Shown here: piece after piece, positions 1-64,000 of the stretch | Position numbering within the stretch: the first letter of the stretch is position 1 | How the letters are laid out: every line of letters starts with the position of its first letter | Assembly: GCA_023140385.1 (NCBI GenBank) | Contig: JAGLLT010000039.1 | Coordinates: 34,381 to 98,380 of the forward strand | Length of the DNA stretch: 64,000 nt | Source: Candidatus Omnitrophota bacterium | Lineage (GTDB): Bacteria > Omnitrophota > Gorgyraeia > JAGLLT01 | Direction: 5' to 3' | Notes under the pieces: model-generated | What the model was told of the DNA's origin: nothing | Seen by the model: the letters and a program-made list of their open reading frames with translations, nothing else | Database searches by the model: none | Program-made: the position numbers and the translations under genes

Positions 1-1146
1 TTAATATTAACTGAAGCTGTTAAAACTAGAGCCAGCGATGTGCATATTGAACCTTTAGAGAAACAATTTAGAGTGAGGTATAGAATAGACGGGCTATTGC
101 ATGAAGTGCCGGGGCCGCCGAAGCATTTGCAGGGTTCGGTGATAAGCAGGTTGAAGCTTATGGCGGGCATTGATATCGCTGAAAAGCGCCTGCCCCAGGA
201 CGGGCGTATCAAAGTTAAGCTTTTAAATAAAGATTTAGATTTACGGGTTTCTACGCTCCCCGGCATATATGGTGAAAGTGTGGTTATGAGAATCCTGGAT
301 AAATCAAGCCTCTTAATAGGCTTGGAAGAACTCGGATTTTTTTCAGAGGATAGGAAGAAATTTGAGGAGTTGATTGAGATGCCGAACGGGACGCTTCTTG
401 TTACCGGCCCGACTGGCTCCGGTAAAACCACTACTCTTTACGCCGCCTTAAACTATATAAATAAACCTAATAAAAAATTAATTACCATTGAGGATCCCGT
501 AGAATATCAGATAAAGGGAATAAATCAGGTTCAGATAAAACCTCAGGTTGGCCTTACCTTTTCTGCGGGATTGCGCGCTATGTTAAGGCAGGCGCCAGAC
601 GTTATATTGGTTGGTGAAATACGTGATAAGGAAACGGCCTCCATTGCCGTGCAGGCCGCCTTAACCGGCCATTTAATTTTTTCTACTCTCCATACTAATG
701 ATGCCGCGGGAGCTGTCACCAGATTGATAGATATGGGAGTTAAGTCATATCTGGTAGCTTCTACTTTGCAGGCGGTTTTAGCTCAGCGTTTGATCAGGAT
801 GATCTGTCTGAACTGCAAAGAACCTTATCAGCCAAAACCGGAAGAGCTAAAGGCTATGAATTTAAAAGAGGAGGATATCGTTGAGGCTACTTTCTTTATG
901 GGTAAAGGCTGTGACGCGTGCGGCAATACGGGATTTAAGGGGAGGAAGGGCATTTTTGAACTGATGCTGATAAATGATATTATTCGAGAGATGATATTTG
1001 AGAGAAAGTCCAGCGCGGAGATAAAGACCAAAGCCGTTGAAATGGGCATGAAGACGTTGAGAGAGGACGGTAAGGTAAAGGCTTTAAAAGGATTGACAAC
1101 TATCTCTGAAGTAGTCAGAGTTGCCCAGATAGATGAAGTATCATAA
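1..1146 (+). CDS. Type II secretion / type IV pilus assembly ATPase, GspE/PilB family (5' end lies outside the window)
   Basis: Frame 1 is open from nt 1. Translation shows ASDVHIEP, Walker A TGPTGSGKTTT and the GHLIFSTLHTNDAAG segment, followed by a C-terminal CxxC...CxxC tetracysteine. Confidence 0.85.
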   Translation, partial: LILTEAVKTRASDVHIEPLEKQFRVRYRIDGLLHEVPGPPKHLQGSVISRLKLMAGIDIAEKRLPQDGRIKVKLLNKDLDLRVSTLPGIYGESVVMRILDKSSLLIGLEELGFFSEDRKKFEELIEMPNGTLLVTGPTGSGKTTTLYAALNYINKPNKKLITIEDPVEYQIKGINQVQIKPQVGLTFSAGLRAMLRQAPDVILVGEIRDKETASIAVQAALTGHLIFSTLHTNDAAGAVTRLIDMGVKSYLVASTLQAVLAQRLIRMICLNCKEPYQPKPEELKAMNLKEEDIVEATFFMGKGCDACGNTGFKGRKGIFELMLINDIIREMIFERKSSAEIKTKAVEMGMKTLREDGKVKALKGLTTISEVVRVAQIDEVS

Positions 1147-1163
1147 ATCAATGAGGGGTATCT

Positions 1164-2234
1164 ATGATTAATATAAACAAACTACTAATGGAATGTATAG
1201 ATAAGGGCGGGTCTGATCTGCATCTGACTGTGGGCAAGCCTCCCATACTCAGGCTGGACGGCCGCCTTGTGTCTCTGGATTTTCCTGAATTGAAACCGGA
1301 TGATGTAGAAAGCATGATGACTCAGATTACTGATGAAGAAAAAAGGCGCAAAGTTAGTGAGGTAGGCGGCTGTGACTTTGGTTTTGGTTTTGGCAAGAAC
1401 AGGTTTAGGGCATCAGTCTACCGCGGGAGAGGGGTAATAGGGATATCACTCCGGCTTATTCCCTCCGAACTACTTACTTTTAGTGAATTAGGATTGTCGG
1501 ACAAAGTAAGGGATCTGCTTTTTAGAACGAGGGGCCTGATTTTAGTTACCGGCCCGACCGGTTCAGGCAAAAGCACGACGCTGGCAACAATGATAAATTA
1601 CATAAATACAAATATTGACTGTCACATAATAACCATTGAAGATCCCATTGAATATTACCATCAGCATAAAAAGAGCATTATAACTCAAAGAGAGGTGGGT
1701 ATGGATGTGCCGTCATTCTCAGAGGCGATAATCAGGGGGTTGAGAAGCGACCCCGATGTTATCCTGGTAGGAGAGATGCGCGATCTGCCGACAATACAGG
1801 CAGCCCTTCTCGCGGCGGAAACAGGCCATCTGGTTTTTGCTACTCTCCATACTGTTAATGCCGCCCAGACGGTTGACAGGGTGGTAAACTCTTTTGCTAT
1901 TCATCAACAGGAGCAGGTGAGAGCACAACTTTCAGCCTGTATTCTGGCGGTCTTATCGCAAAAACTTTTACTGAGGAAGTCCAAAAAAGGGCGCGTTGCC
2001 TGTTTTGAAGTTATGGTGTCTACTTCTTCCGTACAGAGTCTAATACGGGAAAAAAAGACCTTTAGGATACCTTCTGAACTTCAAACGGGCTCAAAGTACG
2101 GCATGAAGCCTTTTGACTTTTCTCTTATTGAACTTTATCAAAATGGTATAATATCCAAAGATACGGCTTATAAAAACGCTTTTGACAAGGAGCAGTTTGA
2201 CACTATGTTTAAAGAGAGAGTGAATAGAAAATAA
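1164..2234 (+). CDS. pilT: Twitching-motility (retraction) ATPase PilT
   Basis: 356 aa with Walker A LVTGPTGSGKSTTLA and the PilT-type motifs GHLVFATLHT and AIHQQEQVRAQLS. The size matches PilT. A GAGGGG RBS lies upstream. Confidence 0.8.
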   Translation: MININKLLMECIDKGGSDLHLTVGKPPILRLDGRLVSLDFPELKPDDVESMMTQITDEEKRRKVSEVGGCDFGFGFGKNRFRASVYRGRGVIGISLRLIPSELLTFSELGLSDKVRDLLFRTRGLILVTGPTGSGKSTTLATMINYINTNIDCHIITIEDPIEYYHQHKKSIITQREVGMDVPSFSEAIIRGLRSDPDVILVGEMRDLPTIQAALLAAETGHLVFATLHTVNAAQTVDRVVNSFAIHQQEQVRAQLSACILAVLSQKLLLRKSKKGRVACFEVMVSTSSVQSLIREKKTFRIPSELQTGSKYGMKPFDFSLIELYQNGIISKDTAYKNAFDKEQFDTMFKERVNRK

Positions 2235-3958
2235 TGGCCGGAAAGCAGTTTAGAAGAAAACCGCTGGGCGAGATACTGTTAGACCAGGGTATTATATCCC
2301 AAAAGCACCTGGATGAGGCTCTGGATGAGCAAAAGAAGTCAGGAAAACTTTTAGGAAGGGTCCTTGTTGATTTAGGTTTTGTCAAAGAAAAAAGAATCTT
2401 AGAGGCCCTGGGTCTCCAGATAGGCATGAGAGTTACCGATCTGGAAAAGATGAAAATACCTGAAGAGATTATACAAGAAATTCCCGCTTCTTTGGCCCAG
2501 GTTTATAACGTTATTCCCGTGAAGCGGGAAGGGAATGTGTTGACGGTAGCTATCTCCGATCCGTTAAATATTAATGTCCTTGATGATTTGAGATTTGTAT
2601 TGAACTGTGAAGTGCAGGGAGCCATTGCCAGTGAAGATGTGATTAATGAAGCCATAGAAAAGTACTATGGGGGAAGCAAAAGCGATGAATCCTTAAGCGG
2701 CTTGGTTCGGGAGATAGAGGAAAACACCCCCGCGGTAATAACGTCAGAGGTAACGGAAACTCTGGATATAGCGGGCCTGAAGGAGCTGGCCTCTCAGGCG
2801 CCGGTGGTTAAGCTGGTTAATCTGGTTTTGCTGCAGGCGGTGAAGGATCAGGCCAGCGATATTCACTTTGAGCCTTTTGAAGATGAATTTAAGGTGAGAT
2901 ACAGGGTTGACGGAGTTTTATATGAGATAACCCATCCGCCGAAAAATTTGAGCCTGGCTATTACATCCAGAATTAAAGTAATGGCTAGTTTAGATGTAGC
3001 CGAGTCGAGGATGCCTCAGGATGGGCGCATTATGATGAGGGTTATGGGCAGAAGCATTGACTTGCGGGTTTCTACTTTGCCGACAATTTTCGGTGAGAGC
3101 GTAGTTATGAGAGTTTTAGACAGGAGTGTGGTAAGCTTGTCTCTGGATGAGATAGGATTGATGCCGGATCAAAAAGAAAAAATTATCACCCTAATACATA
3201 AACCCAACGGCATCATTTTATCTACGGGGCCTACCGGCTCCGGCAAAACAACTACCCTCTATTCGTGCCTGAGAAGCGTAAATAAAATAGAATTTAAAAT
3301 TATTACTACCGAAGATCCGGTAGAATATGATATCGCCGGCATTATACAGGTAAGCATTAAGCCCAAGATTAACTTGACATTTGCCACCTGCCTGAGACAT
3401 ATATTAAGGCAGGATCCGGATGTTATTATGGTAGGTGAAATTAGGGATAAGGAGACGGCCCAAATCAGTATTCAGGCCTCTTTGACGGGGCATCTGGTTT
3501 TTAGCACACTTCACACGAATGATGCCCCGAGTTCGGTGGCAAGGCTGATAGATATGGGCATTGAACCTTTTTTAATAACCTCCACCGTAGAGGCAATTAT
3601 TGCTCAGAGGTTAATACGAGTTCTTTGTCCCAAATGCAAAGAGCTTTATGTTCCTTCTGAATATGAGCTTTCTCAAATTGGCCTGGATCCGGGGAGGGTT
3701 GGAAGTAAGAAATTTTACCGGGCAAAAGGTTGCCGCGAGTGCAATAATATCGGATACAAAGGCCGCAGCGGGATATATGAGATACTGCTAATGAATGATA
3801 AAATAAGAGCCTTGATTATGGAAAAGTCACATAGCGCTCTTCTACGCAGAGCCGCGATAGAAGCCGGTATGCGCACATTAAGGGAAGACGGCCTGCTGAA
3901 AGTTTACGAGGGGTTGAGCAGCATTGAGGAGGTAGTCCGTGAAACCCAGGGTTATTAA
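2234..3958 (+). CDS. pilB: Full-length assembly ATPase PilB/GspE with N-terminal GspE_N (T2SSE_N) domain
   Basis: 574 aa. An N-terminal ~140-aa GspE_N-like domain is followed by SDIHFEP, Walker A STGPTGSGKTTT and GHLVFSTLHTND, then a C-terminal Cys4 zinc site. Confidence 0.85.
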   Translation: MAGKQFRRKPLGEILLDQGIISQKHLDEALDEQKKSGKLLGRVLVDLGFVKEKRILEALGLQIGMRVTDLEKMKIPEEIIQEIPASLAQVYNVIPVKREGNVLTVAISDPLNINVLDDLRFVLNCEVQGAIASEDVINEAIEKYYGGSKSDESLSGLVREIEENTPAVITSEVTETLDIAGLKELASQAPVVKLVNLVLLQAVKDQASDIHFEPFEDEFKVRYRVDGVLYEITHPPKNLSLAITSRIKVMASLDVAESRMPQDGRIMMRVMGRSIDLRVSTLPTIFGESVVMRVLDRSVVSLSLDEIGLMPDQKEKIITLIHKPNGIILSTGPTGSGKTTTLYSCLRSVNKIEFKIITTEDPVEYDIAGIIQVSIKPKINLTFATCLRHILRQDPDVIMVGEIRDKETAQISIQASLTGHLVFSTLHTNDAPSSVARLIDMGIEPFLITSTVEAIIAQRLIRVLCPKCKELYVPSEYELSQIGLDPGRVGSKKFYRAKGCRECNNIGYKGRSGIYEILLMNDKIRALIMEKSHSALLRRAAIEAGMRTLREDGLLKVYEGLSSIEEVVRETQGY

Positions 3959-3974
3959 AGAAAGGGTATAAAAT

Positions 3975-4135
3975 AACCAAGATATACCCAATGGGCACAA
4001 GCAAGAAACAATAACCAAATAATAACCAATGACCAAATTCGAATAACCAAACCAAGGCAGGAGCGAATGTTTGATGATTGGTTATTGAATATTGGTAATT
4101 GTTTGTATCTTGTATCTTGGTTATTGGTGATTTAA
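3975..4135. repeat. Intergenic array of ATAACCAA direct repeats (at least 5 copies) followed by inverted TTGGTTAT/GTATCTTGG copies, forming an imperfect long palindrome between pilB and pilC
   Basis: Read directly from the sequence. The left arm contains aataaccaa, ataaccaa and ccaagatatac. The right arm contains ttggttatt (x2) and gtatcttg (x2). Confidence 0.5.
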
Positions 4136-4185
4136 ACTTAAATATTTTCGACAATACAGGTGGAAAGACTAAGGAGGAGTAAACA

Positions 4186-5481
4186 TTGTCTAAGTTTGAG
4201 TATAAGGCTATAAATTCGAATGGGAAAGAGATATCCGGTTTTGTAGATGCCGTTAATACGCAGGAAGCTATCGGACGCATTAAGGATAAAGGGTATTATC
4301 CCATTCAACTTACTGAAACTGAGGATAAGTTCGTGTCTGAACCGGTGTCCACTTCCGGGGGGCATGTAAAAGCGCCTGTCAAAAAGGGCGGAGTGAGCAA
4401 AGAAATCGTAATTCCTTTTTTAGGTATAGGTGTTGTTAAGAGTCAGGATGTAGCCCTTTTTACCCGCCAGCTGGCCACGCTTATCGATGCCGGCTTGCCC
4501 CTGGTGAGAAGCCTGAATGTTTTGCATGACCAGTTGAAACTGGGGCCTTTAAAAGATGTCATAGAAAGCCTTTCCAAAGAAGTTTCGGCTGGAGGAACTT
4601 TAAGTGAAGCTTTGGCCAAGTATCCGAAAATTTTTAACTCCTTGTATATTAATATGATAAAGGCGGGTGAAGCCGGCGGCGTACTGGAGATAGTTCTGGA
4701 ACGGTTGGCGGAATTCAACGAAAAAAGTTTGGCCCTCATCGGAAAGGTTAAAGCGGCTATGGCCTACCCTGTTCTGGTGGTAGTTTTTTCTTCGGCTGTA
4801 CTTTTATTTTTAACTCTTTTCCTTATACCTAAATTTATGGATATTTTTGCTTCTATGGACATAGAAGAAATGCCGGTGCCGACAATGCTTATAATGAATT
4901 TTTCAAGGATGTTTAAAAATCCATTGTGTTTAGGTTTAGGCTTGGGGTTGGTGGCTGCTTTAATAATTTTATATAAAACCTTTTCAAAGATGAAAGGCTT
5001 TAAATTATTTATTGCTAAAATAAAACTGCGTGTGCCGGTGGCAGGGGAGTTGACGAGGAAGATTGAAGTTGCTATGTTCTCACGGACACTCGGCACCCTG
5101 ATATCAAGCGGGGTTCCTATTTTACAGGCCTTGAGAATTACCAGGGGCACAATGAGTAATGAACTTATATCCCAGGCTTTAGGCCGTGTGCACGATAGTA
5201 TCAGAGAGGGTGAATCTATTGCCGCCCCTCTTAAAGCAAGCGGAGCTTTTCCTCTTATGGTTGTCAATATGATTGATGTCGGGGAAGAAACAGGTTCCCT
5301 TGATAATATGTTGATCAAGGTGGCGGATATATATGATGGCGAAGTGGATACTACCATAAGCGCGCTTACCTCGATAATTGAGCCTTTTTTAATTATCAGC
5401 ATGGGCCTTATTGTCGGCTTTATCGTTATCGCGATGTTTTTGCCCTTAATTCAGTTGATGTCAAGTATTGGCGTGAATTAA
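4186..5481 (+). CDS. pilC: Type IV pilus / T2SS inner-membrane platform protein PilC/GspF
   Basis: TTG start with an AGGAGG RBS. The N-terminus MSKFEYKAINSNGKEISG is typical of PilC. The protein has two GspF repeats and three transmembrane (TM) segments. Confidence 0.85.
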   Translation: MSKFEYKAINSNGKEISGFVDAVNTQEAIGRIKDKGYYPIQLTETEDKFVSEPVSTSGGHVKAPVKKGGVSKEIVIPFLGIGVVKSQDVALFTRQLATLIDAGLPLVRSLNVLHDQLKLGPLKDVIESLSKEVSAGGTLSEALAKYPKIFNSLYINMIKAGEAGGVLEIVLERLAEFNEKSLALIGKVKAAMAYPVLVVVFSSAVLLFLTLFLIPKFMDIFASMDIEEMPVPTMLIMNFSRMFKNPLCLGLGLGLVAALIILYKTFSKMKGFKLFIAKIKLRVPVAGELTRKIEVAMFSRTLGTLISSGVPILQALRITRGTMSNELISQALGRVHDSIREGESIAAPLKASGAFPLMVVNMIDVGEETGSLDNMLIKVADIYDGEVDTTISALTSIIEPFLIISMGLIVGFIVIAMFLPLIQLMSSIGVN

Positions 5482-5512
5482 AGAAGAGGTTAATCGATGA
5501 TTATTGGCGTTG

Positions 5513-5541
5513 TTGAGTTAAGCCGGGAAATATGGTATAAT
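5513..5541 (+). promoter_or_regulatory. Candidate sigma70 promoter for the pseudopilin operon (TTGAGT-17-TATAAT)
   Basis: Read from the sequence: ttgagt taagccgggaaatatgg tataat. Confidence 0.4.
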
Positions 5542-5561
5542 TGTTTTGAGAGGATACTGGT

Positions 5562-5984
5562 GTGAAAAAGAGCGGATTTACTCTTATAGAGATGATGGTT
5601 GTGCTGATTATTATGGGCATTTTGGCGGGCTTGGTGACCAGTGCCACTATCAAAACTTTGCAGGACGCGAAGAAGAGCGAAGCGGAGGTAGTTATTTCAG
5701 CGGTTGCCTCAGCCTTAGCCAGATATGAGTCTGACATTGGCGATTATCCACCGGGGAACGGTTCAGGTAACGCTTTTTGGTACTACCTGCAGGATGATAG
5801 GAGCCTTGATGTTTCCTCGGCATGGAACGGGCCCTATATGACCTTTGATAATGATGATATATCAGGTAACGCGGTAAAAGACCCTTGGGGCAATGCTTAT
5901 AACTATAAGAACTACCCAGGGGTTCATAATCCCGCCTTTGTTGATATAGAGGATGGTTCCGGAGAAGATGTTAATAACTGGTGA
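5562..5984 (+). CDS. GspG-like major pseudopilin, paralog 1 (prepilin class III signal)
   Basis: KKSG|FTLIEMMVVLIIMGIL prepilin cleavage/methylation motif. GspG-like core with YESDIGDYPP...WNGPYM...DPWGNAYNY. Confidence 0.75.
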   Translation: MKKSGFTLIEMMVVLIIMGILAGLVTSATIKTLQDAKKSEAEVVISAVASALARYESDIGDYPPGNGSGNAFWYYLQDDRSLDVSSAWNGPYMTFDNDDISGNAVKDPWGNAYNYKNYPGVHNPAFVDIEDGSGEDVNNW

Positions 5985-6442
5985 GAAAGATGAAAAATAA
6001 AGGTTTTACCCTAATTGAGATGATAGTGGTTATGACTATTATCGGCATCCTGGCCGCTTTAATTTCGGCGGCGACCTTTAGGGCTATAGAGGATGCTAAA
6101 GAAAGTAAAGCGGCGGCGGCTATTTCCGCCGTAGAAGCGGCTCTGGCAATGTATGAATCTGACGTAGCAGGTTATCCTCTGCAAGCCGCCGGCGATAATG
6201 CCTTTAAATCCCATCTCCAGAATGATGATGGCGCGGTTGGCTGGAACGGCCCATATATGAACTTTATAGATGAAGACCTGGACAAGCCTGCCGCGATAGG
6301 AGGAACCAAGTATATGGATCCCTGGGGCAATGCCTACCAGTATAAATGTCCGGGTAATAATGGTGTTTATGATATCTGGTCTTGCGGTAATGACGGAGTT
6401 GATGATAGTGGCGGCGGAGATGATATTAATGCCTGGGATTAA
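5981..6442 (+). CDS. GspG-like major pseudopilin, paralog 2
   Basis: KG|FTLIEM N-terminus and the same GspG-like core. It ends ...GNDGVDDSGGGDDINAWD. Translation may begin at GTG 5981 or at ATG 5990. Confidence 0.75.
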   Translation: MRKMKNKGFTLIEMIVVMTIIGILAALISAATFRAIEDAKESKAAAAISAVEAALAMYESDVAGYPLQAAGDNAFKSHLQNDDGAVGWNGPYMNFIDEDLDKPAAIGGTKYMDPWGNAYQYKCPGNNGVYDIWSCGNDGVDDSGGGDDINAWD

Positions 6443-6471
6443 GGTTGTACTATTAAGATAAATGGTGGTTT

Positions 6472-6942
6472 ATGGTGAAAAAAGTCAGGATTAAAAGAAA
6501 TAAGCGCTTAAAAGGCTTTACACTTATAGAGATGATGTTTGTGATTGTTATTATCGGCATCCTGGCCAGTTTGATGACTACCGGAGCCTTCAGGGCTATC
6601 AGGGAGGCGAGAGAAGAGAAGGCCAAAGTTGCCATCTCGGCCATAGAGGCCGCCCTTGAGATGTACAAACTTGATGTGGGCTCTTATCCGGCGGGAGACG
6701 GCTCAGGCAACAGCTTTAAATCCCACCTGCAAAATGATGATGGCGCGGTTGGTTGGAGCGGGCCCTATATGAGTTTCAACTCCACAAACAACAGTATAAA
6801 TGATCCTTGGGATAATGCCTACCGGTATAAATGCCCGGGCACTAGTCACGGTAGTACTGAAAATCCCCTTGATATCTGGTCATGCGGCAATGATGAAGTT
6901 GATAACAGCGGCGGCGGGGATGACCTTAACACATGGGATTAA
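6472..6942 (+). CDS. GspG-like major pseudopilin, paralog 3 (long basic leader)
   Basis: Leader MVKKVRIKRNKRLKG|FTLIEMM. Its C-terminus is nearly identical to that of paralog 2. The upstream leader block is duplicated before 6972. Confidence 0.75.
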   Translation: MVKKVRIKRNKRLKGFTLIEMMFVIVIIGILASLMTTGAFRAIREAREEKAKVAISAIEAALEMYKLDVGSYPAGDGSGNSFKSHLQNDDGAVGWSGPYMSFNSTNNSINDPWDNAYRYKCPGTSHGSTENPLDIWSCGNDEVDNSGGGDDLNTWD

Positions 6943-6971
6943 GGCTGGACTGTTAAGATAAATGGTGGTTT

Positions 6972-7523
6972 ATGATGAGAAAAGTCAGGATTAAAAGAAA
7001 TAAATTCTTAAAAGGTTTTACCCTGATGGAAATGATGGTGGTAATTGCCATAATGTTTATTGTAGTTGCCGTAGCAATGCCCAACTTCTGGGGCGGCCGC
7101 GGTAGTAAGGAGCACAAAGGAGCCGCCAGAAGAATTGCCTCAACCTTGCAAGTTGCTAAAGGTTGTGCCGAGGCTCAGAATGTTGTTCATCACTTCCTCG
7201 CCTGGATAAACTCAGGCAACACTATCAGTATGGATATATATAAGACTACCTATGCAACCTTTCCACCCGCGAACAAGGTGGGTAAAAGCGAAAAAATGAC
7301 CCTGTCAGCCCCCTTTAATATATCAACTACCTTAGATGTTCCCAGTGATGGTAGTACCTGGGGCGCGTACTATATTAAATTCAATCCTGAGGGAAGCGCC
7401 GATGACGGTGACGCCGCCATCGGAGATGAGACCATCACTATCTGGAATACAGCTACCGGAAAGTCTATTGATATTACCATTTCAGAGGATACGGGCTGTA
7501 TCTCTATCGGAGATCTTTATTAG
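6972..7523 (+). CDS. Minor pseudopilin, GspH/FimT-like
   Basis: Leader MMRKVRIKRNKFLKG|FTLMEMM (a duplicated leader) followed by a hydrophobic helix and a 183-aa body. Confidence 0.6.
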   Translation: MMRKVRIKRNKFLKGFTLMEMMVVIAIMFIVVAVAMPNFWGGRGSKEHKGAARRIASTLQVAKGCAEAQNVVHHFLAWINSGNTISMDIYKTTYATFPPANKVGKSEKMTLSAPFNISTTLDVPSDGSTWGAYYIKFNPEGSADDGDAAIGDETITIWNTATGKSIDITISEDTGCISIGDLY

Positions 7524-7597
7524 AAGGAAAGGTTCTCTTGTATTTCTTTCCCTGAAATTTCAGCAAAATGATACAGTTATACAGCAAAATATTTTGC

Positions 7598-7627
7598 TTG
7601 ACAGTTATCCTTTTCTATTGTTAAAAT
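7598..7627 (+). promoter_or_regulatory. Candidate sigma70 promoter (TTGACA-17-TAAAAT) overlapped by the 14-bp perfect palindrome GCAAAATATTTTGC
   Basis: Read from the sequence just upstream of the PEP-CTERM gene. Confidence 0.45.
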
Positions 7628-7729
7628 AAACAAACGGGCTTTATATCTTATTTTTAACTTTCTATCTATCTTGCATGTTTGTTTAAAAGGGATTTTTCCG
7701 GCAAGATAACAAAGGCGGAAAGGAGTATT

Positions 7730-8485
7730 ATGAGAAGGTTTGTTCTTGCAATTTTATTATTATTTGTAGCTTTAAGCGTTTGTTCATTATCAAACGCCCA
7801 ACAGATTGCCCCCCGCAAATGGTCTCAACTGCCCGATATGGAGTGGGGTTTTGATGTATATTCAACAATTATGCCGTACGGTTACAGTAGTAATGTCGCT
7901 GATGACTGGCTCTGCACCAACGGACTGCCTATTACCGATATCCACTGGTGGGGTTCATACGGTGATTGGTCTATGGACGCGCGTCCGGAAAATACTATAA
8001 CCGGTTTTCAGATAGATATATTTGGCTATTATGCGCCGTACCCATTTTATATTCCTCACGCGAGATATAATCTTACTATAGAAGAAGTGAATGAGACCTA
8101 CTGCGGCTTACAGGAATATACAGGACACAGCGCATTTGAGTACTCTATTATACTTGATGAACCCTTTAATCAGGAAGAAGGAAGTACCTACTGGCTGATG
8201 ATAGCGGCTTATTTAGAAGATGGGACTTCTTATGAGTGGGGCTGGAAAACAACTGATCCTGATTCAAGGTATGGTTGCGGCGCGGTTAAATACACAGGAG
8301 ATAGTTGGGAGTGGATTCCAATTGAATACAGCGATTACGTAGATCCAAGTCATCCCTATTATGATTACGGCCCGGTTAATATGGCCTTTGAGCTGACTAC
8401 TATCCCTGAACCGGCCGCGATAATTATGCTGGGAAGTTTGGCTACCGGATTGTTCGGCATAGCAGGCATAAAAAGAAAAAGGTAA
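7730..8485 (+). CDS. Secreted Trp/Tyr-rich protein with a C-terminal PEP-CTERM sorting signal
   Basis: AGGAG RBS. N-terminal signal peptide MRRFVLAILLLFVALSVCSLSNA. The C-terminus IPEPAAIIMLGSLATGLFGIAGIKRKR* has PEP, a hydrophobic TM segment and a basic tail. Confidence 0.7.
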   Translation: MRRFVLAILLLFVALSVCSLSNAQQIAPRKWSQLPDMEWGFDVYSTIMPYGYSSNVADDWLCTNGLPITDIHWWGSYGDWSMDARPENTITGFQIDIFGYYAPYPFYIPHARYNLTIEEVNETYCGLQEYTGHSAFEYSIILDEPFNQEEGSTYWLMIAAYLEDGTSYEWGWKTTDPDSRYGCGAVKYTGDSWEWIPIEYSDYVDPSHPYYDYGPVNMAFELTTIPEPAAIIMLGSLATGLFGIAGIKRKR

Positions 8486-8566
8486 AAAAGGTTACACCTA
8501 TTTAATTCCTGACTCTAACTATAATAGCAGTCTATAAAATAGGTGTGGCCTTTTTTTCAGATAAAG

Positions 8567-9049
8567 ATGATTGATAAAGGTAAGTTAACGGGATTTACCC
8601 TGATTGAGCTTTTAGTTGTTTTGCTTATTGCCGGCGTAGTAACGGCAATAGCTGTTCCTTACTGTTGGGGCGGGTATTCAAGCGCGGAGGTTAAAGCAAG
8701 CAGTAGAACCATTGCTTCGACTTTACGGCGGGCGAAGATTAACGCCGAGGCTCAGGGTAAGCGGTACCGTGTAGACTTTACCCCTTCAGGCAGCTGTCTT
8801 GATATGGATATCTATACAGATTTAAGCAGTTCGACGCCTACCAAGGTAGGTAAAACAGAAAAAATAAAGCTAAGTTCCGCGTTTGTAATTACCACTACCT
8901 TTACTAATTCCAAAGCCCTCTTTACCCCTCACAGCACTTCCAACGGAGGCACCGTTAAAATAAAAAATTTAAAAAATGGTAAAAGTATTAAAATAACCGT
9001 CTTGTCGATTACCGCCAGAATAAAGGTTAAGGATTACGAGGAAGATTAG
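8567..9049 (+). CDS. Minor pseudopilin, GspH/FimT-like paralog
   Basis: KLTG|FTLIELLVVLLIAG prepilin motif. It is paralogous to the 6972 protein (WGG...RTIASTL...AEAQ...MDIY). The start could be GTG 8543 or ATG 8567. Confidence 0.6.
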   Translation: MIDKGKLTGFTLIELLVVLLIAGVVTAIAVPYCWGGYSSAEVKASSRTIASTLRRAKINAEAQGKRYRVDFTPSGSCLDMDIYTDLSSSTPTKVGKTEKIKLSSAFVITTTFTNSKALFTPHSTSNGGTVKIKNLKNGKSIKITVLSITARIKVKDYEED

Positions 9050-9158
9050 TATGCCGGCTTTGGCCGCCCCCGGAGATATATTTTACCCAAAAGCACCTTT
9101 TATTTAATTTGATATAATGGCCTATTTATGGTAAGATATATATGCAGGAGGAATACAA

Positions 9159-9557
9159 ATGAGAAAAAGTAAGGGTTTTACGCTTTTAGAGATTGTGATT
9201 GCCCTGGCCATTCTGGTGATAGGTTTGGTTGGTATTTTGAGCCTCTTTCCGGTAGGTTTTCAGGCCTCCCGCAGAGCCTGTATGCTGACAGAGGCCACCA
9301 TTCATGCTCAGCAGGAGATAGAGAATTTTAAGCGGTTGGGGTATAGTCATCTTGATACAACTTTTACTGATGGGGCAGCTTCTAAGGTTGACGGGACGGC
9401 TGGTTGGACTGACTTTGGCGATGGTATTGAGTGTCAAGTTACTGTTACAGAGATAAACCCGCCCGGCGGCCTCAAAAGCGTTGAAGTTGAAATTCGATGG
9501 AAGGAGAAAGGAAGCTTTAAAAGTGAGACATTTATTACGTATATTGCCGAAAAATAA
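9159..9557 (+). CDS. Minor pseudopilin, GspI/PilV-like
   Basis: MRKSKG|FTLLEIVIALAIL prepilin motif. The protein is 132 aa. Confidence 0.6.
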   Translation: MRKSKGFTLLEIVIALAILVIGLVGILSLFPVGFQASRRACMLTEATIHAQQEIENFKRLGYSHLDTTFTDGAASKVDGTAGWTDFGDGIECQVTVTEINPPGGLKSVEVEIRWKEKGSFKSETFITYIAEK

Positions 9558-10143
9558 AAAAGGCTTTACCTTAATTGAAGTTTTAATAGCCAGCGTCATT
9601 CTGGTGATAGTGATGGGAAGCATGACTTTGGTATTTATCGAAGCCAACCGCGCCTGGACCCAGAGTGAGGCCAAACTGCAGGTTTATCAAAACGCCAGGG
9701 AAGCCCTCAGTCGGATGACAAGAGAACTGGCCTGCGCCTATCAGAGTTCATCGTCTACTACTCTGGAGAAGTTTAACTGGGATGATAGCCAGAAAAAGCT
9801 TGCTTTTACCGCCGCCTTTAATGTTGTTTATGACACCGATGAGTACGATTTAACTAAATTAGGCTACTGGCTTGACACTACGACTATGACACTGAAGAGA
9901 TATAAGAAGGATTATGGCGGCGGCGGCGGCGGAACGTGGAACCCGATAGCGGAAAATATTAAAACTTTAGCTTTCAAATATTACGATCATAAATTAGATA
10001 TTTGGGTCAGCGTTTGGGATCCTGCTGGTGCTACTCCCAGAGATTATTTGCCCAGGGCGGTTGAGATTACCATAACTGCCGAAGATAAACAGGGAAGGTT
10101 TACCAGAACTTTCGTAGATACAGTTTATATACCGATGTCTTAA
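9523..10143 (+). CDS. Minor pseudopilin, GspJ/PilW-like
   Basis: KNKKG|FTLIEVLIASVIL prepilin motif, about 200 aa. GTG 9523 has a GGAGAAAGGA RBS and overlaps the end of the upstream gene. Confidence 0.55.
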   Translation: MRHLLRILPKNKKGFTLIEVLIASVILVIVMGSMTLVFIEANRAWTQSEAKLQVYQNAREALSRMTRELACAYQSSSSTTLEKFNWDDSQKKLAFTAAFNVVYDTDEYDLTKLGYWLDTTTMTLKRYKKDYGGGGGGTWNPIAENIKTLAFKYYDHKLDIWVSVWDPAGATPRDYLPRAVEITITAEDKQGRFTRTFVDTVYIPMS

Positions 10144-10232
10144 TTTAATTTTCCCATTAGCGTGAAAGAAAGCCCCGAAGCCGCTCTTCCTTAGCTTAAG
10201 CAGGCCGGTAAAAAAAATTAATTAAAAGTTGT

Positions 10233-10262
10233 TGATTAAATATAGAAGGTGTTGTACAATAT
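10233..10262 (+). promoter_or_regulatory. Candidate promoter upstream of pilMN (TTGATT-17-TACAAT)
   Basis: Read from the sequence. Confidence 0.35.
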
Positions 10263-10309
10263 TACGGCGGGATTTGACTAACTTGAACTTTTAATAAACT
10301 GGTATATTT

Positions 10310-11965
10310 ATGGCAACGATAAAAAATTTAATCGGATTAGATATAGGCGGCAGCTCTGTCAAGCTTGTTAAATTTAAAAAAGTAAGAAATAAAATTCAGC
10401 TGGAAAAAGCCAGGGCTATAGAGCTAAAAGACGCGAAGTCTCTTCCCGCGGCCATAGCCGCTTTATTGAAAAGCGAAAAGATTCACACCTCAAAAGTTGC
10501 CGTATCCATTTCCGGCCAGTCAGTTTTTACGCGCTATGTTAAACTGCCAAAAATTTCCCAGAAAAAAATTGAGCAGGTAGTAAAATATGAAGCTCAGCAG
10601 CAAATTCCTTTTCCCATAGACAAGGTTATCTGGGATTATCAACTATTCGAAAATTCAAAGTCTCCTCAGTTAGAGGTCTTTCTTTCCGCTGTAAAGAAAG
10701 ATATTATTGACAACATCTACCGCCAGGTTTCTCAGGTTAAAGGCCTGGATGTTGTTTCTATGCAGGCGGCTCCCGTCGCTCTTTACAACATACTTAAGTT
10801 TAGCGGTGAAGTTAAAAATGACGCTATCATTCTTGACTTTGGGGCGAAAATAACCAATGTTGTTATTGCCAAGGGCAAGCAGATATGGATTAGAAGTATT
10901 CCTATAGGCGGTGATGATTTAACAAAAGCCATAAGTAAGCAGATGAAGACGGGGCCTGAGCAGGCAGAGGCCATGAAGAGAAAAGAAGGCATTATCCTTG
11001 CCGGAGCTACGGGGGATGAAGAGTTGACCCCGAGGTCTGATCTTATTTCCAAGGCTATCAGCCCCGTACTTACAGACCTGTTAGCGGAAATTATGCGCTC
11101 TATCAGTTATTATAAGTCTCAGTTTGATAAAACGGCCGCTTTTCAGGAGATTCTTCTGACGGGGGGCGCTTCAAAGATTATGTGCGTCGAGAGATTTTTT
11201 GAGCAAAACTTAAAAATTAAAACCCGCAAAGTTAATCTCTTAAAAGGCTTTGTTGTCAACAAATACATGAAGGCAAACCTTGATGTCATAGAGGACAGGC
11301 TGGGAGTGGCCATGGGGCTGGGGCTGCCAGCCGTCCAAACACCTGTCATAGAGATTAACCTGATATCCAGAGAACAAAGAAAGCTGAAGGAGTTCGGCAA
11401 GAAAGAGTTTTACATAATTGCCTCTGAGATTGTGCTTTTGGGCATTTTTCTGATGTTATCTTTTTTCTGCTCTCAGTCGAAAGAGTTAAGCCAAAGAAAC
11501 CTGCTGGCCATAACCGGCGAGATGGATAAGTACCGCGGAAATCAACGCTCCGTTTACGCGCTTCACGATCAAAACAAAGATGTTGAGGCAAAGCTGGATT
11601 TTCTCGGCGGCCTTATTTACCGAAAGAGGTTCTGGCTTGATGTAATAGCCGAAATAAACGCTATTGTGCCTAAAGAAGCCTGGTTGACAAAGTTAACCAC
11701 TGATCTCAGCCGGGAAGCAATAATTATTGAAGGAAAAACAACGGGGCCGTTTGATACCGTTAAAAGCATAAAAGAAAATTTGTTAAAATTAAATTATTTT
11801 TCTGAGGTGGAAACACTCAGGGCGGACCGCCCCTCCCCTCAGGAAGAGGAAGAGTTAGAAGAGTATAATATTATATTTACATTGAAGTTAAAATTGAAGA
11901 AACCCTCCCCGGCTTATTATGATAGAGAGAAAGAAGATCTGATTGAAAGGCATATGGTGAAATGA
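10310..11965 (+). CDS. pilMN: PilM-PilN fusion protein (actin-like ATPase-fold PilM fused to bitopic PilN)
   Basis: An N-terminal IGLDIGGSSVKLV actin-fold segment of about 340 aa is followed by IEINLISREQRK, a TM helix and a PilN-like periplasmic domain. The reading frame is continuous. Confidence 0.75.
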   Translation: MATIKNLIGLDIGGSSVKLVKFKKVRNKIQLEKARAIELKDAKSLPAAIAALLKSEKIHTSKVAVSISGQSVFTRYVKLPKISQKKIEQVVKYEAQQQIPFPIDKVIWDYQLFENSKSPQLEVFLSAVKKDIIDNIYRQVSQVKGLDVVSMQAAPVALYNILKFSGEVKNDAIILDFGAKITNVVIAKGKQIWIRSIPIGGDDLTKAISKQMKTGPEQAEAMKRKEGIILAGATGDEELTPRSDLISKAISPVLTDLLAEIMRSISYYKSQFDKTAAFQEILLTGGASKIMCVERFFEQNLKIKTRKVNLLKGFVVNKYMKANLDVIEDRLGVAMGLGLPAVQTPVIEINLISREQRKLKEFGKKEFYIIASEIVLLGIFLMLSFFCSQSKELSQRNLLAITGEMDKYRGNQRSVYALHDQNKDVEAKLDFLGGLIYRKRFWLDVIAEINAIVPKEAWLTKLTTDLSREAIIIEGKTTGPFDTVKSIKENLLKLNYFSEVETLRADRPSPQEEEELEEYNIIFTLKLKLKKPSPAYYDREKEDLIERHMVK

Positions 11966-12744
11966 ATTTCTATATAAAACTGCTAAAAAAGAATTTGTTT
12001 GCCTTTATTTTTATGGGTGTACTTTTAATAGCTATTATTATTTCAGCCGGTGTTTTTACGGCGCTTCTGGCCGGCAAGGCTGGTGTTGAAAATAAGGTTA
12101 AAGGAGAGTTGGTTCTCCGAGAGAACCTTACGATGGCAAAGAAAGACGCTCCTACTCTTGAGTGGATTAGCTACCTGACGAAAAAGAATGAGGCGCTTGA
12201 TAAAATATATAACGGCCTTATGGAAAAAATTGACGGGCCGGCCGTAAAGATGCCCGTGGAAGTGATGGAGTCCTTAAAGTTTAAGGAAAAGATATTTGAA
12301 GTTCAAAAAGATCTTAGAAAAGAGGCCGCCGGCAAACAGTTGGAGTTTAAAGATAAGGCTGTATTCTTAGGTTTTAAAGAGTATGAAACCAAGATTCCGC
12401 GTGATAAAGAGGTTCCAAACCTGACTAAACAGCTGGAGATCATAGAAGAGTTGATATCATTGATGTTTGAAAGCGAAATTGAAACCATTGAAGATATCGA
12501 ACTTCTTAAGTTTAATGATGGAGCCATTAAGGAAAAGAAAGATGAATTTAGGTACCGGGTCTTTCCTGTAAGGCTGGAGATTACTTCAAGCGTTAAAAAT
12601 CTGGCCTGGTTTTTCTTCAGGCTGTCTGAGTCGGACTTTATTTTTATGCCGGAGGAGCTAAAGATAGACTCTATGCCGGACTTAAAAGATAGAGTTAAGG
12701 GTAATTTTGTTATTTCCACTATTATTTTTTTGACAGACAATTAA
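11962..12744 (+). CDS. PilO-like bitopic inner-membrane pilus alignment protein
   Basis: ATGA overlap with pilMN. The protein has an N-terminal TM helix and a coiled-coil periplasmic domain. It is called PilO-like from its size and position. Confidence 0.45.
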   Translation: MNFYIKLLKKNLFAFIFMGVLLIAIIISAGVFTALLAGKAGVENKVKGELVLRENLTMAKKDAPTLEWISYLTKKNEALDKIYNGLMEKIDGPAVKMPVEVMESLKFKEKIFEVQKDLRKEAAGKQLEFKDKAVFLGFKEYETKIPRDKEVPNLTKQLEIIEELISLMFESEIETIEDIELLKFNDGAIKEKKDEFRYRVFPVRLEITSSVKNLAWFFFRLSESDFIFMPEELKIDSMPDLKDRVKGNFVISTIIFLTDN

Positions 12745-12756
12745 CCGGTAGGGCGA

Positions 12757-13458
12757 ATGGAAAAAAATTTTATTGTGAATAATATAGAGAAAATTGTTTT
12801 TTTTCTGCTTTTTATCGCGGCGGCAGCGCTCTTCGGAGGCTATCAAAAAGGACTTTATCTAAAGGGTATTGATGTTCAAAAAAAGCTTGCGGGCTACAAA
12901 TTTATACCGCCGCCTACAAGCATAGAGGGCATAGACACGCATAAAGAAACTATTGTGGAGCTAAGCAAGACCGCTTCTTTCTCCGACTACGAAGCTTGTT
13001 TTGAGAGGCAGGCGTTTAGTAAGTTTTTCATTCCTCCTCCGGTGGTGCCGCTCTTTGAGTATGAAAGCTGTAGTCCCGTTTATATGGATATAGTCTATAA
13101 AGGCTATATACAGTCATTAGCCGGAGTAGTGGGACAGATTAAAGTTGATAAAAGAAGTTACTTTGTGAGGGAGAAGGAGCGGATTGCTGACTACACGGTT
13201 GTAAAGATCAGAAAAGACTACGCGGTAGTTGAGAATACCGCGGGTAAAGAAATCAGATTGCCCCTTAGAGAAAGAATTTTAGGGGATGATTATCAGGCAG
13301 TTTTGTTTGTAACCGGGACAGGGGAAACAGTTAACGTCAAAAGAGGGGATGTTATAGAAAACTTCAAAGTACTTGACATTACACCTACTTGTGTGGTATT
13401 ATACAATGAAGGTACCCACCAACGCCTGGTTATTAAGCTGGAAGCGGGAAAGCAGTAG
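12757..13458 (+). CDS. Hypothetical membrane-anchored protein (possible PilP analogue)
   Basis: N-terminal TM or signal-anchor segment. The assignment rests only on its position between the PilO-like and secretin-associated genes. Confidence 0.3.
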   Translation: MEKNFIVNNIEKIVFFLLFIAAAALFGGYQKGLYLKGIDVQKKLAGYKFIPPPTSIEGIDTHKETIVELSKTASFSDYEACFERQAFSKFFIPPPVVPLFEYESCSPVYMDIVYKGYIQSLAGVVGQIKVDKRSYFVREKERIADYTVVKIRKDYAVVENTAGKEIRLPLRERILGDDYQAVLFVTGTGETVNVKRGDVIENFKVLDITPTCVVLYNEGTHQRLVIKLEAGKQ

Positions 13459-13515
13459 ATCGGGCGCTTGCAGTTTAATAAATTATTAGAGAAATATAAA
13501 AAAGGAGTTTTTATA

Positions 13516-14622
13516 ATGCTCAGGATTAGAGTCTTATTTGTTTTGACAATAGTGAGTTTGATTGCAGTTTTAACTGTACGTGGTACTGCTTACGGTGAAG
13601 TAAAGGGTAAAGCTGAAGATCTTGCCAAAAAATTAGCCGAACGTAAACAGCTGCGTCGGGAAGAAAGCGAAATCCTTGTTGAAGGCAGGACCCAAAGGGG
13701 CATATACTACTTCAATAAAGGCTATTATCATGAGGCCATTCAGCAGTTTCACCTTGTGCTTGAGATGTCACCGGATAATAAAAAGGCAAAAAGCTACCTC
13801 AACAAAGCTATAGATAAACTGCAAATCGCCGCAAAAAAGCACTACAATAAGGGAAAGGCTTATTATAACAAAGGCTATATGCAAAAATGTATCGATGAGA
13901 TGTCTTTAATCCCTGAGGGGTACCCCTATTACGCGGAGGCCCGAGAGTACATTATAAATGCCCGGGAGGTGTTAACCGGCGGCAAGGTTTACGGAATAGA
14001 GAGTCCCAAAGCCGGAACTCAGCACGTTAAGGATGAAATGAAGCGGATGACAAAAGATAAAGAGCTGGTGATGCTGAGAAAAAAGGCTCATGAGCAGAAG
14101 CTAATGATGGACGTAGAAAGGTCATATCTGCCTCCTGAGAGGCGGGAGGAGATAGAAGAAGACGATGAGATAACACCGGAGGAGATTGCTGAAAGGAAGA
14201 AAGAGGAGGCTGAGGAGAGGCTAAGGGTTAAGATGAACAAAAATATAGTACCGGCGTTAAGTTTGAGCGATGCCGATATCCGCGACGTTATAAGAGAGCT
14301 TGTCAAACTGACAGGAGTCAATATTATACTTAACGAAGGCGCGCTGAAGGAGGCGTCCGGTGGAGAAACGCTTAGCATATCTTTTACTACCGTTACTCCA
14401 ATGGCCCTTTTGGATCTGCTTGATATCGCCCTTAAAACAACGAACTTAGCTTATAAGGTAGAGCCGTCGTATATATGGATTTCAGACAAGACTTCTATTG
14501 CCGAGGAAAAGATGGTTACTCGTACATATAAACTGAAGTACGGTGTACGAAGTATTCGTGATGTCGGCTTGATTCAGTTTGACGGCGGCGATGAAGAGAT
14601 TGAAGAGGACGAAGATTTTTAA
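13516..14622 (+). CDS. Periplasmic TPR protein carrying a secretin N0 domain and a truncated N1 domain (split-secretin N-terminal module)
   Basis: AAGGAG RBS. N-terminal signal peptide and TPR-like repeats. An E-rich linker is followed by the N0/STN-like segment DADIRDVIRELVKLTGVNIIL...LLDIALKTTNLAYKVE. After N0 comes MVTRTYKLKYG, which looks like the start of an N1 domain. The protein ends with an acidic tail. Confidence 0.6.
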   Translation: MLRIRVLFVLTIVSLIAVLTVRGTAYGEVKGKAEDLAKKLAERKQLRREESEILVEGRTQRGIYYFNKGYYHEAIQQFHLVLEMSPDNKKAKSYLNKAIDKLQIAAKKHYNKGKAYYNKGYMQKCIDEMSLIPEGYPYYAEAREYIINAREVLTGGKVYGIESPKAGTQHVKDEMKRMTKDKELVMLRKKAHEQKLMMDVERSYLPPERREEIEEDDEITPEEIAERKKEEAEERLRVKMNKNIVPALSLSDADIRDVIRELVKLTGVNIILNEGALKEASGGETLSISFTTVTPMALLDLLDIALKTTNLAYKVEPSYIWISDKTSIAEEKMVTRTYKLKYGVRSIRDVGLIQFDGGDEEIEEDEDF

Positions 14623-14664
14623 ATTCAGCTATTATCAACCAAAACAACCTGTAGAGTGCAAGCT

Positions 14665-15858
14665 ATGATAAAAAGAATTACTATTTGCGTTTTTCTAAGC
14701 ATCCTGGCCATAAATTCACTGTCTTTTGCCGAAGATAGTATGACCATTAAAGAGTATCTGGAGGAAGCGCTCCCGCTTCAAAAAGACAGAAAGATAGTCT
14801 TGGACAGGACTACCGGTATTCTCACCATAACAGATACCCCGACTAACCACAAGTTAATCAGGAAGCTTATCAAAGAGTTTGATGTCGGCCCTTCACAGGT
14901 TATGATTGAAGCCAGGTTCGTGGAGGTGAAGGTGAGTAACCTGGAGGAGTTAGGGGCAGAGTTTTACTGGTATCAGGCGGGTGAGCCGGAGAATGATAAG
15001 ATACTTGAAGGTTTGTCAGTGGGAGACGCGGCGCAGATTACTGATGATTTTGGTTATAGTGATCCTACTTATTACGCGACTACTCTCGATGGTATACAGT
15101 GGGGAAGGGCAGATGACTACGGAGAATATCAGCATTTTCCTCAATCGGGCTATGGAATGGACTTTTTTATCGGCAAGACAGGCTATCACGGTAACTACTT
15201 GAGGGCTTATATCCACGCGCTGGAGCAAAAAGGCAAGGCCAATACGCTCTCAGCGCCCAAGATAGCCACCCTCTCCGGACAGATGGCCAGTATGGAGGTA
15301 AGCCGGGTGTTTCCTTATGTCAGCGAGGTAGAGTTGGAGAACTTGGGGACGGCCGATCACCCTATCTGGTGCCTTAAAAAGACGGTAGAGGAGAAAATGA
15401 TGGGTATCTCGCTTGAGGTGACGCCGTATGTCGCCAAAGGCAGTAAATATATCACCCTTGACCTTCACCCCGAGGTTAACGTTATGCTTGATCAGAAGTC
15501 CATCAGGCCGCCAGTTACCACAAGCTACCTTACTTATTATTGGCATGGGAGTGACGAAGGTTATGAGCGATATACATATACCAGTACCGTTCCCGGCGTG
15601 CCTGATTCCGTTGGCTGGCCTACGGTTGACACCCGCTCTACCCAGACAACTGTGGTTACCAAAAGCGGAAGGACTATTATCTTGGGCGGGATGATAAAGG
15701 AGGAGGAAAAGGTTTACCGTAAAAAGGTACCTTTTTTAGGCAGTATTCCGCTTTTAGGCAACTTGTTTAAGTACAAATATATTGATAAGGAAAAGACAAA
15801 TCTCCTTATCTTTATCACAGCTACTTTAATTACTCCCGAGGGTAAGGAAATAAAATAA
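14665..15858 (+). CDS. Short secretin (N3 domain + secretin core), paralog A
   Basis: Signal peptide. N3-like segment TGILTITDTPTNHKLIRKLI...QVMIEARFVEV. C-terminal secretin signature VPFLGSIPLLGNLFKYK...NLLIFITATLI. Confidence 0.75.
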   Translation: MIKRITICVFLSILAINSLSFAEDSMTIKEYLEEALPLQKDRKIVLDRTTGILTITDTPTNHKLIRKLIKEFDVGPSQVMIEARFVEVKVSNLEELGAEFYWYQAGEPENDKILEGLSVGDAAQITDDFGYSDPTYYATTLDGIQWGRADDYGEYQHFPQSGYGMDFFIGKTGYHGNYLRAYIHALEQKGKANTLSAPKIATLSGQMASMEVSRVFPYVSEVELENLGTADHPIWCLKKTVEEKMMGISLEVTPYVAKGSKYITLDLHPEVNVMLDQKSIRPPVTTSYLTYYWHGSDEGYERYTYTSTVPGVPDSVGWPTVDTRSTQTTVVTKSGRTIILGGMIKEEEKVYRKKVPFLGSIPLLGNLFKYKYIDKEKTNLLIFITATLITPEGKEIK

Positions 15859-15859
15859 T

Positions 15860-17023
15860 ATGAAAAAGATAAAGAGTTATCTAATATTAATTTTTTCATT
15901 AAATATACTATTATCCGGCAGCTACTGCGCGGGTGAGACCATAAAGGATTATTTGGAGGAGGTTTTGCCTTATCAGGAGGGCCGAAGGATAGTTATAAAT
16001 ACGGCCACCGGAGTTTTGACTATTACCGACACGCCCACTAATCATAAACTGATTAGAATGCTGATAAAAGAGTGGGATGTCGGGCCGCGTCAGATTTCCA
16101 TTGAGGCTAAATTTATTGAGCTTAGAGAGGGTGTCATTGATGAAATGGGCATTGAGTGGTACGGGACAAGAAGTGATACTCAGTACCAGGTGGGAGTAGA
16201 AAGAAGAAGAAAAAAACATAATTTTTACATTGGTGACGGTCCCCAAAGAGGTACGAATGATGAGGGAACTCCGGTAACGGTTCCGCCTGCTTATGACGAG
16301 AATATCTCCGGCGCCGAAGAGGCCTTTGATTACAGGTATGACGCCTGGGCGTCTCCTCCATGGAGCGGTACAGAGTGGGGCGCGCCCAATCAGCCGGCAG
16401 GTGTTGGTTTGTGGGTAGGCAAAAGTTCTATGTCGGGCAGCGGTTTATTCGGCTACCTGAAGGCTTTGGAGTCGACAAGTAAAGTAAATGTTTTATCCTC
16501 ACCGAGAGTTACCACCCTTTCCGGCCAGATGGCTAATATTGAGTTGGCTGTGACAGCGCCTTACGCTTCTAGTGTAGATTTAACCGATACAGGCAGGTCT
16601 GCGTTTGGCCAGTATGAGACTTATGAAATTGAGGAGAAAAAGACAGGTGTTTTTTTAGAGGTGACGCCTTCGGTTGCCGAAGGCGGCAACATTATTACTC
16701 TTGATCTGCACCCTGAGGTAAGCGAGGTAGTAAGGAAGGTTCCCCTTTCAAGCAGTGATCAGTTTCCTGAGTATCTGGGCTGGCCAATTGTTGATACCCG
16801 CTCTATGCAGACAAGTATTACCATAAGAAGCGGAGAGACGATTGTTATCGGCGGTTTGATGAGGGATGATGAGGTAGTCACGGAAAGAAAGGTTCCTTTT
16901 TTAGGAAATATCCCCATTTTAGGGAATTTATTTAAGTATAAGTTAAAGAGCAGGGAAAAGACAAATCTGGTTATCTTTTTAAAGGCGACTCTGGTATCCG
17001 CGGAGGGTGAGGAGTTAAAGTAA
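15860..17023 (+). CDS. Short secretin (N3 domain + secretin core), paralog B
   Basis: Signal peptide. N3-like segment TGVLTITDTPTNHKLIRMLI...QISIEAKFIEL. C-terminal secretin signature VPFLGNIPILGNLFKYK...NLVIFLKATLV. Confidence 0.75.
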   Translation: MKKIKSYLILIFSLNILLSGSYCAGETIKDYLEEVLPYQEGRRIVINTATGVLTITDTPTNHKLIRMLIKEWDVGPRQISIEAKFIELREGVIDEMGIEWYGTRSDTQYQVGVERRRKKHNFYIGDGPQRGTNDEGTPVTVPPAYDENISGAEEAFDYRYDAWASPPWSGTEWGAPNQPAGVGLWVGKSSMSGSGLFGYLKALESTSKVNVLSSPRVTTLSGQMANIELAVTAPYASSVDLTDTGRSAFGQYETYEIEEKKTGVFLEVTPSVAEGGNIITLDLHPEVSEVVRKVPLSSSDQFPEYLGWPIVDTRSMQTSITIRSGETIVIGGLMRDDEVVTERKVPFLGNIPILGNLFKYKLKSREKTNLVIFLKATLVSAEGEELK

Positions 17024-17033
17024 GGTTAAAATT

Positions 17034-17333
17034 ATGAAGAAATTCCAAAAATTTTCAATTGTTATTTTTATATGTATGTTAATATTGCCGCTTTACCCGC
17101 AAGCTGGTTTTGCTCAGAACAAAAAGATTAAACTTACTACCTGTGATTTACACAAGGAGTATACCATTAAAGGAATTGTAGTTTACCGCTCCGGCACGCC
17201 GGATTTAGAGCAGATAAATGAGGAGCTTATAAAACGGGCCGGGAAGCTGAAGGCGGACTGTATTATCGGAGTAAGATATCTTGAGGCCATGGGGTATTTA
17301 TTTGGTTACGGAACTGCCGTTAAGGTGAAATAA
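17034..17333 (+). CDS. Small secreted YbjQ/UPF0145-like protein
   Basis: Signal peptide. The C-terminal ADCIIGVRYLEAMGYLFGYGTAVKVK resembles the YbjQ family. Confidence 0.4.
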   Translation: MKKFQKFSIVIFICMLILPLYPQAGFAQNKKIKLTTCDLHKEYTIKGIVVYRSGTPDLEQINEELIKRAGKLKADCIIGVRYLEAMGYLFGYGTAVKVK

Positions 17334-17463
17334 TTCCGCGCATAATCGCAATTCTTTTTAAATATCTATTATCCTGACATAAATCTCTGAAATTTTCTAA
17401 AGGTGCCGGTTGAACCGGTATAAATCTTTCCTATAATTATGAATGTCCATAGATAATTATTAA

Positions 17464-18297
17464 ATGATGGCTCTAAAAAAATATCTTGTTGTTCACCTAA
17501 CTGTCTTATTAGCCTGTAGTACGGTTTACGCCTTTGATGACCTTTCTTCCGGCCTAAGCGGCCATTATGCTTCAATGAACTTCTCCGTCCGCGCGACGAC
17601 TGTCGGAAAGGCCAGGGTAATAGGCGAGAAATCAGAAAGGTACTATAAAAGACTCTTAAAAAAATTAAGATACGGCGGTATGCTGAAAAAGAAGTGCCGT
17701 ATCTATATTTATAGTAACCATGAAGCATACATACAGTCTCTGCGTTCTGCCGGCATAAAGATACCGGCGTGGTCGGGAGGATGCCATTTACCGAGAAGGC
17801 ACTATGAGTTCGGATATCCTGTGGTCTGCGGATTTATAGAAAAGAGGCTATTAACCGAGGTTTTACCGCATGAGTTAACGCACGCTATATTCGCGGAATT
17901 TGTGTATGGTAAGAGAATTATAGAAAAACGCCTTTCTCCTTTGCCGCTCTGGATTGATGAAGGTATGGCCGTTTATATGCAGGAGAGGTCTGATTATAAG
18001 CAGGTAGTAAAACAGGCCGTCAGCGAAGGTGGTTATATCAGGTTGAAAGATCTCTTTATATTAAAAAGGTATCCGAAAGATGAAGCAAAGCTAAAGTATT
18101 TTTACGCCCAATCACCCAGCCTGGTTGATTTTTTGCTGAATAAGTATCCGGGCGGTAAGTTTATGTCTTTGGCCAAAAAATCGGTCTTTTCCGCCAAATC
18201 CGATGAAGAGATTTTAACTTCGGTTTATTACGGCAAAATAACAAGCATCAGCCAGATGGAGAAGCTCTGGATAAAGTTCGTTAAAGAGAGATATTAA
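17464..18297 (+). CDS. Secreted putative zinc metallopeptidase, peptidase-MA-like (HExxH...E)
   Basis: Signal peptide. HELTH motif followed about 30 aa later by WIDEGMAVY, a gluzincin-like third zinc ligand. Confidence 0.5.
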   Translation: MMALKKYLVVHLTVLLACSTVYAFDDLSSGLSGHYASMNFSVRATTVGKARVIGEKSERYYKRLLKKLRYGGMLKKKCRIYIYSNHEAYIQSLRSAGIKIPAWSGGCHLPRRHYEFGYPVVCGFIEKRLLTEVLPHELTHAIFAEFVYGKRIIEKRLSPLPLWIDEGMAVYMQERSDYKQVVKQAVSEGGYIRLKDLFILKRYPKDEAKLKYFYAQSPSLVDFLLNKYPGGKFMSLAKKSVFSAKSDEEILTSVYYGKITSISQMEKLWIKFVKERY

Positions 18298-18319
18298 AAT
18301 TTTTGCAAACTGTAGAAAA

Positions 18320-19120
18320 TTGAAAAAAACCATTTTTTTTATATTATTAATCGGTGTTTTATTATCTCAGCCGGCCGCGGCAAATGGGAAGAAAGCGGGC
18401 AGTTTGGGATTGCCCCAGGTTTTAAAGAGGATGCACTTTGTTATTTACCACAACGACCGCTCCTATGCCAATAAGGTGAGCTGGAAGGCGGAGTACAGCT
18501 ATAAAAAGATTTTAAGACATTTTAATGTTCAGGGGTTTCGCCCCTGGGAAGGAAAAGAAAAATGCGTTATATATCTTTTTGAAAACAGAGCTGAGTATAT
18601 AAAAAAATCCAAGGCCCCTGAATGGTCAGGCGGATGCGCCAGAGATAATCCTCCGCGCCTCTATATTTATAAAGGGGCAGAAGATTTGCTAAAAAATACA
18701 CTTCCGCATGAAATAACCCACCTGATTTTTCATGAGTTAATTCCCAGGAGCAAGATTCCCTTATGGCTTGATGAAGGAATGGCTCAATATGAGGAAGATA
18801 AATGGGGTTCGGGTGTTTTTAAGGATTATCTTAAAGATAGAGTGAAGAAGGGTATCTATATCAGTTTTGATGAACTTTTCAGTATGAAGCGTTATCCTTC
18901 CGGCGATGAGAAGATAAGCCTGTTTTACGCGGAGTCGGCGAGCATTATTGATTACCTGAGGAAGAAGCAGATTGCCAGCCTTTTCGGTAAATTTTTGTTG
19001 AAAATCAGGCGCGGGAAGCCGGTTGGTAAAGCCCTTTCGGAAACCTATTATCCCAAGTTTAAATATGGAGTTGCTGATTTAGAGAGAAAATGGAAAAAGT
19101 ACGTAGTAAACAAATATTAG
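18320..19120 (+). CDS. Secreted putative zinc metallopeptidase, paralog of the 17464 gene
   Basis: Signal peptide. HEITH followed by WLDEGMAQYEE. It aligns with the upstream paralog along its whole length. Confidence 0.5.
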   Translation: MKKTIFFILLIGVLLSQPAAANGKKAGSLGLPQVLKRMHFVIYHNDRSYANKVSWKAEYSYKKILRHFNVQGFRPWEGKEKCVIYLFENRAEYIKKSKAPEWSGGCARDNPPRLYIYKGAEDLLKNTLPHEITHLIFHELIPRSKIPLWLDEGMAQYEEDKWGSGVFKDYLKDRVKKGIYISFDELFSMKRYPSGDEKISLFYAESASIIDYLRKKQIASLFGKFLLKIRRGKPVGKALSETYYPKFKYGVADLERKWKKYVVNKY

Positions 19121-21789
19121 AAACCGGCGAAAAAAAGGCCTTTTTGTTAGATGGTACCTCGTTTTGTTATAGAGCCCACTATGCTATAAAAAGCCTGACT
19201 AATTCCAGCGGCAGGCCAACCAATGCTATTTATGGTTTTGTTGTAATGTTAAATAAGATTATTACTGATGAAGCGCCGGAATTTCTTGGTGTAGCTTTTG
19301 ATGTAAAGTCGCCAACCTTCAGACACAAGAAATTTAAAGAATATAAAGCTAACCGCCCGCCGATGCCGGATGAGCTGTCCGAACAAATACCGGTAATTAA
19401 AGAGGTGCTTAAAGCTTATCACATACCGATTTTTGAGAAGGCTGGATATGAGGGTGAAGACATTATAGCTACTCTGGCTAAAGACCTGAAGAAAAAAAGT
19501 ATAAAGGTTTACGTGGCAACCGGCGATAAGGATATTCTGCAGTTAGTTGACGATAATTTAAAAGTTTACAACACCAATAAAGACGGTTTGTTATACGATG
19601 GGGAGATGATAAAGGAGAAATATGGCGTAGGCCCGGAAGCGATTGTAGAGGTAATGGCGCTCATGGGTGATAAGGTGGACAATGTGCCGGGCGTTCCCGG
19701 CATCGGTTTAAAAACGGCGCGAAAGTTAATTCAAGAGTTTGGTACTTTAGAAAAACTATTAAACAGCGCCGACATGATAAAAAATGAAAGACTGTCCAGG
19801 CTTATCAAAGAGCATTCAGCTGACGCCAGGCTATCCAAAGAGCTGATTAAAATTGACTCAGACGTACCCATAGAGGTGGATATAGATAAGTTAAAAAGGA
19901 GAGAGCCGGATAAAGAGAAGCTCTTTATGATTTTTAAGGAGTTAGAGTTTCGAAGACTATTAAAGGAGTTTGCTCCCTCCGGCGGACTAAAGAAGGACTA
20001 TAATTTAATTACCGGGAAAAGAGAATTTGAGAAGCTTATTGAAAGCCTGAAAGATGCCGCTGTTTTTGCCTTTGACTTTGAGACTACCAGCCCTAATCCG
20101 CACGAAGCGGAACTTGTAGGTGTCTCTTTTTCGTGGAAGGAAGGAATCGCGTATTACGTACCCTTAATCGGCCTGGACAAGGGGCGCGAAGGTATTGTTA
20201 GGGACGAGGCCTTATGTTCTTTGAAGTCCATCTTTGAAGACGAAAAGATAAAGAAGGTTGGGCAAAACGTAAAGTATGAAACTATTATACTTACCAGGCA
20301 TAAGATTAACTTAAAAGCAATTTACTTTGATACAATGATAGCTTCTTATGTTTTAAATCCCTCTAAGTCTAACCATAATTTAGAGGATATTTCCCTTGAA
20401 TACCTGGGACACAAGATGATATCTTATCAGGACTTAACCGGTAGGGGCAAAGAGGCTGTCGCGTTAAAGGATGTGGCGCTGGATAAGGTTTGTGAATATG
20501 CCTGTGAAGATTCTGATGTGACCTTCAGATTGCATAATATCCTGAAAGATAAATTAAAAGAAAAGGGACTATTGAAGCTCTATGAAGAGATTGAATTGCC
20601 GCTGATAGAAGTCTTAGCCTATATAGAAATATGCGGTGTGAGCGTTGACAAGAAGAAGCTTGAAGTTATGTCCGGGAGATTAAAGAAGCAGCTGCAGAAA
20701 CTGGAAGATGATATCTTTTGTGAAGCCGGCGTAGAATTTAACATAAGGTCTCCCAAACAGCTTCAGGAGATACTGTTTAACAGACTGAAGCTCCCGGTGA
20801 TTAAGAAGACAAAAACGGGCGCCTCAACTGACGCGGAAGTTCTTAAGAGGCTCTCTTTAGATCATAGCCTGCCCGCTATGATATTAAAATACAGGGAACT
20901 CTCAAAGATTAAAACAACTTATGTTGACAGCCTGCCCAATCTTGTTAATAAACGGACGAAAAGAATACATACTTCTTATAACCAGACCGTAACCCAAACA
21001 GGCAGACTAAGCTCTTCGGGCCCCAACCTGCAGAATATTCCCATAAGAAGTAAGTTGGGCAAGGAAATTAGGGAGGCGTTTGTGCCGGTCTCTGAGGATT
21101 TTCAACTTCTTTCTGCCGATTATTCTCAGATTGAATTAAGGGTTCTTGCTCACCTTTCAGGGGACGGCAATTTAAAAAGAGCTTTTAGGGAGGGCATGGA
21201 TGTTCATACATATACAGCCTCTCTCGTATTTGAGGTTGGGATACAAGAAATTACCGAAGAAATGAGGGCCGTGGCTAAGACTGTAAATTTTTCAATTATC
21301 TACGGTATAAGCGCCTTTGGCCTCTCAAGAGAATTAAACATAGAAATGGCTAAGGCTAAAAGTTTTATTGACAATTATTTCAAAAGGTATCCGGGGGTAA
21401 AAGCGTATATTGACGCCCGGATAAAGGAGGCGGAGGAAGAGGGATATGTTACTACCTTATTCGGCAGGCGCCGGTATATACCGCAGATAAAAAGCGGGGA
21501 TATCTCTCAGGTCAATTTTGCCAGGCGTGTTGCTATTAATACGCCGGTTCAGGGAACGGCGAGTGATTTAATAAAAATCGCAATGGTTAATATATATAAT
21601 GAGTTGAAAAAAAATGGTTTTTTGTCCCAAATGATTATGCAGATTCATGATGAGCTTATTTTTGAAGCGCATAAAGACGAAACGGCTAAATTAAAAAAGA
21701 TGGTTAAAGAAAAAATGGAGCATGTAGTTGTGTTGGACATTCCCATAAAGGTAGATATCAAGGTGGGCAAAAGTTGGGCGGAATGCTGA
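19090..21789 (+). CDS. polA: DNA polymerase I
   Basis: 899 aa containing 5'-3' exonuclease, 3'-5' exonuclease and polymerase domains. Motif A DYSQIELR and the O-helix RRxAKTVNFSIIYG are present. Confidence 0.9.
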   Translation: MEKVRSKQILETGEKKAFLLDGTSFCYRAHYAIKSLTNSSGRPTNAIYGFVVMLNKIITDEAPEFLGVAFDVKSPTFRHKKFKEYKANRPPMPDELSEQIPVIKEVLKAYHIPIFEKAGYEGEDIIATLAKDLKKKSIKVYVATGDKDILQLVDDNLKVYNTNKDGLLYDGEMIKEKYGVGPEAIVEVMALMGDKVDNVPGVPGIGLKTARKLIQEFGTLEKLLNSADMIKNERLSRLIKEHSADARLSKELIKIDSDVPIEVDIDKLKRREPDKEKLFMIFKELEFRRLLKEFAPSGGLKKDYNLITGKREFEKLIESLKDAAVFAFDFETTSPNPHEAELVGVSFSWKEGIAYYVPLIGLDKGREGIVRDEALCSLKSIFEDEKIKKVGQNVKYETIILTRHKINLKAIYFDTMIASYVLNPSKSNHNLEDISLEYLGHKMISYQDLTGRGKEAVALKDVALDKVCEYACEDSDVTFRLHNILKDKLKEKGLLKLYEEIELPLIEVLAYIEICGVSVDKKKLEVMSGRLKKQLQKLEDDIFCEAGVEFNIRSPKQLQEILFNRLKLPVIKKTKTGASTDAEVLKRLSLDHSLPAMILKYRELSKIKTTYVDSLPNLVNKRTKRIHTSYNQTVTQTGRLSSSGPNLQNIPIRSKLGKEIREAFVPVSEDFQLLSADYSQIELRVLAHLSGDGNLKRAFREGMDVHTYTASLVFEVGIQEITEEMRAVAKTVNFSIIYGISAFGLSRELNIEMAKAKSFIDNYFKRYPGVKAYIDARIKEAEEEGYVTTLFGRRRYIPQIKSGDISQVNFARRVAINTPVQGTASDLIKIAMVNIYNELKKNGFLSQMIMQIHDELIFEAHKDETAKLKKMVKEKMEHVVVLDIPIKVDIKVGKSWAEC

Positions 21790-21806
21790 AGATAAGAGGA
21801 GTATGA

Positions 21807-22403
21807 ATGAAGGTTATCGGGGTTACCGGAAGTTACAAAAGCGGCAAAAGTACGGTAAGCAGGATGTTTTGGGAGTTGGGAGCGAGAATAATTGATGCTG
21901 ATAAGATGGGCCATGAAGCTCTGCTTCCTCAAAAAGAGACTTATGAAAGGGTAGTAACTGTTTTTGGCCGCGGTATTCTTGATAAGTCAGGCAGGATAGA
22001 TAGAAAAAAACTGGCTGCTATAGTTTTTAGTAATGCCGGCAGGCTTAACAAACTTAACAAAATAATTCATCCGGAGGTTATAGGGAGAATAAAGAATGAA
22101 ATAGCGGAAGCAAAAATAGAAGTGCCGCAGCCGGTTATTATTGTTGAGGCACCCCTATTATATGAAGCAGGCATAACGCGGATGATGAGTAAGATAATAG
22201 TAGTTGATTTAAGTTATGAGCGGCAAATAAAAAGGGCGTTTGAAAGCGGGATTGGTTCTCAAGGAGAGATAAAGGAGAGAATATCAAGCCAGATGCCCCT
22301 TGATGAAAAGAAAAGGCTGGCTGATTTTATAATTAACAATAATGGGAGCATGGAAGAAACAAAAAGACAGGTAGAAACTATTTGGAAAAAAATAAAGGAG
22401 TAA
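21807..22403 (+). CDS. coaE: Dephospho-CoA kinase
   Basis: P-loop GVTGSYKSGKST and the HPEV motif. The protein is 198 aa. Confidence 0.85.
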   Translation: MKVIGVTGSYKSGKSTVSRMFWELGARIIDADKMGHEALLPQKETYERVVTVFGRGILDKSGRIDRKKLAAIVFSNAGRLNKLNKIIHPEVIGRIKNEIAEAKIEVPQPVIIVEAPLLYEAGITRMMSKIIVVDLSYERQIKRAFESGIGSQGEIKERISSQMPLDEKKRLADFIINNNGSMEETKRQVETIWKKIKE

Positions 22404-22409
22404 GAAACT

Positions 22410-23696
22410 ATGGCAGTAAATCAGGAAGTAAGCCACAAAGATGAGTTAAACATTGAGAATTTGAAAAAGATGAAAATGACAGAATTGACGAAGCTGGCTT
22501 CTAAGTTGAATATCAACGGAGTCAGTAATCTGAAAAAGCAGGAGATGATTTTTAAGCTTCTTCAAGCAAGCGCCGAAAAGAGCGGGAATATGTTTGGAGA
22601 GGGAGTGTTGGAGGTTTTACCTGACGGTTTCGGTTTCTTGCGCTCTCCCAACTATAATTATTTGCCGTGTCCCGATGACATTTATATTTCACCTTCTCAG
22701 ATTAAGAAATTTTCGCTGAGAACCGGCGATGTAGTCAGCGGACAGATAAGGCCGCCAAAAGAGAGTGAAAAGTATTTTGCCCTTTTAAGAGTGGAGGCTG
22801 TTGATTTTGAAAGTCCGGAGAAGTCAAAAGAGAAGATACTTTTTGATAATCTTACTCCTCTTTATCCGCGGGAAAGGTTTATTCTTGAGACAACACCCGA
22901 TGAGATTTCTATGCGAATTATGGACTTGCTGACTCCGATAGGAAAGGGCCAGCGCGGACTAATTGTTGCTCCGCCCTACAGCGGAAAGACGGTTCTTCTG
23001 CAGGAGTTTGCCAACAGTATAACGATTAATTATCCCGATGCGGTATTGATGGTTCTTTTGATTGACGAAAGGCCGGAAGAAGTTACTGATATGCAGAGGT
23101 CTGTAAGGGGAGAGGTGATAAGTTCTACTTTTGATGAGCCGCCGGTTAGGCACGTTCAGGTGGCCGAGATGGTTTTAGAAAAGGCAAAAAGATTGGTTGA
23201 AAGGCATAAGGATGTTGTGATATTATTAGATAGTATTACCAGGCTGGCAAGGGCCTATAACTCGGTCGTACCCCACTCAGGCAGGATATTGTCAGGAGGA
23301 GTAGATGCTGCTTCTATCGAAAAACCCAAGAGATTCTTCGGGGCGGCCAGATGCGTTGAGGAGGGTGGAAGCCTGACGATTATTGCTACCGCCTTAATTG
23401 ACACTGGCTCTCGTATGGACGATGTAATATTTGAGGAGTTTAAGGGAACCGGCAATATGGAGCTTACTTTAGACAGAAACCTTTTTCATAGAAGGATTTA
23501 CCCGGCCATAGATATAAAACGCTCAAACACCAGAAAGGAAGAGCTGTTGTATGATTCGGAGGAGCTAAAAAGAATCTGGATACTCAGAAAAGCTCTTGGT
23601 GAAGCGACAAGCTTAGAAGCCCTTGAACTCTTGATAAACAAAATAAAGAAGACAAAAAGCAACGCCGAATTTTTACTGTCACTGAAGGATATTTAA
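22410..23696 (+). CDS. rho: Transcription termination factor Rho
   Basis: N-terminal domain and cold-shock-domain-like RNA-binding region. Walker A APPYSGKT and the typical Rho ATPase core. Confidence 0.9.
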
Positions 23697-23713
23697 AGAA
23701 AGGAAATAGTAAA

Positions 23714-23914
23714 ATGAAAGATAAGCTTCATCCGGAGTATAAGGAAAGCACTATTAGTTGCGCTTGCGGGAATGTGGTGCATACCCGTTCAACTAAGCAG
23801 AACATTAAGGTTGAAATTTGCAGTAAGTGTCATCCGTTTTTTACCGGCACTCAAAAACTGGTTGATTCGGCGGGCCGCGTTGAACGGTTCAGGAAAAAAT
23901 ACGGCAAGAAATAA
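23714..23914 (+). CDS. rpmE: 50S ribosomal protein L31
   Basis: MKDKLHPEY...CxC...[10 protein letters not shown]. Confidence 0.9.
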
Positions 23915-23916
23915 AG

Positions 23917-24978
23917 ATGTTTAAACAATTAGACACTTTATTAAAGCGCTTCGATGAGGTTCAGAAGCTTCTTGTTGACCCGGAGGTAATCTCTAACAGC
24001 CGCAGGTATCAGCAGCTTGCCAAAGAGAGGGCTCATTTAGAGCCGGCGGCGCTAAAGTACAGGCAGTTTCAGAAGAATGAGAATGATATCAGAGAGATAG
24101 ATGGCCTGTTAAAAGAAAAGCAGACGGAGAAAGACTTTTCTGAACTTGTTGTATCAGAAAAAAAAAGGTTGAACGAAGAAGGCCTGAAACTCAAGGAGGA
24201 ACTGGAGGAATTTCTTTTTGAGCGGGAGGAGGGCCTGGACAGGAATATTATTATGGAGATCAGGGCGGGAACGGGAGGAGAAGAGGCCGCTCTTTTTGCC
24301 GCCGATCTCTTTAAGATGTATTCGAAATATGCTCAATCCAAGGGTTATAAAGTTGACATTCTGAGTTCTCATCCTTCGGCAGGCGCCGGCTTTAAAGAGA
24401 TAATTTTTTCTGTTGAAGGCAGGATGGTGTATAAGATATTCAGATATGAAAGCGGTACTCACCGGGTGCAAAGGGTTCCGGCCACCGAGACCTCAGGCAG
24501 AATACATACTTCAGCGGCTACGGTCGCTGTTCTGTTGGAGGCGGAAGAGGTTGATTTGAAGATTGACCCGGGTGAACTGAAAATTGACACTTACCGTTCC
24601 TCGGGAGCCGGGGGCCAGCACGTCAACGTAACAGATTCTGCCGTACGTATTACGCATTTACCGACTAATACGGTGGTCAGTTGTCAGGACGAACGGTCCC
24701 AGATGAAAAACAGGGCCAAAGCAATGAAAGTTTTGCGGGCCAGGATTCTTGATAAGTTAGAAAAGGAAAAGCAACGTGAGATTTCAAAATCAAGAAAGTC
24801 TCAGGTAGGCACCGGAGACAGGTCTCAAAAAATCAGGACATATAATTTTCCTGACAGACGGGTTACCGATCACCGCATACATTTAACCCTTTACAGGCTG
24901 GAAAGCATACTGGAAGGCGACATGGAAGAGCTGATAACCGCCCTCCTTAAAGAAGATAGAAAGCGTTCTTTAAAATGA
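23917..24978 (+). CDS. prfA: Peptide chain release factor 1
   Basis: GGQHVN motif. RF1-type sequence of about 353 aa. Confidence 0.9.
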
Positions 24979-25793
24979 CCAAAAAAATAGTTATGATATT
25001 GTCTTTTATGTTTATATTTACATGCGCGGCCAGCATTCGGCTTTCTGCCGATAACTTCCTAGAGAAGCGCCGCCGTGCGTTATTAAAGGAGATGAGGGCC
25101 AAAACAGATGTAAAGCAAGAGGGAAGGATGTGCCGCTCAGAGAACTTCAATGTTATTACGGACAAAAAAAGTATCGAGGAGTTTGGCGTAAAAAATACAA
25201 AAAAATTTGAGGCTTCAATGCTCAGGATATGTTATATATTGGAAGAAGCCCACAGAATTACAAGAAAGATTACCGGTATATCTACTTCGGGCAAATATGT
25301 TATAAATATTTTATCACCGGAGATTTTCGAGAAAAAATGGGGAAGATCGGGGGATGACTTAGTATATTACAGCGGTTCACGTTTCTGGATGGCTATGCCG
25401 ATTGAGGTTATGCGAAATCCCCTTGATGATTCACCTGATACGATAGCCCGCCTCTGCAACACATTTGCCCTGATGTTTATTTATGGAAAACAGGGTTCTA
25501 GGTTTGATGCTGCTGATGCCTCAAGGTTCCGGGAGTATATAGAGGAGTTGGGCGTGAAGTTATCTTCATGGAATCATAGTTTGTCCTCCCAAGAAAAGAA
25601 AGGAATAGTAAGCGAGATAGATAAGGAGTACACCTTTTTATTTAAAAAGTACCCTGACCTGTTTAAGAAAAAAAGTGTTAATAAAAAGACTATGAAATGC
25701 AGGTGGTGCAAAAAAGAGATTAATATAACGGGCAAAAGAAGGGGATCGCGGATTAAATGTCCGCATTGCGGTAAGAGTGTTAACATAAAATAG
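24975..25793 (+). CDS. Hypothetical secreted protein with a C-terminal CxxC-X14-CxxC zinc ribbon, inserted between prfA and prmC
   Basis: Signal peptide. The C-terminus has CRWCKK...CPHCGK. Confidence 0.4.
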
Positions 25794-25794
25794 A

Positions 25795-26670
25795 ATGGGT
25801 AAGTTTTTGAGCAAAACATTAAGGGCCTGCCTGGAGAGCGCGGATGAGATTTTCAGAGATAACGGAATAAGAAATTCCCGCCTGGAAGTCGAGGTTCTTT
25901 TTTGCGCGGCTTTAAGAATTAAAAGGCTGAATTTATACATTGATGAGATTAATCTTGGAGATAACCGGTTTAACATAATAAACGAATGGATAAAAAGGCG
26001 GCTTGCGGGTGAACCCCTGGCCTATATAGTCGGCAGCGCCGTTTTTTACGGCCTTGAATTTAAGGTTGATAAGGGGGTTTTGATACCGCGTGCCGAAACT
26101 GAACTTCTGGTTGAAAAAGTCCTTAATATTATTAAAGACAGTGAGTTAAGCAAACCGGTCATCGCGGATATAGGAACAGGCTGCGGAAATATTGCTATTT
26201 CATTGACAAAATGGCTAAGTAGTTGTAAAATGATCGCTACTGACATTTCCGGCTTAGCGTTAAAGGTAGCCGGTGAAAATGCTAAAAGGTACGGCTTTGA
26301 AGGAAGAATTACCTTTTTAAAAGGTGATCTGTTTAAGCCTCTTGAGGGCTTTAAAGAACAAATAGATATCATAGTCTCTAATCCGCCCTATGTAAGTACT
26401 TGTGAATTAAATAAGTTGCAGCGTGAAGTTAGAGAAGAACCGCTTTTGGCGCTCGCGGGCGGCAGGAACGGTTTGTTGTTTTATAGAAAAATAATTAAAG
26501 AAGCCCATCTTTTTTTGAAACCATTGGGTTTTTTGGTGTTAGAGCTGGGCAAAGGACGCCTTAAAGGGGTTAATGAGATGCTTTCATCAGCCGGCCAGTA
26601 TAAAAAAACAGGGATTCTTAAGGATTATAGCGGCATAGACAGAATAATAGTCTGCCAAAAAATAAAGTAA
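25795..26670 (+). CDS. prmC: Release factor glutamine methyltransferase
   Basis: NPPY motif (IIVSNPPYV) and SAM-binding site DIGTGCG. Confidence 0.85.
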   Translation: MGKFLSKTLRACLESADEIFRDNGIRNSRLEVEVLFCAALRIKRLNLYIDEINLGDNRFNIINEWIKRRLAGEPLAYIVGSAVFYGLEFKVDKGVLIPRAETELLVEKVLNIIKDSELSKPVIADIGTGCGNIAISLTKWLSSCKMIATDISGLALKVAGENAKRYGFEGRITFLKGDLFKPLEGFKEQIDIIVSNPPYVSTCELNKLQREVREEPLLALAGGRNGLLFYRKIIKEAHLFLKPLGFLVLELGKGRLKGVNEMLSSAGQYKKTGILKDYSGIDRIIVCQKIK

Positions 26671-26677
26671 AGCAAAG

Positions 26678-27940
26678 ATGGATAAGGTTGTTATAAATGG
26701 CGGCAGAAGACTAGAAGGGCAGATTACGGTTAGCGGGGCGAAGAACGCGGTATTGCCGATTTTAGCCGCTACTCTGTTGACAGAAGATAAGTCAGTTATA
26801 AAAAATGTGCCCCGCGTGGTTGATGTCCAGACTATAATTAAGATAATTGAAGCTCTGGGTGTTCAGGTTAATAATGAGGGAGACAGGGTTGAAGTTATCC
26901 CCGGCAGATATACTTCATTTACGGCGCCCTATGAGTTAGTCAGCACAATGCGGGCGTCTGTATGCGTTTTGGGGGCTCTTTTAGCAAAAGTGGGCCGGGC
27001 AAGGGTATCTATGCCGGGCGGCTGTGTAATTGGTCTTAGGCCGGTAGATTTACATTTAAAGGGGTTAAGGGCGTTAGGGGCCAAGATAAAGTTCAACCAC
27101 GGATACATCGATGCTGTTTCTTCCTGCTTGAGGGGGGCCGATATCTATCTGGGGGGAGCCTTTGGTTCCAGTGTTTTGGCAACGGCCAATGTAATGATGG
27201 CGGCAACTCTGGCAAAAGGCAGGACTGTAATAGAAGGCGCGGCCTGCGAACCGGAGATAGTCGACTTAGGAAATTTTTTAAATAAAATGGGTGCCGGGAT
27301 TTCCGGGCACAACTCACCCGTTATAGTAATAGATGGAGTTAAGAAGCTTCACGGCGCGGAGCATACGGTTATTGCCGACAGGATTGAGGCCGGTACTTAT
27401 ATGATAGCCGGCGCCATTACTAAGGGTGATATAACCCTGAAAAATGTCTGTTTTTCTCATTTGGGGGCTGTAATAGACAAACTCAAAGAGGCGGGGGTGG
27501 ACATCTTAAAGGGTAATGGTTTTCTGAGAGTCAGACGCGAAAAGGAACTAAAACCCATAGATGTAACCACATTACCTTATCCGGGCTTTCCGACTGATTT
27601 ACAGGCGCAGATGACAGCCTTGATGGCGGTAGCCGGCGGAATTAGCATCATTACGGAGAAAATATACCCCGGACGCTTTATGCACGTCAGTGAGTTAAAT
27701 AGAATGGGAGCGGAAATATATATTGAGGGTCCCAGCGCCATAGTTAAAGGTGTTAAATCATTAAGCGGGGCGCCGGTGATGGCATCTGATTTAAGGGCGT
27801 CAGCGGCCCTGATACTTGCCGGACTTACGGCTAAGGGCAAAACAGAAGTTTCGCGTATTTATCATCTCGACAGGGGCTATGAGAAAATAGAAGATAAATT
27901 ATCCGTATTGGGAGCTGATATTTTGAGGCAAAAGGAGTAA
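26678..27940 (+). CDS. murA: UDP-N-acetylglucosamine 1-carboxyvinyltransferase
   Basis: The N-terminus INGGRRLEGQITVSGAKNAVLPILAATLL is typical of MurA. The protein is 420 aa. Confidence 0.9.
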   Translation: MDKVVINGGRRLEGQITVSGAKNAVLPILAATLLTEDKSVIKNVPRVVDVQTIIKIIEALGVQVNNEGDRVEVIPGRYTSFTAPYELVSTMRASVCVLGALLAKVGRARVSMPGGCVIGLRPVDLHLKGLRALGAKIKFNHGYIDAVSSCLRGADIYLGGAFGSSVLATANVMMAATLAKGRTVIEGAACEPEIVDLGNFLNKMGAGISGHNSPVIVIDGVKKLHGAEHTVIADRIEAGTYMIAGAITKGDITLKNVCFSHLGAVIDKLKEAGVDILKGNGFLRVRREKELKPIDVTTLPYPGFPTDLQAQMTALMAVAGGISIITEKIYPGRFMHVSELNRMGAEIYIEGPSAIVKGVKSLSGAPVMASDLRASAALILAGLTAKGKTEVSRIYHLDRGYEKIEDKLSVLGADILRQKE

Positions 27941-27985
27941 TATTTTTAATTTTCCGTCTTATGGCGGAGAGGAAGGAGTTTTAAA

Positions 27986-28228
27986 ATGTCAACGAGAATC
28001 AGATTAAAAAGAATTGGCACAAAAAAAAGAGCGGTTTACAGAATTGTGGTCTGCGACAGCAGGTCATCAAGAGATGGCAGTGTTATTGAAGAGCTCGGCA
28101 CCTACGACCCCAATCAGATGCCCGAATTGATTCAGTTAAAGAAAGAAAGGGCGAAATATTGGGTCGGGGAGGGAGCCGTCAGCAGTCGGACGGTAGAAAG
28201 TATTCTAAAAAAGCAGGAAATAAAGTAA
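27986..28228 (+). CDS. rpsP: 30S ribosomal protein S16
   Basis: MSTRIRLKRIGTKKRAVYRIVV...YDP. Confidence 0.9.
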   Translation: MSTRIRLKRIGTKKRAVYRIVVCDSRSSRDGSVIEELGTYDPNQMPELIQLKKERAKYWVGEGAVSSRTVESILKKQEIK

Positions 28229-28235
28229 TCTTTTA

Positions 28236-28934
28236 ATGCTGAAGATAGACGTTATAACTATTTTTCCGGAGATGTTCAAAGCGGTGACTGGTGAGTCGAT
28301 AATTAAAAGGGCCTGCCAGAAAAAAAAGATTAGGATAGAGATTTATAACTTAAGAGATTTTACGGATAACACGCATAGAAAGGTTGATGAACGGCCGTTT
28401 GGCGGCGGTCCGGGTATGCTGATAAGTCCCGAGCCTGTTTTTAAAGCCGTAAAAAAGATTAAAGGAAGAAGAAAAAAAACAAAAGTTATACTTCTTACTC
28501 CTCAGGGTGTTAAGTTTGAACAGAAAACTGCCGGAAGATTAAGCAGAGAAACGCACCTGATATTTATCTGTCCCCGCTATGAAGGAATTGATGAGCGGGT
28601 AAGGTTGAAGCTGGTAGATGAAGAGATATCTATAGGCGATTATGTGTTAACCGGAGGGGAACTACCGGCTTTGGTAGTAATAGATGCCATTACGCGGTTA
28701 ATTCCCGGTGTTCTGGGAGACAGTGAGTCGGCTATATCAGACTCATTTGAGAATAACCTGTTAGAGCATCCTCAGTACACGCGGCCGGCAAACTTCAGAG
28801 GATTAAAAGTGCCGGAGGTTTTACTTTCAGGAAACCACAGGTTAATTAAAGAGTGGAAAAGGAAACAGTCTCTTTTAAGAACAAAAAGAAAGAGGCCGGA
28901 TTTGTTAAAAAAAGAAAGGAACAATCATGAATAA
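28236..28934 (+). CDS. trmD: tRNA (guanine37-N1)-methyltransferase
   Basis: MLKIDVITIFPEMF...CPRYEGIDERV. This is the TrmD fold. No rimM gene lies between rpsP and trmD. Confidence 0.9.
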   Translation: MLKIDVITIFPEMFKAVTGESIIKRACQKKKIRIEIYNLRDFTDNTHRKVDERPFGGGPGMLISPEPVFKAVKKIKGRRKKTKVILLTPQGVKFEQKTAGRLSRETHLIFICPRYEGIDERVRLKLVDEEISIGDYVLTGGELPALVVIDAITRLIPGVLGDSESAISDSFENNLLEHPQYTRPANFRGLKVPEVLLSGNHRLIKEWKRKQSLLRTKRKRPDLLKKERNNHE

Positions 28935-29277
28935 GGTTGCGTTAATTGAAAAAGAACAGGTCAAGAAAGATATGCCGGCTTTTAAGGCGGGAGATACCGT
29001 TAAGGTGTACGTGCGTATTAAAGAGGACGAAAAAGAACGCCTCCAGGTTTTTGAAGGGATTGTTCTCGGCATTAATGGCGGGGGAGTCAGCAAAACCTTT
29101 ATAGTGAGAAAGATATCCTATGGTGTGGGAGTAGAGAGAACATTTCCGGTTTATTCACCCAATGTGCAGAAGATTCAGGTTATTAAAAGAAGCAAGATGA
29201 AAAGGTCGAAACTTTTTTATTTAAGGGATAGAGTAAGTAAAAAGTTTAAGGTTGAAGAAGAGTGGGGCAAGCGGTAG
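28927..29277 (+). CDS. rplS: 50S ribosomal protein L19
   Basis: FKAGDTVKVYVRIKE...RLQVFEGIVL. Confidence 0.9.
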   Translation: MNKVALIEKEQVKKDMPAFKAGDTVKVYVRIKEDEKERLQVFEGIVLGINGGGVSKTFIVRKISYGVGVERTFPVYSPNVQKIQVIKRSKMKRSKLFYLRDRVSKKFKVEEEWGKR

Positions 29278-29296
29278 GAGCCTGAAACCTTAGATA

Positions 29297-29911
29297 GTGA
29301 TTGGTAAAATGTACCTAAGAAAATCAATTGAGACTTATTTAAAAGATCTTTCCGCGAAAAAATCGGCTCCGGGCGGAGGCAGCGCGGCCGGCCTGACCGC
29401 GGCTCTGGGAGCCTCTTTGGCTTGTATGGTTCTTCAATTTTCCGCGAAAAACAACCGGACAGCCGCGTTATTGAAAAAAGCCGGGTTTCTCAGGAAGAAA
29501 TTTGCCTGCCTAACGGACGATGACATCACGGTTTATCAAAAAGTTTCTCTTGCCTATAAGCTGCCCAAATCAACCGAAACTCAGAAAGCAAGAAGAAGAG
29601 AACGGATTCAGCGGTCTTTAAAATCAGCCCTTTCTGTCTGTGAGGAACTTTGCGAATTGTGTTATGAAGGTATGATGATTACAAAGAGACTGCTTAGGGT
29701 CGGTAATGAAAAATTGATTTCCGATACGGGAATAAGTCTTCTTCTTTTTGAAGCGGCCTACCAGTCATCTCTCTATAACGTTAAAATCAACCTTAGAGGA
29801 ATTAAGGATATAAACTTGAGAAAAAAAGTTAGGCGAAACATAACGGCCTTAAGTAAAAAAGTATCAGCTTTAAAGATAGAAGTTGTAAAAAGAGTAGATA
29901 ACGTCTTATGA
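29297..29911 (+). CDS. fchA: Methenyltetrahydrofolate cyclohydrolase / formimidoyl-THF cyclodeaminase-like (FTCD_C family)
   Basis: KKSAPGGGSAAGLTAALGASLACMV motif. The gene is adjacent to folD. Confidence 0.65.
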   Translation: MIGKMYLRKSIETYLKDLSAKKSAPGGGSAAGLTAALGASLACMVLQFSAKNNRTAALLKKAGFLRKKFACLTDDDITVYQKVSLAYKLPKSTETQKARRRERIQRSLKSALSVCEELCELCYEGMMITKRLLRVGNEKLISDTGISLLLFEAAYQSSLYNVKINLRGIKDINLRKKVRRNITALSKKVSALKIEVVKRVDNVL

Positions 29912-30831
29912 GCGCTAAAATTTTAGACGGCAAGTCCATTGCCTCAAAAATTAAAGAGGAATTAAGGAAAGAAATAGAGTCTTTGATAAAAAAATATCAA
30001 AAGGTTCCTGTCTTAGTTTCTATTCAGGTTAGCCGGGACGCGGGTATTGAGAGTTATGTAAAAGCTCAAAAGAAGGCGGCTGACCGCCTGGGAATTGGAT
30101 ATCAGCGGCTGGTATTACCAGAAGACATTGACGCCGGAGGACTTGTTGAAAAAATCGAAGAACTAAATAATAGAGATGAGGTTACGGCTATTATCCTACA
30201 ACAGCCTTTATCCGAAAGGGTAATGGAGGAAGAAAGGCGGGGCAACATATCAAAAACAGCCTTTGAGCAGTTTATAGATGCCGCGAAGGATGTTGAAGGG
30301 ATGCATTTAAAAAATTTAGGAAATTTGTTTTACGGCTCTAAGTTAGAAACAGCTGGTTTTGGCAAACTCGCTCCCTGCACGGCTATGGCGGTTATGGAAT
30401 TATTAGATTCCCTAAATAGAGATCCGCGCGAAGAAAATTTACGCGGCAAAGAAGTGGTGATAGTGGGGCACAGCAAAATTATAGGCAAGCCTTTAGCCTT
30501 ATTATTATTAAATAGATTCGCGACAACCACTGTTTGTCATATTGCTACTTCAGAAAGAAATCATTTAGAGGAGCACGTCAAAAGAGCCGAAGTTTTAATT
30601 TCAGCGGTGGGGCAGCCCGGCCTAATAAAAGGCGGTTGGATAAAAGAAGGAGCGGTTGTTATTGACATTGGAACCAGCAGGATAAATGGCAAGCTTGCGG
30701 GTGACGTAGAATTTGATAAGGCCAAAGAGCGAGCTTCCTACATAACGCCTGTGCCGGGCGGAGTGGGGCCGTTGACGACAACTATGCTGATGAAAAACGT
30801 CATTACTTTATATCGTAAGGCCAATGATTAA
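29908..30831 (+). CDS. folD: Bifunctional methylene-THF dehydrogenase/cyclohydrolase
   Basis: ILDGK start and the C-terminal YITPVPGGVGPLT. It carries an insertion of about 20 aa relative to typical FolD. Confidence 0.85.
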   Translation: MSAKILDGKSIASKIKEELRKEIESLIKKYQKVPVLVSIQVSRDAGIESYVKAQKKAADRLGIGYQRLVLPEDIDAGGLVEKIEELNNRDEVTAIILQQPLSERVMEEERRGNISKTAFEQFIDAAKDVEGMHLKNLGNLFYGSKLETAGFGKLAPCTAMAVMELLDSLNRDPREENLRGKEVVIVGHSKIIGKPLALLLLNRFATTTVCHIATSERNHLEEHVKRAEVLISAVGQPGLIKGGWIKEGAVVIDIGTSRINGKLAGDVEFDKAKERASYITPVPGGVGPLTTTMLMKNVITLYRKAND

Positions 30832-31708
30832 AAAAATATCGGACATCCTGAAGAAAAAAGAACGGACTCTTTCCTTTGAGTTTTTTCCTCCGAAGACACA
30901 GAAGGGCCGCCTTAAACTGTTTGAGACAGTGCTTCTATTAAAAGACCTCCAGCCTGATTTTGTTTCTGTAACTTACGGAGCAGGCGGCAATACCAGAGAG
31001 CTGACGCTGGATGTAGTATGTGAGTTAGAAAAACGTTTTGGCCTTTCCGTAATGCATCATCTTACCTGCATCGGACACAGCTTGGGGGAAATAGAGAAGA
31101 TAATTAGCCAAATGCGGGAGAAAGGCATTTGTAATGTTCTGGCCTTATATGGTGATATTCCTCTTGATGAAGCTATGCCCTCTTTAGCCCTCGGCGAGTT
31201 AAAGTACTGTTATCAGCTTTGCCGGCTGTTAAGGTCTTACGGAGATTATTTTAGTATAGGCGTGGCCGGTTTTCCTGAAGGGCATATAAACTCTCCTGAT
31301 AAAGAAACTGACATAAAACATCTTAAGGCCAAGTTAACATCCGGAGGGGAGTTTGTAATAACCCAGCTTTTTTTTGACAATAACGACTACTTTGATTACG
31401 TTAAAAAAATAAGGAAAGCGGGCATAGCGGCGAAGGTTATCCCGGGCGTACTGCCTATAACAGATTATTATAAGTTATTAAACTTCTGCCAGCGATGCGG
31501 CGCCGGTGTTCCCGAGTTAGTTCATAGACTGTTTAAGCCTATAGCGGATAACAAGGAGACTGTTTATAAAAAAGGGGTTGAATTTACGCTGAAACAGTGC
31601 CGCCAGCTTCTTGCCGGCGGAGCGCCCGGCCTCCACTTCTTTACTCTTAATAAAGCTGATCCGGCTAGGGAAATAGTAAACGAGCTCAGGCGTTCAAAAA
31701 GTGGTTAA
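30824..31708 (+). CDS. metF: 5,10-methylenetetrahydrofolate reductase
   Basis: LSFEFFPPKT N-terminus and a TIM-barrel MetF pattern. Confidence 0.8.
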   Translation: MIKKISDILKKKERTLSFEFFPPKTQKGRLKLFETVLLLKDLQPDFVSVTYGAGGNTRELTLDVVCELEKRFGLSVMHHLTCIGHSLGEIEKIISQMREKGICNVLALYGDIPLDEAMPSLALGELKYCYQLCRLLRSYGDYFSIGVAGFPEGHINSPDKETDIKHLKAKLTSGGEFVITQLFFDNNDYFDYVKKIRKAGIAAKVIPGVLPITDYYKLLNFCQRCGAGVPELVHRLFKPIADNKETVYKKGVEFTLKQCRQLLAGGAPGLHFFTLNKADPAREIVNELRRSKSG

Positions 31709-31719
31709 GGAGTTATCAT

Positions 31720-32562
31720 ATGCGGGATGATAGAATAACTATACCTCATTTAGTTAAGATGAAAAAGGACAAGCGTAAAATTACTATGCTCACCGCCTAC
31801 GATCATCCTCTGGCTTTGTTGGTTGACAGGTGCGGAATTGACATTATTTTAGTCGGAGACTCGTTAGGCAATGTTGTTTTGGGTTACGATTCGACAGTAC
31901 CGGTAACAATGGAGGAGATGATACATCACGCGAAGGCCGTCCGCCGGGCGGTCAGCCATGCCTTTTTGATAGGTGATTTACCATTTATGTCATATAATAT
32001 AAGCCCCAGGGAAGCCGTAAGGAACGCCGGCAGGTTTTTAAAAGAAGCAGGGTGTGACGCGGTAAAACTGGAAGGCGGTGAAGAGACGGTGGACGCGGTA
32101 AGCCGCATAGTAAAGGCCGGTATACCGGTTTTGGGCCATCTGGGCCTTACCCCCCAGACTATTTCCAAGCTTGGAGGTTTTAAGGTGCAGGGAAGGGACG
32201 CGAAAGGGGCGCGTAAAATTATAAACTCCGCTTTAGCCCTTCAGGAAGCGGGGTGTTTTGGTATTGTGCTTGAATGTATACCTGATAAGGTAGCCGGAAT
32301 TATATCGGAAAAGCTTGATATTTTTACTTTGGGCATCGGCGCCGGGCCGCGGTGCGACGGCCAGGTTTTAGTGCTTCATGATCTACTGGGGCTTTACAGC
32401 GGATTTAAGCCGAAATTTGTTAAACAGTACGCTGACTTATCGGGCGATATACAGTCAGCTGTGACTGCTTTTAAAAATGATATAGAAGAGGGCAGGTTCC
32501 CTACGAAGGATTTTTCTTTTGCTATGAGTGATAAAGAGGCGCGGAAGTTAAATGAAGACTAA
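31720..32562 (+). CDS. panB: 3-methyl-2-oxobutanoate hydroxymethyltransferase
   Basis: KITMLTAYDHPLALLVDRCGIDIILVGDSLGNVVLGYDST is a near-canonical PanB motif. Confidence 0.9.
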   Translation: MRDDRITIPHLVKMKKDKRKITMLTAYDHPLALLVDRCGIDIILVGDSLGNVVLGYDSTVPVTMEEMIHHAKAVRRAVSHAFLIGDLPFMSYNISPREAVRNAGRFLKEAGCDAVKLEGGEETVDAVSRIVKAGIPVLGHLGLTPQTISKLGGFKVQGRDAKGARKIINSALALQEAGCFGIVLECIPDKVAGIISEKLDIFTLGIGAGPRCDGQVLVLHDLLGLYSGFKPKFVKQYADLSGDIQSAVTAFKNDIEEGRFPTKDFSFAMSDKEARKLNED

Positions 32563-33649
32563 AAGAATTTTTTTAGCCGCGACAAAACAGAATGACGGCA
32601 AGACATCTGCCAGCCTGGGGCTGATAAGCGCTTTTTCAAAGAAAACGGCCAATGTAGGCTTTATAAAACCGGTCGGACAGAGATATCTGATAGAAAAAGG
32701 GGAAAAGATTGACGAAGATTCTATTTTAATCAAAGGGGTTTGCGGATTAAAAGACGGCTTAAAGGATATGTCGCCTATAGCCGTTGAAAGAGGATTTACG
32801 GCAAGATATATCGAGGGCGGAAAGAAGCAGGTCTTAGCCGGGTTGGTAAAAAGGTCTTTTGAGCGTGTATCAAAAGATAAAAATCTGGTTATTATTGAAG
32901 GAACCGGGCACGCCGGAGTGGGCAGTGTTTTTGATCTGTCAAATGCCAGGGTTGCCAGCTTACTTAAAAGTAAGGTTATTATAATCTCCAGCGGAGGTGT
33001 CGGCCGGCCAATTGATGAAGTAATGTTAAGCAAAGCTTTATTTGATAGGGAGAAAGTGGATGTTTTGGGGGTTATCATAAACAAGGTTTTACCGGGTAAG
33101 TATAAAAAAATAAAGCGCTTAATCAATCTGGGCTTTAAGCGCAAAGGACTAAAAGTTTTTGGAATTATTCCTTATTATAAGATGTTATCCAGGCCTACGG
33201 TTGGCCAAATACTTGAAGAAGAAAAATCCATAAAATATCTCTGCGGCAAAAAAGGGCTGGAAAATCCGGTGGATAAGGTTATTGTAGGGGCAATGGAGCC
33301 GCATGAGGCGTTAAATTATATATCTGATAACAGTCTGATTATTACACCGGGCGACAGGGAAGACATAATGCTTACATGTATGAGTTCTCATCTGGCCTCG
33401 GGTGAAAGCGAAAGCAGTATATCCGGCATAGTTTTAACCGGAGGAATAAAGCCTCACAGGAGTATATTAAATTTAATAAAGAAAACGGATATACCTGTCC
33501 TCGTGGCAGAGGAAGATACTTATACGATTACCTCTAAAATTCATGATTTAATTATTAAGGTGAAACCCCGCGACGCGGAAAAAACTGAAATTATAAAAAA
33601 GATGGTTGAGCGGTATGTTGACATTGACTGTCTTTACAACTCTATTTAA
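32552..33649 (+). CDS. AAA_26 (BioD-like) + DRTGG domain protein resembling the N-terminal region of phosphotransacetylase
   Basis: FLAATKQNDGKTSASLGL P-loop-like segment and the PGDREDI (DRTGG) motif. Confidence 0.5.
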   Translation: MKTKRIFLAATKQNDGKTSASLGLISAFSKKTANVGFIKPVGQRYLIEKGEKIDEDSILIKGVCGLKDGLKDMSPIAVERGFTARYIEGGKKQVLAGLVKRSFERVSKDKNLVIIEGTGHAGVGSVFDLSNARVASLLKSKVIIISSGGVGRPIDEVMLSKALFDREKVDVLGVIINKVLPGKYKKIKRLINLGFKRKGLKVFGIIPYYKMLSRPTVGQILEEEKSIKYLCGKKGLENPVDKVIVGAMEPHEALNYISDNSLIITPGDREDIMLTCMSSHLASGESESSISGIVLTGGIKPHRSILNLIKKTDIPVLVAEEDTYTITSKIHDLIIKVKPRDAEKTEIIKKMVERYVDIDCLYNSI

Positions 33650-33681
33650 TCAAAATTTGATTATACTTTTATGGAAAAATT

Positions 33682-33710
33682 AAAAGCCCGCTTGGATAAA
33701 GCGGGCTTTT
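33682..33710. terminator. Bidirectional intrinsic terminator (aaaagcccgc-ttggataaa-gcgggctttt)
   Basis: Perfect GC stem flanked by an A-run and a T-run. It serves the + strand DRTGG gene and the minus-strand micro-ORF. Confidence 0.7.
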
Positions 33711-33738
33711 AAAAAGATAAATTAATTTTATTAAATTC

Positions 33739-33852
33739 TTACTTTTTTTTCTTCGCTGCTTTTTTCTTTACTACCTTTTTCTTTGTAGTTGCTTTTTTCT
33801 TTGTTGTCGCTTTTTTCTTTACTACTTTCTTTTTAGCCGCTTTTTTTGCCAT
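33739..33852 (-). CDS. 37-aa lysine/alanine-rich basic protein (histone H1 tail-like). Not in the six-frame track because it is shorter than 60 aa
   Basis: Minus-strand ATG at 33852 is preceded by a GGAGGTG RBS. Translation is MAKKAAKKKVVKKKATTKKKATTKKKVVKKKAAKKKK* with 18-nt periodic codon repeats. It has its own promoter and terminator. Confidence 0.5.
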   Translation of the reverse strand: MAKKAAKKKVVKKKATTKKKATTKKKVVKKKAAKKKK

Positions 33853-33899
33853 CTCCAACCACCTCCCCTTTTTTTACAATCCCTGTTAAATCCAAAATA

Positions 33900-33928
33900 A
33901 TTATACACTATAATTTAAAAAAAAACAA
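33900..33928 (-). promoter_or_regulatory. Candidate minus-strand promoter for the micro-ORF (TTGTTT-17-TATAAT)
   Basis: Read as the reverse complement of 33900-33928. Confidence 0.35.
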
Positions 33929-33946
33929 GACAGCTGAAATATTTTT

Positions 33947-33975
33947 TTGACAAAGCGGCTTTAATAAATTATAAT
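33947..33975 (+). promoter_or_regulatory. Consensus sigma70 promoter for the rnf operon (TTGACA-17-TATAAT)
   Basis: ttgaca aagcggctttaataaat tataat, about 50 nt upstream of the rnfC TTG start. Confidence 0.55.
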
Positions 33976-34024
33976 AGAAAGAATATTAGCGGGCTATAAG
34001 TTTTTTTGATGGAGGGTATATATT

Positions 34025-35338
34025 TTGTTAAAAACATTTACCGGCGGCATCCGTCTCGCGGGACATAAAGAAGCGACCGCGAACAGCTCAATAGAAATCC
34101 CATCTTTACCCGAGCAGGTTATTATTCCTCTTATTCAGTATGGCGGCAGGTTGTGTGAACCATTAGTAAAAACCGGCGAGAGAGTAAAGGCCGGACAGCT
34201 TATCGGTTTTTCTCAAGACTCTTTGTCGGTTGCTGTGCACTCGAGCATTTCAGGAAAGGTGGCGCGGATAGGCGAGTTTGCTCATCCTGATTTTGAAAAG
34301 GCCAGGGCTATTTTGATAGAATCTGACGGGTTAGACGAAAAGGCGCGGGAGGTTTCGGAAAAAGATTATCAAAGTTTATCGAAGGAAGAATTATTAAATC
34401 GTATAAGAAATGCCGGAGTTGTAGGGATGGGCGGCGCTTCTTTTCCGACTCATGTTAAATTAAACCCGCCGCGTAATAAAAAGGTTAACTTTTTTGTCGT
34501 AAATATGTTTGAGTGTGAGCCCTATATAACTACCGATTATCGTTTAGCAATAGAAAGATGCGAAGAAATTTTATCCGGCGTAAATATTTTTTTAAAAATT
34601 CTTGAGGTAGAAACCGCCTATATTGCCATAGGGGCTAATAAAAAAGAGGCTCTGGATATTTTAAAAGAGAAGACCGCTAAATTTGAGCGGATAAAGATAG
34701 CGGCCCTTAAGCCAAAATTTCCTCAGGGTGAAGAAAAGTGTTTGATAAAGGCGGTGTTAAACAAAGAGGTTCCCCGCGGCAAACTGCCTTATGAGGCGGG
34801 GGCTATTGTTTGTAATCCCCAGACTATAATTACGGTTTATGAAGCTGTTTGTTTAGGCAAGCCTTTGTATGAAAAGGTGATAACGGTTACGGGAAAAGGT
34901 ATAAAAAAACCGGGGAATCTGAAGGTTAGAATTGGAACACTGTTAAAAGATATTATAGAGTATTCCGGCGGAGTATTTGAAGAGGAGATGGAGGTAATCT
35001 TTGGCGGGCCTATGATGGGGAGGGCGCAGACTGATATCAATGTGCCCGTTGTTAAAGGAACGTCGGGAATAATTTTTCTTCCCGCGAAAAGCTTAGACCT
35101 TTCGAAAGAAAGCGCCTGCATCAGGTGCGGCAGATGTGTTGAAGTCTGCCCTGTCAGGCTGCTTCCCCTGGAAATTAATAAGTTAGTAAAGAATAAGAAG
35201 TGGGAAAGATTAAACGCTTATCATATTTCTGAGTGTATGTTGTGCGGAGCCTGTGCTTATGTCTGTCCTTCCAAGATTCCTCTTGTGCAAAGATTAAAGC
35301 TGGGGCAGAAGATTACTAAAAGATTGCAAAAAAAGTAA
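34025..35338 (+). CDS. rnfC: Rnf/Rsx electron transport complex subunit C
   Basis: The N-terminus GGIRLAGHKE...GFSQDSLSVAVHSSISGKV and the NADH/FMN domain are present. Two 4Fe-4S motifs are CIRCGRCVEVCP and CMLCGACAYVCP. Confidence 0.8.
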   Translation: MLKTFTGGIRLAGHKEATANSSIEIPSLPEQVIIPLIQYGGRLCEPLVKTGERVKAGQLIGFSQDSLSVAVHSSISGKVARIGEFAHPDFEKARAILIESDGLDEKAREVSEKDYQSLSKEELLNRIRNAGVVGMGGASFPTHVKLNPPRNKKVNFFVVNMFECEPYITTDYRLAIERCEEILSGVNIFLKILEVETAYIAIGANKKEALDILKEKTAKFERIKIAALKPKFPQGEEKCLIKAVLNKEVPRGKLPYEAGAIVCNPQTIITVYEAVCLGKPLYEKVITVTGKGIKKPGNLKVRIGTLLKDIIEYSGGVFEEEMEVIFGGPMMGRAQTDINVPVVKGTSGIIFLPAKSLDLSKESACIRCGRCVEVCPVRLLPLEINKLVKNKKWERLNAYHISECMLCGACAYVCPSKIPLVQRLKLGQKITKRLQKK

Positions 35339-35411
35339 TATCAAAAGTAGTATGAAAAATCGTAAGGAAACCGAGTAATTTTAAAGGAGTTATATTTATT
35401 ATAAGGAGAGA

Positions 35412-35576
35412 GGGAAATCCTAAATACTAAATCCGAAACACTAAACAAATCCAAATGTCCAAAATACAAAATCCAAAACAGTTTAGAACATTTAGATTTT
35501 GAATTTAGAATTTGTTTAGAATTTAGAAATTAGGGCTTAGAGTTTTTAAACGTATAAAGGGTAAATAGTTTTGACA
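35412..35576. repeat. Intra-operon repeat element copy 1 (imperfect long palindrome + conserved tail gagtttttaaacgtataaagggtaaatagttttg)
   Basis: It shares the gggaaatcctaaatactaa head and the tail with 37699-37888. Internal arms ctaaat.../...atttag are inverted. Confidence 0.6.
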
Positions 35577-35578
35577 AT

Positions 35579-36547
35579 ATGCAAGAAACCGAACAGGAAG
35601 GCGAAATGAGTTTAAATCTAACTACCAATGAACCGCCGTACTTAAAAAGTAGTGATAATACAAGAAAGGTAATGCTGACTGTTATCGCGGCGCTTCTTCC
35701 CGCGGTTATTGCCGGTACCTATTTTTTCGGGCCCAGAGCTTTTTTATTAATTGTCGTTTGCGTAAGTACCTGCGTGGTTTCAGAGTTTTTAATTCAGAGG
35801 CTAAGAGGAGTTAAGACAACCATCGGAGATTTAAGCGCCGTGCTTACAGGTTTATTGCTGGCTCTGGTTTTACCTCCCGGACTGCCTCTCTGGGCGGCTG
35901 TTCTGGGCGCTGTGGTTTCGATATTTTTAGGTAAGCAGATTTTTGGAGGATTGGGCGCGAATATATTTAATCCCGCTTTAATAGGCAGAGCATTTCTAAC
36001 GGCTACCTTTCCTGTTATGATGACCGCCTGGACTAAGCCCTTTAGCCTGGAGGCTGTAACGACGGCTACACCCCTGGGACTGATGAAGTTTGAAGGTGTG
36101 GGAACATCGGTAAGCGCGCTTCTTATGGGAAACACAGCAGGCTGTATAGGTGAGACATCGGCCATAGCTTTAATTCTGGGAGGAATATTTCTTTTATTCA
36201 GGAAGGCGGCCGACTGGAGAATTCCCCTGGGGTATTTGAGCGCCGTAGCTGCTTGCTCCTTCCTTTTAAACTGTTTTAATCCGTCAAAATATCCTTCCGT
36301 GAACTTTGAAATTTTGGCGGGAGGGCTTTTAATAGGCGCTATCTTTATGGCTACTGATCCCGCGACCTCTCCCATTACGAAAAAGGGAAGATGGATATTT
36401 GCCGTAGGCTGCGGGTTGATAACTATAATTATCAGACGCTGGGGAGGACTGCCGGAAGGTGTTATGTATTCTATATTATTTATGAACGCTTTAAGGCCGT
36501 TAATAGACAGATATACCAGGCCTGTTTGTTTTGGAGGCGCGCTGTGA
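35579..36547 (+). CDS. rnfD: Rnf complex subunit D (NqrB-like)
   Basis: Polytopic membrane protein with the FMATDPATSP flavin-attachment motif. Confidence 0.85.
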   Translation: MQETEQEGEMSLNLTTNEPPYLKSSDNTRKVMLTVIAALLPAVIAGTYFFGPRAFLLIVVCVSTCVVSEFLIQRLRGVKTTIGDLSAVLTGLLLALVLPPGLPLWAAVLGAVVSIFLGKQIFGGLGANIFNPALIGRAFLTATFPVMMTAWTKPFSLEAVTTATPLGLMKFEGVGTSVSALLMGNTAGCIGETSAIALILGGIFLLFRKAADWRIPLGYLSAVAACSFLLNCFNPSKYPSVNFEILAGGLLIGAIFMATDPATSPITKKGRWIFAVGCGLITIIIRRWGGLPEGVMYSILFMNALRPLIDRYTRPVCFGGAL

Positions 36548-37104
36548 AAAAAGGTTTGAAAATAACCCTGACTCTTACTTTAATCGCGGTTTTATCAGGA
36601 GCAATTCTGGCAGAGGTATATAAAGTAACCGTTGAAGATATTAAGGCCAATCAGAAAAAGGAGATAGAGGAGGCTGTTTTTAGTGTTTTACCCGGGGCGA
36701 AAGAGTATAAAAGAGAGACCCGCGGTAGCCGGGAGTTTTTTAAATGTTTTGACGATAAAGCGGAGTTGCGCGGTATCGCCTTTGTGGCGGAAGGCATTGG
36801 TTATCAGGATATAATTAAGGTTGTGGTGGGAGTGGACAGCGGCCTGTCTAAAATTACGGGAATAAGAGTAATTGCCCACAATGAAACGCCCGGCCTGGGA
36901 GCAAAGATAAGCGAGGGTTGGTTTGAGGAGCAGTTTAAGGGCTTGTCTGCCGCGGTAAGACTGGATTTGGTTAAAGGTGAACCGGATAAAAAAAATCAGA
37001 TTCAGGCAATTACCGGGGCAACTATCTCCTCGCAGGCCTTGGTGGATATTATTAATAAAGAGATAGAGGATATCAAAAAGCATAAGGTAGGCAATTGTGA
37101 CTAA
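36544..37104 (+). CDS. rnfG: Rnf complex subunit G (FMN-binding)
   Basis: GTG start overlaps the rnfD stop. N-terminal TM helix and the FMN-binding motif ITGATISS. Confidence 0.8.
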   Translation: MKKGLKITLTLTLIAVLSGAILAEVYKVTVEDIKANQKKEIEEAVFSVLPGAKEYKRETRGSREFFKCFDDKAELRGIAFVAEGIGYQDIIKVVVGVDSGLSKITGIRVIAHNETPGLGAKISEGWFEEQFKGLSAAVRLDLVKGEPDKKNQIQAITGATISSQALVDIINKEIEDIKKHKVGNCD

Positions 37105-37711
37105 AACTCCGGTAATATTAAAAGATTTTGCTAAAGGGCTCTGGCAGGAAAATCCTGTATTCCGGCTTTTGATTGGTATGTGCCCTACCCTGGCAGTGAC
37201 TTCTCAGGCGCAAAACGGCCTTGCTATGGGTTTGGCCACATCCTTTACCCTGATTGCTTCAAGTACCATTGTTTCCATTTTCAGGAAACTGATTCCTAAA
37301 GAAGTAAGAATTCCTTCTTATATATTAATTATCGCTACTTTTGTAACCATTGTTTCTCTTTATTTACAGGCCAAATTTCCGGATATAAGCAAGGACCTGG
37401 GCCCTTATATACCTTTAATAATAGTTAACTGTCTCATCCTGGGGAGGCAGGAGGTCTTTGCCTCAAAAAATCCGACACATAGAGCCGCGGCTGACGCTTT
37501 AGGGATGGGACTGGGATTTACTATTTCCCTCGTAGCCCTGGGGATGGTGAGAGAACTGCTTGGCTCCGGAACTATCTTCTCCTTTAAAGTTTTAGGAGAC
37601 GGTTTTAGGCCGTGGATTATTATGCTGACCCCTCCCGGAGCTTTTTTAAGCCTGGGACTGATGCTGGGAATGATAAATATTATTGACAGGTTGTTGAAAG
37701 GGAAATCCTAA
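37097..37711 (+). CDS. rnfE: Rnf complex subunit E
   Basis: NCLILGRQEVFASKN and LTPPGAFLSLGLMLGM match the RnfE/RsxE pattern. Confidence 0.8.
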   Translation: MTKTPVILKDFAKGLWQENPVFRLLIGMCPTLAVTSQAQNGLAMGLATSFTLIASSTIVSIFRKLIPKEVRIPSYILIIATFVTIVSLYLQAKFPDISKDLGPYIPLIIVNCLILGRQEVFASKNPTHRAAADALGMGLGFTISLVALGMVRELLGSGTIFSFKVLGDGFRPWIIMLTPPGAFLSLGLMLGMINIIDRLLKGKS

Positions 37712-37888
37712 ATACTAAGCACTAAATACTAAACAAATCCAAATATCCAAAATACAAATGACCAAAACAAAGACACTTAAGGTTTATAACATTTGAGCAT
37801 TAGAATTTTGAAATTATTTAGGATTTAGATATTAGGATTTAGAGTTTGTTTAGAGTTTTTTAAACGTATAAAGGGTAAATAGTTTTGG
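37699..37888. repeat. Intra-operon repeat element copy 2 (starts within the last codons of rnfE)
   Basis: Same head and tail as copy 1. The central region is a divergent imperfect palindrome. Confidence 0.6.
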
Positions 37889-37918
37889 CAGTACGAAAAA
37901 AGGTGTGAAGGTTAAGAT

Positions 37919-38506
37919 ATGATAAAAGAGTTGATTTTAGTTTTTGTCGCGGCCGTGCTTGTAAATAATTTTGTTTTAAAGTACTTTTTAGGCATATGCC
38001 CCTTTCTGGGTGTATCTGATAATCTGCACTCTGCCGTTAGTATGGGTTTTGCCACAACCTTTGTGATGAGCATTACCGCGCCGGTTGCCTGGTGCATCAA
38101 ACATTTTGTCCTTGATAAATTGGGCCTGCCCTTTCTTGAGTACGTTTGTTTTATAATAGTCATAGCTTCTCTGGTGCAGTTTGTGGAGATGGTTATAAAG
38201 AAATTTTATCCGGCTTTGCACCAGGCTATGGGTATTTATCTGCCGCTGATTACGACTAACTGCGCTATACTCTTTATGGCCCTGCAGTTGGTTTTACGCG
38301 AGTATTCATTATTAAGAAGTATAGTTTTTGGTTTTGGTTCAGGCTTAGGCTTTACACTGGCTATTACCATTATGGCGGGAATCAGGGAAGAGATAGAGTT
38401 TTGTGATGTGCCCCGCTGTCTTAAGGGGCCGGGTATTACCCTGATCATCGCGGGCCTGCTGGCCTTAATCTTTGTAGGTTTAGGCGGGTTAATTAAGGTT
38501 AATTAA
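37919..38506 (+). CDS. rnfA: Rnf complex subunit A
   Basis: LILVFVAAVLVNNFVLKYFLGICPFLGVS is a canonical RnfA N-terminus. Confidence 0.85.
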   Translation: MIKELILVFVAAVLVNNFVLKYFLGICPFLGVSDNLHSAVSMGFATTFVMSITAPVAWCIKHFVLDKLGLPFLEYVCFIIVIASLVQFVEMVIKKFYPALHQAMGIYLPLITTNCAILFMALQLVLREYSLLRSIVFGFGSGLGFTLAITIMAGIREEIEFCDVPRCLKGPGITLIIAGLLALIFVGLGGLIKVN

Positions 38507-38540
38507 ATTTTTAGCATAACTAAAAGGACTTAAGTTTTCA

Positions 38541-38819
38541 ATGGAGAAAACTTTATTATCAATGGCGGTGATGGGCGGTTTGGCAGCCCTTCTGGGAATA
38601 ATATTGAGTGCCGCCTACAGCAAGTTAAAGGTTGAGGAAGATCCCGGAGTTGAGAAAATAACTGAACTCCTGCCCGGCGTCAATTGCGGCGCCTGCGGTT
38701 TTGCCAGCTGTGAGGAGTTTGCCCGACAGCTTGTCAGGAAAGAAACGGATATTGAAAAATGCCGAATTACTTTTAGAAACAAAGAGGTTGTTATGAAGAT
38801 TAAAAATTTGACCCCTTAA
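38541..38819 (+). CDS. rnfB: Rnf complex subunit B, N-terminal domain only (membrane anchor + Cys-cluster, no ferredoxin domains)
   Basis: 92 aa. [17 protein letters not shown] matches the RnfB N-terminal cluster. No ferredoxin CxxCxxCxxxCP motifs are present, and no downstream remnant exists because the pyrR leader follows. Confidence 0.65.
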
Positions 38820-38830
38820 TCTTAAAAGAC

Positions 38831-38859
38831 TTGACAAAAAGAACTGATATGGTAATATA
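38831..38859 (+). promoter_or_regulatory. Candidate promoter of the pyr operon (TTGACA-16/17-TAATAT)
   Basis: Read from the sequence. Confidence 0.4.
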
Positions 38860-38875
38860 TCGTATAAGAGAATAA

Positions 38876-38991
38876 GTCCTTTTAATCCGGCCCGGCGAGG
38901 CTGGCAAGGGAGAAAAAAGATGTTAAGATTACGCAAAATGGGAATTAAAAAAACAAAACCTACCTCGCGGCAAGAGGCGGGTTATTTTTTT
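38876..38991 (+). promoter_or_regulatory. PyrR-binding attenuator (binding loop AAUCCGGCCCGGCGAGGCUGGCAAGGGAG) with a downstream GC hairpin + U-run terminator and an overlapping 37-codon leader ORF (38920-39031)
   Basis: UCC...GAGGCU resembles the PyrR binding-loop consensus. The hairpin cctcgc/gcgggtt is followed by ttattttttt. The element sits immediately upstream of pyrR. Confidence 0.5.
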
Positions 38992-39019
38992 GCCTTTTTA
39001 AAAAAACAGGATACGGGAT

Positions 39020-39571
39020 ATGTCTTTAAATGATAACAAGATAATTATGGACAAGGAGCAAATTAAGAGGGCTTTGTTTCGTATTAGCCATGAGGTTCTT
39101 GAAAAGAACAAGGGGACTAAAAATCTGGCTATAATAGGAATCAGAAACAAAGGGGCTTATCTGGCCGCGAGAATGGCCGATTATATTAAAGAAATAGACA
39201 GCAAGGCCGTTCCAGTTGGGATACTTGACATTACACTTTATAGAGACGATTTGACTACAATTGCCTGGCAGCCGGTAGTCCGTAAAACGGAAATTGATTT
39301 TGATATTACCGGCAAGAATATTATTTTAGTTGACGATGTCCTCTTTACGGGCCGTACAATCAGATGCGCCCTGGATGCCTTGATAGACTTTGGCAGGCCC
39401 AAAAATATACAGCTCGCTATCCTTATAGACAGGGGCCACAGGGAACTTCCTATACGAGCCGACTATGTGGGTAAAAATGTGCCCACTTCGTTAAATGAAA
39501 CGGTTGATGTTAGCTTAATAGGGGCGGACGCGGTAGATAAAGTAAGTGTCAGGAAGGTGGGTAAGCAATGA
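39020..39571 (+). CDS. pyrR: Pyrimidine operon regulator / uracil phosphoribosyltransferase PyrR
   Basis: PRTase motif [18 protein letters not shown]. The protein is 183 aa. Confidence 0.9.
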
Positions 39572-40512
39572 GTGATTGGAAAAAGCGCGACCTGCTTACG
39601 CTTGAGTCTTTGGATAAAGATGAGATCAATCACATCCTACGTACGGCCGAGTCTTTTAAGGAGATATCCACCAGGTCTATAAAGAAGGTGCCGGCGCTAA
39701 GAGGGAAAACCATTGCCTCTCTGTTTTTTGAAGCCTCAACGCGCACACGAACCTCTTTTGAGCTGGCCGCCAAAAGACTTTCAGCTGACGTAGTGAGTAT
39801 ACATTCGTCAAGCAGTTCTGTCTTAAAAGGCGAGAGCCTGATAGATACTGCCCGTAATATTGAGGCTATGCGCGTAGACGGAATTATAATAAGGCACTCT
39901 TCGGCCGGCGCGCCCCGCCTTTTATCCGCGAAGGTAAGTGTTCCGGTAATAAATGCCGGTGACGGAGCCCATGAGCATCCTACTCAGGGCTTACTCGATA
40001 TTTTTACCATAAAGCAGAAGAAAAAAAAGATAGAGGGATTGAAGGTGAGTATTGTCGGAGATATTTTGCACTCGCGGGTAGCCAGAAGTAATATCTGGGG
40101 ATTAAGCAAATTGGGGGCGAAAGTCTGCGTTTGCGGCCCGGCCACCCTCTTGCCGCCCTGCATTGAAAAGTTTCCTGTTAGGGTAGTCACCAACCTGAAG
40201 GAGGCCCTGGCGGGCGCTGATGTGGTAATCGCCCTCAGGATACAGCTTGAGAGGCAGAAGGAAAGGTTTTTTCCTACTTTAAGAGAGTACTCAAGGGAGT
40301 ATGGTATAGACAAGGAGAATATTAAGTTAGCAAAAAGGGATGTCTTAATTATGCATCCGGGGCCGGTTAACCGCGGCATTGAACTTTCTCAGGATGTTAT
40401 AGATGGGCCGCGTTCGGTTATCCTTGAGCAGGTAACCAACGGTGTGGCTGTCAGAATGGCTGTTTTGTATTTGCTATTACAAAAAGAGGAAACGAATGAG
40501 TCTATTAGTTAA
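39568..40512 (+). CDS. pyrB: Aspartate carbamoyltransferase catalytic subunit
   Basis: STRTR and HPTQ motifs. Confidence 0.9.
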
Positions 40513-41779
40513 AGGAGCGAGAGTAATAAGCCCCGGGGACAATCTTGATAAAGAGATTGATATTCTAATAAAAAAAGGTGTTATTGAGAAAATCGCGAAG
40601 GGCATAAAAGCTCCGAAGGCAAAAATAATTAACGCTAAAGGTAAAGTCGCTGTTCCCGGTTTAATAGATATGCACACCCATCTGAGAGAACCCGGCAGAG
40701 AAGATAAGGAAAGTCTGTATACCGGTTCACTGGCAGCGGTAGCCGGCGGTTTTACGGCAGTTGCCTGTATGGCCAACACTAATCCGCCTCTGGATTCTGA
40801 GCAGGATATGGAGTATATCTATACTGAAGCAAAGAAAATCGGTTTAGTAGATATCCTTCCTATAGCCGCGGTTACTAAAAATATGGAACAGAAGGAACTT
40901 ACGGAAGCGGCTAAGCTAAAGAAGGCCGGCGCTGTGGCTCTTTCCGAGGACGGGCACCCTATCTTAAATAGTAGTTTTATGAGGCACGCTCTTGAGTATG
41001 CCAATATGTACGGTTTAATTATTATCTGCCACTGTGAAGATAAAGCGCTTTCTGCCGGCGGCGTTATGAACGAAGGCTATATGAGCAGTTTGTTGGGATT
41101 AAAGGGCATACCCGCCGAAGCCGAAGCAATAATAGTTAGCAGGGATATTAATTTGGCCAGGAGAACATCCGGGCGTATTCATATAGCTCATGTCAGCTGC
41201 AAAGAGTCTGTCGCTTTAATAAGGCAGGCAAAGAAAGAGGGTGTAAAGATTACGGCTGAGACCTGCCCCCATTATTTTAGCCTTTCTGATGAAGAGCTAA
41301 AAGAGTATGATGCTAATTTTAAGGTTAATCCTCCCTTAAGGGCCAAAGAGGACATAGCCGCTATAAAGGAGGCTTTGGCTGATAACACCATAGATATTAT
41401 TGTCTCCGACCACGCGCCGCATCTGGAAAGCGAGAAGGAGCTGGAATTTGATAGAGCTCCTTTTGGTATGACCGGACTTGAAACTTCGCTGGGTGTGTCC
41501 TACGGCCTGGTTGAGGAAAAGGTGTTATCTTTAGGGGAGTTGGTAAATAAAATGTCGGTAAGGCCTGCCGGGATTTTTGGATTAGATAAAGGCTCTTTAA
41601 AGGAAGGTGACGCCGCCGATATAACCGTTATAGATCTTTCAACATCCTGGGTGGTTAAAAAGGAAAACTTTAAGTCTAAAGGCGGCAACTCCGCCTTTAT
41701 CGGTAAAGAACTAAAAGCCAGGGCAACCGAAGTAATTTTCTCAGGGCGCCTGGTAATGGAGAACGGAAAAGTTTTATAA
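40496..41779 (+). CDS. pyrC: Dihydroorotase
   Basis: [10 protein letters not shown] metal-binding motif. The likely start is ATG 40496 ([11 protein letters not shown]), overlapping the pyrB end. Confidence 0.85.
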
Positions 41780-41796
41780 ACACAGGAGGTAATTGG

Positions 41797-42087
41797 ATGA
41801 AAAAAGTTACGCGGACGATGGTTATTTTTGCTTTAGCCGGCGCCATTCTCGTTTCTAATCTGGGCTGTATCATGGGAACACAGAACAGAGTAAAATACAG
41901 GGAGCTCGCGGGCAAGCAAAAGGCTCAAGCTGAGGAGTGGCTCCATAGCGCTAACCTATTATGTAATGTTAAAGATTACAACTTCGCCCTGGAGTATTAT
42001 AAAAAAGTAATTACCTACTATCCGTATACCGAGTATGCTAAAAAGGCTCAGGCTAAAATCATAGAGATAGAGAAAATGACAGATTGA
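41797..42087 (+). CDS. Small lipoprotein (lipobox LGC), hypothetical
   Basis: MKKVTRTMVIFALAGAILVSNLGC signal peptide with lipobox. Confidence 0.4.
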   Translation: MKKVTRTMVIFALAGAILVSNLGCIMGTQNRVKYRELAGKQKAQAEEWLHSANLLCNVKDYNFALEYYKKVITYYPYTEYAKKAQAKIIEIEKMTD

Positions 42088-42094
42088 CCGGCCG

Positions 42095-43324
42095 ATGGAG
42101 ATAGTTGCTGACTTTCATGTCCATTCAAAGTATTCAAGGGCAACCAGCAAGAATATGGACATTGACCATTTAAGTATGGCTGCCGCGATTAAAGGAGTAA
42201 ACCTTTTAGGCACGGGGGACTTTACTCATCCTCAGTGGTTTTTAGAGTTAAAAAATAAGCTGGAGTTCAGGTCGTACGGTATCTATGATTACAAGGGTAT
42301 CAGCTATATCCTGACCGCCGAGGTAAGCAATATCTACCATAAGGCGGGCAGAACAAGAAGGATTCACAATCTTATTTTCGCTCCCGGCTTTAAGGTTGTC
42401 AAAGAGATAAATGCCGCGCTTGAGGAGTATGGCAGTTTATTCTCTGACGGCAGGCCCATATTAAAGCTTGACTCAAAAGAGATGGTTAAAATTATTCTTT
42501 CAATTAGTGAAGACTGTATAATCATCCCGGCTCACATCTGGACTCCCTGGTTTGGCCTGTTGGGTTCGAAGACAGGCTTTGATTCTCTTGAAGAGTGTTT
42601 TGAGGAGGAGATCGAAAATATCTATGCCTTGGAAACCGGTTTGAGCAGTGACCCGGCAATGAATTGGCGCCTGAGTAAACTTGACAGGTTTACCTTGATT
42701 TCAAATTCTGACGCTCATTCACCGATGAACATTGCCAGAGAGGCCAACGTTTTTAATTCAAAGTTAGATTACAGTGAGTTAATAAATATAATTAAGGAGA
42801 AAGACAATAAAAAATTTAGTTATACGGTGGAATTTTTTCCGCAGGAAGGAAAGTATCACTATGACGGCCACAGAAACTGCGGCCGGTGCCTGAACCCCAA
42901 AGAGTCAATAAGCTTAAACAATAAGTGCCCGAAGTGCGGCCGGGAGGTAACGGTGGGCGTTATGCACAGGGTAGAAAAATTGAGTGACAGGGAGGAGGGA
43001 TACAGCCGGGACAGCTTTATTCCTTTTAAGAACCTGATACCTCTGAGAGAAATAGTTTCTGAGGTAAAGAATATTGGAGTTAACTCCCGGACGGTTGAGA
43101 ATGAATATAAAAGTATCATCGGCAGATTTAAATCGGAGTTTAACGTTTTGGTGAGGGCTAAAGAAGAGGAGCTGCGTAGTTCTCTGCCGTATAAGATAGC
43201 TGAAGGTATAATGAGGGTTAGGCGGAGGCAGGTGGAGATTTGTCCCGGGTATGACGGTGAGTATGGGAAGATAAAGATTTTTAATGAGAAGGAGAAAAAA
43301 GAGGAGCAGTTAAGCCTTTTTTGA
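42095..43324 (+). CDS. PHP-domain nuclease with a C-terminal zinc ribbon, EndoQ-like (TIGR00375-type)
   Basis: N-terminal DFHVHSKYSRATS PHP motif. Further H/D motifs and CGRCL...CPKCGREVTVGVMHR. About 409 aa. Confidence 0.5.
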   Translation: MEIVADFHVHSKYSRATSKNMDIDHLSMAAAIKGVNLLGTGDFTHPQWFLELKNKLEFRSYGIYDYKGISYILTAEVSNIYHKAGRTRRIHNLIFAPGFKVVKEINAALEEYGSLFSDGRPILKLDSKEMVKIILSISEDCIIIPAHIWTPWFGLLGSKTGFDSLEECFEEEIENIYALETGLSSDPAMNWRLSKLDRFTLISNSDAHSPMNIAREANVFNSKLDYSELINIIKEKDNKKFSYTVEFFPQEGKYHYDGHRNCGRCLNPKESISLNNKCPKCGREVTVGVMHRVEKLSDREEGYSRDSFIPFKNLIPLREIVSEVKNIGVNSRTVENEYKSIIGRFKSEFNVLVRAKEEELRSSLPYKIAEGIMRVRRRQVEICPGYDGEYGKIKIFNEKEKKEEQLSLF

Positions 43325-43328
43325 TAAA

Positions 43329-44114
43329 ATGATGATGCATCAGGGAAACTTCAAAATCATTAGTAATGAAAAAACTGCCGGCGGCTGTTTCAGGCTGAGG
43401 GTTATGGCGCCGGAGGCCGCGGAGGAAGCGCGGCCGGGACAGTTTGTTCACTTGCGCGTACAGCAGGAAATTGATAAACCTTTTTTAAGAAGGCCATTCG
43501 CGGTTTGTGATGTAAAAGACAATGGTGTGCTTGAAATTTTATACAAGGTCAGGGGGCGGGGCACCTCCCTGCTTAGTGAAAAAAAAGAGGGAGGCTTGCT
43601 TGATGTAATCGGGCCGCTGGGAAATGGTTTTGATTGTAACGTCGAACCCAAAAGGGCATTAGTGGTGGCGGGTGGCATAGGAATAGCGCCTCTGATTTTT
43701 TTATCCCGCAAGCTCCTTGACGCGGGCAGAGAGGTTGTATTTATGAGGGGAGCGGTTACTGCCGGGGACGTCCTGTGCTGCCGCGAACTTAAAAATATGA
43801 AGCTAAAGGTAATTACGGCTACTGAAGACGGTTCAGGGGGTATAAAGTCTAAAATTACAGAGGTGCTCGAAAATTATTTGCGGAAAGAGAAAGATAAAGA
43901 GATGGAGATTTTTGCCGCCGGCCCAAGGCCTATGCTAAGGGTTGTTGCCCGGTTAAGCGGGGAGTATAAGATAGAGAGCCAGGTTAGTATGGATGAGATG
44001 ATGGCTTGTGGAGTAGGAGTTTGTTTGGGGTGCGCTGTAATGACCAGAAACGGTTATAAACTGGCCTGCAAGGATGGCCCGGTTTTTAAGGCAGGTGATA
44101 TAATTTGGGAGTAG
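43329..44114 (+). CDS. pyrK: Dihydroorotate dehydrogenase electron-transfer subunit
   Basis: FNR-like FAD/NAD-binding fold and a C-terminal 2Fe-2S CGVGVCLGCAV. Confidence 0.85.
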   Translation: MMMHQGNFKIISNEKTAGGCFRLRVMAPEAAEEARPGQFVHLRVQQEIDKPFLRRPFAVCDVKDNGVLEILYKVRGRGTSLLSEKKEGGLLDVIGPLGNGFDCNVEPKRALVVAGGIGIAPLIFLSRKLLDAGREVVFMRGAVTAGDVLCCRELKNMKLKVITATEDGSGGIKSKITEVLENYLRKEKDKEMEIFAAGPRPMLRVVARLSGEYKIESQVSMDEMMACGVGVCLGCAVMTRNGYKLACKDGPVFKAGDIIWE

Positions 44115-45028
44115 ATTTATCGGTTACATTAGGCAAGATTAAAATGGCCAATCCGGTTATGGTCTCCTCGGGAACTTTTGGCTGCGGCTCAGAGTACGGG
44201 GATTTAGTGGATGTAAACAGTCTGGGGGCTATAGTGACCAAGACGGTTACCTTGAAGCCGCGTTCCGGCAACCCGCCTCCCAGAATAGCGGAGTCCGCCT
44301 CCGGTATGCTAAATGCTATAGGATTAGAAAACATCGGCATAGACCGCTTTATTGAGGAAAAACTTCCTTACTTAAGAAGCTTAAGAGTACCGGTTATTAT
44401 TAGTATTGCCGGCGATACTGTAGAAGAGTATGTCTGTTTAGCCGAACGTTTAAATAAAGAAAAAGCTGCCGCCCTGGAGTTGAATATTTCCTGTCCTAAC
44501 GTTAAATCGAAAAAAGGGCGCATGTTCTCCCAGGACAAGGAGGGGGTTAAGGAGGTGGTGTCTGCCGCAAGGAGGCAAACTAAAGCTACCCTTATTGTTA
44601 AATTGTCACCCAATGTAACTGATATAAAAGAGATAGCCATGGCCGCGGAAGAAGCGGGAGCGGATGTTATTTCGCTGGTGAACACTTTTGGCGGTATGTT
44701 GGTGGATATAGAAAAAAAAGTTCCAAAATTGGGCAATGTTACCGGCGGTCTGAGCGGTCCGGCCATCAAACCCATCGCGCTTAGAATGGTTTACGAAGCG
44801 GCCTCTTGTGTTGATATTCCCGTTGTCGGCCAGGGGGGCATTATGAACTGGGAAGACGCGCTGGAATTTATTATCGTGGGAGCGGATGCTGTTTCAATCG
44901 GTACGGCAAATTTTATTGATCCGCGAAGTACCTTCAAAATATTAGAGGGTATTAAAAAATATATGGCTGCCGGAGGGCTTAAAGAGATAAGCCGGCTCGT
45001 TGGAACTTTAAAGATAAGCAGGGAGTAA
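44105..45028 (+). CDS. pyrD: Dihydroorotate dehydrogenase catalytic subunit (class 1B)
   Basis: TIM-barrel FMN enzyme. The motifs NISCPN and NTFGG are present. Confidence 0.9.
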   Translation: MGVDLSVTLGKIKMANPVMVSSGTFGCGSEYGDLVDVNSLGAIVTKTVTLKPRSGNPPPRIAESASGMLNAIGLENIGIDRFIEEKLPYLRSLRVPVIISIAGDTVEEYVCLAERLNKEKAAALELNISCPNVKSKKGRMFSQDKEGVKEVVSAARRQTKATLIVKLSPNVTDIKEIAMAAEEAGADVISLVNTFGGMLVDIEKKVPKLGNVTGGLSGPAIKPIALRMVYEAASCVDIPVVGQGGIMNWEDALEFIIVGADAVSIGTANFIDPRSTFKILEGIKKYMAAGGLKEISRLVGTLKISRE

Positions 45029-45029
45029 T

Positions 45030-45740
45030 ATGAAGTCAAAACTTATTGTGGCTTTAGACGTTGATACTATAAAAGAGGCTGAGAACCTTTTGAAGAAACT
45101 TCATAAGGAAGTAGAAATTTTTAAGATCGGCCCTCAGTTATTTACAAGATACGGCCCCCGGATTATAAAAACAGTTCATAAATTTAAGCGCGGGGTTTTT
45201 TTAGATCTTAAGCTTCATGATATTCCTAATACTGTTGCCAATACGGCTACCCAGATTACAAGATTAAAAGTTTTTATGTTTACGGTTCATACGCAAGGCG
45301 GTTCGGAAATGATGCGGAAGGCTCAGGGGGCTGCCGCGGAAGAGGCCGGGAAAATGGGGATAAAGCCCCCGGTTATTTTAGGAGTAACGGTGCTCTCAAG
45401 CTTTAATAGAAAAGACTTAAGGGAATTAAATGTAAGCGGCGCGGTTGATGAACAGGTTGCGCGCCTTGTAAGGCTGGCCAGGAAGGCGGGCATAGGAGGA
45501 GTGGTACTTTCACCTAAAGAAGCGGCCGGAGCGAGAAAGATTGCCGGCAGAGATTTTATTATTGTTTGTCCCGGCATAAGGCCGGCGGGCTATAAAAAGG
45601 ATGATCAGAAAAGAACAGCCGGTCCCAAAAAGGCAATTGAGAGCGGAGCTGATTATATAGTTGTCGGGCGGCCTGTAATTAAAGCGGCCAGGCCCGGGGA
45701 GGCGGCCAGGGAGATATTGGCAGAAATTAAAGGAGATTAA
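45030..45740 (+). CDS. pyrF: Orotidine 5'-phosphate decarboxylase
   Basis: LIVALDV...DLKLHDIPNT. Confidence 0.9.
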   Translation: MKSKLIVALDVDTIKEAENLLKKLHKEVEIFKIGPQLFTRYGPRIIKTVHKFKRGVFLDLKLHDIPNTVANTATQITRLKVFMFTVHTQGGSEMMRKAQGAAAEEAGKMGIKPPVILGVTVLSSFNRKDLRELNVSGAVDEQVARLVRLARKAGIGGVVLSPKEAAGARKIAGRDFIIVCPGIRPAGYKKDDQKRTAGPKKAIESGADYIVVGRPVIKAARPGEAAREILAEIKGD

Positions 45741-45746
45741 CCGAGT

Positions 45747-46316
45747 ATGACCGAGAAAGAAATTCTGGATATATTTATCGACTGCGGCGCCTTAATAGAA
45801 GGGCATTTTCTACTTACCTCGGGACTGCACTCAAAAAAGTACTTTCAAAAGAGTTTAGTCCTGCAGTATCCTCAATATACTGAAAAACTTTGCCGCCAGC
45901 TTAGTAAAAAATTCGCTTCCAAAAAGGTAGATGTGGTTATCGCTCCGGCCGTCGGCGCTATTGTTCTCTCTTATCAGTTAGCATCCATTTTTAAGTGCCG
46001 GTCTATCTTTACAGAAAGGCTTGACGGTAAGATGCTTCTGAGAAGGGATTTTAAGATTGCCACCGGCGAAAAGGTGCTTATCGCCGAGGACATTGTGACT
46101 ACCGGCGGTTCGGTTATGGAGTTGGTGGAGCTGGTTCGCGGAGAGGGGGGCGAAGTGATTGGAGTTTGTGCCCTGGTAGACAGGTCAAAGAAGAAAAATA
46201 AGTTTGAAGATGTAGAGTTCAAAAGCCTCCTCAGGCTGAATCTGAAAACCTACAAACCTCAAGAGTGCCCCATGTGCAAAAAAGGCCTGCCGCTCATAAA
46301 GCATGGAAGCAGGTAA
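45747..46316 (+). CDS. pyrE: Orotate phosphoribosyltransferase
   Basis: PRTase motif VLIAEDIVTTGGS. Confidence 0.9.
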   Translation: MTEKEILDIFIDCGALIEGHFLLTSGLHSKKYFQKSLVLQYPQYTEKLCRQLSKKFASKKVDVVIAPAVGAIVLSYQLASIFKCRSIFTERLDGKMLLRRDFKIATGEKVLIAEDIVTTGGSVMELVELVRGEGGEVIGVCALVDRSKKKNKFEDVEFKSLLRLNLKTYKPQECPMCKKGLPLIKHGSR

Positions 46317-46346
46317 AATAGCGTATAGAAAATAGCGTAGAGCGTT

Positions 46347-46467
46347 TAGCGGATAGCGTATAGAAAAAGCAAATATAAAATATTAAAAATCAAAATAACA
46401 TATAAAAAATAGCGGGTACGCCGGGTTGATGGGTTTGCTGTTTTTTTGCTTTTATACGCTATCCGCT
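46347..46467. repeat. Long hairpin element: ~24-bp arms agcggatagcgtatag(gaa)aaagcaaa / tttgcttttatacgctatccgct around a ~70-nt AT-rich loop, preceded by atagcgta direct repeats
   Basis: Read from the sequence after pyrE. Confidence 0.5.
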
Positions 46468-46561
46468 AGTACTTTGTAATCAAATAACTTGACAGTTATT
46501 TTGATAGACGTATAATGATGTTATTGCTTTAGTTGTTACTAATTTGAAAGGGATAGTTACA

Positions 46562-47437
46562 TTGCTTAAAAGTATGACCGGCTATGGGAGCGGTAAGGTA
46601 AGCACGGCTTCGGGGCTGGTGACGGTTGAAATTAGAAGTTTGAATTACCGCTACCTGGAGGTTATTGTCCGCCTGCCGGAAAACATTCTGTGTTTTGAAA
46701 AGAAGGTAAAACAGCTTGCCCAGCAGAAAATCAGGCGGGGACGCGTTAATATTAATTTAAATTTTGAAAGTCATAACGAAGATAACTTCAGGATTGAAAT
46801 TAATAAAAAGCTGGCCACCGGTTACTTAAATGGCCTCGAAAAGCTTAAAAAGGAGTTTAAATTCAAGGAGTCAATAACTCTGCCTCAGCTTTTATCTTTT
46901 CCCGATGTCCTGGTATACAAAAGAAAAAATACCTACCTGGAACGGGAGTGGCCGAGAATAAAAAAGGCTGTAGGGGCCGCCCTTGACAGTTTAATTAAGT
47001 CACGCGGCCTTGAAGGCAGGTTTATGTATAATGACCTTTATAAAAGGACGCGGATTATTGAGAGCTTGCTGTTGAAGATTGAAAAAAGGATACCGCTGAT
47101 GCTTAATAAATATAAAAAGCGACTTTTAAGACGTTTTCAGCGGCCTCATATGAAAACAGTAAAGAGCGAAAGGCTGGAGTCTGACTTTGCTTCTTTTGTC
47201 CAGGGCTGTGATGTTAGTGAAGAGATTACCCGCGTTAAAGCCCACGTAAAAAATTTCAAACAGGTCTTAAAAGCAAATGAAGAAGTGGGAAAGAAACTGG
47301 ACTTTATTGCTCAGGAGTTATCGCGCGAAGCCAATACCATTGCCGCCAAAACCCAGGATTTTACGGTATCCAAAAGTGTAATTGAGATTAAGGCTGAAAT
47401 AGAGAAGATAAGAGAACAGGCGCAAAACGTAGAATGA
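46562..47437 (+). CDS. yicC: YicC-family protein
   Basis: The [12 protein letters not shown]-terminus matches the YicC start when TTG 46562 is used, and an AAAGGGA RBS lies upstream. ATG 46544 is an alternative start. Confidence 0.7.
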
Positions 47438-47697
47438 AAAAAAAGGCCGGAGCGGGCTGCAGCAGACGCTTCATCAATATCGGTTTTGATAACGTAGTTT
47501 CTATAGATAAGATAGTGGCTATACTTTTACCCCAGGCGGCTCCGATAAAAAGGATTAGAGAAGAGGCGCGCCGGCGCAATAAACTAATAGATGCCACCAA
47601 TGGCAGGAGAACACGCGCCGTGATCATTACCAACAGTGATCATATAGTGCTTTCCGCTATTCAGCCCGATACTATAACCAACAGAATAGAAGGATAG
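47434..47697 (+). CDS. remA: DUF370 / RemA-like small DNA-binding regulator
   Basis: [10 protein letters not shown]...[29 protein letters not shown] aligns with RemA/YlzA. The yicC-remA-gmk synteny matches that in Firmicutes. Confidence 0.7.
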
Positions 47698-47714
47698 GTT
47701 CTTCATCTTTTGAT

Positions 47715-48284
47715 ATGCGAGACAGAGGCAGGCTATTTATAATATCAGCTCCTTCAGGGAGCGGTAAAACTACCTTAGAAAAGATGCTTTTACGCGCCGG
47801 GCTGAATTTGGAAAAATCAGTCTCTGTTACTACCCGCCGGCCGAGAAAGGGCGAAAAGAACAGCCGTGACTACTATTTTATATCAGAAAGTGATTTTTTA
47901 AAAAAGAGAGAAAACGATGATTTTCTGGAGTGGGCGAAAGTTTTTGACAGCTATTACGCTACGCCGAAAGCAAAGATTGAAGAAGCGCTTAACAAGGGGA
48001 AAAACGTAATTTTGAGTATTGACGTGCAGGGAGCAAAGCAGGTTAAAAGGAGTCATCCGGAAGCTGTGCTGATATTTCTGAAGGCGCCTGACGCTGAAGC
48101 CTTGCGGGCAAGGTTAACGGAGAGGCTGACCAATACGCCTCGAGAGATTGAAAGAAGGCTTCAGACTGCCGTGAAGGAGCTGGCTCAAAGCGGATTTTAC
48201 GACTACGTAGTTATAAATGACGATTTAAATAGAGCGTTTGAGGAGTTAAGAGGTATAATTCAGGATAACTTAAAGAGGTGTTAA
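47715..48284 (+). CDS. gmk: Guanylate kinase
   Basis: ISAPSGSGKTTL P-loop. Confidence 0.9.
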   Translation: MRDRGRLFIISAPSGSGKTTLEKMLLRAGLNLEKSVSVTTRRPRKGEKNSRDYYFISESDFLKKRENDDFLEWAKVFDSYYATPKAKIEEALNKGKNVILSIDVQGAKQVKRSHPEAVLIFLKAPDAEALRARLTERLTNTPREIERRLQTAVKELAQSGFYDYVVINDDLNRAFEELRGIIQDNLKRC

Positions 48285-48285
48285 A

Positions 48286-48489
48286 ATGATTGATGTATCA
48301 CTTGAGGAGTTGTTAAAAAAGACCGGGAGTTTGTATAAGTTGGTTAATCTGGCTTCCAAAAGAGCGCTTCAGCTAAATGAAGGGGCGACTGCCATGGTTA
48401 AGAGTGATGAAAAGATGAAGTATCCCGCCATAGCTTTAAAGGAAATTTTAGAAGGTAAAATAGACTATAAGGTCAAAAGTGGTAAGTAA
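48286..48489 (+). CDS. rpoZ: RNA polymerase omega subunit
   Basis: KYKLVNLASKRALQL is an RpoZ-like segment. Confidence 0.85.
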   Translation: MIDVSLEELLKKTGSLYKLVNLASKRALQLNEGATAMVKSDEKMKYPAIALKEILEGKIDYKVKSGK

Positions 48490-48621
48490 TATATAGGTTC
48501 TTTCTTGTTTAAGTTGGACGAAATAACCTGATTACAGCGATACCCTTACGGGCACAAGTTAAAAAACCGATTACATCGAGTTTATTGATTAATTTTTATG
48601 TTCTTAGAAAGGTAAGCTTGT

Positions 48622-49161
48622 ATGTCTAAAAAAGATAAAAAAGTGCTTGTTGGAATTTGCGGAGGTATAGCCTGTTATAAAGCGGCTGAACTGGTCAGGT
48701 CGCTAAGAAAGCAGGGCTATAGCGTAACCTGTCTGATGACTAAAGAGGCGGCTTGTTTTATTACCCCGCTCACGCTTCAGCATCTTTCCGGCAATAAAGT
48801 TTTTATTGACCTTTTTAAGCCGGCAGAAAATATTGAACCTGCTCATATCAGCCTGGCTGAGTGGGCCGGTAAAATTGTAATTATTCCGGCCACCTGCCAC
48901 ATAATAGCCAAGCTGGCCGCCGGCCTCTGTGATGATATTGTCTCCCTCACCGTTTTATCTTCATCTGCCCCAGTCTTGATTTGTCCGGCGATGCATGAGA
49001 AGATGTATAAAAAAGAGGTTACGGCCAAGAATATTGTTGTACTTAAAAAAAGAGGCTTTAAATTTGTCGGTCCCGTAAAAGGCGAGCTATTAAATGGAAA
49101 AAAGGCGATGGGCCGCCTTGAAAACCTCGACATTATCCTTAAAAGAATAAAGAGTCTGTAA
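48622..49161 (+). CDS. coaC: Phosphopantothenoylcysteine decarboxylase (stand-alone CoaC flavoprotein)
   Basis: KVLVGICGGIACYKAAELVR flavoprotein motif. Confidence 0.85.
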   Translation: MSKKDKKVLVGICGGIACYKAAELVRSLRKQGYSVTCLMTKEAACFITPLTLQHLSGNKVFIDLFKPAENIEPAHISLAEWAGKIVIIPATCHIIAKLAAGLCDDIVSLTVLSSSAPVLICPAMHEKMYKKEVTAKNIVVLKKRGFKFVGPVKGELLNGKKAMGRLENLDIILKRIKSL

Positions 49162-49162
49162 A

Positions 49163-49837
49163 ATGGCTTCCCAAACCCCCCTGAAGATTGTTATTACAGC
49201 AGGCCCGACCCGCGAACCCCTTGACGCGGTACGGTTTATGTCAAATTACTCAACCGGCACCATTGGCTATCAAATGGCAAGAGAGGCCATAAGGAGAGGC
49301 CATAAGGTTGTTCTTATAAGCGGGCCGGTCAGCCTTAAAGCACCTGAGAAGGCCATAGTGGTGAAGGTAGAGTCTGCCAGAGAAATGTATTTGGCGGTAA
49401 ACAAGCACTTTAAATTATGCCACTGCCTGATTATGTCAGCCGCCGTCTCAGACTACCGCCCCAAAAAAATTATTTCCGGCAAGTTAAAAAAGATAAGAAA
49501 GAACCTTTCTTTAGATTTAGTTCGTAACCCCGATATCCTTAAACAGCTGGCAAAGATAAAAAAAGATAGAATAACCGTAGGCTTTGCTCTTGAGGCCTCC
49601 AATCTTATCTCCAATGCTTCCAATAAGTTAAGAGAAAAAAACCTTGATTTAATTATAGCCAATAAAAAAACTAAAGGCCCAAGCCCCTTTGGAAAAGAGA
49701 AGCCGAGCGGTTTTTTTATAGATAACAGGCTAAAAGCCGAAAGATTTACCAAAATCCCGAAAAAAGCGCTGGCCGGCCTGATTATTGACAAAGTCGAAAA
49801 GTTATGGTATACTTATCACAGAAGTAAAAGGGGATAA
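49163..49837 (+). CDS. coaB: Phosphopantothenate-cysteine ligase (stand-alone CoaB)
   Basis: ITAGPTREPLDAVRFMSNYSTGTIG, the CoaB signature. Confidence 0.85.
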   Translation: MASQTPLKIVITAGPTREPLDAVRFMSNYSTGTIGYQMAREAIRRGHKVVLISGPVSLKAPEKAIVVKVESAREMYLAVNKHFKLCHCLIMSAAVSDYRPKKIISGKLKKIRKNLSLDLVRNPDILKQLAKIKKDRITVGFALEASNLISNASNKLREKNLDLIIANKKTKGPSPFGKEKPSGFFIDNRLKAERFTKIPKKALAGLIIDKVEKLWYTYHRSKRG

Positions 49838-49959
49838 GTGGGTAGGGCGAAACGCCTGAAAAGGTGAAGTTTGCCCTGGTAAAAGTATTAATTATGTCCT
49901 CTTTTGCGGGTTTAAGAAGGCATAGTAGATATAGACCAATGGGAAAGGAGGTGAAGAAG

Positions 49960-50373
49960 ATGAGAAAGGCAAAAGGTTTTACTCTTGTTGAGCTAATGAT
50001 TGTTATGGTCATTATAGGTATTTTACTTAGCTTACTGCTTCCAGGTGTATTTACCGCCCAAAAATCAGCTGTTGATACACAGACTGCCAGCAACCTGCGT
50101 CAGATAGGCATAGCTCTTTTTGCTTATGCTAAAGATAACAACGGGACTTTACCAAAATGCGCAGCAGATGCTCTAGACGATGTTCTGGTAACCGACTATC
50201 TGGATGATGCTAGCGTTTTTTTAAATGGAGATGGTATCGAAATGAATTATAAGCAAATCACCGGCCCTAACTTATACGCCCTGACTTCAGGTACTTGGCT
50301 AATGGCTGATGATGATACTAACGGAAGTAATCAGTGTGTTTGTGCTGATGGCCATGTGGCAGTAAGTAATTAG
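49960..50373 (+). CDS. Prepilin-type N-terminal domain protein with C-terminal ...ADGHV motif (DUF1559 / H-X9-DG-family-like)
   Basis: AAAGGAGGTG RBS. MRKAKG|FTLVELMIVMVIIGIL prepilin motif. The C-terminus is SNQCVCADGHVAVSN*. Confidence 0.55.
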   Translation: MRKAKGFTLVELMIVMVIIGILLSLLLPGVFTAQKSAVDTQTASNLRQIGIALFAYAKDNNGTLPKCAADALDDVLVTDYLDDASVFLNGDGIEMNYKQITGPNLYALTSGTWLMADDDTNGSNQCVCADGHVAVSN

Positions 50374-50408
50374 TAAGGTATTGGAGTGACGTGGTGATCT
50401 AAGATAAA

Positions 50409-50447
50409 AGAGCACTTAAGTGTTTTAAAATTAAGTGCTCTTTTATT
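50409..50447 (+). terminator. Intrinsic terminator (agagcacttaa / ttaagtgctct + tttatt)
   Basis: 11-bp perfect stem followed by a T-run. Confidence 0.7.
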
Positions 50448-50493
50448 AAGGGGGAGTAAGTTTAACCTTTAATTCAGATGAAAAGGTTGTAAG

Positions 50494-50904
50494 ATGTACT
50501 TATCAAAAAGGCGGGCGGGATTTACCTTAATTGAGCTGATGATTGTTATTACCATCATATCCATACTTATCGGGCTCATACTTACAGGCCTTTTTCAAGG
50601 GCAGGTACAGGCGGTTAAGATAAATGTTAGTAACAACTTAAGGCAGTGCGCTATAGGTATTTACGCCTATAGCAGAGACCATGCCGGCCAATGTCCGGGC
50701 AGTTGGGATGAGCTGACAGGCGGAAGTGCACCTTATCTGGATACCGTTAAGGTTACTAAAAATATTACCGGTGATGACTTTGTCCTTGACTGTGCCGGTG
50801 ATAATATGTATAAGATGGAATTAAGCGAGCCGTTAGCCAGTGATGTCAACGGAGCCAAACCAACCAATTTATACGTTTACGGTGACGGCCACGTAGGGCG
50901 GTAG
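50494..50904 (+). CDS. Prepilin-type N-terminal domain protein with C-terminal ...GDGHV motif, paralog
   Basis: KRRAG|FTLIELMIVITIISIL prepilin motif. The C-terminus is TNLYVYGDGHVGR*. Confidence 0.55.
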   Translation: MYLSKRRAGFTLIELMIVITIISILIGLILTGLFQGQVQAVKINVSNNLRQCAIGIYAYSRDHAGQCPGSWDELTGGSAPYLDTVKVTKNITGDDFVLDCAGDNMYKMELSEPLASDVNGAKPTNLYVYGDGHVGR

Positions 50905-50971
50905 TTGATTATTATACAGACTTTGAGAATTTTTGAATTCAAACTATGGCATAAAAAATGGTAGTTTATGA

Positions 50972-51014
50972 GAAGCTTTCCCTGCATCATAATCGGGAAA
51001 GCTTCGTTTTTTTG
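50972..51014 (+). terminator. Strong intrinsic terminator (gaagctttccc / gggaaagcttc + gttttttttg)
   Basis: 11-bp stem, 12-nt loop and a T-run. Confidence 0.75.
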
Positions 51015-51079
51015 CTTGACTTTTGTGCTTATAGTGATAGATTGTAAAAAAGTGTTGTATAAAAGTCTTTATAGACTTT

Positions 51080-51154
51080 GGCGGCGTAGCCAAGCGGTAA
51101 GGCAGTGGTCTGCAAAACCATTATTCAGCGGTTCGAGTCCGCTCGCCGCCTCCA
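51080..51154 (+). tRNA. tRNA-Cys (anticodon GCA), CCA-encoded
   Basis: Cloverleaf derived by hand. Acceptor stem ggcggcg/cgccgcc. Anticodon loop cuGCAaa. T-arm agcgg-ttcgagt-ccgct. Confidence 0.85.
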
Positions 51155-51462
51155 GCCGTCGCTCCTACGGAGCTATGGCTGGCAGGCCAGCCTACATTAA
51201 AGTTACAGCTGGCAGGCCCAGCCTGTATTGAAGCTATGATTGGCAGGTCAGTGTTTACGTTGAAGTTTTTTATCCGTTGCAATTGACATAGAAACAAAGG
51301 TGGGTTTGCGTTATATTTAACAGTAAAAGCGGGTTTAATTGTAGCTAGTAGTAAAAGCGGGTTTATCAGTTGAAGTTTATTTCTAAAGTAAAAGCAGGTT
51401 TATCTGTTATGGTTTATTTCTAAAGTAAAAGCGGGCCTGCCCGCCGTAGCTTTAGCGAAGGC
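51155..51462. repeat. tRNA-flanking modular repeats: a 38-nt post-tRNA block, ~31-nt decaying tandem repeats (ctggcaggccagcct...) and 37-nt tandem units beginning gtaaaagc
   Basis: The 38-mer gccgtcgctcctacggagctatggctggcaggccagcc is identical at 51155-51192 and 51550-51587. gtaaaagc occurs at 51351, 51388 and 51425 with 37-nt phase, and the tRNA begins one period later. Confidence 0.55.
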
Positions 51463-51549
51463 GGGCGAGTGGTGGAATGGCAGACACGTGGGACTTAAAA
51501 TCCCATGGCTGAATAAGCCGTGTGGGTTCGACTCCCACCTCGCCCACCA
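51463..51549 (+). tRNA. tRNA-Leu (anticodon TAA), long variable arm, CCA-encoded
   Basis: Acceptor stem gggcgag/ctcgccc. Anticodon loop cuUAAaa. Variable stem ggct/agcc. T-arm gtggg-ttcgact-cccac. Confidence 0.85.
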
Positions 51550-51732
51550 GCCGTCGCTCCTACGGAGCTATGGCTGGCAGGCCAGCCCGCACACCTTATG
51601 AACCTTTTTATCCGTTGAAGCTGGAAACAAAAAGGTGGGCTTAAGTTGTAGCTAACAGTAAAAGCAGGTTTATCTGTTATGGTTTATTTCTAAAGTAAAA
51701 GCGGGCCTGCCCGCCGTAGCTTTAGCGAAGGC
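51550..51732. repeat. Second copy of the tRNA-flanking module (38-nt post-tRNA block plus two 37-nt gtaaaagc units and a GC hairpin pre-tRNA block)
   Basis: 51640-51732 is nearly identical to 51378-51462. Confidence 0.55.
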
Positions 51733-51809
51733 GGGCGGTTGGCGCAGTTGGTTAGCGCGCCACGTTGACATCGTGGAGGTCACTGGTTCGAATCCAGTAC
51801 CGCCCACCA
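51733..51809 (+). tRNA. tRNA-Val (anticodon GAC), CCA-encoded
   Basis: Acceptor stem gggcggt/accgccc. Anticodon loop uuGACau. T-arm actgg-ttcgaat-ccagt. Confidence 0.85.
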
Positions 51810-51917
51810 CCCTACTACTCACAACATAATAGTTGTTCGAGTACAGTGCGCGGCACCGAACTAACTACGTTGAGTTTTGTAGTGGGTATTAACAGGGTTG
51901 GAATTTAAGGACTAATT

Positions 51918-53624
51918 ATGGATTTAAATGTACTAAGGCATAGCACTTCTCATATTCTGGCGCAGGCGGTGAAGAGCCTCTATCCGGGGGTTAAGTTGGG
52001 TATTGGGCCGTCTATTGAAAATGGGTTTTATTATGATTTTGATTTCAAAGAACCCTTGAGGCAGGATGACCTTTCTCGCGTTGAAGAGAAGATGAAGGAG
52101 ATTATAAAAAAGGAGTATAAATTCGAAAGGGAAGCCCTTTCTAAAGAGGAGGCCCTCAAGCTCTTTAAAGGCTTGAAGGAAGCCTATAAGCTGGAACTGA
52201 TAGAGGAACTTGGCGATGAGGAAATATCGGTCTATAAAAACGGAGACTTTGTTGATTTATGTAAAGGCCCGCACCTAGAGTCAACCGGCCAAATTAAACA
52301 TTTTAAACTTTTGAGCGTAGCCGGAGCTTACTGGAGAGGGAATGAGAAAAATGCTCAGCTTACCAGAATATACGGAACGGCCTTTGACACAAAGAGTGAG
52401 TTAAAAGAACATCTTAAAAGAGTTGAGGAGGCCAAAAAGCGGGATCACAGAAAAGGAGCCTCTTTAGGATATTTTAGTATGCATCAGGAGGTAGGGCCGG
52501 GCCTTGTTGTATATCATCCCAAGGGAGCTCTTTTAAGAAACATCATTGAAGATTATTTAAAAAAAGAGCATTTGGCGAGAGATTATCAAATGGTTTTAGG
52601 GCCGCATATTATGAAGTCCGACATCTGGAAGACATCAGGCCACTATGAGTTTTATCGGGAAAATATGTACTTTTTTGAGATAGACGGACAGGAGTACGCG
52701 GTTAAGCCTATGAACTGCCCCGCGCATATTCTGGTCTATGCCGCGAGGATTAGAAGCTACAATGAGCTACCGATAAGGTTTTTTGAGCTGGGCACAGTCT
52801 ACCGTCATGAAAAGTCAGGCGTCTTGCACGGGTTGATGAGGGCCAGAGGCTTTACTCAGGATGACTCTCATATCTTCTGCACCAAAGAACATCTGCGGGA
52901 TGAGATAACAGGTGTTATTGACTTTGTAAAAAGCACAATGAAGGACTTTGGCTTTAGCCAATATGAGTATGAGTTAAGCACCAGGCCTAAAGAGTATATT
53001 GGGAATTTAGAGGATTGGGAGGCGGCAGAAACGGCCCTGAAGAGCTCTCTTGACTCTGAAGGTGAAAAGTATGAAGTCAATGAAGGAGAGGGCGCTTTTT
53101 ACGGCCCTAAGATAGACATAAAAATAAAGGACTCACTCGGCAGGCCCTGGCAGTGCGCGACCATTCAGTGCGACTTTGCCCTGCCGGAGAGGTTTAATTT
53201 GGCTTACATTGGCAGCGACGGCAAAAAGTATCGGCCGGTAATGCTTCACAGAGTTATCTTGGGAAGCCTGGAGAGATTTATCGGAATTTTGCTTGAGCAC
53301 TATGACTTTGCCCTGCCGGTGTGGTTGGCGCCGGCGCAGGTGAGAATTTTAGCGGTTACCTCAAGAGCTGAAGATTACGCGCTAAGCTTAAAGGCGGAAC
53401 TCCGCGGCGGACTAAGGGTTGACGTGGACCCGCGCAATGAAACTCTGGGCAGCAAAATAAGAAGAGCTCAGGAGGAAAAGATTCCTTATATGTGTATCGT
53501 CGGTGATAAAGAAAAGGAGGCGCGCAAGGTATCGGTTCGAAAAAGAGGTAATGAACAGTTAGGAGTAATGACTGTCGAAGATTTTAAAAAAATAGTAATG
53601 GAAGACATTAGAAACAAGTCTTAA
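51918..53624 (+). CDS. thrS: Threonyl-tRNA synthetase (lacks the N-terminal TGS domain)
   Basis: It begins at the editing domain (RHSTSHILAQA). Class II motifs and a C-terminal anticodon-binding domain are present. An in-frame stop lies 4 codons upstream of the ATG. Confidence 0.9.
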   Translation: MDLNVLRHSTSHILAQAVKSLYPGVKLGIGPSIENGFYYDFDFKEPLRQDDLSRVEEKMKEIIKKEYKFEREALSKEEALKLFKGLKEAYKLELIEELGDEEISVYKNGDFVDLCKGPHLESTGQIKHFKLLSVAGAYWRGNEKNAQLTRIYGTAFDTKSELKEHLKRVEEAKKRDHRKGASLGYFSMHQEVGPGLVVYHPKGALLRNIIEDYLKKEHLARDYQMVLGPHIMKSDIWKTSGHYEFYRENMYFFEIDGQEYAVKPMNCPAHILVYAARIRSYNELPIRFFELGTVYRHEKSGVLHGLMRARGFTQDDSHIFCTKEHLRDEITGVIDFVKSTMKDFGFSQYEYELSTRPKEYIGNLEDWEAAETALKSSLDSEGEKYEVNEGEGAFYGPKIDIKIKDSLGRPWQCATIQCDFALPERFNLAYIGSDGKKYRPVMLHRVILGSLERFIGILLEHYDFALPVWLAPAQVRILAVTSRAEDYALSLKAELRGGLRVDVDPRNETLGSKIRRAQEEKIPYMCIVGDKEKEARKVSVRKRGNEQLGVMTVEDFKKIVMEDIRNKS

Positions 53625-53697
53625 GTTTTAAATTTTTGATTTGTACTTAAGACTTATAACTGACAGTCCGCGGCTGTCATAAGGAGGTGCGTGACTT

Positions 53698-54204
53698 ATT
53701 TCCAAAGAAGCGAGAATAAATGAGTTTATCAGGGTTCGCCAGGTAAGAGTTGTAGGCAAGGATGGTGAGCAGGCAGGTATAATGCTTATCGAGGATGCCT
53801 TGAAGACGGCGGAAGAGAATGGACTTGATTTGGTAGAGGTGGCTCCTTCGGCCGCTCCGCCGGTGTGTAGAATAATGGACTACTCAAAATATAAATATGA
53901 GCAGTCCAAAAGAGCCAAAGAGGCCAGGAAAAAACAGAAAGTTATTGAGATAAAGGAAATAAAATTTAAGCCGAAAATTGAAGAACATGATTATCAGGTA
54001 AAATTAGCCCACGCGATCAAGTTTTTGAAAAAGGGAGACAGGATAAAGGTTGCCCTGAGGTTCCGCGGCAGAGAGGTAACCCATCCGGAAATAGGCCGGC
54101 AGCTGCTTGATAGATTTGTTAATGATACTAAAGAGTGCAGTGAAGTTGCCAGGCGGCCTGCCCAAATGGGAAAAACTATTATTATGTATTTAGATCCTAA
54201 ATAA
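53698..54204 (+). CDS. infC: Translation initiation factor IF-3 with a non-canonical AUU start codon
   Basis: AAGGAGGTG RBS lies 8 nt before ATT 53698. Translation is (M)SKEARINEFIRVRQVRVVGKDGEQAGIM...PPVCRIMDY. The track ORF (53782) is missing the conserved N-terminus. Confidence 0.85.
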   Translation: MSKEARINEFIRVRQVRVVGKDGEQAGIMLIEDALKTAEENGLDLVEVAPSAAPPVCRIMDYSKYKYEQSKRAKEARKKQKVIEIKEIKFKPKIEEHDYQVKLAHAIKFLKKGDRIKVALRFRGREVTHPEIGRQLLDRFVNDTKECSEVARRPAQMGKTIIMYLDPK

Positions 54205-54298
54205 TTAATTTTAAAAGAACAAATGTAGAAAGCGAATTTTTTTATTTTTTTGTATTTTTATATTTGATTTTAGGTAAAAGGAGAAAGGATAAAATAGT

Positions 54299-54496
54299 AT
54301 GCCCAAGTTAAAAACCAACAAAGGAGTGGCCAAGCGTTTTAAGCTTACCAAGAGCGGTAAGGTTAAAAGGAACAAAGCCGGCCACAGCCATATTCTGGCC
54401 AAAAAAAGCAGAAAAAGAAAAAGGAACCTGCGGCAGGCCGGATTAGTGGATAAGAAGGATGAGAAGAAGCTTAAAAGGCTTATGCCTTATAGTTAA
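54299..54496 (+). CDS. rpmI: 50S ribosomal protein L35
   Basis: [24 protein letters not shown]. Confidence 0.9.
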
Positions 54497-54572
54497 GCGA
54501 AGAATAGAGCATAGAAGTCAAATGATAAGTGCCCGATGTCCAATTTTTGAAAAAAAGTAAGGAGAGTGTAGT

Positions 54573-54926
54573 ATGCCAAGAGTTAAACATGCGCCAGCAT
54601 CCGCAAAAAGAAGAAAAAAGGTTCTAAAGGCAGCCAAGGGTGCCCGCGGCGGAAGGAGTAAGCTCCTGCGTACGGCTAAAGAAACTGTTCAGAAAGGTTT
54701 GAGTTATGCCTACAGGGACCGCAAAGCGAAGAAAAGAGACTATAGGGTTTTGTGGATTACCCGAATAACGGCCGGCTGTAAAAAGTACGATATTTTGTAT
54801 TCCAGGTTTATCAAAGGTTTGAAAAAAGCCAAAATTGAGCTTAATAGAAAGATGCTTTCAGAACTGGCAGCTACTGATGATAATGCCTTTAGTAAACTTA
54901 TAAAACTGGTAAAAGAGGGTAAGTAG
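54573..54926 (+). CDS. rplT: 50S ribosomal protein L20
   Basis: MPRVKHAPASAKRRKKVLK... Confidence 0.9.
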   Translation: MPRVKHAPASAKRRKKVLKAAKGARGGRSKLLRTAKETVQKGLSYAYRDRKAKKRDYRVLWITRITAGCKKYDILYSRFIKGLKKAKIELNRKMLSELAATDDNAFSKLIKLVKEGK

Positions 54927-54932
54927 ATAATT

Positions 54933-55241
54933 GTGGATAAGGCTATAATTGTTGCTAAAATTAAGAGACAGCAGGCTGAAATCGCGGAGATGATAGCTCA
55001 GCTTGGAGAGGACAGAAGATTAAAGAACGTTCAGAAGATACTTGAGAAGAGGTATAGAGAAACAGGTCATTTGCTGGAGGCTTTGGGTGAAAAGAGCCAC
55101 ATTCCCAGGGGCGTTGTGGAACTGGATGCCGTAGATGAGCTGAAGAAAACTGATAAAAAGATTGAAAAGATTAAAGTTGGTTTAAAGAAAATAGAAAAAC
55201 TTGATAAAGAAAAAAAGAAAATTGAGAAGAGACTGAAATAG
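54933..55241 (+). CDS. Small coiled-coil hypothetical protein between rplT and pheS
   Basis: 102 aa, K/E-rich and helical. No recognisable motif. Confidence 0.3.
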   Translation: MDKAIIVAKIKRQQAEIAEMIAQLGEDRRLKNVQKILEKRYRETGHLLEALGEKSHIPRGVVELDAVDELKKTDKKIEKIKVGLKKIEKLDKEKKKIEKRLK

Positions 55242-56248
55242 TGTTAAAAGAATTAAAAAAAATTCAAAAGGAGGCCCTGGCAGGGCTGAATAAGGCCGGA
55301 GTTTTAGCAGAGATAGAAAAGATACGCGTGGGATATCTGGGCCGAAAAGGCAGGCTGACGGAGATTCTAAAGAGTTTGCGCAAGCTTCCGTCCGAGCAAA
55401 GGGCGCAGGTGGGTAAGCTGGCCAATGATATTAAGAATAAGCTTATGGCGGAGATAGAAGACCGGCTCAAAAAAATAGAAAGCCGGCCTCGCGGGGAGCG
55501 CGTTGACATAACCCTTCCGGGCATAGTTGCCGCCCATGGAAATAAACATCCGGTTACCCGGATTATAGATGAAATATGTGATATTTTTGTCAGCCTGGGG
55601 TTAAATGTTGTAGAAGGGCCGGAAGCGGAAAGAGAACGGTATAACTTTGAGGCACTGAATATTCCGCTTGATCATCCTTCCAGGGATGCCTTTGATACCT
55701 TTTATATTAAAGATGACCTGCTTTTGCGTTCCCACACCTCTCCGGTACAGATAAGAGTTATGGAGAAGGAAGAACCGCCGGTGGCCGTGATTGTTCCCGG
55801 CAAGGTATATAGACCTGATGCCGTTGATGCTACGCACTCATTTATGTTTCACCAGGTTGAAGGCCTGGTCATAGACAAAAACATTACTTTTTCCGACCTC
55901 AAAGGAACTCTTTCTTTTTTCGCGAACCGTATGTTTGGCGATTCAGTGAAGGTAAGATTCCGGCCTCATTTTTTTCCTTTTACGGAGCCGAGTGCCGATT
56001 TGGATATCAGTTGTATAATCTGCGGCGGCAAGGGTTGCCGCGTCTGTTCCCGAACCGGTTGGCTGGAAGTTATGGGAGCGGGCATGGTCGATCCTGAAGT
56101 TTTCAAAGCGGTCGGTTATAACTATGAAAAGTATAGCGGCTTTGCTTTTGGTATGGGCGTTGAGCGTATAGCTATGCTAAAGTACGGGGTTAACGACATC
56201 AGGTTATTTTTTGAGAACGACCTGAGATTTTTGAGGCAGTGGAGATAA
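55241..56248 (+). CDS. pheS: Phenylalanyl-tRNA synthetase alpha subunit
   Basis: Class II core with FRPHFFPFTEPS. About 335 aa. Confidence 0.9.
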   Translation: MLKELKKIQKEALAGLNKAGVLAEIEKIRVGYLGRKGRLTEILKSLRKLPSEQRAQVGKLANDIKNKLMAEIEDRLKKIESRPRGERVDITLPGIVAAHGNKHPVTRIIDEICDIFVSLGLNVVEGPEAERERYNFEALNIPLDHPSRDAFDTFYIKDDLLLRSHTSPVQIRVMEKEEPPVAVIVPGKVYRPDAVDATHSFMFHQVEGLVIDKNITFSDLKGTLSFFANRMFGDSVKVRFRPHFFPFTEPSADLDISCIICGGKGCRVCSRTGWLEVMGAGMVDPEVFKAVGYNYEKYSGFAFGMGVERIAMLKYGVNDIRLFFENDLRFLRQWR

Positions 56249-56254
56249 TTTTTT

Positions 56255-58333
56255 ATGCTGATAAGTTATAATTGGCTTAAAGATTTTACGGATATTAAGA
56301 TTACGCCTGAAGAGCTGGCCGAAAGGCTTACTATGGCCGGCATTGAAGTCGGGTCAATAGAAAAGCTTAAGGATGATTTTGTTATGGATGCCGAAATCAC
56401 CCCCAACAGGCCTGATTTGTTAAGCATGGAAGGTATTGCCAGAGAGGCGGCCTGTCTAACCGAAAGCAGTTTTCGTGAACTTAACGCGGAGAGCTGTGAG
56501 GTTGAAAATTCAGGCGAGCCCATAGGCGAGCCCATAGAGGTTAAAAATCAGGCGCCCGCTAAGTGCCTTAGATATAACGCGACCTTGATCAGAGATACTA
56601 AAATTAAAATATCGGACGAAAAGATAACCCGCCGGCTAAGCACTTTAGGCCTGAGACCGGTTAATAATATAGTTGATATAACCAACTATTTCCTTTTAGC
56701 CAGCGGACAGCCTTTGCACGCCTTTGACTATGATAAAATTGAGGGCTCAACGCTTGTTGTCAGATGGGCTAAAAAAGGAGAAAGCATTGCCGCGCTGGAT
56801 TCAAGGGAGTATAAACTTGACGAAGATATTCTGGTCATTGCTGATGAGAAAAAGCCGATAGCCATTGCGGGTATTATCGGGGGGATTGATACTGAGATTG
56901 GCTATGAGACAAAGAATGTACTGCTGGAGTGCGCTCATTTTGATCCCGTTGTTATAAGAAGAGCGGCCAGAAGGCTTGGCATCAGCACAGATTCTTCTTA
57001 TAGATTTGAAAGAGGAGTTTGCCTGAAGGCCATACCGGCTGTGGCTCGAAAAGCGGCTCTTCTTATGGCTCAGAGTAGCAAGGGCTCTATAAAGGGTAGG
57101 AGAGATATTTTTAAAGGCGGCTTGAAGGAGCGCTCGGGTAAGTTAAGAATAGATGAAATAAGCAGGATTTTGGGTTTTAAGATTAGCCTCGATAAAGTCA
57201 AAAGGATTTTAACGGCGCTTGGATTTGAAGTAACAGCCGCCGGCGAAAGATCTCTTACGCTCAAGATACCCTTTTTCAGGCAGGATGTTAGCAGAGAGAT
57301 AGACATAATAGAAGAGGTAGCCCGCGTTTACGGCTACGATAAAATGCCTACGACGCTTGCCGGAATATCACCAAAACAGATAATAAAGTACAGATCATCG
57401 GCCGGTATTAGCGAGTTCCGTAAATATAAGATTAAGAAAATTGTAGGAGATATTTTATGCGCTTGCGGGCTTAGCGAAGTTATAACTTATAGTATGATTA
57501 ACGAAAGGTCTTTAAGTAAACTTAATTACCTGCCCGATGAAATTGTTAAAGTCCAAAAAGCTCTGAGTGTGGAGCAGGAGATTTTAAGGCCCACATTAAT
57601 TCCCGGCATCCTGAATGTTTTAAGCTGGAATCTAAATAGGCAGGTTGAGGATTTAATGGTTTTTGAGTTAGGGGATGTGTTTTTAAATAAGGGCGGTAAA
57701 TTTTCTGAAGAAGCCGCTTTGGCGATAGGCCTCTCCGGTAGTAAGTTCACGAATGACTGGCGGGTAAAGTCCAAGCCGTTTGATTTTTTTGATCTCAAGG
57801 GGATAGTTGAAAACCTGTTTAGCCGCCTGGGGATAAAGGATATTGCCTTTAAGCGGGTTGACAGCGGCATTTTTGTTAAGGGCCACAGCGCTGTCGTAAC
57901 TATGGCTGACAAAAAATTAGCCGTCCTGGGCAAGATAAAGAACGTGGTACTTGATACCTTTGATATAGAAGATGAGGTATACGCGGCTGAAGTTTATCTG
58001 GAAGAGGTGCTGTCGTATGTGAGGTTGGATGATAAAGTGAAGCCTATACCGAAATTTCCGGCCGTCACACGCGATCTGGCGGTAATTGTAAAAAACGATT
58101 TATCTTCAAGCGAAATTATTGAAATGATAAAGAAGACGGGCAAGGGATTTATCAGAGAGGTTGCTCTTTTTGACGTTTATTCAGGAAAACAAATTCCCAC
58201 CGGCTATAAAAGCCTTGCCTACTCCATAAAGTACCAGTCAGAAAAAACAACCCTAACCGACACCGAAGTTGATAAAGTGCAAACAGAAATCCAAAAAACC
58301 CTGGTAAACAACCTAAAAGCCCAGATGAGGTAA
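56255..58333 (+). CDS. pheT: Phenylalanyl-tRNA synthetase beta subunit (short form, lacks the N-terminal OB-fold tRNA-binding domain)
   Basis: MLISYNWLKDF start. B3/4, B5 and C-terminal FDX-ACB domains are present. The protein is about 100 aa shorter than canonical PheT. Confidence 0.9.
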   Translation: MLISYNWLKDFTDIKITPEELAERLTMAGIEVGSIEKLKDDFVMDAEITPNRPDLLSMEGIAREAACLTESSFRELNAESCEVENSGEPIGEPIEVKNQAPAKCLRYNATLIRDTKIKISDEKITRRLSTLGLRPVNNIVDITNYFLLASGQPLHAFDYDKIEGSTLVVRWAKKGESIAALDSREYKLDEDILVIADEKKPIAIAGIIGGIDTEIGYETKNVLLECAHFDPVVIRRAARRLGISTDSSYRFERGVCLKAIPAVARKAALLMAQSSKGSIKGRRDIFKGGLKERSGKLRIDEISRILGFKISLDKVKRILTALGFEVTAAGERSLTLKIPFFRQDVSREIDIIEEVARVYGYDKMPTTLAGISPKQIIKYRSSAGISEFRKYKIKKIVGDILCACGLSEVITYSMINERSLSKLNYLPDEIVKVQKALSVEQEILRPTLIPGILNVLSWNLNRQVEDLMVFELGDVFLNKGGKFSEEAALAIGLSGSKFTNDWRVKSKPFDFFDLKGIVENLFSRLGIKDIAFKRVDSGIFVKGHSAVVTMADKKLAVLGKIKNVVLDTFDIEDEVYAAEVYLEEVLSYVRLDDKVKPIPKFPAVTRDLAVIVKNDLSSSEIIEMIKKTGKGFIREVALFDVYSGKQIPTGYKSLAYSIKYQSEKTTLTDTEVDKVQTEIQKTLVNNLKAQMR

Positions 58334-58581
58334 TAGAGAAAGTCCAACCTGACCGCTATTGCAAAAATGCTTGCTTTTGAGCTTGGATTGTGATATATTT
58401 AGTGTAGATAATAATTTCCCTGCTATGTACGTGATGAGCAGATAGACTTGAGCCAACACAGTTTGCCCGGGAACCTAACTTCATACTGCCCGCGGGCGGA
58501 AATGAGAAGGTACCCACTTAGTAGACCGGGTTCAAGCCTATCACGCACGCACGGCATCCGCGGGGATTTCTTTTTAGGCCT

Positions 58582-59913
58582 ATGAATCTATTTAAAAATC
58601 TCGAATCAAAAGATAATACCCCCCAGGAAAATTCGCCTCTTGCTTACAGAATGCGGCCCAGAGCGCTGGAAGAGTTTGTAAATCAAAAACATCTTTTGGC
58701 AGAAGGCAAACCGCTTCTTAGAGCAATAAAGGCGGACAGGCTGACCTCTATCATCTTATACGGCCCGCCCGGTACCGGTAAAACGGCTCTGGCTTCTGTA
58801 ATAAGCAAGGTTACCAACTCGCTTTTTTGCCGGCTGAACGCTGTAACTTCGTCAGTCAAAGAGCTCAGGGTGGTTATTGAAACGGCCAGGAAAAGGAAAA
58901 AGCTTTATAATCAAAAGACCATTCTCTTTATTGATGAAATACACCGTTTTAACAAAGCCCAGCAAGATGTATTGATGCCCGACGTAGAAGAAGGCAATGT
59001 TATACTGATAGGCGCCACCACTCACAATCCCTTTTTTAGTATAAATCCGCCCATAATTTCCCGCTCAGGTGTTTTTGAGTTAAAACCTCTCGGAGATGAT
59101 GATATTCTGAAAATTTTAAGTACAGCGCTAAGAGATAAAGAAAGGGGCCTGGGCAAAATGAAGATTAAGGTAACTGAAGAGGCCCTTAAATTGATGGTTC
59201 GGGCTTCGGACGGTGATGCCAGGCGGGCGCTTAATATCCTTGAGATTGGCGCTCTAACTACACTGCCGGATGAAGATAATGTTATCCACTATAGTAGGCA
59301 GGTTGCCCTGGATTGTATTGGGAGGAAGGTTGTTCTTTATGATAATAAAGAAGATGGACATTATGATACAATATCCGGCTTCATAAAGAGTATGCGCGGT
59401 TCAGACCCGGATGCCTGCGTATACTGGTTGGCCAAGATGATATATGCGGGTGAAGATGTACGTTTTATTGCCAGGCGCATTGTTATCTGCGCCGCTGAGG
59501 ACGTAGGCAATGCCGACCCGCAGGCTTTGATTTTGGCCAATGCCGCTATGCAGGCAGCTTTAAATATAGGCCTGCCGGAGGCCAGAATTCCTTTAGCCCA
59601 GGCGGCTCTTTACATAGCCTGCGCCCCAAAAAGTAACGCTTCCTATCTGGCCATAGAAAGCGCCTTAAAGGATGTGAGAGAGAAGCGTTTGCTTGAAGTG
59701 CCGGAGGGGATAAAGGACGCCCATTACAAAGGCGCCCGGAGATTAAAAAGGGGCGAGGGATACATTTACCCGCATGATAGGGAGCAAGAGGCCCTGGAGC
59801 AGAAGTATCTTCCGTGTAAAAACAGATATTACTTTCCTAAGGATAAAGGCCTTGAAGCCGGATTTAAAGAGCTGCTTGAGTTAAAAGAAAAACTAATTAA
59901 GGGCGGGGCATGA
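58582..59913 (+). CDS. rarA: Replication-associated recombination protein A (AAA+ MgsA/RarA)
   Basis: [10 protein letters not shown] Walker A and the [10 protein letters not shown] sensor region. Confidence 0.9.
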
Positions 59914-60959
59914 AAGAAAGATTTAAGGAGTATCTTTATAATGTTGCCGTAAGCGGACAAAAAGGCGCTTTGGCCTCCACCTTGAGGTTTACCCTGTTAA
60001 TTTTTTCATACCTTTATTGGGCCTGCCTTGAGCTGGTTATTTTTCTTTTCCGGGCACGCGTCCTGCCGCGCTATAAGCCCGAAGTTAAAGTTATCAGTGT
60101 CGGTAACATTACCATGGGGGGAACCGGCAAAACCCCCTTTGAAGAGTATTTAATAAAGCGATTTTTTATTTCCAAAAAGGTAGCCCTTATTTCACGCGGT
60201 TATAATAGTGATGAGTTAAATTTACTACAATATAATCTACCGGGCATAAAGATACTTTCCGGTAAAGACAGGGCCAGGTTGATAAAAAGAGCGATTAAGT
60301 ACTTTAAGCCGGATTTAATTGTTTTAGATGATGGTTTTCAACAATGGCGCGTTTCAAGAGATATCAATATTGTCCTTATTGACGCAACCTGTCCTTTTAG
60401 CAATCAAAGGCTTACTCCGCGCGGTTTGCTGAGAGAGCCGGTTGGCCATCTCAGGAGGGCGGATATTTTTGTGCTGACCAAGGCCGGTTTGGGCCAGGTT
60501 AATCTGCCGCGCCTAAAAGCCCTTTTAAAAAGGATAAAGCCGGAAGCTCCGGTTGTAGAGGCTGAACACATGCCCAGTTGTTTATATGAACCGCTTAAGG
60601 ACAAAAACCTCTCTTTTAAAGAGGTAAGAGGTAGAAAGGTTTTAGGTTTTTGCGCTATCGGTTCGCCCTCATCTTTTCGAGCTACCCTCAGCAGTCTGGG
60701 AGCGGAAGTTAGCGGTTTTGTTAATTTTATTGACCACTATCAGTATAAGAACGGGGATGTTGACAGTCTTATCAATAAAGCGCGCACCGCTAAGGTAAAG
60801 GCGCTGATAACCACTGAGAAGGATTGGATGCGCCTGGACGCGAATATGGTTTTTAGGCTGTCAAGAGAGTTTAAGTTTTACGTACTGAAAATAAAAATAG
60901 AGATACTAAAAGGGGAGGAAAGGCTGGATGAATACATATCCGGCATATCTGGCGGCTAA
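59910..60959 (+). CDS. lpxK: Tetraacyldisaccharide 4'-kinase
   Basis: VISVGNITMGGTGKTP, a P-loop typical of LpxK. Confidence 0.85.
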   Translation: MKERFKEYLYNVAVSGQKGALASTLRFTLLIFSYLYWACLELVIFLFRARVLPRYKPEVKVISVGNITMGGTGKTPFEEYLIKRFFISKKVALISRGYNSDELNLLQYNLPGIKILSGKDRARLIKRAIKYFKPDLIVLDDGFQQWRVSRDINIVLIDATCPFSNQRLTPRGLLREPVGHLRRADIFVLTKAGLGQVNLPRLKALLKRIKPEAPVVEAEHMPSCLYEPLKDKNLSFKEVRGRKVLGFCAIGSPSSFRATLSSLGAEVSGFVNFIDHYQYKNGDVDSLINKARTAKVKALITTEKDWMRLDANMVFRLSREFKFYVLKIKIEILKGEERLDEYISGISGG

Positions 60960-62895
60960 GTTTATTTTGTTTGTACTTAAATGCCTGCCGTTAAATTTTG
61001 CTTTGTTTCTCGGCAGACTTATGGGAAACATGGCCTACCTTTTTTGTGCTAAGCAGAAGAGAACCGGTTATTTGAATTTACGAGCCGCCTTTAGCTGTTC
61101 AAAGTCCCCGGCTGAACTGAAAAGAATTTTAAGGGGCTCATATAAAAACCTGGGCCGGATGTTGGTTGAGATAGCAAGATTTCCAAAATTAAACGAAGAT
61201 TGGGTTGATAGCTTCGTTTCTATAAAAGGGCTTGAAACCGTTAAAAAGGCGAAAGCTAAGGGCGGGGGTTTGATATTTTTGACGGGTCATTTCGGAAACT
61301 GGGAGCTTGCGTCCCAGGTACTAAGTATCAAAGGCTATCCTATGCAAGTGCTGGTCAGAAAACAGAAGCTTAACAGGCTTAATGAGTTGTTAAATAGCTA
61401 TAGAAGCGCTAACAACTGTGAGGTTGTCAGTAAGGGTGTAGGTGTAAAGGCTATTTTAAGAAGTTTAAGAAAAAATAATACCGTGGGAATGCTGGCTGAC
61501 CAGGATGTCCGCCAAAGCGGTGTTTTTGTGGAATTTTTGGGCAGGTACACCTCGGCTCCGTCAGGAGTGGCGGCTATCGCTATGAAGACGGGGAGCCCTA
61601 TTATCCCTTGTTTTCTTAAAAGAGGCGGGGGAGGCAGGCACACCCTGTTTATGATTGAGGAGTTGACGATTGACAGTCAGGGGCCTAAGGAGTCAGTTGT
61701 AAGGGATTGCCTGCAAGGTTATCACAATTTGCTTAGCCGCTATATTAAAGAAAGCCCCGAACAGTGGTTCTGGGCGCAGAAGAGGTGGAGGTCGACGCCT
61801 GCCCGGGCAGTTATTGTATTAAGTGACGGCAAGGCCGGCCATTTGAACCAGGCGAAAGCTGTTAGCCGCCTGCTGGGAGAGGAGCTTGAAAAAAGCGGTC
61901 TTCAGTCAAGACTGCCCTATGCCCGGGAAGACGGCTGTAAAATAATTGAAGCCGGTTTTAGACATAAGGCAGGCTCTGCTTTATTAAATGCCTGCCTGAC
62001 GCTTGCTTTTCTTCAGCCGCTGCGCCTTTTATTGCTAAGATTGTTTCTGACGAAAGAAAGTTACCGCGAGTTGATAAGCAGTTACGCGGATTATGTGATT
62101 TCCTGCGGCAGTAAGCTGGCAGGTATTAATTTAGCGGTTTCTAGGGAAAACGGCGCCCGGAGTGTTGTGATAATGAAGCCGCCGCTTAGAATTAATAACT
62201 TTGATTTAGCCGTTATACCTGAACATGACCGGCCCGGCAAATTCGGGAAATCGGGGAGAGTGGTTGTGACTGCCGGCGCTCCCGGCTTAATTAGCGCTGA
62301 ATCAATAAGGCGCGATAAAGAGACTCTAACTGCCAAGATAAGCCTGAAAGACGGCTCTATTCTTGGTGTTTTTTTTGGCGGAGACAGCCGTCATTATAGT
62401 TATGAGGAAATTCAGATTAAGAGGATGCTGGCTGAGATAAAGAGTATAGCCGCTGAGTGTAATTCCAATCTTTTGGCTACTACATCCAGGCGTACAGGCC
62501 GGGCGTTTGAGTTGTTGTTCGAAGGTTCGTTGGCGGGCTTTGGGGGCTGTAAACTTTTGGTGCTTGCCTCAAAGAATAATCCTCCTGAAACGATAGGCGG
62601 TATTCTGGGCTTATCGGATGTAGTAATTGTTTCTTTTGACAGCCTCTCTATGATTTGCGAGGCCGTAAGTTCTCAAAAGCGAGTTGTTGTACTTGTGCCG
62701 GATAACTACCAGTCCCTGAAAGACCTCAGTAAACACAAAAGACTGATAAGCAGTTTCACCGCGCGGGGCTTTGTAAAAACAGCGGAAGCCGGGAGCTTAA
62801 AGACGGTTGTTAAGGATTTATTCGCGGCAGAGGGAGAGATTAAGGCTCCTGATGACAATAAAAAAATAAGAGAGGCGCTGGCAGGATTAATATGA
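60928..62895 (+). CDS. lpxL: Fusion protein: lipid A lauroyl/myristoyl acyltransferase (LpxL/HtrB family) N-terminal domain + C-terminal ELM1/DUF1022-like (GT-B, LpxB-clan) domain
   Basis: The N-terminus has HFGNWE and LADQD motifs. The C-terminus begins VIVLSDGKAGHLNQAKAVSRLL, resembling the ELM1/DUF1022 start. The reading frame is continuous at 655 aa. Confidence 0.65.
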   Translation: MNTYPAYLAAKFILFVLKCLPLNFALFLGRLMGNMAYLFCAKQKRTGYLNLRAAFSCSKSPAELKRILRGSYKNLGRMLVEIARFPKLNEDWVDSFVSIKGLETVKKAKAKGGGLIFLTGHFGNWELASQVLSIKGYPMQVLVRKQKLNRLNELLNSYRSANNCEVVSKGVGVKAILRSLRKNNTVGMLADQDVRQSGVFVEFLGRYTSAPSGVAAIAMKTGSPIIPCFLKRGGGGRHTLFMIEELTIDSQGPKESVVRDCLQGYHNLLSRYIKESPEQWFWAQKRWRSTPARAVIVLSDGKAGHLNQAKAVSRLLGEELEKSGLQSRLPYAREDGCKIIEAGFRHKAGSALLNACLTLAFLQPLRLLLLRLFLTKESYRELISSYADYVISCGSKLAGINLAVSRENGARSVVIMKPPLRINNFDLAVIPEHDRPGKFGKSGRVVVTAGAPGLISAESIRRDKETLTAKISLKDGSILGVFFGGDSRHYSYEEIQIKRMLAEIKSIAAECNSNLLATTSRRTGRAFELLFEGSLAGFGGCKLLVLASKNNPPETIGGILGLSDVVIVSFDSLSMICEAVSSQKRVVVLVPDNYQSLKDLSKHKRLISSFTARGFVKTAEAGSLKTVVKDLFAAEGEIKAPDDNKKIREALAGLI

Positions 62896-64000
62896 GGGTT
62901 CTTCAGATTTTACCGGCTTTAGAAACTGGTGGAGTTGAAACCGGTACCGTTGACCTGGCAAAAGAACTTATTCGGCAAAACCACAGAGCGGTGGTGGTTT
63001 CTGCCGGGGGAAGCCTGGTTAGTGAGTTAATCTCATTGGGAGTTAAACACTATCAACTGCCGGTTAATAAAAAATCACCTCTGACGATTTTAAGAATGAG
63101 CGGCCTGCTTGCCGGGATAATAAAAAAGGAAAAGATAGACGTTGTCCACGCCAGAAGCAGGGTGCCTGCCTGGATTGCCTGTCTTGCCTGTTATAGAACC
63201 GGCTGTAGTTTTGTTACTACTTGCCACGGTTATTATAATACTCATTTTACAAGCCGCGTTATGGGTTGGGGCAAGAGGGTGATTGTAGTCAGCCGGGCTA
63301 TCGGACGCCACATGATAGACGACTTTAAGGTACCGCCGGAAAGAGTCAGGCATATAGCCCGCGGAGTTGACCTTGAGAAGTTTACCTTTAATCCCGGCTC
63401 TCTTAAAAGAACCGGCGCTTTTAAGGTAGGTATAATAGGCAGAATTACGCCTCTTAAGGGACATAAGTACTTTTTGAAGGCTATATCAAAGGTAGTCAGG
63501 CAACTGCCCCGTATAAGGGCGCAAATTATCGGTGAAGCCGCGCCCGGCAAAATCGGCTGTAAAGAAGAGCTCTTAGTTTCAATCAGGCAGTTAGGCATAA
63601 CAAACTATGTAGAGTTTTTAGGTAGGCGCTCTGACATACCGGCGGTCTTATCCGGACTTGATGTTTTGGTAATGGCTACTACAGCGCAGGAAGCCTTTGG
63701 GAGGGTTTTAATTGAGGCCGGCGCCGTGGGGATACCGGTTATTGCTACAAGAGTAGGAGGGGTGGTTGAGATAATTGAGGATGGTAAAAATGGAATTCTT
63801 GTTCCCGCCCGGGATTCGGAGGCTATTGCCGGCGCCCTTTTGAAAATATACCGCGACCGGCAATTGGCAGAAAGTTTTATCAAGCGGGCCCGGGAGAAGG
63901 TTGAAAGATTATACGATTTAAAGGAGATGTATAATAAAACCATAAAGGTTTATCAGGAGGCCATAGGTTCTTTAAAAATATTGGTTATAAAGTTTAGCGC
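62892..64000 (+). CDS. Glycosyltransferase family 4 (3' end lies outside the window)
   Basis: The frame is open to the window end. The GT4 E-X7-E region is EAFGRVLIEAGAVGIPVIATRVGGVVEIIEDGKNG. There is an ATGA overlap with the upstream gene. Confidence 0.8.
   Translation, partial: MRVLQILPALETGGVETGTVDLAKELIRQNHRAVVVSAGGSLVSELISLGVKHYQLPVNKKSPLTILRMSGLLAGIIKKEKIDVVHARSRVPAWIACLACYRTGCSFVTTCHGYYNTHFTSRVMGWGKRVIVVSRAIGRHMIDDFKVPPERVRHIARGVDLEKFTFNPGSLKRTGAFKVGIIGRITPLKGHKYFLKAISKVVRQLPRIRAQIIGEAAPGKIGCKEELLVSIRQLGITNYVEFLGRRSDIPAVLSGLDVLVMATTAQEAFGRVLIEAGAVGIPVIATRVGGVVEIIEDGKNGILVPARDSEAIAGALLKIYRDRQLAESFIKRAREKVERLYDLKEMYNKTIKVYQEAIGSLKILVIKFS

Follow-up and report, generated by a model that had tools for sequence, protein, structure and literature searches.

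A probable PVC-group type IV filament locus in Candidatus Omnitrophota related to the Amuc_1101-1098 cluster of Akkermansia muciniphila

In the Akkermansia literature, Amuc_1101-1098 is already described as a gene cluster for type IV pili (PMC5332112, PMC10688800). Only the abundance and the surface location of the proteins were shown in these studies (PMC5332112, PMC10688800); the proteins have been investigated as effectors of host immunity and not as a machine, and in the literature that we found, a filament, its retraction or its function had been demonstrated for no member of the clade. Denise et al. found that type IVa pili (T4aP) are polyphyletic, that the type II secretion system (T2SS) was derived from T4aP, and that the T2SS of the chlamydiae, which belong to the PVC group, is chimeric (PMC6668835). 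No other PVC systems were discussed in that study (PMC6668835).

The window analysed here, a stretch of 64,000 nucleotides from the metagenome-assembled genome (MAG) of an uncultured Candidatus Omnitrophota bacterium, opens with 18 genes in one co-directional array, a single operon (1-17023, all on the + strand), and every gene type listed for this region in the original prediction was found in it. The array probably encodes a type IV filament machine that is conserved across the PVC group (here the Omnitrophota, Verrucomicrobiota, Kiritimatiellia, Lentisphaerae and Planctomycetota) and whose Akkermansia representative is the Amuc_1101-1098 'type IV pili' cluster. This system is known, little studied and of uncharacterised mechanism, and the Omnitrophota locus is a variant of it. 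Judged from its genes, the locus appears to be a near-complete gene set for a retractable type IV pilus. The array is best read as the usual T4aP modules placed in series: pilB-pilT-pilB-pilC; the three major pilins; two fimU, a pilV and a pilW-like minor pilin; and pilMN, pilO-like, pilP-like and secretin genes. Pilins of the GspG fold family and the fusion of PilM with PilN are traits of the clade. The traits specific to the lineage are the fusion of all modules in a single array, the splitting of the secretin into a TPR and N0 protein and two secretin-core paralogues, and the absence from the array of a large GspK-like gene that follows GspJ in the sister genome, Candidatus Kappaea. LpxK and lipid A acyltransferase genes are also encoded in the window, which indicates that an outer membrane is present.

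The array begins with PilB1 (1-1146, cut by the window edge), an assembly ATPase of the PilB/GspE family (Pfam T2SSE, 457 bits). On the source contig the full-length gene (L004:8268-9983) starts about 570 nt upstream of the window and encodes a protein of 571 aa with an N-terminal MshEN domain, which scored 629 with the PilB model and 621 with the GspE model. It is followed by the PilT retraction ATPase (1164-2234), which covered the full TIGR01420 PilT/PilU family model at 427 bits (cutoff 319), and by a second assembly ATPase, PilB2 (2234-3958), which is 46% identical to PilB1 and scored 660 bits with PilB (cutoff 676) and 644 with GspE (cutoff 630). The c-di-GMP-binding MshEN motif is canonical in PilB2 (67.9, cutoff 38) and degenerate in PilB1 (33.8, under the same cutoff). 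The PilB2 core scored 442/437 bits with the PilB models against 426 with GspE, and the PilB1 core 414/409 against 403, so far as such scores tell equidistant from the two families. The inner-membrane platform protein PilC/GspF (4186-5481; two copies of Pfam T2SSF, 211 bits) scored 376 with GspF and 364 and 339 with PilC, all under the cutoffs. Profile scores do not separate T2SS from T4aP for the two assembly ATPases, PilC or the secretins. The T4aP motor set of PilB, PilC and PilT is present, PilT clearly so, and PilB and PilC at the family level, where they are indistinguishable from GspE and GspF. The two assembly ATPases do flank pilT, as originally predicted, but the arrangement, then considered unusual, is normal for the clade; the PilB-PilT-PilB-PilC set is conserved in Verrucomicrobiota, whose PilC-proximal PilB matched PilB2 at 635 bits.

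Three GspG-like major (pseudo)pilins lie downstream: the shorter pilin 1 (5562-5984; N_methyl and T2SSG, 39 bits), which has an ortholog in Kappaea, pilin 2 (5981-6442; TIGR01710, 97.8 bits) and pilin 3 (6475-6942; TIGR01710, 90.5 bits), the last being 57% identical to pilin 2. All three contain the DPWGNAY/DPWDNAY core and exceeded the Pfam T2SSG cutoff, and two of the three exceeded the TIGR01710 cutoff of 88.85. The globular domain of pilin 2 matched only GspG, XcpT and EpsG in the PDB, and the match took in the DPWG core as well as the acidic loop at the C-terminus, while T4a pilin models matched the major pilins solely in the common N-terminal helix. The major pilins are clearly GspG-type and not T4a-pilin-type (PilA/PilE). 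The cleavage motif, G↓FTLIE in pilin 1, takes the form G↓FTL(I/L/M)E in all seven pilin genes.

The minor pilins comprise two GspH/FimU-like proteins that are 38% identical, H1 (6975-7523; N_methyl over cutoff) and H2 (8567-9049; N_methyl, and the full XpsH model at 34.9 bits), a GspI/PilV-like protein (9159-9557; N_methyl, with XpsI 26.5, PilV 25.0 and GspI 19.3 bits, all sub-cutoff) and a GspJ/PilW-like protein (9523-10143; Pfam T2SSJ 35.6 bits, cutoff 28). The GspH model covered only the N-terminus of H1 (41 bits, cutoff 80), and Pfam GspH gave 17.6 bits for H2, under its cutoff of 21. Of the pilin set first proposed, the three GspG and the J stand, but the H and I labels are weak, their matches being sub-threshold and FimU and PilV appearing to fit about as well as GspH and GspI.

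The GspK position, after GspJ, is a 166-nt intergenic gap (10144-10309), and a tblastn search of the window with the Kappaea GspK-like protein found no GspK-like sequence, which bears out its reported absence. The PEP-CTERM protein that was thought to occupy this position is instead encoded between H1 and H2 (7730-8485; Pfam DUF7901, 112 bits, with a PEP-CTERM tail as anchor). Its gene was found neither in Kappaea nor in any other locus compared and is a lineage-specific insertion; the protein is probably not a core part of the machine. The GC content of the gene is not atypical, and the best promoter-like match of the region (7598-7627) lies directly upstream of it. No prepilin peptidase was found in the 64-kb window, as had been noted, or in the 10 kb upstream, the polytopic membrane ORFs of the window being Rnf subunits only. 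Since the window contains neither a GspK/PilX-like tip pilin nor a prepilin peptidase, the machine can be complete only if the missing genes lie in another part of the genome.

The next module begins with a PilM-PilN fusion of the Amuc_1101 family (10310-11965; TIGR01175, 150 bits, cutoff 133), which has a cytoplasmic actin-like PilM domain, the PilN linker motif INL(I/L), one TM helix and a periplasmic PilN-like domain (Pfam PilN at residues 445-524, 21.3 bits, under the cutoff of 22.8). Amuc_1101_fam matched it at 307 bits (E 2.5e-91), under the equivalog cutoff of 650. In the PilO/GspM position is a bitopic protein of the Amuc_1100 family (11962-12744; Amuc_1100_fam E 1.6e-11, under cutoff). 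The profile of its family (A3) matched the Amuc_1100 structure (6KNY) with an E of 1.8e-21 and PilO (2rjz) with an E of only 1.2, and Pfam PilO gave a sub-threshold match to the protein (E 0.023). The Amuc_1099 position is occupied by a GspC/PilP-like protein (12757-13458) with an N-terminal TM anchor and a C-terminal beta HR-type domain, for which GspC-HR was the best fold match. It is predicted to connect to the N0 domain of the secretin, and its likeness to GspC is at the fold level only and is common to PilP. The T4aP set of PilM-N-O-P plus a secretin appears to be present, PilN and PilO having been assigned by position and weak matches, and profile searches of the locus gave no sequence matches above noise for GspL, GspM, GspC or GspN.

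Neither the GspC/PilP-like gene nor the three-gene secretin that follows it was mentioned in the original prediction. The N-terminal piece of the secretin (13468-14622; TPR_2) has a signal peptide, TPR repeats and an N0-like domain, matched positions 235-370 of Amuc_1098_fam (E 2.7e-7) and positions 2-84 of the GspD model (E 0.003), and is colinear with the N-terminal half of single-gene PVC secretins. Core paralogue A (14656-15858; Pfam Secretin 133 bits, Secretin_N 30.5 bits) has its own signal peptide, an N3-type Secretin_N domain and a secretin domain, and is 41% identical to core paralogue B (15860-17023; Pfam Secretin 151 bits, Secretin_N 31 bits). Orthologs of both A (610 bits) and B (589 bits) were found in locus L001, and again in locus L008. 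That the secretin has been split follows from the colinearity with single-gene secretins. As a whole, the set shows homology and colinearity with proteins of the Amuc_1098 type, and the secretin cores score slightly higher on GspD models, as PilC does on GspF. Directly after the secretins is a small secreted protein of 99 aa (17034-17333, + strand) with no significant family match, which may be an accessory, e.g. pilotin-like; among the loci compared, only L001 and L008 have it at this place.

PilMN, the Amuc_1100-like protein, the GspC/PilP-like HR protein and the secretin were encoded in the same order in all 80 of the PVC-group genomes retrieved. Fused PilMN homologs (530-734 aa) were present in 80 of 80 loci and were followed by an Amuc_1100-like gene in essentially all of them, and by gene position a GspC/PilP-like homolog occupied the Amuc_1099 position in every one. 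Kappaea is syntenic gene for gene, save for the DUF7901 insertion and the large GspK-like gene (Pfam T2SSK match) that it carries after GspJ. In a Verrucomicrobiota locus, Amuc_1101_fam scored 602 bits and Amuc_1098_fam 577 bits, with PilC-PilB-PilT-PilB next door. The window proteins fall under the NCBIfam Amuc equivalog cutoffs (307 vs 650; 44 vs 180) and are therefore distant relatives and not equivalogs. The suggestion that the locus is an unrecognised mosaic peculiar to itself is not supported, given the core shared by the 80 genomes and the matches to the Amuc families and 6KNY. Its premise was sound, in that profile searches placed the components in no single canonical system, the pilins being GspG-type, and PilT and PilM T4aP-type.

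A mechanism can be proposed that is founded on the gene content and on the fold of one component, and completed by homology. A peptidase whose gene lies in another part of the genome would process prepilins with G↓FTLIE leaders. PilB1 and PilB2, acting with the PilC platform, would assemble the filament from GspG-like pilins, starting from a primer composed of the H-, I- and J-like minor pilins, with PilB2 probably gated by c-di-GMP through its MshEN motif, and PilT would depolymerise the filament, making it dynamic. PilMN, the Amuc_1100-like protein and the GspC/PilP-like HR protein would form an envelope-spanning alignment complex, in which the HR domain would dock on the N0 domain. As this domain is here carried by the separate TPR protein, the latter would have to associate with the pore formed by the two secretin-core paralogues. 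A small-celled bacterium would be likely to use such a filament to adhere to surfaces or partner cells, or to pull on them.

Several features would also suit T2SS-like protein secretion, in which a short periplasmic GspG-like pseudopilus pushes folded substrates through the secretin and PilT serves only for resetting or disassembly. The major pilins are specifically GspG-like, T2SSJ is over the Pfam cutoff and relatives have a T2SSK-matching gene after J, PilB2 is above the GspE equivalog cutoff (644 vs 630), GspF and GspD are the top-scoring models for PilC and the secretins, respectively, the GspC/PilP-like protein is bitopic as is GspC, whose HR domain is its best fold match, and the PilM-PilN fusion has the established domain architecture of GspL. 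Moreover, protein secretion is documented for systems of the T4aP clade, for example the Bacteroidetes 'T2SS' (PMC6668835) and T4P-mediated secretion (PMC4793230). This reading is nevertheless unlikely, because PilT is kept with the locus across phyla whereas the canonical T2SS is without a retraction ATPase, the cytoplasmic domain of the fusion matches PilM and FtsA and not GspL, nothing in the locus matches GspL, GspM or GspC in sequence above noise, and the loci compared held no obvious conserved secreted substrate. PilT would also serve a DNA-uptake (competence) pilus of the Thermus and Vibrio T4aP kind, in which filaments of short pilins are extended to capture DNA and then pulled back by PilT. 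The pilins here are short and also match ComGC N-termini, and in 23 of 48 PVC loci the gene after the secretin encodes PolA or a 5'-3' exonuclease, although this synteny may reflect a conserved housekeeping order. The GspK-like protein of relatives has a ComEA-type helix-hairpin-helix (HHH_3 56 bits; comEA 42 bits, sub-cutoff), but GspK normally contains such motifs (Pfam T2SSK match) and the lineage of the window is without a GspK-like gene altogether. ComEA, ComEC and DprA were not found in the locus or the examined window, and we regard a competence role as very unlikely.

The least probable of the readings sets the locus apart as a class of the type IV filament superfamily in its own right, so far unnamed, that belongs to neither T4aP nor T2SS and may be an intermediate near the T2SS ancestor. 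In its favour are the mixed best matches, which agree from component to component, the conservation of the architecture throughout the clade, and the findings of Denise et al. on T4aP, T2SS and the chimeric chlamydial T2SS (PMC6668835). However, each module is in T4aP order (pilB-T-C, fimU-V-W-X, pilM-N-O-P-Q), PilT is present, and equidistant scores are expected of any deep-branching T4aP. The GspG/J/K-type pilins, the GspL-like PilMN, the bitopic GspC-like HR protein, the contiguous E-F-G-H-I-J-K-L-M order and the retention of PilT would suit an intermediate and raise the speculative and, in our estimate, rather unlikely idea that, among living T4aP-grade systems, the PVC-type machine is the one most closely related to the T2SS ancestor, with an Omnitrophota form that has a heteromeric two-paralogue pore and N0 in trans. 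If so, the chimeric 'T2SS' of the chlamydiae would have arisen from the PVC-type machine by reduction, and the outer-membrane pore of the Omnitrophota would consist of two secretin paralogues with its N0 docking domain supplied by a third protein.

The locus has PilT, a PilM-type actin-like protein, equivalents of PilN, PilO and PilP, and the module orders in common with the canonical T4aP of Pseudomonas, Myxococcus and Thermus, and the best full-length PDB matches of PilB2 were the PilB proteins of Geobacter and Myxococcus. The pilB-pilT-pilC arrangement is that of Myxococcus and cyanobacteria. The locus differs from T4aP in its GspG-type majors, with no T4a-type major pilin (PilA/PilE), in the fusion of PilM and PilN, in the two PilB paralogues, in a PilP equivalent that is bitopic and not a lipoprotein, in a PilO equivalent of the Amuc_1100 family, and in a secretin that has TPR repeats and is split; PilD, PilX and PilY1 were not found in the window. 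Features in common with the T2SS are the GspG-like major pilins, with their DPWG core and acidic loop at the C-terminus, the GspJ of the window and the GspK of its relatives, genes in the contiguous order E-F-G-H-I-J-(K)-L-like-M-like, an HR domain with a fold like that of GspC, and a fused PilMN of GspL-like topology. The GspG major pseudopilin that belongs to the definition of a T2SS (TXSScan; Denise et al.) is present, but the GspL, GspM and GspC of the same definition had no sequence matches, and PilT, which it excludes, is present. Unlike the T2SS, the locus has a cytoplasmic domain that is PilM/FtsA-like by sequence, is without matches to GspN as well, and ends with the GspC-like gene and the secretin, in pilMNOPQ order.

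The MSHA pilus, whose dynamics are known to depend on PilT (PMC9815625), likewise has a TPR protein and an assembly ATPase whose MshEN motif binds c-di-GMP, and the secretin cores span the whole of the short MshL model (158.6 bits, under the 250-bit cutoff). However, MSH loci have no pilT of their own, the pilins here are GspG-type and not MshA-type, and MshI, J, K, M and N had no matches in the locus. The Akkermansia cluster has the same PilM-like fusion, Amuc_1100-family protein, hypothetical protein at the Amuc_1099 position and TPR-bearing secretin. In contrast to that cluster, the Omnitrophota secretin is encoded by three genes with the core duplicated, and the ATPases, PilC and all of the pilins lie in the same array.

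The region from 1 to 17023 comprised 18 genes with few gaps, all on the + strand. Identification with Pfam and NCBIfam models, together with a class III leader, G|FTL(I/L/M)E, in all seven pilin genes, confirmed the gene set originally predicted there. The first gene encoded a PilB/GspE ATPase truncated at the edge of the window (PilB1, 1-1146; Pfam T2SSE, 457 bits) and was followed by PilT (1164-2234; TIGR01420, 427 bits, cutoff 319), another PilB/GspE ATPase, which has an MshEN domain (PilB2, 2234-3958), and PilC/GspF (4186-5481; Pfam T2SSF, 211 bits). The pilin genes encoded three GspG-like proteins (5562-6942), two of them above the TIGR01710 equivalog cutoff, two weak GspH/FimU-like pilins (6975-7523 and 8567-9049) and a weak GspI/PilV-like pilin (9159-9557), all three with sub-threshold matches, and a GspJ-like pilin (9523-10143; Pfam T2SSJ, 35.6 bits, cutoff 28). 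A DUF7901 protein with a PEP-CTERM tail (g9, 7730-8485; Pfam DUF7901, 112 bits) was encoded between the two H-like genes. The remaining genes specified a 551-residue PilM-PilN fusion (10310-11965; TIGR01175, 150 bits, cutoff 133), an Amuc_1100-family protein (11962-12744; Amuc_1100_fam, E 1.6e-11), a protein without a family match that was assigned by fold search (g15, 12757-13458), a TPR protein whose C-terminal region is N0-like (13468-14622; Amuc_1098_fam, E 2.7e-7) and two short secretins, A and B (14656-15858 and 15860-17023; Pfam Secretin, 133 and 151 bits). Most simply, this order is that of type IVa pilus (T4aP) modules placed end to end: pilB-T-B-C, pilins, fimU-V-W and pilMN-O-P-Q.

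The sequence upstream of the window was obtained from contig DAOWFJ010000038.1 of the Candidatus Omnitrophica MAG GCA_030638025.1, which contains the window. The complete PilB1, whose start lies about 570 nt upstream of the window, has 571 residues and an MshEN domain. The 8 kb upstream of its gene encoded housekeeping and transport functions (gatB, tsaD, mgtC, a PHO4 transporter and PhoU) and no prepilin peptidase. On the 3' side, the operon was followed by genes for a small secreted protein and two Peptidase_MA_2-like proteins, then polA, coaE and rho. The rest of the window consisted of housekeeping genes, where the only polytopic membrane ORFs were Rnf subunits; the absence of a prepilin peptidase gene from the window, as originally predicted, therefore holds. 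Genes for LpxK and a lipid A acyltransferase in the window show the presence of an outer membrane in this organism. An Rfam scan found no RNA elements, riboswitches included, in the pilus locus; elsewhere in the window there were a 6S RNA gene (58414-58570, 83 bits) and three tRNA genes (51080-51806). Every gene in the 64 kb lay on the + strand and the GC skew was positive throughout. Two orphan prepilin genes (49864-50373 and 50494-50904) were located far from the operon, between coaBC and the tRNA cluster and thrS. Their products, of 169 and 136 residues and 36% identical to each other, had G|FTL(V/I)E leaders and matched pilin models at their N-termini only.

The locus had been described as a hybrid of a type II secretion system (T2SS) and a T4aP, and by best profile match this was borne out. 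The solved structures matched by the pilin globular domains were GspG, XcpT and EpsG only, and the match extended over both the DPWG core and the C-terminal acidic loop, while PilT and PilM are T4aP markers. PilC scored slightly higher with the GspF model and the secretins with the GspD model, none of them reaching a cutoff, and the profile searches did not place all components cleanly in any one described system. Besides the GspG-type acidic loop, the two longer GspG-like pilins, 2 and 3, each had two cysteines near the C-terminus (6340-6440 and 6840-6940), in the pattern YKCPG...WSCGNDG. Type IV pilins are characterised by a disulfide, which canonical GspG, using calcium instead, is not known to have.

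For both ATPases, neither the NCBIfam scores nor the PDB scores of the core region discriminated between PilB and GspE. PilB2 fell short of the PilB cutoff with 660 bits and passed the GspE cutoff with 644 bits, and the corresponding scores of full-length PilB1 were 629 and 621. The catalytic core of PilB2 gave 442 with Geobacter PilB, 437 with Myxococcus PilB and 426 with Vibrio GspE, and that of PilB1 gave 414 with Geobacter PilB, 409 with Thermus PilF and 403 with GspE. The MshEN c-di-GMP motif was canonical in PilB2 (67.9 bits) and degenerate in PilB1 (33.8 bits, cutoff 38). The PilC-proximal PilB of Verrucomicrobiota was closer to PilB2 (635 bits) than PilB1 was (540 bits), which suggests that PilB2 at least represents an old orthologous lineage. 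The distal Verrucomicrobiota PilB, truncated to 127 residues in the locus sequence, scored equally against both. Sequence comparison thus supports orthology for PilB2 only.

The linker of the PilM-PilN fusion retained the PilN N-terminal motif INL(I/L), as seen both by direct reading of the sequence and in the consensus, and the fusion shares the topology of GspL. The single sequence of the Amuc_1100-family protein had no match in the PDB; its family profile matched the sequence of the Amuc_1100 crystal structure (E 1.8e-21). The g15 family profile had no sequence match in the PDB, and the informative result came from the fold search only. A word-indexed search with the single g15 sequence returned three near-identical proteins, and an alignment query was needed to find more. 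The AlphaFold2 model built on 27 homologues had an N-terminal membrane anchor followed by an all-beta domain, with pLDDT above 90 at residues 100-230. In GspC and PilP systems alike, such a domain docks on the secretin N0 domain. From this model, g15 is predicted to be the PilP/GspC equivalent that docks on the secretin. With g15 read as PilP/GspC-like, the alignment complex is therefore complete, consisting of the PilM-PilN fusion, a protein in the PilO position and a PilP/GspC-like protein. On this reading, the PilO position would correspond to Amuc_1100 homologues and that of Amuc_1099 to a secretin-docking protein of the GspC/PilP type.

The original prediction regarded the locus as a mosaic not captured by canonical T2SS and T4aP annotations, but the arrangement proved to be clade-wide. 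Close homologues of the fusion were found in Omnitrophota (Ca. Kappaea frigidicola, 62% identity) and farther ones were labelled Verrucomicrobiae, Kiritimatiellaeota, Phycisphaerae, Pirellulaceae and others. A survey that took a single genome from each species yielded 579 or more candidate loci. Iterated profiles were then applied to the 80 best of them, which belong to the PVC group (Verrucomicrobiota, Planctomycetota and relatives) and came for the most part from Verrucomicrobiota, Kiritimatiellia, Lentisphaerae and Planctomycetota. The core order was the same in all 80: a fused PilM-PilN gene of 530-734 codons, directly followed by an Amuc_1100-family gene and a g15 homologue, then a secretin. 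On a Verrucomicrobiae contig with matches to Amuc_1101_fam (602 bits), Amuc_1100_fam (95 bits) and Amuc_1098_fam (577 bits), these genes adjoined a PilC-PilB-PilT-PilB block; two assembly ATPases around pilT, originally considered unusual, are thus normal for the clade. By these sequence matches, the window system is of the type that Akkermansia papers have named a type IV pili gene cluster; there the secretin is Amuc_1098, and Amuc_1101 carries an FtsA-like annotation (PMC5332112, PMC10688800).

The secretin was divided among three genes. Against PVC secretins encoded by a single gene, the TPR/N0 protein aligned over the N-terminal half, and A and B each aligned over the C-terminal half; in locus L048, for example, residues 80-360 aligned with 241-504 and 26-399 with 534-891. 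Secretin cores A and B were 41% identical. The same layout, with orthologous A and B, occurred in Kappaea (L001) and in L008, whose PilM-PilN fusion was only 35% identical to that of the window. A frameshift or assembly artefact was rejected as the origin of the split, since each piece had its own signal peptide and the layout recurred in these two loci. Tandem pairs of full-length TPR-secretins were seen in the non-Verrucomicrobiota loci L010, L012, L015, L067 and L074; paired secretin paralogues therefore recur outside the Omnitrophota, where the secretin is split. The Omnitrophota form, in which N0 is supplied in trans and both core paralogues are kept across lineages, is a natural experiment on secretin assembly and docking.

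Several other genes accompanied the locus. A 99-residue secreted protein (17034-17333) with a weak YbjQ/selenium-binding-like match was encoded directly after secretin B, a position conserved in L001 and L008 only, and may be a secretin accessory protein. Peptidase_MA_2-like genes were found in the window (17464-18297 and 18320-19120), L001 (17060-18708) and L002 (8322-9692), as two tandem copies after the secretins in the window and Kappaea. A divergently oriented gene for an MA_2/DUF1570 homologue of 430-470 residues lay about 2 kb upstream of the fusion in six Verrucomicrobiota loci (L002, L013, L014, L024, L028 and L034). In 23 of the 48 PVC loci with enough downstream sequence, the secretin gene was followed, on its own strand, by a gene for PolA (19090-21789 in the window) or, in Verrucomicrobiota, for a stand-alone 5'-3' exonuclease of about 290-320 residues.

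In the window lineage, every module lay within one array. Pilin genes were located upstream of the fusion in only 7 of the 53 loci with enough upstream sequence, and most Verrucomicrobiota loci had none. Kappaea had, between GspJ and the fusion, a 388-residue gene product and a 794-residue protein matching Pfam T2SSK (24.9 bits, cutoff 24.2) and HHH_3, and related large proteins were encoded at the same place in L007, L048, L031, L010 and L059. These GspK-like proteins (L001 6319-8703, L007 98-2989, L048 4342-7134, L010 2121-6050) range from 794 to about 1300 residues, versus about 300 in canonical GspK. Close to the N-terminus they have a helix-hairpin-helix region of the ComEA type, and their long extension has no family match. 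The window had only a 166-nt gap at this position, and tblastn with both Kappaea proteins found no GspK-like sequence in it, so that GspK is absent from the window as predicted; L006 also lacked the gene. The PEP-CTERM protein had been placed in the GspK position, which was incorrect. Located between the H-like genes and confined to the contigs of the window organism (L004 and L005), g9 is an insertion, not a GspK substitute. The best promoter-like match of the region was directly upstream of g9, and its base composition gave no signal of foreign origin. Its single-sequence AlphaFold2 model had a pLDDT of 43 and no usable fold.

By homology, the operon would encode a dynamic filament of GspG-type pilins built on the PilC platform, assembled by one or both PilB paralogues, with PilB2 under c-di-GMP control, and retracted by PilT. 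The fused PilM-PilN, the Amuc_1100-like protein and g15 with its HR domain would connect the platform to the N0 domain supplied in trans, which in turn would associate with a pore of two secretin paralogues. A protein-secreting pseudopilus would suit the GspG-type pilin domains, but is unlikely in a locus that also carries PilT and PilM. DNA uptake by a retractable filament is more doubtful still. Least probable of the three is a distinct class near the ancestor of the T2SS, with which the mixed profile matches would agree. Since Omnitrophota have small cells and may depend on partner cells, the preferred reading, a retractable adhesive filament, is plausible as a contact organelle.

The system is confirmed in at least 80 species-level PVC genomes, with up to about 580 candidates, and is now read component by component; earlier study concerned it only as the source of host-active Akkermansia proteins. 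Within the PVC clade, naming as T2SS or T4P from the best profile match is unreliable. The papers on TXSScan and on the classification of type IV filaments treat the T2SS of chlamydiae as chimeric and the T4aP as polyphyletic, and make no mention of other PVC systems (PMC4793230, PMC6668835). In the literature searched, neither a pilus nor a T2SS architecture was described for Omnitrophota. Databases and the Akkermansia literature thus already recognise this kind of system, while its Omnitrophota form is a new variant.

What the first reader, a model, noticed from the sequence alone, without database searches (positions are those of the whole stretch)
7730..8485. PEP-CTERM (exosortase-sorted) protein embedded between minor pseudopilin genes
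The protein has a clear signal peptide, a Trp/Tyr-rich ~220-aa body with no recognisable domain, and a textbook PEP-CTERM tail (IPEPAAIIMLGSLATGLFGIAGIKRKR*). It sits in the operon position where the tip pseudopilin GspK normally lies. An exosortase substrate encoded inside a type IV filament operon suggests either cargo or an adhesin for this machine. It could also mark cross-talk between the exosortase and pilus systems. This combination is not a described arrangement.
Basis: partly seen in the sequence, partly recalled or inferred. Interest (0 to 1): 0.6.

Follow-up and report, generated by a model that had tools for sequence, protein, structure and literature searches.

The report
PEP-CTERM surface protein inserted in pilus operon
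A small secreted surface-protein gene from a large, widespread family (DUF7901 with a PEP-CTERM sorting tail) sits, with what look like its own promoter and terminator, between two duplicated minor-pilin genes in one Omnitrophica species; related genomes lack it there, so it looks like a recent insertion rather than a part of the pilus machine.

Summary
The ORF at 7730-8485 (+) is real. It has a Sec-type signal peptide, a Trp/Tyr-rich body and a PEP-CTERM tail that passes TIGR02595 (19.2 bits, cut-off 16).

- The body is Pfam DUF7901 (112.7 bits), a family of over 7,000 cluster representatives found as small PEP-CTERM proteins or as repeats in giant surface proteins.
- The gene lies between two paralogous GspH-like genes, not at the GspK position.

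Four orthologous operons from relatives have H1 and H2 adjacent (57-68 nt) and no DUF7901. In the other DUF7901 loci examined, none lies inside a pseudopilin operon.

The gene has the best sigma-70-like site of the region, a Shine-Dalgarno sequence and a strong terminator-like hairpin (-29 kcal/mol, z = -5.6).

Best reading: a lineage-specific insertion of a self-contained surface-protein gene, fixed in this species (seven assemblies besides the window). A functional link to the pilus is unsupported but not excluded. This operon also lacks the ~800-aa GspK-like gene that relatives carry after GspJ.

The exosortase could not be checked. Interest is low to moderate.

The parts
6972..7523 (+). 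GspH-like minor pseudopilin H1, the upstream flank of the insertion
   Evidence: N_methyl 26.7 bits; TIGR01708 GspH partial, E = 1.8e-10. It is a paralogue of H2 (38 % identity, E = 2e-23). The orthologue in L093 (3739-4272) is 46 % identical.
7536..7577 (+). Possible remnant of the ancestral H1-H2 spacer (TCTTG...ATGATAcAGT). Suggestive only.
   Evidence: It aligns with the conserved TTGCCT-N17-TATAGT element of the relatives' 57-68-nt H1-H2 spacers, but with a longer spacing.
7598..7627 (+). Sigma-70-like promoter candidate, TTGACA-18-TAAAAT with a TG extension
   Evidence: It is the best match of the 5-kb region, 11 of 12. Sites of at least 11/12 are expected about 0.1 times per 5 kb on both strands, and about 0.002 times in this 206-nt gap on the + strand.
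7719..7725 (+). Shine-Dalgarno sequence AAAGGAG, 4 nt before the ATG
   Evidence: Read directly from the sequence. It supports ATG 7730 over the upstream TTG at 7679. Public gene calls also give 251 aa.
7730..7798 (+). Sec-type signal peptide (aa 1-23, predicted cleavage SNA|QQ)
   Evidence: Sequence inspection only. The AF2 model has a helix at 2-21 followed by a low-confidence linker. Homologues vary here and start to align at the conserved KWSQLPD.
7817..8398 (+). DUF7901 domain (aa 30-223), a predicted jelly-roll beta-sandwich
   Evidence: PF25470, E = 2.9e-32, 112.7 bits, profile positions 2-205 of 205. Conserved motifs KWSQLPD, ADDWxCxxGLPITDIHWWGSY, YWL, WGW and MAFELTT. AF2 pLDDT 87.4, all-beta. 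Only weak PDB fold matches, TM about 0.4.
8399..8485 (+). PEP-CTERM sorting signal (aa 224-251: IPEP, TM helix, KRKR) and the stop codon
   Evidence: TIGR02595 scores 19.2 bits against a cut-off of 16. P226 and E227 are invariant and P228 nearly invariant in 34 homologues. The tail flavour LGSLATGLFG is shared with other PEP-CTERM proteins of Omnitrophica loci.
8484..8558 (+). Intrinsic-terminator-like hairpin: 20-bp stem, A-run before and T7 run after
   Evidence: RNA fold -29 kcal/mol, z = -5.62, 0 of 200 shuffles fold as well. Inverted repeat I2. It is unique in the window. The consensus scan missed it because of its long loop.
8567..9049 (+). GspH-like minor pseudopilin H2, the downstream flank of the insertion
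   Evidence: N_methyl 25.5 bits; the GspH Pfam hit is weak. 53 % identical to L093 4341-4817. In all four relatives it lies 57-68 nt after H1.
9159..10143 (+). GspI-like (9159-9557) and GspJ-like (9523-10143) minor pseudopilins
   Evidence: N_methyl hits on both; T2SSJ 35.6 bits on the second. 70 % and 57 % identical to their L093 orthologues.
10144..10309 (.). Empty GspK site: a 166-nt spacer where relatives carry a ~800-aa GspK-like gene plus a 313-388-aa gene
   Evidence: L093 6313-8697 (T2SSK 24.9 bits against 24.2; HHH_3 56.4 bits), L095 8749-11178 and L098 4947-7364 are mutually 32-38 % identical. No homologue exists in the 64-kb window (tblastn E > 0.5).

Best explanation
The gene encodes an ordinary member of the DUF7901 / PEP-CTERM family.

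Inferred pathway, by analogy with the PEP-CTERM/exosortase model:
- The protein is exported by Sec.
- It is held in the inner membrane by its C-terminal PEP-TM-KRKR tail.
- The tail is processed by an exosortase encoded elsewhere in the genome.
- The protein ends up as a jelly-roll, probably ligand-binding, component of the cell surface or exopolysaccharide layer.

Its position in the pilus cluster is a lineage-specific insertion. A self-contained unit (promoter, ribosome-binding site, ORF, terminator) landed in the short spacer between the two GspH-like genes. In relatives that spacer holds a conserved promoter-like element, so it is probably a boundary between transcription units. The insertion has become fixed in this Omnitrophica species.

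The gene is not a conserved component, tip subunit or dedicated cargo of the type IV filament machine.

Shown here: family membership, tail model score, absence from orthologous operons, non-association of the family with pilus genes, and the presence of the promoter-like and terminator-like signals.

Inferred: exosortase processing, surface location, binding function, and the direction of the event (gain here rather than four losses).
For: - Family: PF25470 at 112.7 bits and TIGR02595 at 19.2 bits, above its cut-off of 16. All 34 aligned homologues share signal peptide + DUF7901 + PEP tail. The family has 7,255 representatives at E <= 1e-3.
- Usual context of the small form: tandem arrays with other DUF7901 and CBM96 PEP-CTERM genes (L001, L009, L010, L011, L025, L041, L042).
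- Other form: 2-7 repeats in giant proteins, with dockerin, Ig and GEVED domains.
- In the 91 loci screened (several are duplicates of one contig), only L008, the window's own species, has the gene in a pseudopilin operon.
- Orthologous collinear operons L093, L095, L096 and L097/L098 (GspF 68 %, PilMN 62 %, secretins 66-67 % for L093) have H1-H2 adjacent and no DUF7901.
- Autonomy: an 11/12 sigma-70-like site in the 206-nt upstream gap, a Shine-Dalgarno sequence, and a -29 kcal/mol hairpin with a T-run starting at the stop codon.
- GC and GC3 (0.433 / 0.405) are within the operon's range. The tail flavour LGSLATGLFG is shared with Omnitrophica PEP-CTERM proteins, so the gene is native to the lineage.
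- The fold is a generic jelly-roll, not a pseudopilin.
Against: - Same-strand insertion exactly among the minor pseudopilins, fixed in every assembly of the species, is compatible with co-option.
- If the hairpin terminates efficiently, H2-I-J have no obvious promoter of their own. Only 8 nt separate the T-run from the H2 ATG, and no site was found there. Transcription must therefore read through, which couples the gene's expression to the minor pseudopilins.
- The same operon has lost the GspK-like gene. That could be a coincidence or part of a remodelling of the tip.
- The polarity (gain versus loss) rests on four relatives plus family-wide context, not on a rooted phylogeny.
- The exosortase was not found.
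- The sigma-70 consensus may not apply to Omnitrophota.
Confidence: 0.7

Rival explanations
1. Functional recruitment. The DUF7901 protein has become a cargo or a surface-displayed adhesin of this type IV filament/T2SS-like machine. After exosortase processing it crosses the outer membrane through the operon's secretins. It may functionally compensate for the lost GspK-like tip protein.
For: - The gene is co-oriented and embedded among the minor pseudopilins, and fixed in the species.
- The operon uniquely lacks the GspK-like gene present in three relatives.
- No separate promoter for H2-I-J is visible after the hairpin, which implies read-through coupling.
- Precedent exists for other C-terminal sorting tags. 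GlyGly-CTERM and MYXO-CTERM proteins reach the surface through the T2SS (PMC11980579).
- The outer-membrane route of PEP-CTERM proteins is still only proposed (PMC1569441).
- Marginal adjacencies occur elsewhere: a PilT-like gene right after a DUF7901-PEP gene in L033, and a secretin upstream in L052.
Against: - None of four orthologous operons carries it.
- No other family locus examined is in a pseudopilin operon.
- The gene has its own promoter-like and terminator-like signals.
- It has no prepilin motif, no T2SSK domain and no pseudopilin fold, so it cannot be incorporated as a pseudopilin.
- A single lineage gives no statistical support for linking the gain with the GspK loss.
Confidence: 0.12
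2. The main consequence of the insertion is regulatory and polar. The cassette, placed between the ancestral H2 promoter and the H2 start codon and ending in a strong hairpin, attenuates or rewires expression of H2-I-J. Together with the loss of GspK, it forms part of a remodelling or decay of the minor-pseudopilin tip module in this lineage. The encoded protein is functionally unrelated to the pilus.
For: - A conserved TTGCCT-N17-TATAGT element lies in the relatives' H1-H2 spacer.
- A degraded copy may lie upstream of the cassette in the window.
- The strong hairpin ends 8 nt before the H2 ATG.
- The GspK-like gene and its downstream neighbour are missing.
Against: - H2, I and J remain intact ORFs, 53-70 % identical to their orthologues.
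- The spacer alignment is weak.
- Terminator efficiency is unknown.
- Three major pseudopilins, the ATPases and two secretins are intact, so the machine looks functional.
Confidence: 0.1
3. The tail is not processed by an exosortase in this organism. It acts simply as a C-terminal membrane anchor that holds a periplasm-facing beta-sandwich protein on the inner membrane.
For: - No exosortase lies in the 64-kb window or near the small DUF7901 genes examined.
- The Pfam PEP-CTERM model is below its cut-off, and the TIGR02595 margin is modest (19.2 vs 16).
- One Omnitrophica homologue has PEL instead of PEP (P0004).
Against: - P226 and E227 are invariant across 34 homologues from several phyla.
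- A lineage-specific tail flavour is shared by unrelated protein families. Haft et al. describe within-species tail similarity of this kind for PEP-CTERM proteins (PMC1569441).
- Exosortase genes are typically not next to their substrates. This is my own knowledge of the many-to-one sorting systems.
Confidence: 0.08

Closest known systems
PEP-CTERM / exosortase (EpsH, XrtA) protein-sorting system (Haft et al. 2006, PMC1569441; PepA floc proteins)
   Same: An N-terminal signal peptide, a low-homology secreted body and an extreme C-terminal PEP + TM helix + basic cluster. It passes TIGR02595. Homologues occur as multi-copy paralogous arrays, and the tail flavour is lineage-specific.
   Different: The exosortase of this genome was not seen. 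The gene lies in a type IV filament operon rather than in an EPS locus or a substrate array. No RpoN/PrsK-PrsR-type regulatory signals were sought.
Pfam PF25470 (DUF7901) proteins
   Same: A full-length, high-scoring match (112.7 bits). All conserved motifs are present. The ~250-aa signal peptide-DUF7901-PEP-CTERM architecture matches that of 33 aligned homologues.
   Different: It is the only member seen inside a pseudopilin operon. The usual contexts are tandem DUF7901/CBM96 PEP-CTERM arrays, or repeats inside giant dockerin/Ig/GEVED-containing proteins.
GlyGly-CTERM/rhombosortase and MYXO-CTERM/myxosortase substrates that need the T2SS for surface display (PMC11980579; Sah et al. 2020, cited there)
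   Same: A tripartite C-terminal sorting tag on a Sec-exported protein in a diderm. The outer-membrane crossing step needs some machine, and the gene is physically near T2SS-like genes here.
   Different: The tag and the sorting enzyme are different. T2SS dependence has not been shown for any PEP-CTERM protein in the papers read. Here the link is a single-lineage gene adjacency only.
GspK / tip minor pseudopilin of T2SS and type IV pili
   Same: Only the neighbourhood (H, I, J) is shared, plus the fact that this operon lacks its GspK-like gene.
   Different: It has no prepilin N-terminus, no T2SSK/HhH domain and no pseudopilin fold. It is 251 aa, against about 800 aa for the relatives' GspK-like protein. 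It lies between H1 and H2, not after J.
T2SS substrates encoded next to their gsp operon (e.g. PulA with pulC-O in Klebsiella; SslE/YghJ with gspC-M in E. coli). This is my own knowledge and was not checked here.
   Same: A secreted or surface-anchored protein gene physically linked to secretion-machine genes.
   Different: Those linkages are conserved and experimentally tied to secretion. This one is absent from all four orthologous operons.

Membership tests
PEP-CTERM sorting domain (TIGR02595) | HMM score at or above the curated cut-off | tested here: met
   19.2 bits against a cut-off of 16, residues 225-251.
PEP-CTERM sorting domain (Pfam PF07589) | HMM score at or above the gathering cut-off | tested here: not met
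   13.3 bits against 20.7. This model is reported to detect only 22 % of TIGR02595 hits (PMC1569441).
PEP-CTERM sorting domain | Tripartite tail at the extreme C-terminus: PEP motif, hydrophobic helix, basic cluster | tested here: met
   IPEP / AAIIMLGSLATGLFGIAGI / KRKR-stop. P226 and E227 are invariant in the family. AF2 predicts a helix at 228-250.
PEP-CTERM sorting domain | N-terminal signal peptide | tested here: met
   MRR + a 14-residue hydrophobic core + SNA|QQ, by inspection. No signal-peptide predictor was available.
PEP-CTERM / exosortase system | An exosortase (EpsH/Xrt family) encoded in the same genome | not testable with these tools
   There is none among the window's polytopic proteins and none near the homologues checked. 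The rest of GCA_030638025.1 cannot be read here.
PEP-CTERM / exosortase system | Several PEP-CTERM paralogues per genome with a shared tail flavour | tested here: inconclusive
   Only one PEP tail occurs in the 64-kb window. The related Omnitrophica MAG locus L001 has four adjacent genes with tails ...LLGSLATGLFG..., like the window's.
DUF7901 (PF25470) | Full-length HMM match above the gathering score | tested here: met
   E = 2.9e-32, 112.7 bits against 24, profile positions 2-205 of 205. The precomputed hit on the identical protein P0001 agrees.
Pseudopilin / GspK (type IV filament subunit) | Prepilin-type N-terminal cleavage/methylation motif (TIGR02532 / PF07963) | tested here: not met
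   No hit on this protein, while all seven neighbouring pseudopilins hit. My regex found the motif in all seven neighbours but not here.
Pseudopilin / GspK | T2SSK domain or pseudopilin fold | tested here: not met
   No T2SSK hit. The model is an all-beta jelly-roll with no pseudopilin among its PDB matches. The relatives' true GspK-like protein does hit T2SSK and HHH_3.
Conserved component of this type IV filament operon | Presence at the same position in orthologous operons | tested here: not met
   Absent from L093, L095, L096 and L097/L098, where H1 and H2 are 57-68 nt apart.
T2SS/T4P-dependent cargo | Secretion or surface display that depends on the machine | not testable with these tools
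   No sequence signature defines T2SS substrates. This needs an experiment.

The most novel reading that the evidence does not exclude
In this Omnitrophica lineage a PEP-CTERM protein has been captured by a type IV filament/T2SS-like operon. It is expressed together with the minor pseudopilins by read-through. After exosortase processing it is delivered through the operon's secretins, functionally replacing the lost ~800-aa GspK-like tip or adhesin protein. This would be the first genomic pointer to how PEP-CTERM proteins cross the outer membrane, parallel to the T2SS dependence of GlyGly-CTERM and MYXO-CTERM proteins.
Probability: 0.08. Interest if true: 0.7.

Novelty: new member of a known kind. 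Interest (0 to 1): 0.27.

Why it matters
As it stands, this is a clean example of an accessory surface-protein gene inserted at a transcription-unit boundary inside a pilus cluster. It warns against reading function from a single-genome adjacency.

It would matter more if the coupling proved real. How exosortase substrates cross the outer membrane has been open since the system was described in 2006. The related sorting tags GlyGly-CTERM and MYXO-CTERM have since been tied to the T2SS.

DUF7901 is a large family (over 7,000 representatives), uncharacterised and missing from the searchable literature. Its fixed pairing with PEP-CTERM, and its repeat form in giant surface proteins, make it a reasonable target for characterisation as a binding module.

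Tried and rejected
- A sequence-profile search of the PDB found nothing (best E = 0.49).
- The literature search for DUF7901 returned 0 papers. Omnitrophota + exosortase returned one irrelevant paper. Omnitrophota + type IV pili returned nothing bearing on this operon.
- I looked for an exosortase in the window by hydropathy. The only polytopic proteins are GspF and an apparent Rnf-type block.
- I scanned 10 polytopic ORFs near small DUF7901 genes against NCBIfam. None is an exosortase.
- I looked for insertion scars: direct repeats at the cassette ends, hairpin copies elsewhere in the window, and DNA similarity of the flanks to other DUF7901 loci. None was found.
- Aligning the window's two gaps to the relatives' H1-H2 spacer gave only a weak, suggestive match on the left side.
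- Rejected: foreign origin by composition. GC and GC3 are in range.
- Rejected: the longer TTG start at 7679. The Shine-Dalgarno sequence precedes ATG 7730, and the public gene calls give 251 aa.
- Rejected: lipoprotein. The LSVC sequence is a poor lipobox, and the Cys is not conserved in the family.
- Rejected: assembly artefact. The same arrangement appears in seven other assemblies.
- The window's genome is not among the species representatives searched, since the best hit was 35-38 % identical. The genome-wide exosortase and PEP-CTERM census could therefore not be done.

Full report
**1. The observation**

- The ORF at 7730-8485 (+) is intact and encodes 251 aa. AAAGGAG lies 4 nt before the ATG, and public gene calls use the same start.
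- The N-terminus MRRFVLAILLLFVALSVCSLSNA|QQ has the layout of a Sec signal peptide. This is by inspection only.
- The body is Trp/Tyr-rich: W 5.5 % and Y 11 %, against 0.7 % and 3.5 % in 21 other proteins of the window.
- The tail fails Pfam PF07589 (13.3 vs 20.7). Haft et al. report that PF07589 detects only 22 % of TIGR02595 hits (PMC1569441).

Two statements of the finding are wrong.
- The body is not domain-less. Residues 30-223 match Pfam PF25470 (DUF7901) over the whole profile at 112.7 bits.
- The gene is not at the GspK position. The local order is GspE/PilB-like, PilT-like, GspE-like, GspF, three GspG, GspH-like H1, [this gene], GspH-like H2, GspI-like, GspJ-like, PilM-PilN fusion, three further proteins, and two secretins. 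H1 and H2 are paralogues (38 % identity, E = 2e-23).

**2. What the protein is**

- Homologues at 28-49 % identity nearly all share the same ~250-aa architecture.
- In an alignment of 34 of them, KWSQLPD, ADDWxCxxGLPITDIHWWGSY, YWL, WGW and MAFELTT-IPEP are conserved. P226 and E227 of the PEP motif are invariant.
- A profile search of 1.84 billion cluster representatives finds 7,255 members at E <= 1e-3 and 1,026 at E <= 1e-30. The top scorers are giant proteins with 2-8 matched stretches.
- In such giant proteins DUF7901 is repeated 2-7 times and combined with dockerin, Ig and GEVED domains. It is therefore an extracellular module.
- AlphaFold2 with the family alignment gives a confident all-beta model (pLDDT 87.4, pTM 0.79).
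- Foldseek against the PDB gives only weak jelly-roll matches at TM about 0.4: phage baseplate and tail-tip modules, ephrin-receptor ligand-binding domains and concanavalin A. No pseudopilin appears.
- No solved relative is detectable by sequence, and no paper mentions DUF7901.
- The family occurs in Verrucomicrobiota, Planctomycetota/Phycisphaerae, Kiritimatiellia, Lentisphaerae, Armatimonadota, Anaerolineae, KSB1, Sumerlaeota and Omnitrophica.

**3. Context of the family elsewhere**

- The small PEP-CTERM form typically sits in tandem arrays with further DUF7901 genes and CBM96 PEP-CTERM genes. This holds for L001 (an Omnitrophica MAG), L009, L010, L011, L025, L041 and L042.
- I screened the 91 loci then held, several of which are duplicates of the same contig. 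The screen used an HMM of the family, a prepilin-motif regex that recovers all seven pseudopilins of the window's operon, and phmmer with the window's machinery proteins.
- Only L008, the window's own species, has the gene in a pseudopilin operon.
- Marginal adjacencies exist:
  - a divergent prepilin/SBP_bac_10 gene in L011;
  - a PilT-like gene after the DUF7901 gene in L033;
  - a secretin upstream in L052;
  - isolated prepilin-type genes 0.3-6 kb away in Planctomycetota/Kiritimatiellia loci.
- From my own knowledge, prepilin-type genes are very numerous in PVC genomes, so isolated neighbours of this kind can arise by chance.

**4. The orthologous operon in relatives**

- A PilMN search of metagenome contigs and a GspJ homologue search recovered four collinear operons from relatives.
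- L093 is the best-characterised relative: GspF 68 %, G1-G3 52-58 %, H1 46 %, H2 53 %, I 70 %, J 57 %, PilMN 62 %, secretins 66-67 % and PolA 63 % identical. The others are L095, L096 and L097/L098.
- In all four, H1 and H2 are adjacent, 57-68 nt apart, and there is no DUF7901 gene.
- That short spacer contains a conserved TTGCCT-N17-TATAGT element preceded by TG. It is probably an internal promoter for H2-I-J-K, which would make the spacer a transcription-unit boundary.
- The window's arrangement is not an artefact. NCBI GCA_030638025.1 (contig DAOWFJ010000038.1, Candidatus Omnitrophica MAG) and the other independent ENA and Logan assemblies are 99.95-100 % identical over the 2,078 nt from H1 to H2. 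L101, which is truncated, matches over the 1,085 nt it contains.

**5. Anatomy of the insert**

- The 206-nt gap upstream contains the best sigma-70-like site of the 5-kb region, TTGACA-18-TAAAAT with TG, 11 of 12. About 0.002 such sites are expected by chance in that gap.
- Starting at the stop codon there is a 20-bp-stem hairpin flanked by an A-run and a T7 run. It folds at -29 kcal/mol with z = -5.6, and 0 of 200 shuffles fold as well. It is unique in the window and ends 8 nt before the H2 ATG at 8567.
- The unit therefore looks self-contained: promoter, Shine-Dalgarno sequence, ORF and terminator.
- GC and GC3 are unremarkable.
- The tail belongs to a flavour, PEPxTMxLLGSLATGLFGxAGx[RK][RK]K, shared by DUF7901, CBM96 and other proteins in Omnitrophica-type loci. 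The gene is thus native to the phylum.
- No direct repeats or flank homology mark the insertion. A weak remnant of the relatives' spacer element may lie at 7536-7577.

**6. Interpretation**

- The most parsimonious reading is that a self-contained DUF7901/PEP-CTERM gene was inserted between H1 and H2 in the lineage leading to this species.
- Its product is, by analogy with the PEP-CTERM/exosortase model, a Sec-exported, exosortase-processed surface or matrix protein with a binding-type jelly-roll.
- Nothing in comparative genomics ties it to the pilus.

I cannot exclude co-option, for three reasons.
- If the hairpin terminates well, H2-I-J have no visible promoter and must be expressed by read-through.
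- The gene is fixed in the species.
- This operon alone lacks the ~800-aa GspK-like gene and the 313-388-aa gene after it, which L093, L095 and L098 carry between GspJ and PilMN. The L093 protein scores T2SSK 24.9 bits (cut-off 24.2) and HHH_3 56.4 bits, and the three are mutually 32-38 % identical. The window has a 166-nt spacer there and no homologue in 64 kb.

The protein, however, has none of the defining features of a pseudopilin.

**7. Relation to what is known**

- C-terminal sorting tags other than PEP-CTERM are experimentally linked to the T2SS. GlyGly-CTERM and MYXO-CTERM proteins reach the surface through it (PMC11980579).
- For PEP-CTERM proteins, crossing of the outer membrane was only proposed (PMC1569441).
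- A conserved PEP-CTERM/pilus linkage would therefore be interesting. A single-lineage adjacency that is contradicted by four orthologous operons and by the rest of the family is weak evidence.

**8. Limits**

The window has no candidate, and the 10 polytopic ORFs checked near small-form homologues include none.
- The species is not in the genome collection searched.
- Two fold libraries were unavailable.
- The polarity of the two events rests on four relatives, without a rooted tree.

**Verdict**

The gene is a new member of a known kind in an unusual but probably incidental location. Interest is 0.27.

Noticed in passing
window 10144-10309; L093 6313-9887; L095 8749-12287; L098 4947-8312: The window's operon lacks the ~800-aa GspK-like gene (T2SSK + HHH_3) and the following 313-388-aa secreted protein. 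Three relatives carry both between GspJ and PilMN. No homologue exists anywhere in the 64-kb window.
   Followed up: yes
L093 4273-4340; L095 7014-7070; L096 6785-6852; L097 7004-7060; window 7536-7577: The short H1-H2 spacer of the relatives holds a conserved TTGCCT-N17-TATAGT element preceded by TG. It is probably an internal promoter for H2-I-J-K. The window may retain a degraded copy upstream of the inserted gene.
   Followed up: partly
window 14656-15858 and 15860-17023: Two tandem secretin genes, about 40 % identical to each other, each with Secretin_N + Secretin. The pair is conserved in the relative L093.
   Followed up: partly
window 10310-11965 and 11962-12744: A PilM-PilN fusion protein (PilM_2 plus a C-terminal PilN domain) is followed by a protein with a precomputed Pfam Amuc_1100 family hit at the PilO position. 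This points to a PVC-type type IV filament cluster. The cluster also has two MshEN+T2SSE ATPases and a 356-aa PilT-sized ATPase.
   Followed up: partly
window 49864-50373 and 50494-50904: Two further prepilin-type (N_methyl) genes lie far from the operon, with C-terminal ...DGHV... endings. I recall this ending from the DUF1559/H-X9-DG pseudopilin-like proteins of PVC bacteria; that recollection was not checked here.
   Followed up: partly
L001 210-3459; L009; L010: A lineage-specific PEP-CTERM tail flavour, PEPxTMxLLGSLATGLFGxAGx[RK][RK]K, is shared by DUF7901, CBM96 and other proteins in tandem arrays. One copy (P0004) has PEL instead of PEP.
   Followed up: partly
window 17464-18297 and 18320-19120: A pair of paralogous Peptidase_MA_2-family secreted proteins lies directly downstream of the secretins and upstream of polA. 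The pair is conserved in the relative L093 (54 % and 71 % identity).
   Followed up: no
window 5562-6942: Three tandem GspG-type major pseudopilin genes. Two of them end in an acidic Gly/Asp-rich tail (SGGGDD[IL]N[AT]WD). The triplet is conserved in all the relatives.
   Followed up: no
window ~34025-38506: A block of polytopic membrane proteins and an Fe-S protein that looks like an Rnf-type complex, judged from TM counts and sequence ends only. It was not scanned against any family library.
   Followed up: no
L033 4627-5514 and 5566 onward (Armatimonadota): A small DUF7901-PEP-CTERM gene is followed 52 nt later by a PilT-like ATPase gene (E = 6e-116 to the window's PilT-like protein). This is the only other adjacency of the family to a pilus ATPase seen.
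   Followed up: no

Follow-up and report, generated by a model that had tools for sequence, protein, structure and literature searches.

A type IV pilus secretin encoded by three genes, with a duplicated pore-forming half, in an Omnitrophota genome

Type II and type III secretion systems, type IV pili, competence systems, and filamentous phage export all use secretins as their gates in the outer membrane. Odd symmetry (13, 15, 17) is seen in many of the solved secretins. To our knowledge, every secretin studied is a ring built from a single protein that carries its N domains covalently, and we know of no heteromeric secretin. The TPR pilotins PilF, PilW, Tgl, and TadD are outer-membrane lipoproteins without an N0 domain. 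In chaperone-usher pili, an incomplete fold gains its missing beta-strand from another polypeptide.

The Akkermansia secretin Amuc_1098, a single polypeptide of ~800–900 aa, is an abundant outer-membrane protein (PMC4960237). The rhizobial type III secretion system secretin is encoded by two genes, rhcC1 and rhcC2, for the N-terminal periplasmic and pore-forming parts (PMC4500985). RhcC2 has been described as an acquired Tad-like secretin that replaced a lost C-terminal part, rather than as a product of simple fission. In the type IVb pilus pairs BfpB–BfpG and TcpC–TcpQ, a separate secreted protein with an N0 fold binds the secretin by intermolecular beta-strand pairing in a 1:1 ratio (17:17); BfpB retains complete N0 and N3 domains, and strands from its lipidated LG domain add to BfpG (PMC12531336). 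A literature search found no published description of a secretin that is both split and duplicated, or of any Omnitrophota secretin. The original prediction, made from the DNA sequence, stated that the organization reported here has not been described as an architecture, which is too strong given the RhcC1/RhcC2 and BfpG/TcpQ precedents and Amuc_1098 as the one-gene type.

Many Omnitrophota are ultra-small and possibly host-dependent. The window analyzed here, a stretch of 64,000 nucleotides from a Candidatus Omnitrophota bacterium, was confirmed to encode a pilus secretin as three genes instead of one, with the pore half duplicated. Pfam and NCBIfam matches identify positions 13516–17023 as the 3′ end of a type IV pilus operon. 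Directly 5′ of the three genes are those for PilB/PilT/PilB/PilC, pseudopilins, PilMN, an Amuc_1100-like protein, and a PilP-like protein. The 551-aa PilM-PilN fusion (10310–11965, + strand; Pfam PilM_2 1.4e-35 and PilN 2.9e-4, NCBIfam Amuc_1101_fam 2.5e-91) is, by its family matches, an inner-membrane/cytoplasmic alignment component from the same operon as the split secretin, and it is encoded upstream of the secretin genes in every related locus. The next gene encodes a 260-aa PilO-like protein of the Amuc_1100 family (11962–12744, + strand; NCBIfam Amuc_1100_fam 1.6e-11, weak Pfam PilO), homologues of which carry the Amuc_1100 domain PF28028. The following 233-aa PilP/GspC-HR-like protein (12757–13458, + strand) has matches that are all weak and all within residues 176–227 (GspC_delta E 0.0013, pilP_fam E 0.078, T2SSB E 0.068), and its operon position is conserved. 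This protein presumably serves as the partner of N0 on the inner-membrane side.

The locus resembles that of Amuc_1098 PilQ (NF042912) in its operon type, in the Amuc_1100/Amuc_1101-type neighbors that characterize the setting of this family, and in the order TPR, N0, one Secretin_N, and Secretin. In contrast to the single Amuc_1098 polypeptide, the window contains three genes, with the break within the N domain and two copies of the pore half. The window proteins match the Amuc_1098 model piecewise, with scores of 29.3 bits for the first protein and 125.9 and 129.0 bits for the two cores, far below the equivalog cutoff of 750 bits, whereas fused relatives match it end to end.

The first gene (13516–14622, + strand) starts with an ATG preceded by an AGGAG site and encodes a 368-aa protein, referred to as TPR-N0. 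As predicted originally, it contains a signal peptide, TPR repeats (residues ~40–155), a helical, acidic linker, and an N0 domain, which are followed by a conserved C-terminal tail. The starts of TPR-N0 and of both cores have, as judged by eye, typical n/h/c signal sequences. A lipobox is absent from all three proteins, and the signal-peptide region of TPR-N0, MLRIRVLFVLTIVSLIAVLTVRGTAYGE, does not contain a Cys. Pfam alone gives sub-threshold matches to TPR-N0 (TPR_2 E 1.9e-5, STN E 0.024, GspD N0 E 0.048). However, the N0 (STN-like) domain, which spans residues ~246–331 (14251–14508, + strand), was confirmed by other routes. NCBIfam Amuc_1098_fam matches TPR-N0 with an E of 2.2e-7 over profile positions 235–370, and a profile of the N0 region compared against the PDB matches the N0 domain of XcpQ/GspD crystal structures with an E of 7e-4. 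In the AlphaFold model, residues 249–331 have the topology beta-alpha-beta-alpha-beta-alpha-beta-beta-alpha, with a pLDDT of ~80 for the protein alone and ~92 in a deeper alignment. Foldseek ranks the PilQ N0 domain 4ar0 first among PDB folds, with the FpvA STN domain and GspD N0 next. Homologues of TPR-N0 from across Omnitrophota are 351–382 aa long and as little as 31% identical.

The second gene (14656–15858, + strand) encodes secretin core A, which comprises a signal peptide, a truncated N domain (alpha-beta-beta-alpha), and a secretin domain. Core A is 400 aa long, as first proposed, only if translation starts at the GTG at 14656; the likely start is the ATG at 14665, called by NCBI (P0155), which gives 397 aa. 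The third gene (15860–17023, + strand) encodes the 387-aa core B, a paralogue of core A with the same domain content according to Pfam; the two cores are 41% identical by BLASTP and 43% in a MAFFT alignment. The positions of the three open reading frames agree with those given previously, as do the signal peptides of both cores, the shared motif VPFLG(S/N)IP(L/I)LGNLFKYK, and the unlike, variable aromatic-rich inserts.

In HMM scans, both cores exceed the Pfam cutoffs for Secretin (27.5 bits; core A 9.8e-39, 133.1 bits; core B 3.9e-44, 150.6 bits) and Secretin_N (28.2 bits; core A 4.1e-7, 30.5 bits; core B 2.5e-7, 31.3 bits), and both carry the C-terminal domain of the Secretin superfamily (PF00263 / PF03958) above the gathering score. 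The cores match only the N3-plus-secretin portion of the PilQ and GspD models, with 147 bits each against PilQ (TIGR02515, cutoff 284 bits) and 166.5 and 172.2 bits for A and B against GspD (TIGR02517, cutoff 351 bits). No S-domain was detected in either core, and neither has a complete N domain (beta-alpha-beta-beta-alpha) together with N0 on the same polypeptide. Two variable regions consistently distinguish A from B: the stretch from the first barrel strand to the start of the Pfam Secretin match, where the inserts are unlike, and a loop that has ~18 more residues in A. In the alignment, 86 columns are conserved and identical across the paralogues, and therefore both A and B look functional.

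The distribution of the periplasmic and pore parts over different genes is shared with RhcC1/RhcC2. However, the rhc system is a type III secretion system without TPR and without core duplication, and its genes are not adjacent paralogues, whereas the type IV pilus/T2SS-like context of the window places the locus outside the RhcC type. Core B matches GspD/PilQ sequences in the PDB with an E of 5.5e-26, and the cores match GspD, PilQ, and MshL better than RcpA (8odn, E 2e-11).

The alignment with fused relatives shows the fission point to be a variable acidic/glycine-rich loop between beta1 and alpha1 of the sole secretin-proximal N domain. The fused proteins continue across the junction from ...METRYYKL..G..F..F through the variable loop to TIKDILEQSGVPWP..., and the end of TPR-N0 and the starts of the cores flank this loop. 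Therefore, TPR-N0 ends with beta1, and in each core the signal peptide leads into a mature part that opens with alpha1. In every core A and B from all genomes, alpha1 is ~3–25 residues from the signal-peptide cleavage site, and the mature N-terminus of the window core A is 4 residues ahead of alpha1. The tail of TPR-N0 (14512–14619, + strand) consists of beta1 with the sequence MVTRTYKLKYG (nucleotides 14512–14544), a VRxxRxVxLxxF element, and an acidic end, and ranks among the best conserved stretches of the protein. It resembles beta1 of ExeD N3, TRVFYLKYG, in a sub-match that is not significant by itself, and the profile of the rejoined domain matches the secretin-proximal N domain of PilQ with an E of 2e-7. 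MVTRTYKLKYG, previously regarded as the beginning of an N1 domain, is indeed followed by the end of the protein, but it is beta1 of the split domain, and there is no separate N1. Similarly, the junction alignment and models indicate that the supposed separate N3-like domain of the cores is the alpha1-beta2-beta3-alpha2 half of the same single N domain. The start of the Secretin_N match at profile position 13 was rejected as evidence of truncation; because fused relatives have the same local start, the truncation argument rests on the junction alignment.

When modelled alone, the tail is disordered, with a pLDDT of 33–41. In a chimera of the window tail and core A, it contains a six-residue strand (residues 97–102, pLDDT 71–86) positioned beside the confident N domain. 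The chimera was predicted with unpaired and fused homologues in the alignment and is partly a homology model rather than an independent test of binding in trans. Its pLDDT is ~90 over the N domain and barrel, and the core A insert is modelled at low confidence. Foldseek matches the chimera to solved secretins, including VcPilQ 6w6m with an E of 5e-19, and to N0-N1 crystal structures. The pairing of beta1 with the core sheet, and not with N0, is deduced only from DSSP and the changes in pLDDT. Since the tail is disordered alone and forms a strand in the chimera, complementation of the strand in trans is the likely joint between TPR-N0 and the core.

It is quite improbable that TPR-N0 is an independent accessory of the pilotin, BfpG/TcpQ, or peptidoglycan/outer-membrane scaffold kind, with the cores using a two-stranded N module. 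In fused relatives, the tail continues into the N domain of the core as one domain, the tail is conserved yet disordered alone, and TPR-N0, unlike pilotins, does not have a lipobox. These observations have to be weighed against the trans-acting N0-like partners of type IVb pili (PMC12531336), the occurrence of PilF/PilW TPR pilotins as separate proteins in classical type IVa pili, and the weak fold and profile likeness of TPR-N0 to PilF, BamD, and PilW. The type_IV_pilW profile matches the window TPR-N0 with an E of 0.027 and that of the related locus L039 with an E of 1.9e-12, and the Foldseek match to PilF 2ho1 is weak. The TPR module tied to secretin assembly is a likeness to the pilotins, but TPR-N0 falls outside this group, with no lipobox Cys and with N0 and beta1. 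As with BfpG/TcpQ, the N0-fold protein is encoded apart from the secretin. However, the window protein differs from that type in having TPR, N0, and beta1, and the cores do not have N0. In the window, unlike in BfpG, the N0 protein would itself supply the strand that the N domain of the secretin lacks. The donor-strand complementation of chaperone-usher pili would be a mechanistic analogy only, from an unrelated fold and system.

Fused TPR-STN-Secretin_N-Secretin proteins of 720–924 aa were found by searching 1.84e9 proteins with the N0-plus-tail profile in HMMER; a word-indexed homology search with this profile returned 14 proteins, mostly fragments, and no fused forms. Amuc_1098_fam is the best NCBIfam family for four of the five fused proteins tested. 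Related fused proteins score 165–361 bits against it, and P0226 reaches 361 bits in one stretch over profile positions 161–803. By these matches, the nearest one-gene relatives are PVC-type PilQ proteins similar to Akkermansia Amuc_1098. In an Auribacterota genome, the orthologous site is occupied by a fused gene, with Amuc_1102/PilM/Amuc_1100 on one side and CoaE-Rho on the other. Other lineages have TPR-N0 with one core, or a split pair together with a fused copy, which suggests that fission has been recurrent in related lineages. Locus L039 encodes TPR-N0 and a single core; the split works there with one core, and therefore duplication is not needed for function.

Cores A and B were shown to be two ancient orthogroups, with moderate support for A. 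The nearest neighbors of position-1 cores are position-1 cores, and those of position-2 cores are position-2 cores, except for the divergent L030_2, the top neighbor of which is a position-1 core. In neighbor-joining trees without L030, the bootstrap support is 100/100 for the separation of A and B from fused proteins, 95/100 for B, and 54/100 for A; inclusion of the very divergent L030 gives 43/100 for B. The branching within A is congruent with that within B.

The genes for TPR-N0, core A, core B, and a ~100-aa protein follow one another in this order in 33/33 related Omnitrophota loci that extend far enough (32 distinct), in which TPR-N0 is as little as 32% identical to that of the window. 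Such conservation of the three-gene arrangement is far beyond chance. Cores A and B overlap by 4 nt in 22 of the 33 loci, as do core B and the small gene in 20. Throughout Omnitrophota, the parts are kept as separate genes, and translational coupling between them is frequent. The original claims that a secreted protein of its own bears the N-terminal periplasmic module, now defined as TPR, N0, and the strand that begins the following domain, and that the pore-forming core is duplicated in paralogous genes are upheld by the related genomes. A sequencing or assembly artefact, or a pseudogene in which a frameshift or stop broke a normal PilQ/GspD, could be envisaged, as TPR-N0 and core A of the window are in one frame with just one TAA and 33 nt between them. 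This explanation is already refuted by the recurrence of the arrangement in independent assemblies (32 distinct loci), with differing frames and 4-nt overlaps, by the signal peptide of each core, and by the uniform lengths of homologues. Readthrough of the stop codon from TPR-N0 into core A was also rejected, since the two genes share a frame in only 8/33 loci, which is not above chance, and a signal peptide intervenes.

The overall explanation, to which we assign a probability of about 65%, is the fission of a one-gene PVC-type PilQ, duplication of its pore half, docking in trans, and a mixed ring. The ancestor would have been a single gene encoding a signal peptide, a PilW/PilF-like TPR module, N0, one N domain, and a secretin domain in a pilus machine similar to Amuc_1098–1102; this gene would have split before its pore half was tandemly duplicated. 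After Sec export, the disordered tail of TPR-N0 may donate beta1 to the incomplete alpha-beta-beta-alpha module of a core and restore the beta-alpha-beta-beta-alpha fold in trans. The docking would suspend the N0 ring below the pore, where N0 could engage the PilP/GspC-HR-like protein of the PilM-N/PilO platform, and the TPR module may have a pilotin-like or scaffold role, as in fused PilQ. Cores A and B, produced in near-equal amounts from coupled genes, would co-assemble in one mixed ring with a TPR-N0 tail capping each subunit. Co-assembly is the most likely arrangement, yet the least certain step. The odd symmetry of many secretins (13, 15, 17) excludes strict alternation of A and B, and the presence of one beta1 donor gene for two acceptor genes counts against the proposed explanation.

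Alternatively, A and B could form two separate homomeric channels, for example for pilus extrusion and for secretion or DNA uptake, or for differing conditions, with TPR-N0 serving one or both. We consider this unlikely: neither A nor B occurs alone in any of the 33 clade loci, the two are mostly translationally coupled, their trees are congruent and their conservation is similar, and the neighboring genes supply just one alignment platform and one N0 donor. On the other hand, characterized secretins are all homo-oligomers, according to general knowledge and the PDB matches, the two PilB-like ATPases and PilT within the operon hint at two activities, the two variable regions set A apart from B in a systematic way, and a single core suffices in L039. 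Under the mixed-ring explanation, the A/B pair raises the possibility of a two-subunit secretin ring. It is a tentative and somewhat doubtful proposal that A and B form the first known hetero-oligomeric secretin pore, with an N ring completed in trans, in a three-gene complex that arose by fission followed by duplication, with fission in the same loop recurring independently.

The in-domain cut, present throughout the phylum, is a natural experiment on where the N ring unplugs from the pore, and the split secretin offers a ready-made system for studying the coupling of the pore to the inner-membrane platform. The two conserved pore paralogues would permit a first test of a heteromeric ring, including its symmetry, gating, and symmetry mismatch with the platform. 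The recurrent fissions at one loop provide a clean case of gene fission that splits a domain. Automatic annotation labels these genes "hypothetical", "TPR repeat protein", or "GspD", and therefore the complete pilus outer-membrane complex of Omnitrophota has been missed.

The gene next after core B encodes a small secreted YbjQ/BhsA-like protein of 99 aa (17034–17333, + strand), and a ~100-aa gene of this kind is in the same place in 33/33 loci of the A/B clade. Lipoprotein or pilotin status of the small protein or of core B was rejected, as they do not have a conserved lipobox. Matches to YbjQ_1/SeleniumBinding/YdgH_BhsA are consistent but sub-threshold in the nine members tested (9/9), with one at threshold.

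The secretin genes of the pilus operon encode a split and duplicated secretin, and this organization is real and conserved. Three co-directional open reading frames within positions 13516-17023 encode its parts: a 368-aa TPR-N0 protein (13516-14622, plus strand, counted from the ATG behind an AGGAG site) and two short secretins, core A (plus strand; 14656-15858 and 400 aa with a GTG start, or 14665-15858 and 397 aa with the ATG start called by NCBI, entry P0155) and core B (15860-17023, plus strand, 387 aa). Each protein has a typical signal sequence at its N-terminus, and none of the three contains a lipobox. Identity to KAJ66_05825/05830/05835 of a Candidatus Omnitrophica/Omnitrophota MAG is 100%. 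The genes form the end of an operon positioned wholly on the plus strand, which encodes a partial PilB, PilT, a second PilB, PilC, several pseudopilins, a PEP-CTERM protein, a PilM-PilN fusion (NCBIfam Amuc_1101_fam, 2.5e-91), an Amuc_1100-family/PilO-like protein (1.6e-11), and a 233-aa PilP-like protein with weak GspC-HR/PilP-like matches. Genes for CoaE and Rho are located downstream of the cluster. The PEP-CTERM protein (7679-8485) is secreted, ends in ...IPEPAAIIMLGSLATGLFGIAGIKRKR, and is encoded among the pseudopilin genes. At 40-3958, PilT lies between two PilB/GspE-type ATPases, one clipped by the window start and the other 574 aa long with an MshEN-like N-terminus. The presence of two extension motors in this operon might be related to that of two pore paralogues.

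The HMM scans suggested in the original prediction place both Secretin (133 bits in core A, 151 bits in core B) and Secretin_N (about 31 bits each) above the Pfam thresholds in the two cores, which also match solved GspD/PilQ secretins. Pfam TPR and STN/N0 matches of the TPR-N0 protein are sub-threshold only. The predicted N0 domain of this protein is established by non-Pfam routes, because the protein matches positions 235-370 of the Amuc_1098_fam profile (E 2.2e-7), a profile of the region matches the N0 domain in XcpQ/GspD crystal structures (E 7e-4), and the AlphaFold model contains a compact alpha/beta domain at residues 249-331. In the PDB, the model matches the PilQ N0 domain 4ar0 best, and next the STN domain of FpvA and the N0 domain of GspD from the GspC-GspD complex. 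The model also has a TPR array at residues 40-155 with pLDDT above 90, the matches of which are generic TPRs together with PilF and BamD.

When 1.84 billion representative proteins were scanned exhaustively by HMMER with a profile of the N0 domain and tail, 578 matches were obtained, including single chains of 720-924 aa with the organization TPR - STN/N0 - Secretin_N - Secretin. Amuc_1098_fam is the best NCBIfam family for four of the five fused matches tested, and the fused protein P0226 aligns to its positions 161-803 in one uninterrupted stretch (361 bits). In an Auribacterota MAG, a fused gene occupies the orthologous position after Amuc_1102/PilM/Amuc_1100-like genes and before CoaE-Rho. 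Other matches (P0184, P0188, P0190, P0189, and P0191) are 1,400-1,700 aa long and contain 4-8 tandem copies of this N0/STN-like domain. When aligned with the window proteins, the fused chains read ...ISTPE...METRYYKLxxGxxxFTxF, an acidic or Gly-rich loop that is variable and spans about 10-70 residues, and TIKDILEQSGVPWPxGSKIFLDxRTGTLIVxNTPxNL...QVxIEAKF. The C-terminus of TPR-N0 (...MVTRTYKLKYGVRSIRDVGLIQFDGGDEEIEEDEDF*) falls within the variable loop, and mature core A (EDSMTIKEYLEEALP...) and mature core B (GETIKDYLEEVLP...) begin right behind it, which argues for one N domain cut in two. The beginning of N1 on the first gene and the N3-like domain on the cores had been predicted as separate domains; the pieces are present, but according to the alignment they are the halves of one beta1-alpha1-beta2-beta3-alpha2 domain. 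The rejoined domain is the sole N domain that separates N0 from the barrel. Its profile matches the secretin-proximal N domain in PilQ structures (E 2e-7), and its beta1-alpha1 junction aligns with TRVFYLKYGKAKDMVE from N3 of ExeD, a sub-match that is non-significant alone.

Conservation was analyzed in 31 loci from GTDB species representatives and four found by exact-protein look-ups. All 31 representative loci belong to Omnitrophota, and the "uncultured Planctomycetia" labels on some of them are taken to be default bin names. The gene order PilMN, Amuc_1100-like, PilP-like, TPR-N0, core, core, and a protein of about 100 aa, the conservation of which in related MAGs the original prediction had proposed to check for the three secretin genes, is kept in all 33 loci that are long enough (32 distinct). 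The TPR-N0 homologues are uniform in length (351-382 aa) down to 31% identity, apart from a few variants of 454-463 aa. Core A and core B genes overlap by 4 nt in 22 of the 33 loci, and each core has its own signal peptide in each genome compared. In the window, TPR-N0 and core A share a reading frame, and one TAA and 33 nt separate them (14620-14664). The in-frame TAA looks coincidental, since the frame is shared in only 8/33 loci, which is not above chance. Frameshift, misassembly, and readthrough are excluded as causes of the split by the gene order kept in 33/33 loci, the mostly unshared frame, and the separate signal peptides. The split is real and old.

The predicted duplication of the pore-forming core is confirmed. 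The two cores are 43% identical in the window genome (MAFFT; 41% by BLASTP). Averaged across genomes, position-1 cores share 54% identity with one another and position-2 cores 52%, compared with 43% for pairs taken from the two different sets. The nearest neighbours of each core are cores from the same position, except for the divergent L030_2. In neighbor-joining trees rooted with fused relatives, from which the very divergent locus L030 was left out, A and B together separate from the fused proteins with a bootstrap support of 100/100, B is supported by 95/100, and A by 54/100. The internal groupings are identical in the A and B subtrees. The same-position neighbours, tree supports, and matching subtrees thus point to a single old duplication followed by co-divergence of A and B. 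The core motifs are kept in both paralogues, and 86 columns are conserved and identical. Systematic differences occur at two sites, the variable insert that follows the initial strand of the barrel and the loop behind HPEVS, in which A has approximately 18 additional residues; these correspond to the differing aromatic-rich inserts noticed originally. The insert of core A is modelled at low confidence. Judging from solved secretins, the variable regions would face the lip and membrane side.

The gene of a small secreted protein (17034-17333, 99 aa), which has a YbjQ/SeleniumBinding/BhsA-like domain, follows core B directly in all 33 loci of the A/B clade, with a 4-nt overlap in 20 of them. The protein is absent from the single-core variant locus L039 and from variants L037 and L038, and may serve the duplicated secretin as a dedicated accessory. 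Because of the strict co-occurrence, coupling, and co-divergence of the cores, we favour a ring of mixed A and B subunits. Separate homomeric rings of A and B are a serious alternative, given that one core is enough in L039 and that, to our knowledge, no heteromeric secretin exists. The heteromer question is the part that deserves experiment.

The C-terminal tail of TPR-N0 is among the best-conserved parts of the family, with invariant Y338, L340, G343, and R348. In the model of TPR-N0 without a core, the tail is disordered (pLDDT 33-41). In a model of a chimera, in which residues 238-368 of TPR-N0 were fused straight onto mature core A, the six residues VTRTYK turn into a strand (pLDDT 71-86), whereas the loop is still disordered, and the alpha-beta-beta-alpha module and barrel are confident (pLDDT about 90). 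The chimera matches V. cholerae PilQ (E 5e-19) and other secretins, as well as N0-N1 crystal fragments across about 185 columns. Since the alignment used for modelling contained fused homologues, donation of a strand from the TPR-N0 tail to the core is inferred, with good motivation, rather than demonstrated. TPR-N0 and both cores would be exported via Sec, and the cores would insert into the outer membrane and oligomerize there. The tail of TPR-N0 would supply beta1 to each incomplete N module and thereby fix an N0 ring beneath the pore. The N0 domain could then bind the HR domain of the PilP-like protein in the PilMN/PilO platform, in parallel to GspC-GspD and PilP-PilQ, in which N0-HR engagement is established; the fold matches of the TPR-N0 model include 3oss. 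The TPR module could be a built-in assembly or scaffold element similar to PilW/PilF. A precedent for such a joint is the secretin BfpB, which is held to the separate N0-fold protein BfpG by intermolecular beta-strand pairing in a 17:17 complex (PMC12531336).

Other lineages contain variants of the split. Omnitrophota locus L039 encodes a TPR-N0 protein of 516 aa and one core, and shares with the window the genes that come next (PolA-exo, CoaE, Rho, and RF1). Its core is nearest to the fused protein P0304 (neighbor-joining distance 0.61, versus more than 1.2 to others), with which it has the tail motif FDLQFGxPIRR in common. Locus L038 (6001-11216), from an Omnitrophota-like MAG, encodes a 690-aa TPR-N0 protein that includes a very long coiled region rich in Lys and Glu, a short split core that groups with the fused protein P0252, and directly thereafter a complete fused paralogue of 685 aa (TPR-N0-N-secretin) without the loop between beta1 and alpha1. 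In the divergent lineage of L037 (6001-9683), AMIN, TPR, and two tandem N0 domains with beta1 at the end precede two short cores, which are each other's closest relatives and may have been duplicated independently; genes for BamD and LptE lie behind them. The simplest reading of the variants, based on simple neighbor-joining trees, is that fission at the variable loop occurred more than once and that the main clade acquired the duplication later.

The Amuc_1098-type PilQ is the family closest to the window proteins and resembles them in its TPR - N0 - N - secretin parts. This TPR-bearing architecture was described in Akkermansia, in which the protein is more abundant than any other of the outer membrane (PMC4960237). 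However, the window proteins miss every curated threshold for Amuc_1098_fam, PilQ, and GspD, and do not form one polypeptide. The original prediction that a separated N-terminal module was undescribed is too strong, because two-gene secretins, RhcC1/RhcC2, exist in rhizobial T3SS (PMC4500985), and N0-like partners acting in trans exist in T4bP. Our literature search found no description of a secretin split through its N domain, of tandem conserved pore paralogues in secretins, or of any Omnitrophota secretin.

Two tandem paralogous Peptidase_MA_2 proteins (277 aa and 266 aa), each of which has a signal peptide, are encoded at 17464-19120 between the secretin genes and polA, and Peptidase_MA_2 genes occupy the equivalent place in loci L001, L003, and L004. 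Throughout the window (1-64000), all open reading frames of at least 200 aa in the 24-64 kb region and all the earlier operon genes are on the plus strand, an unusually long co-directional stretch, and the GC skew is positive in each 2-kb bin.
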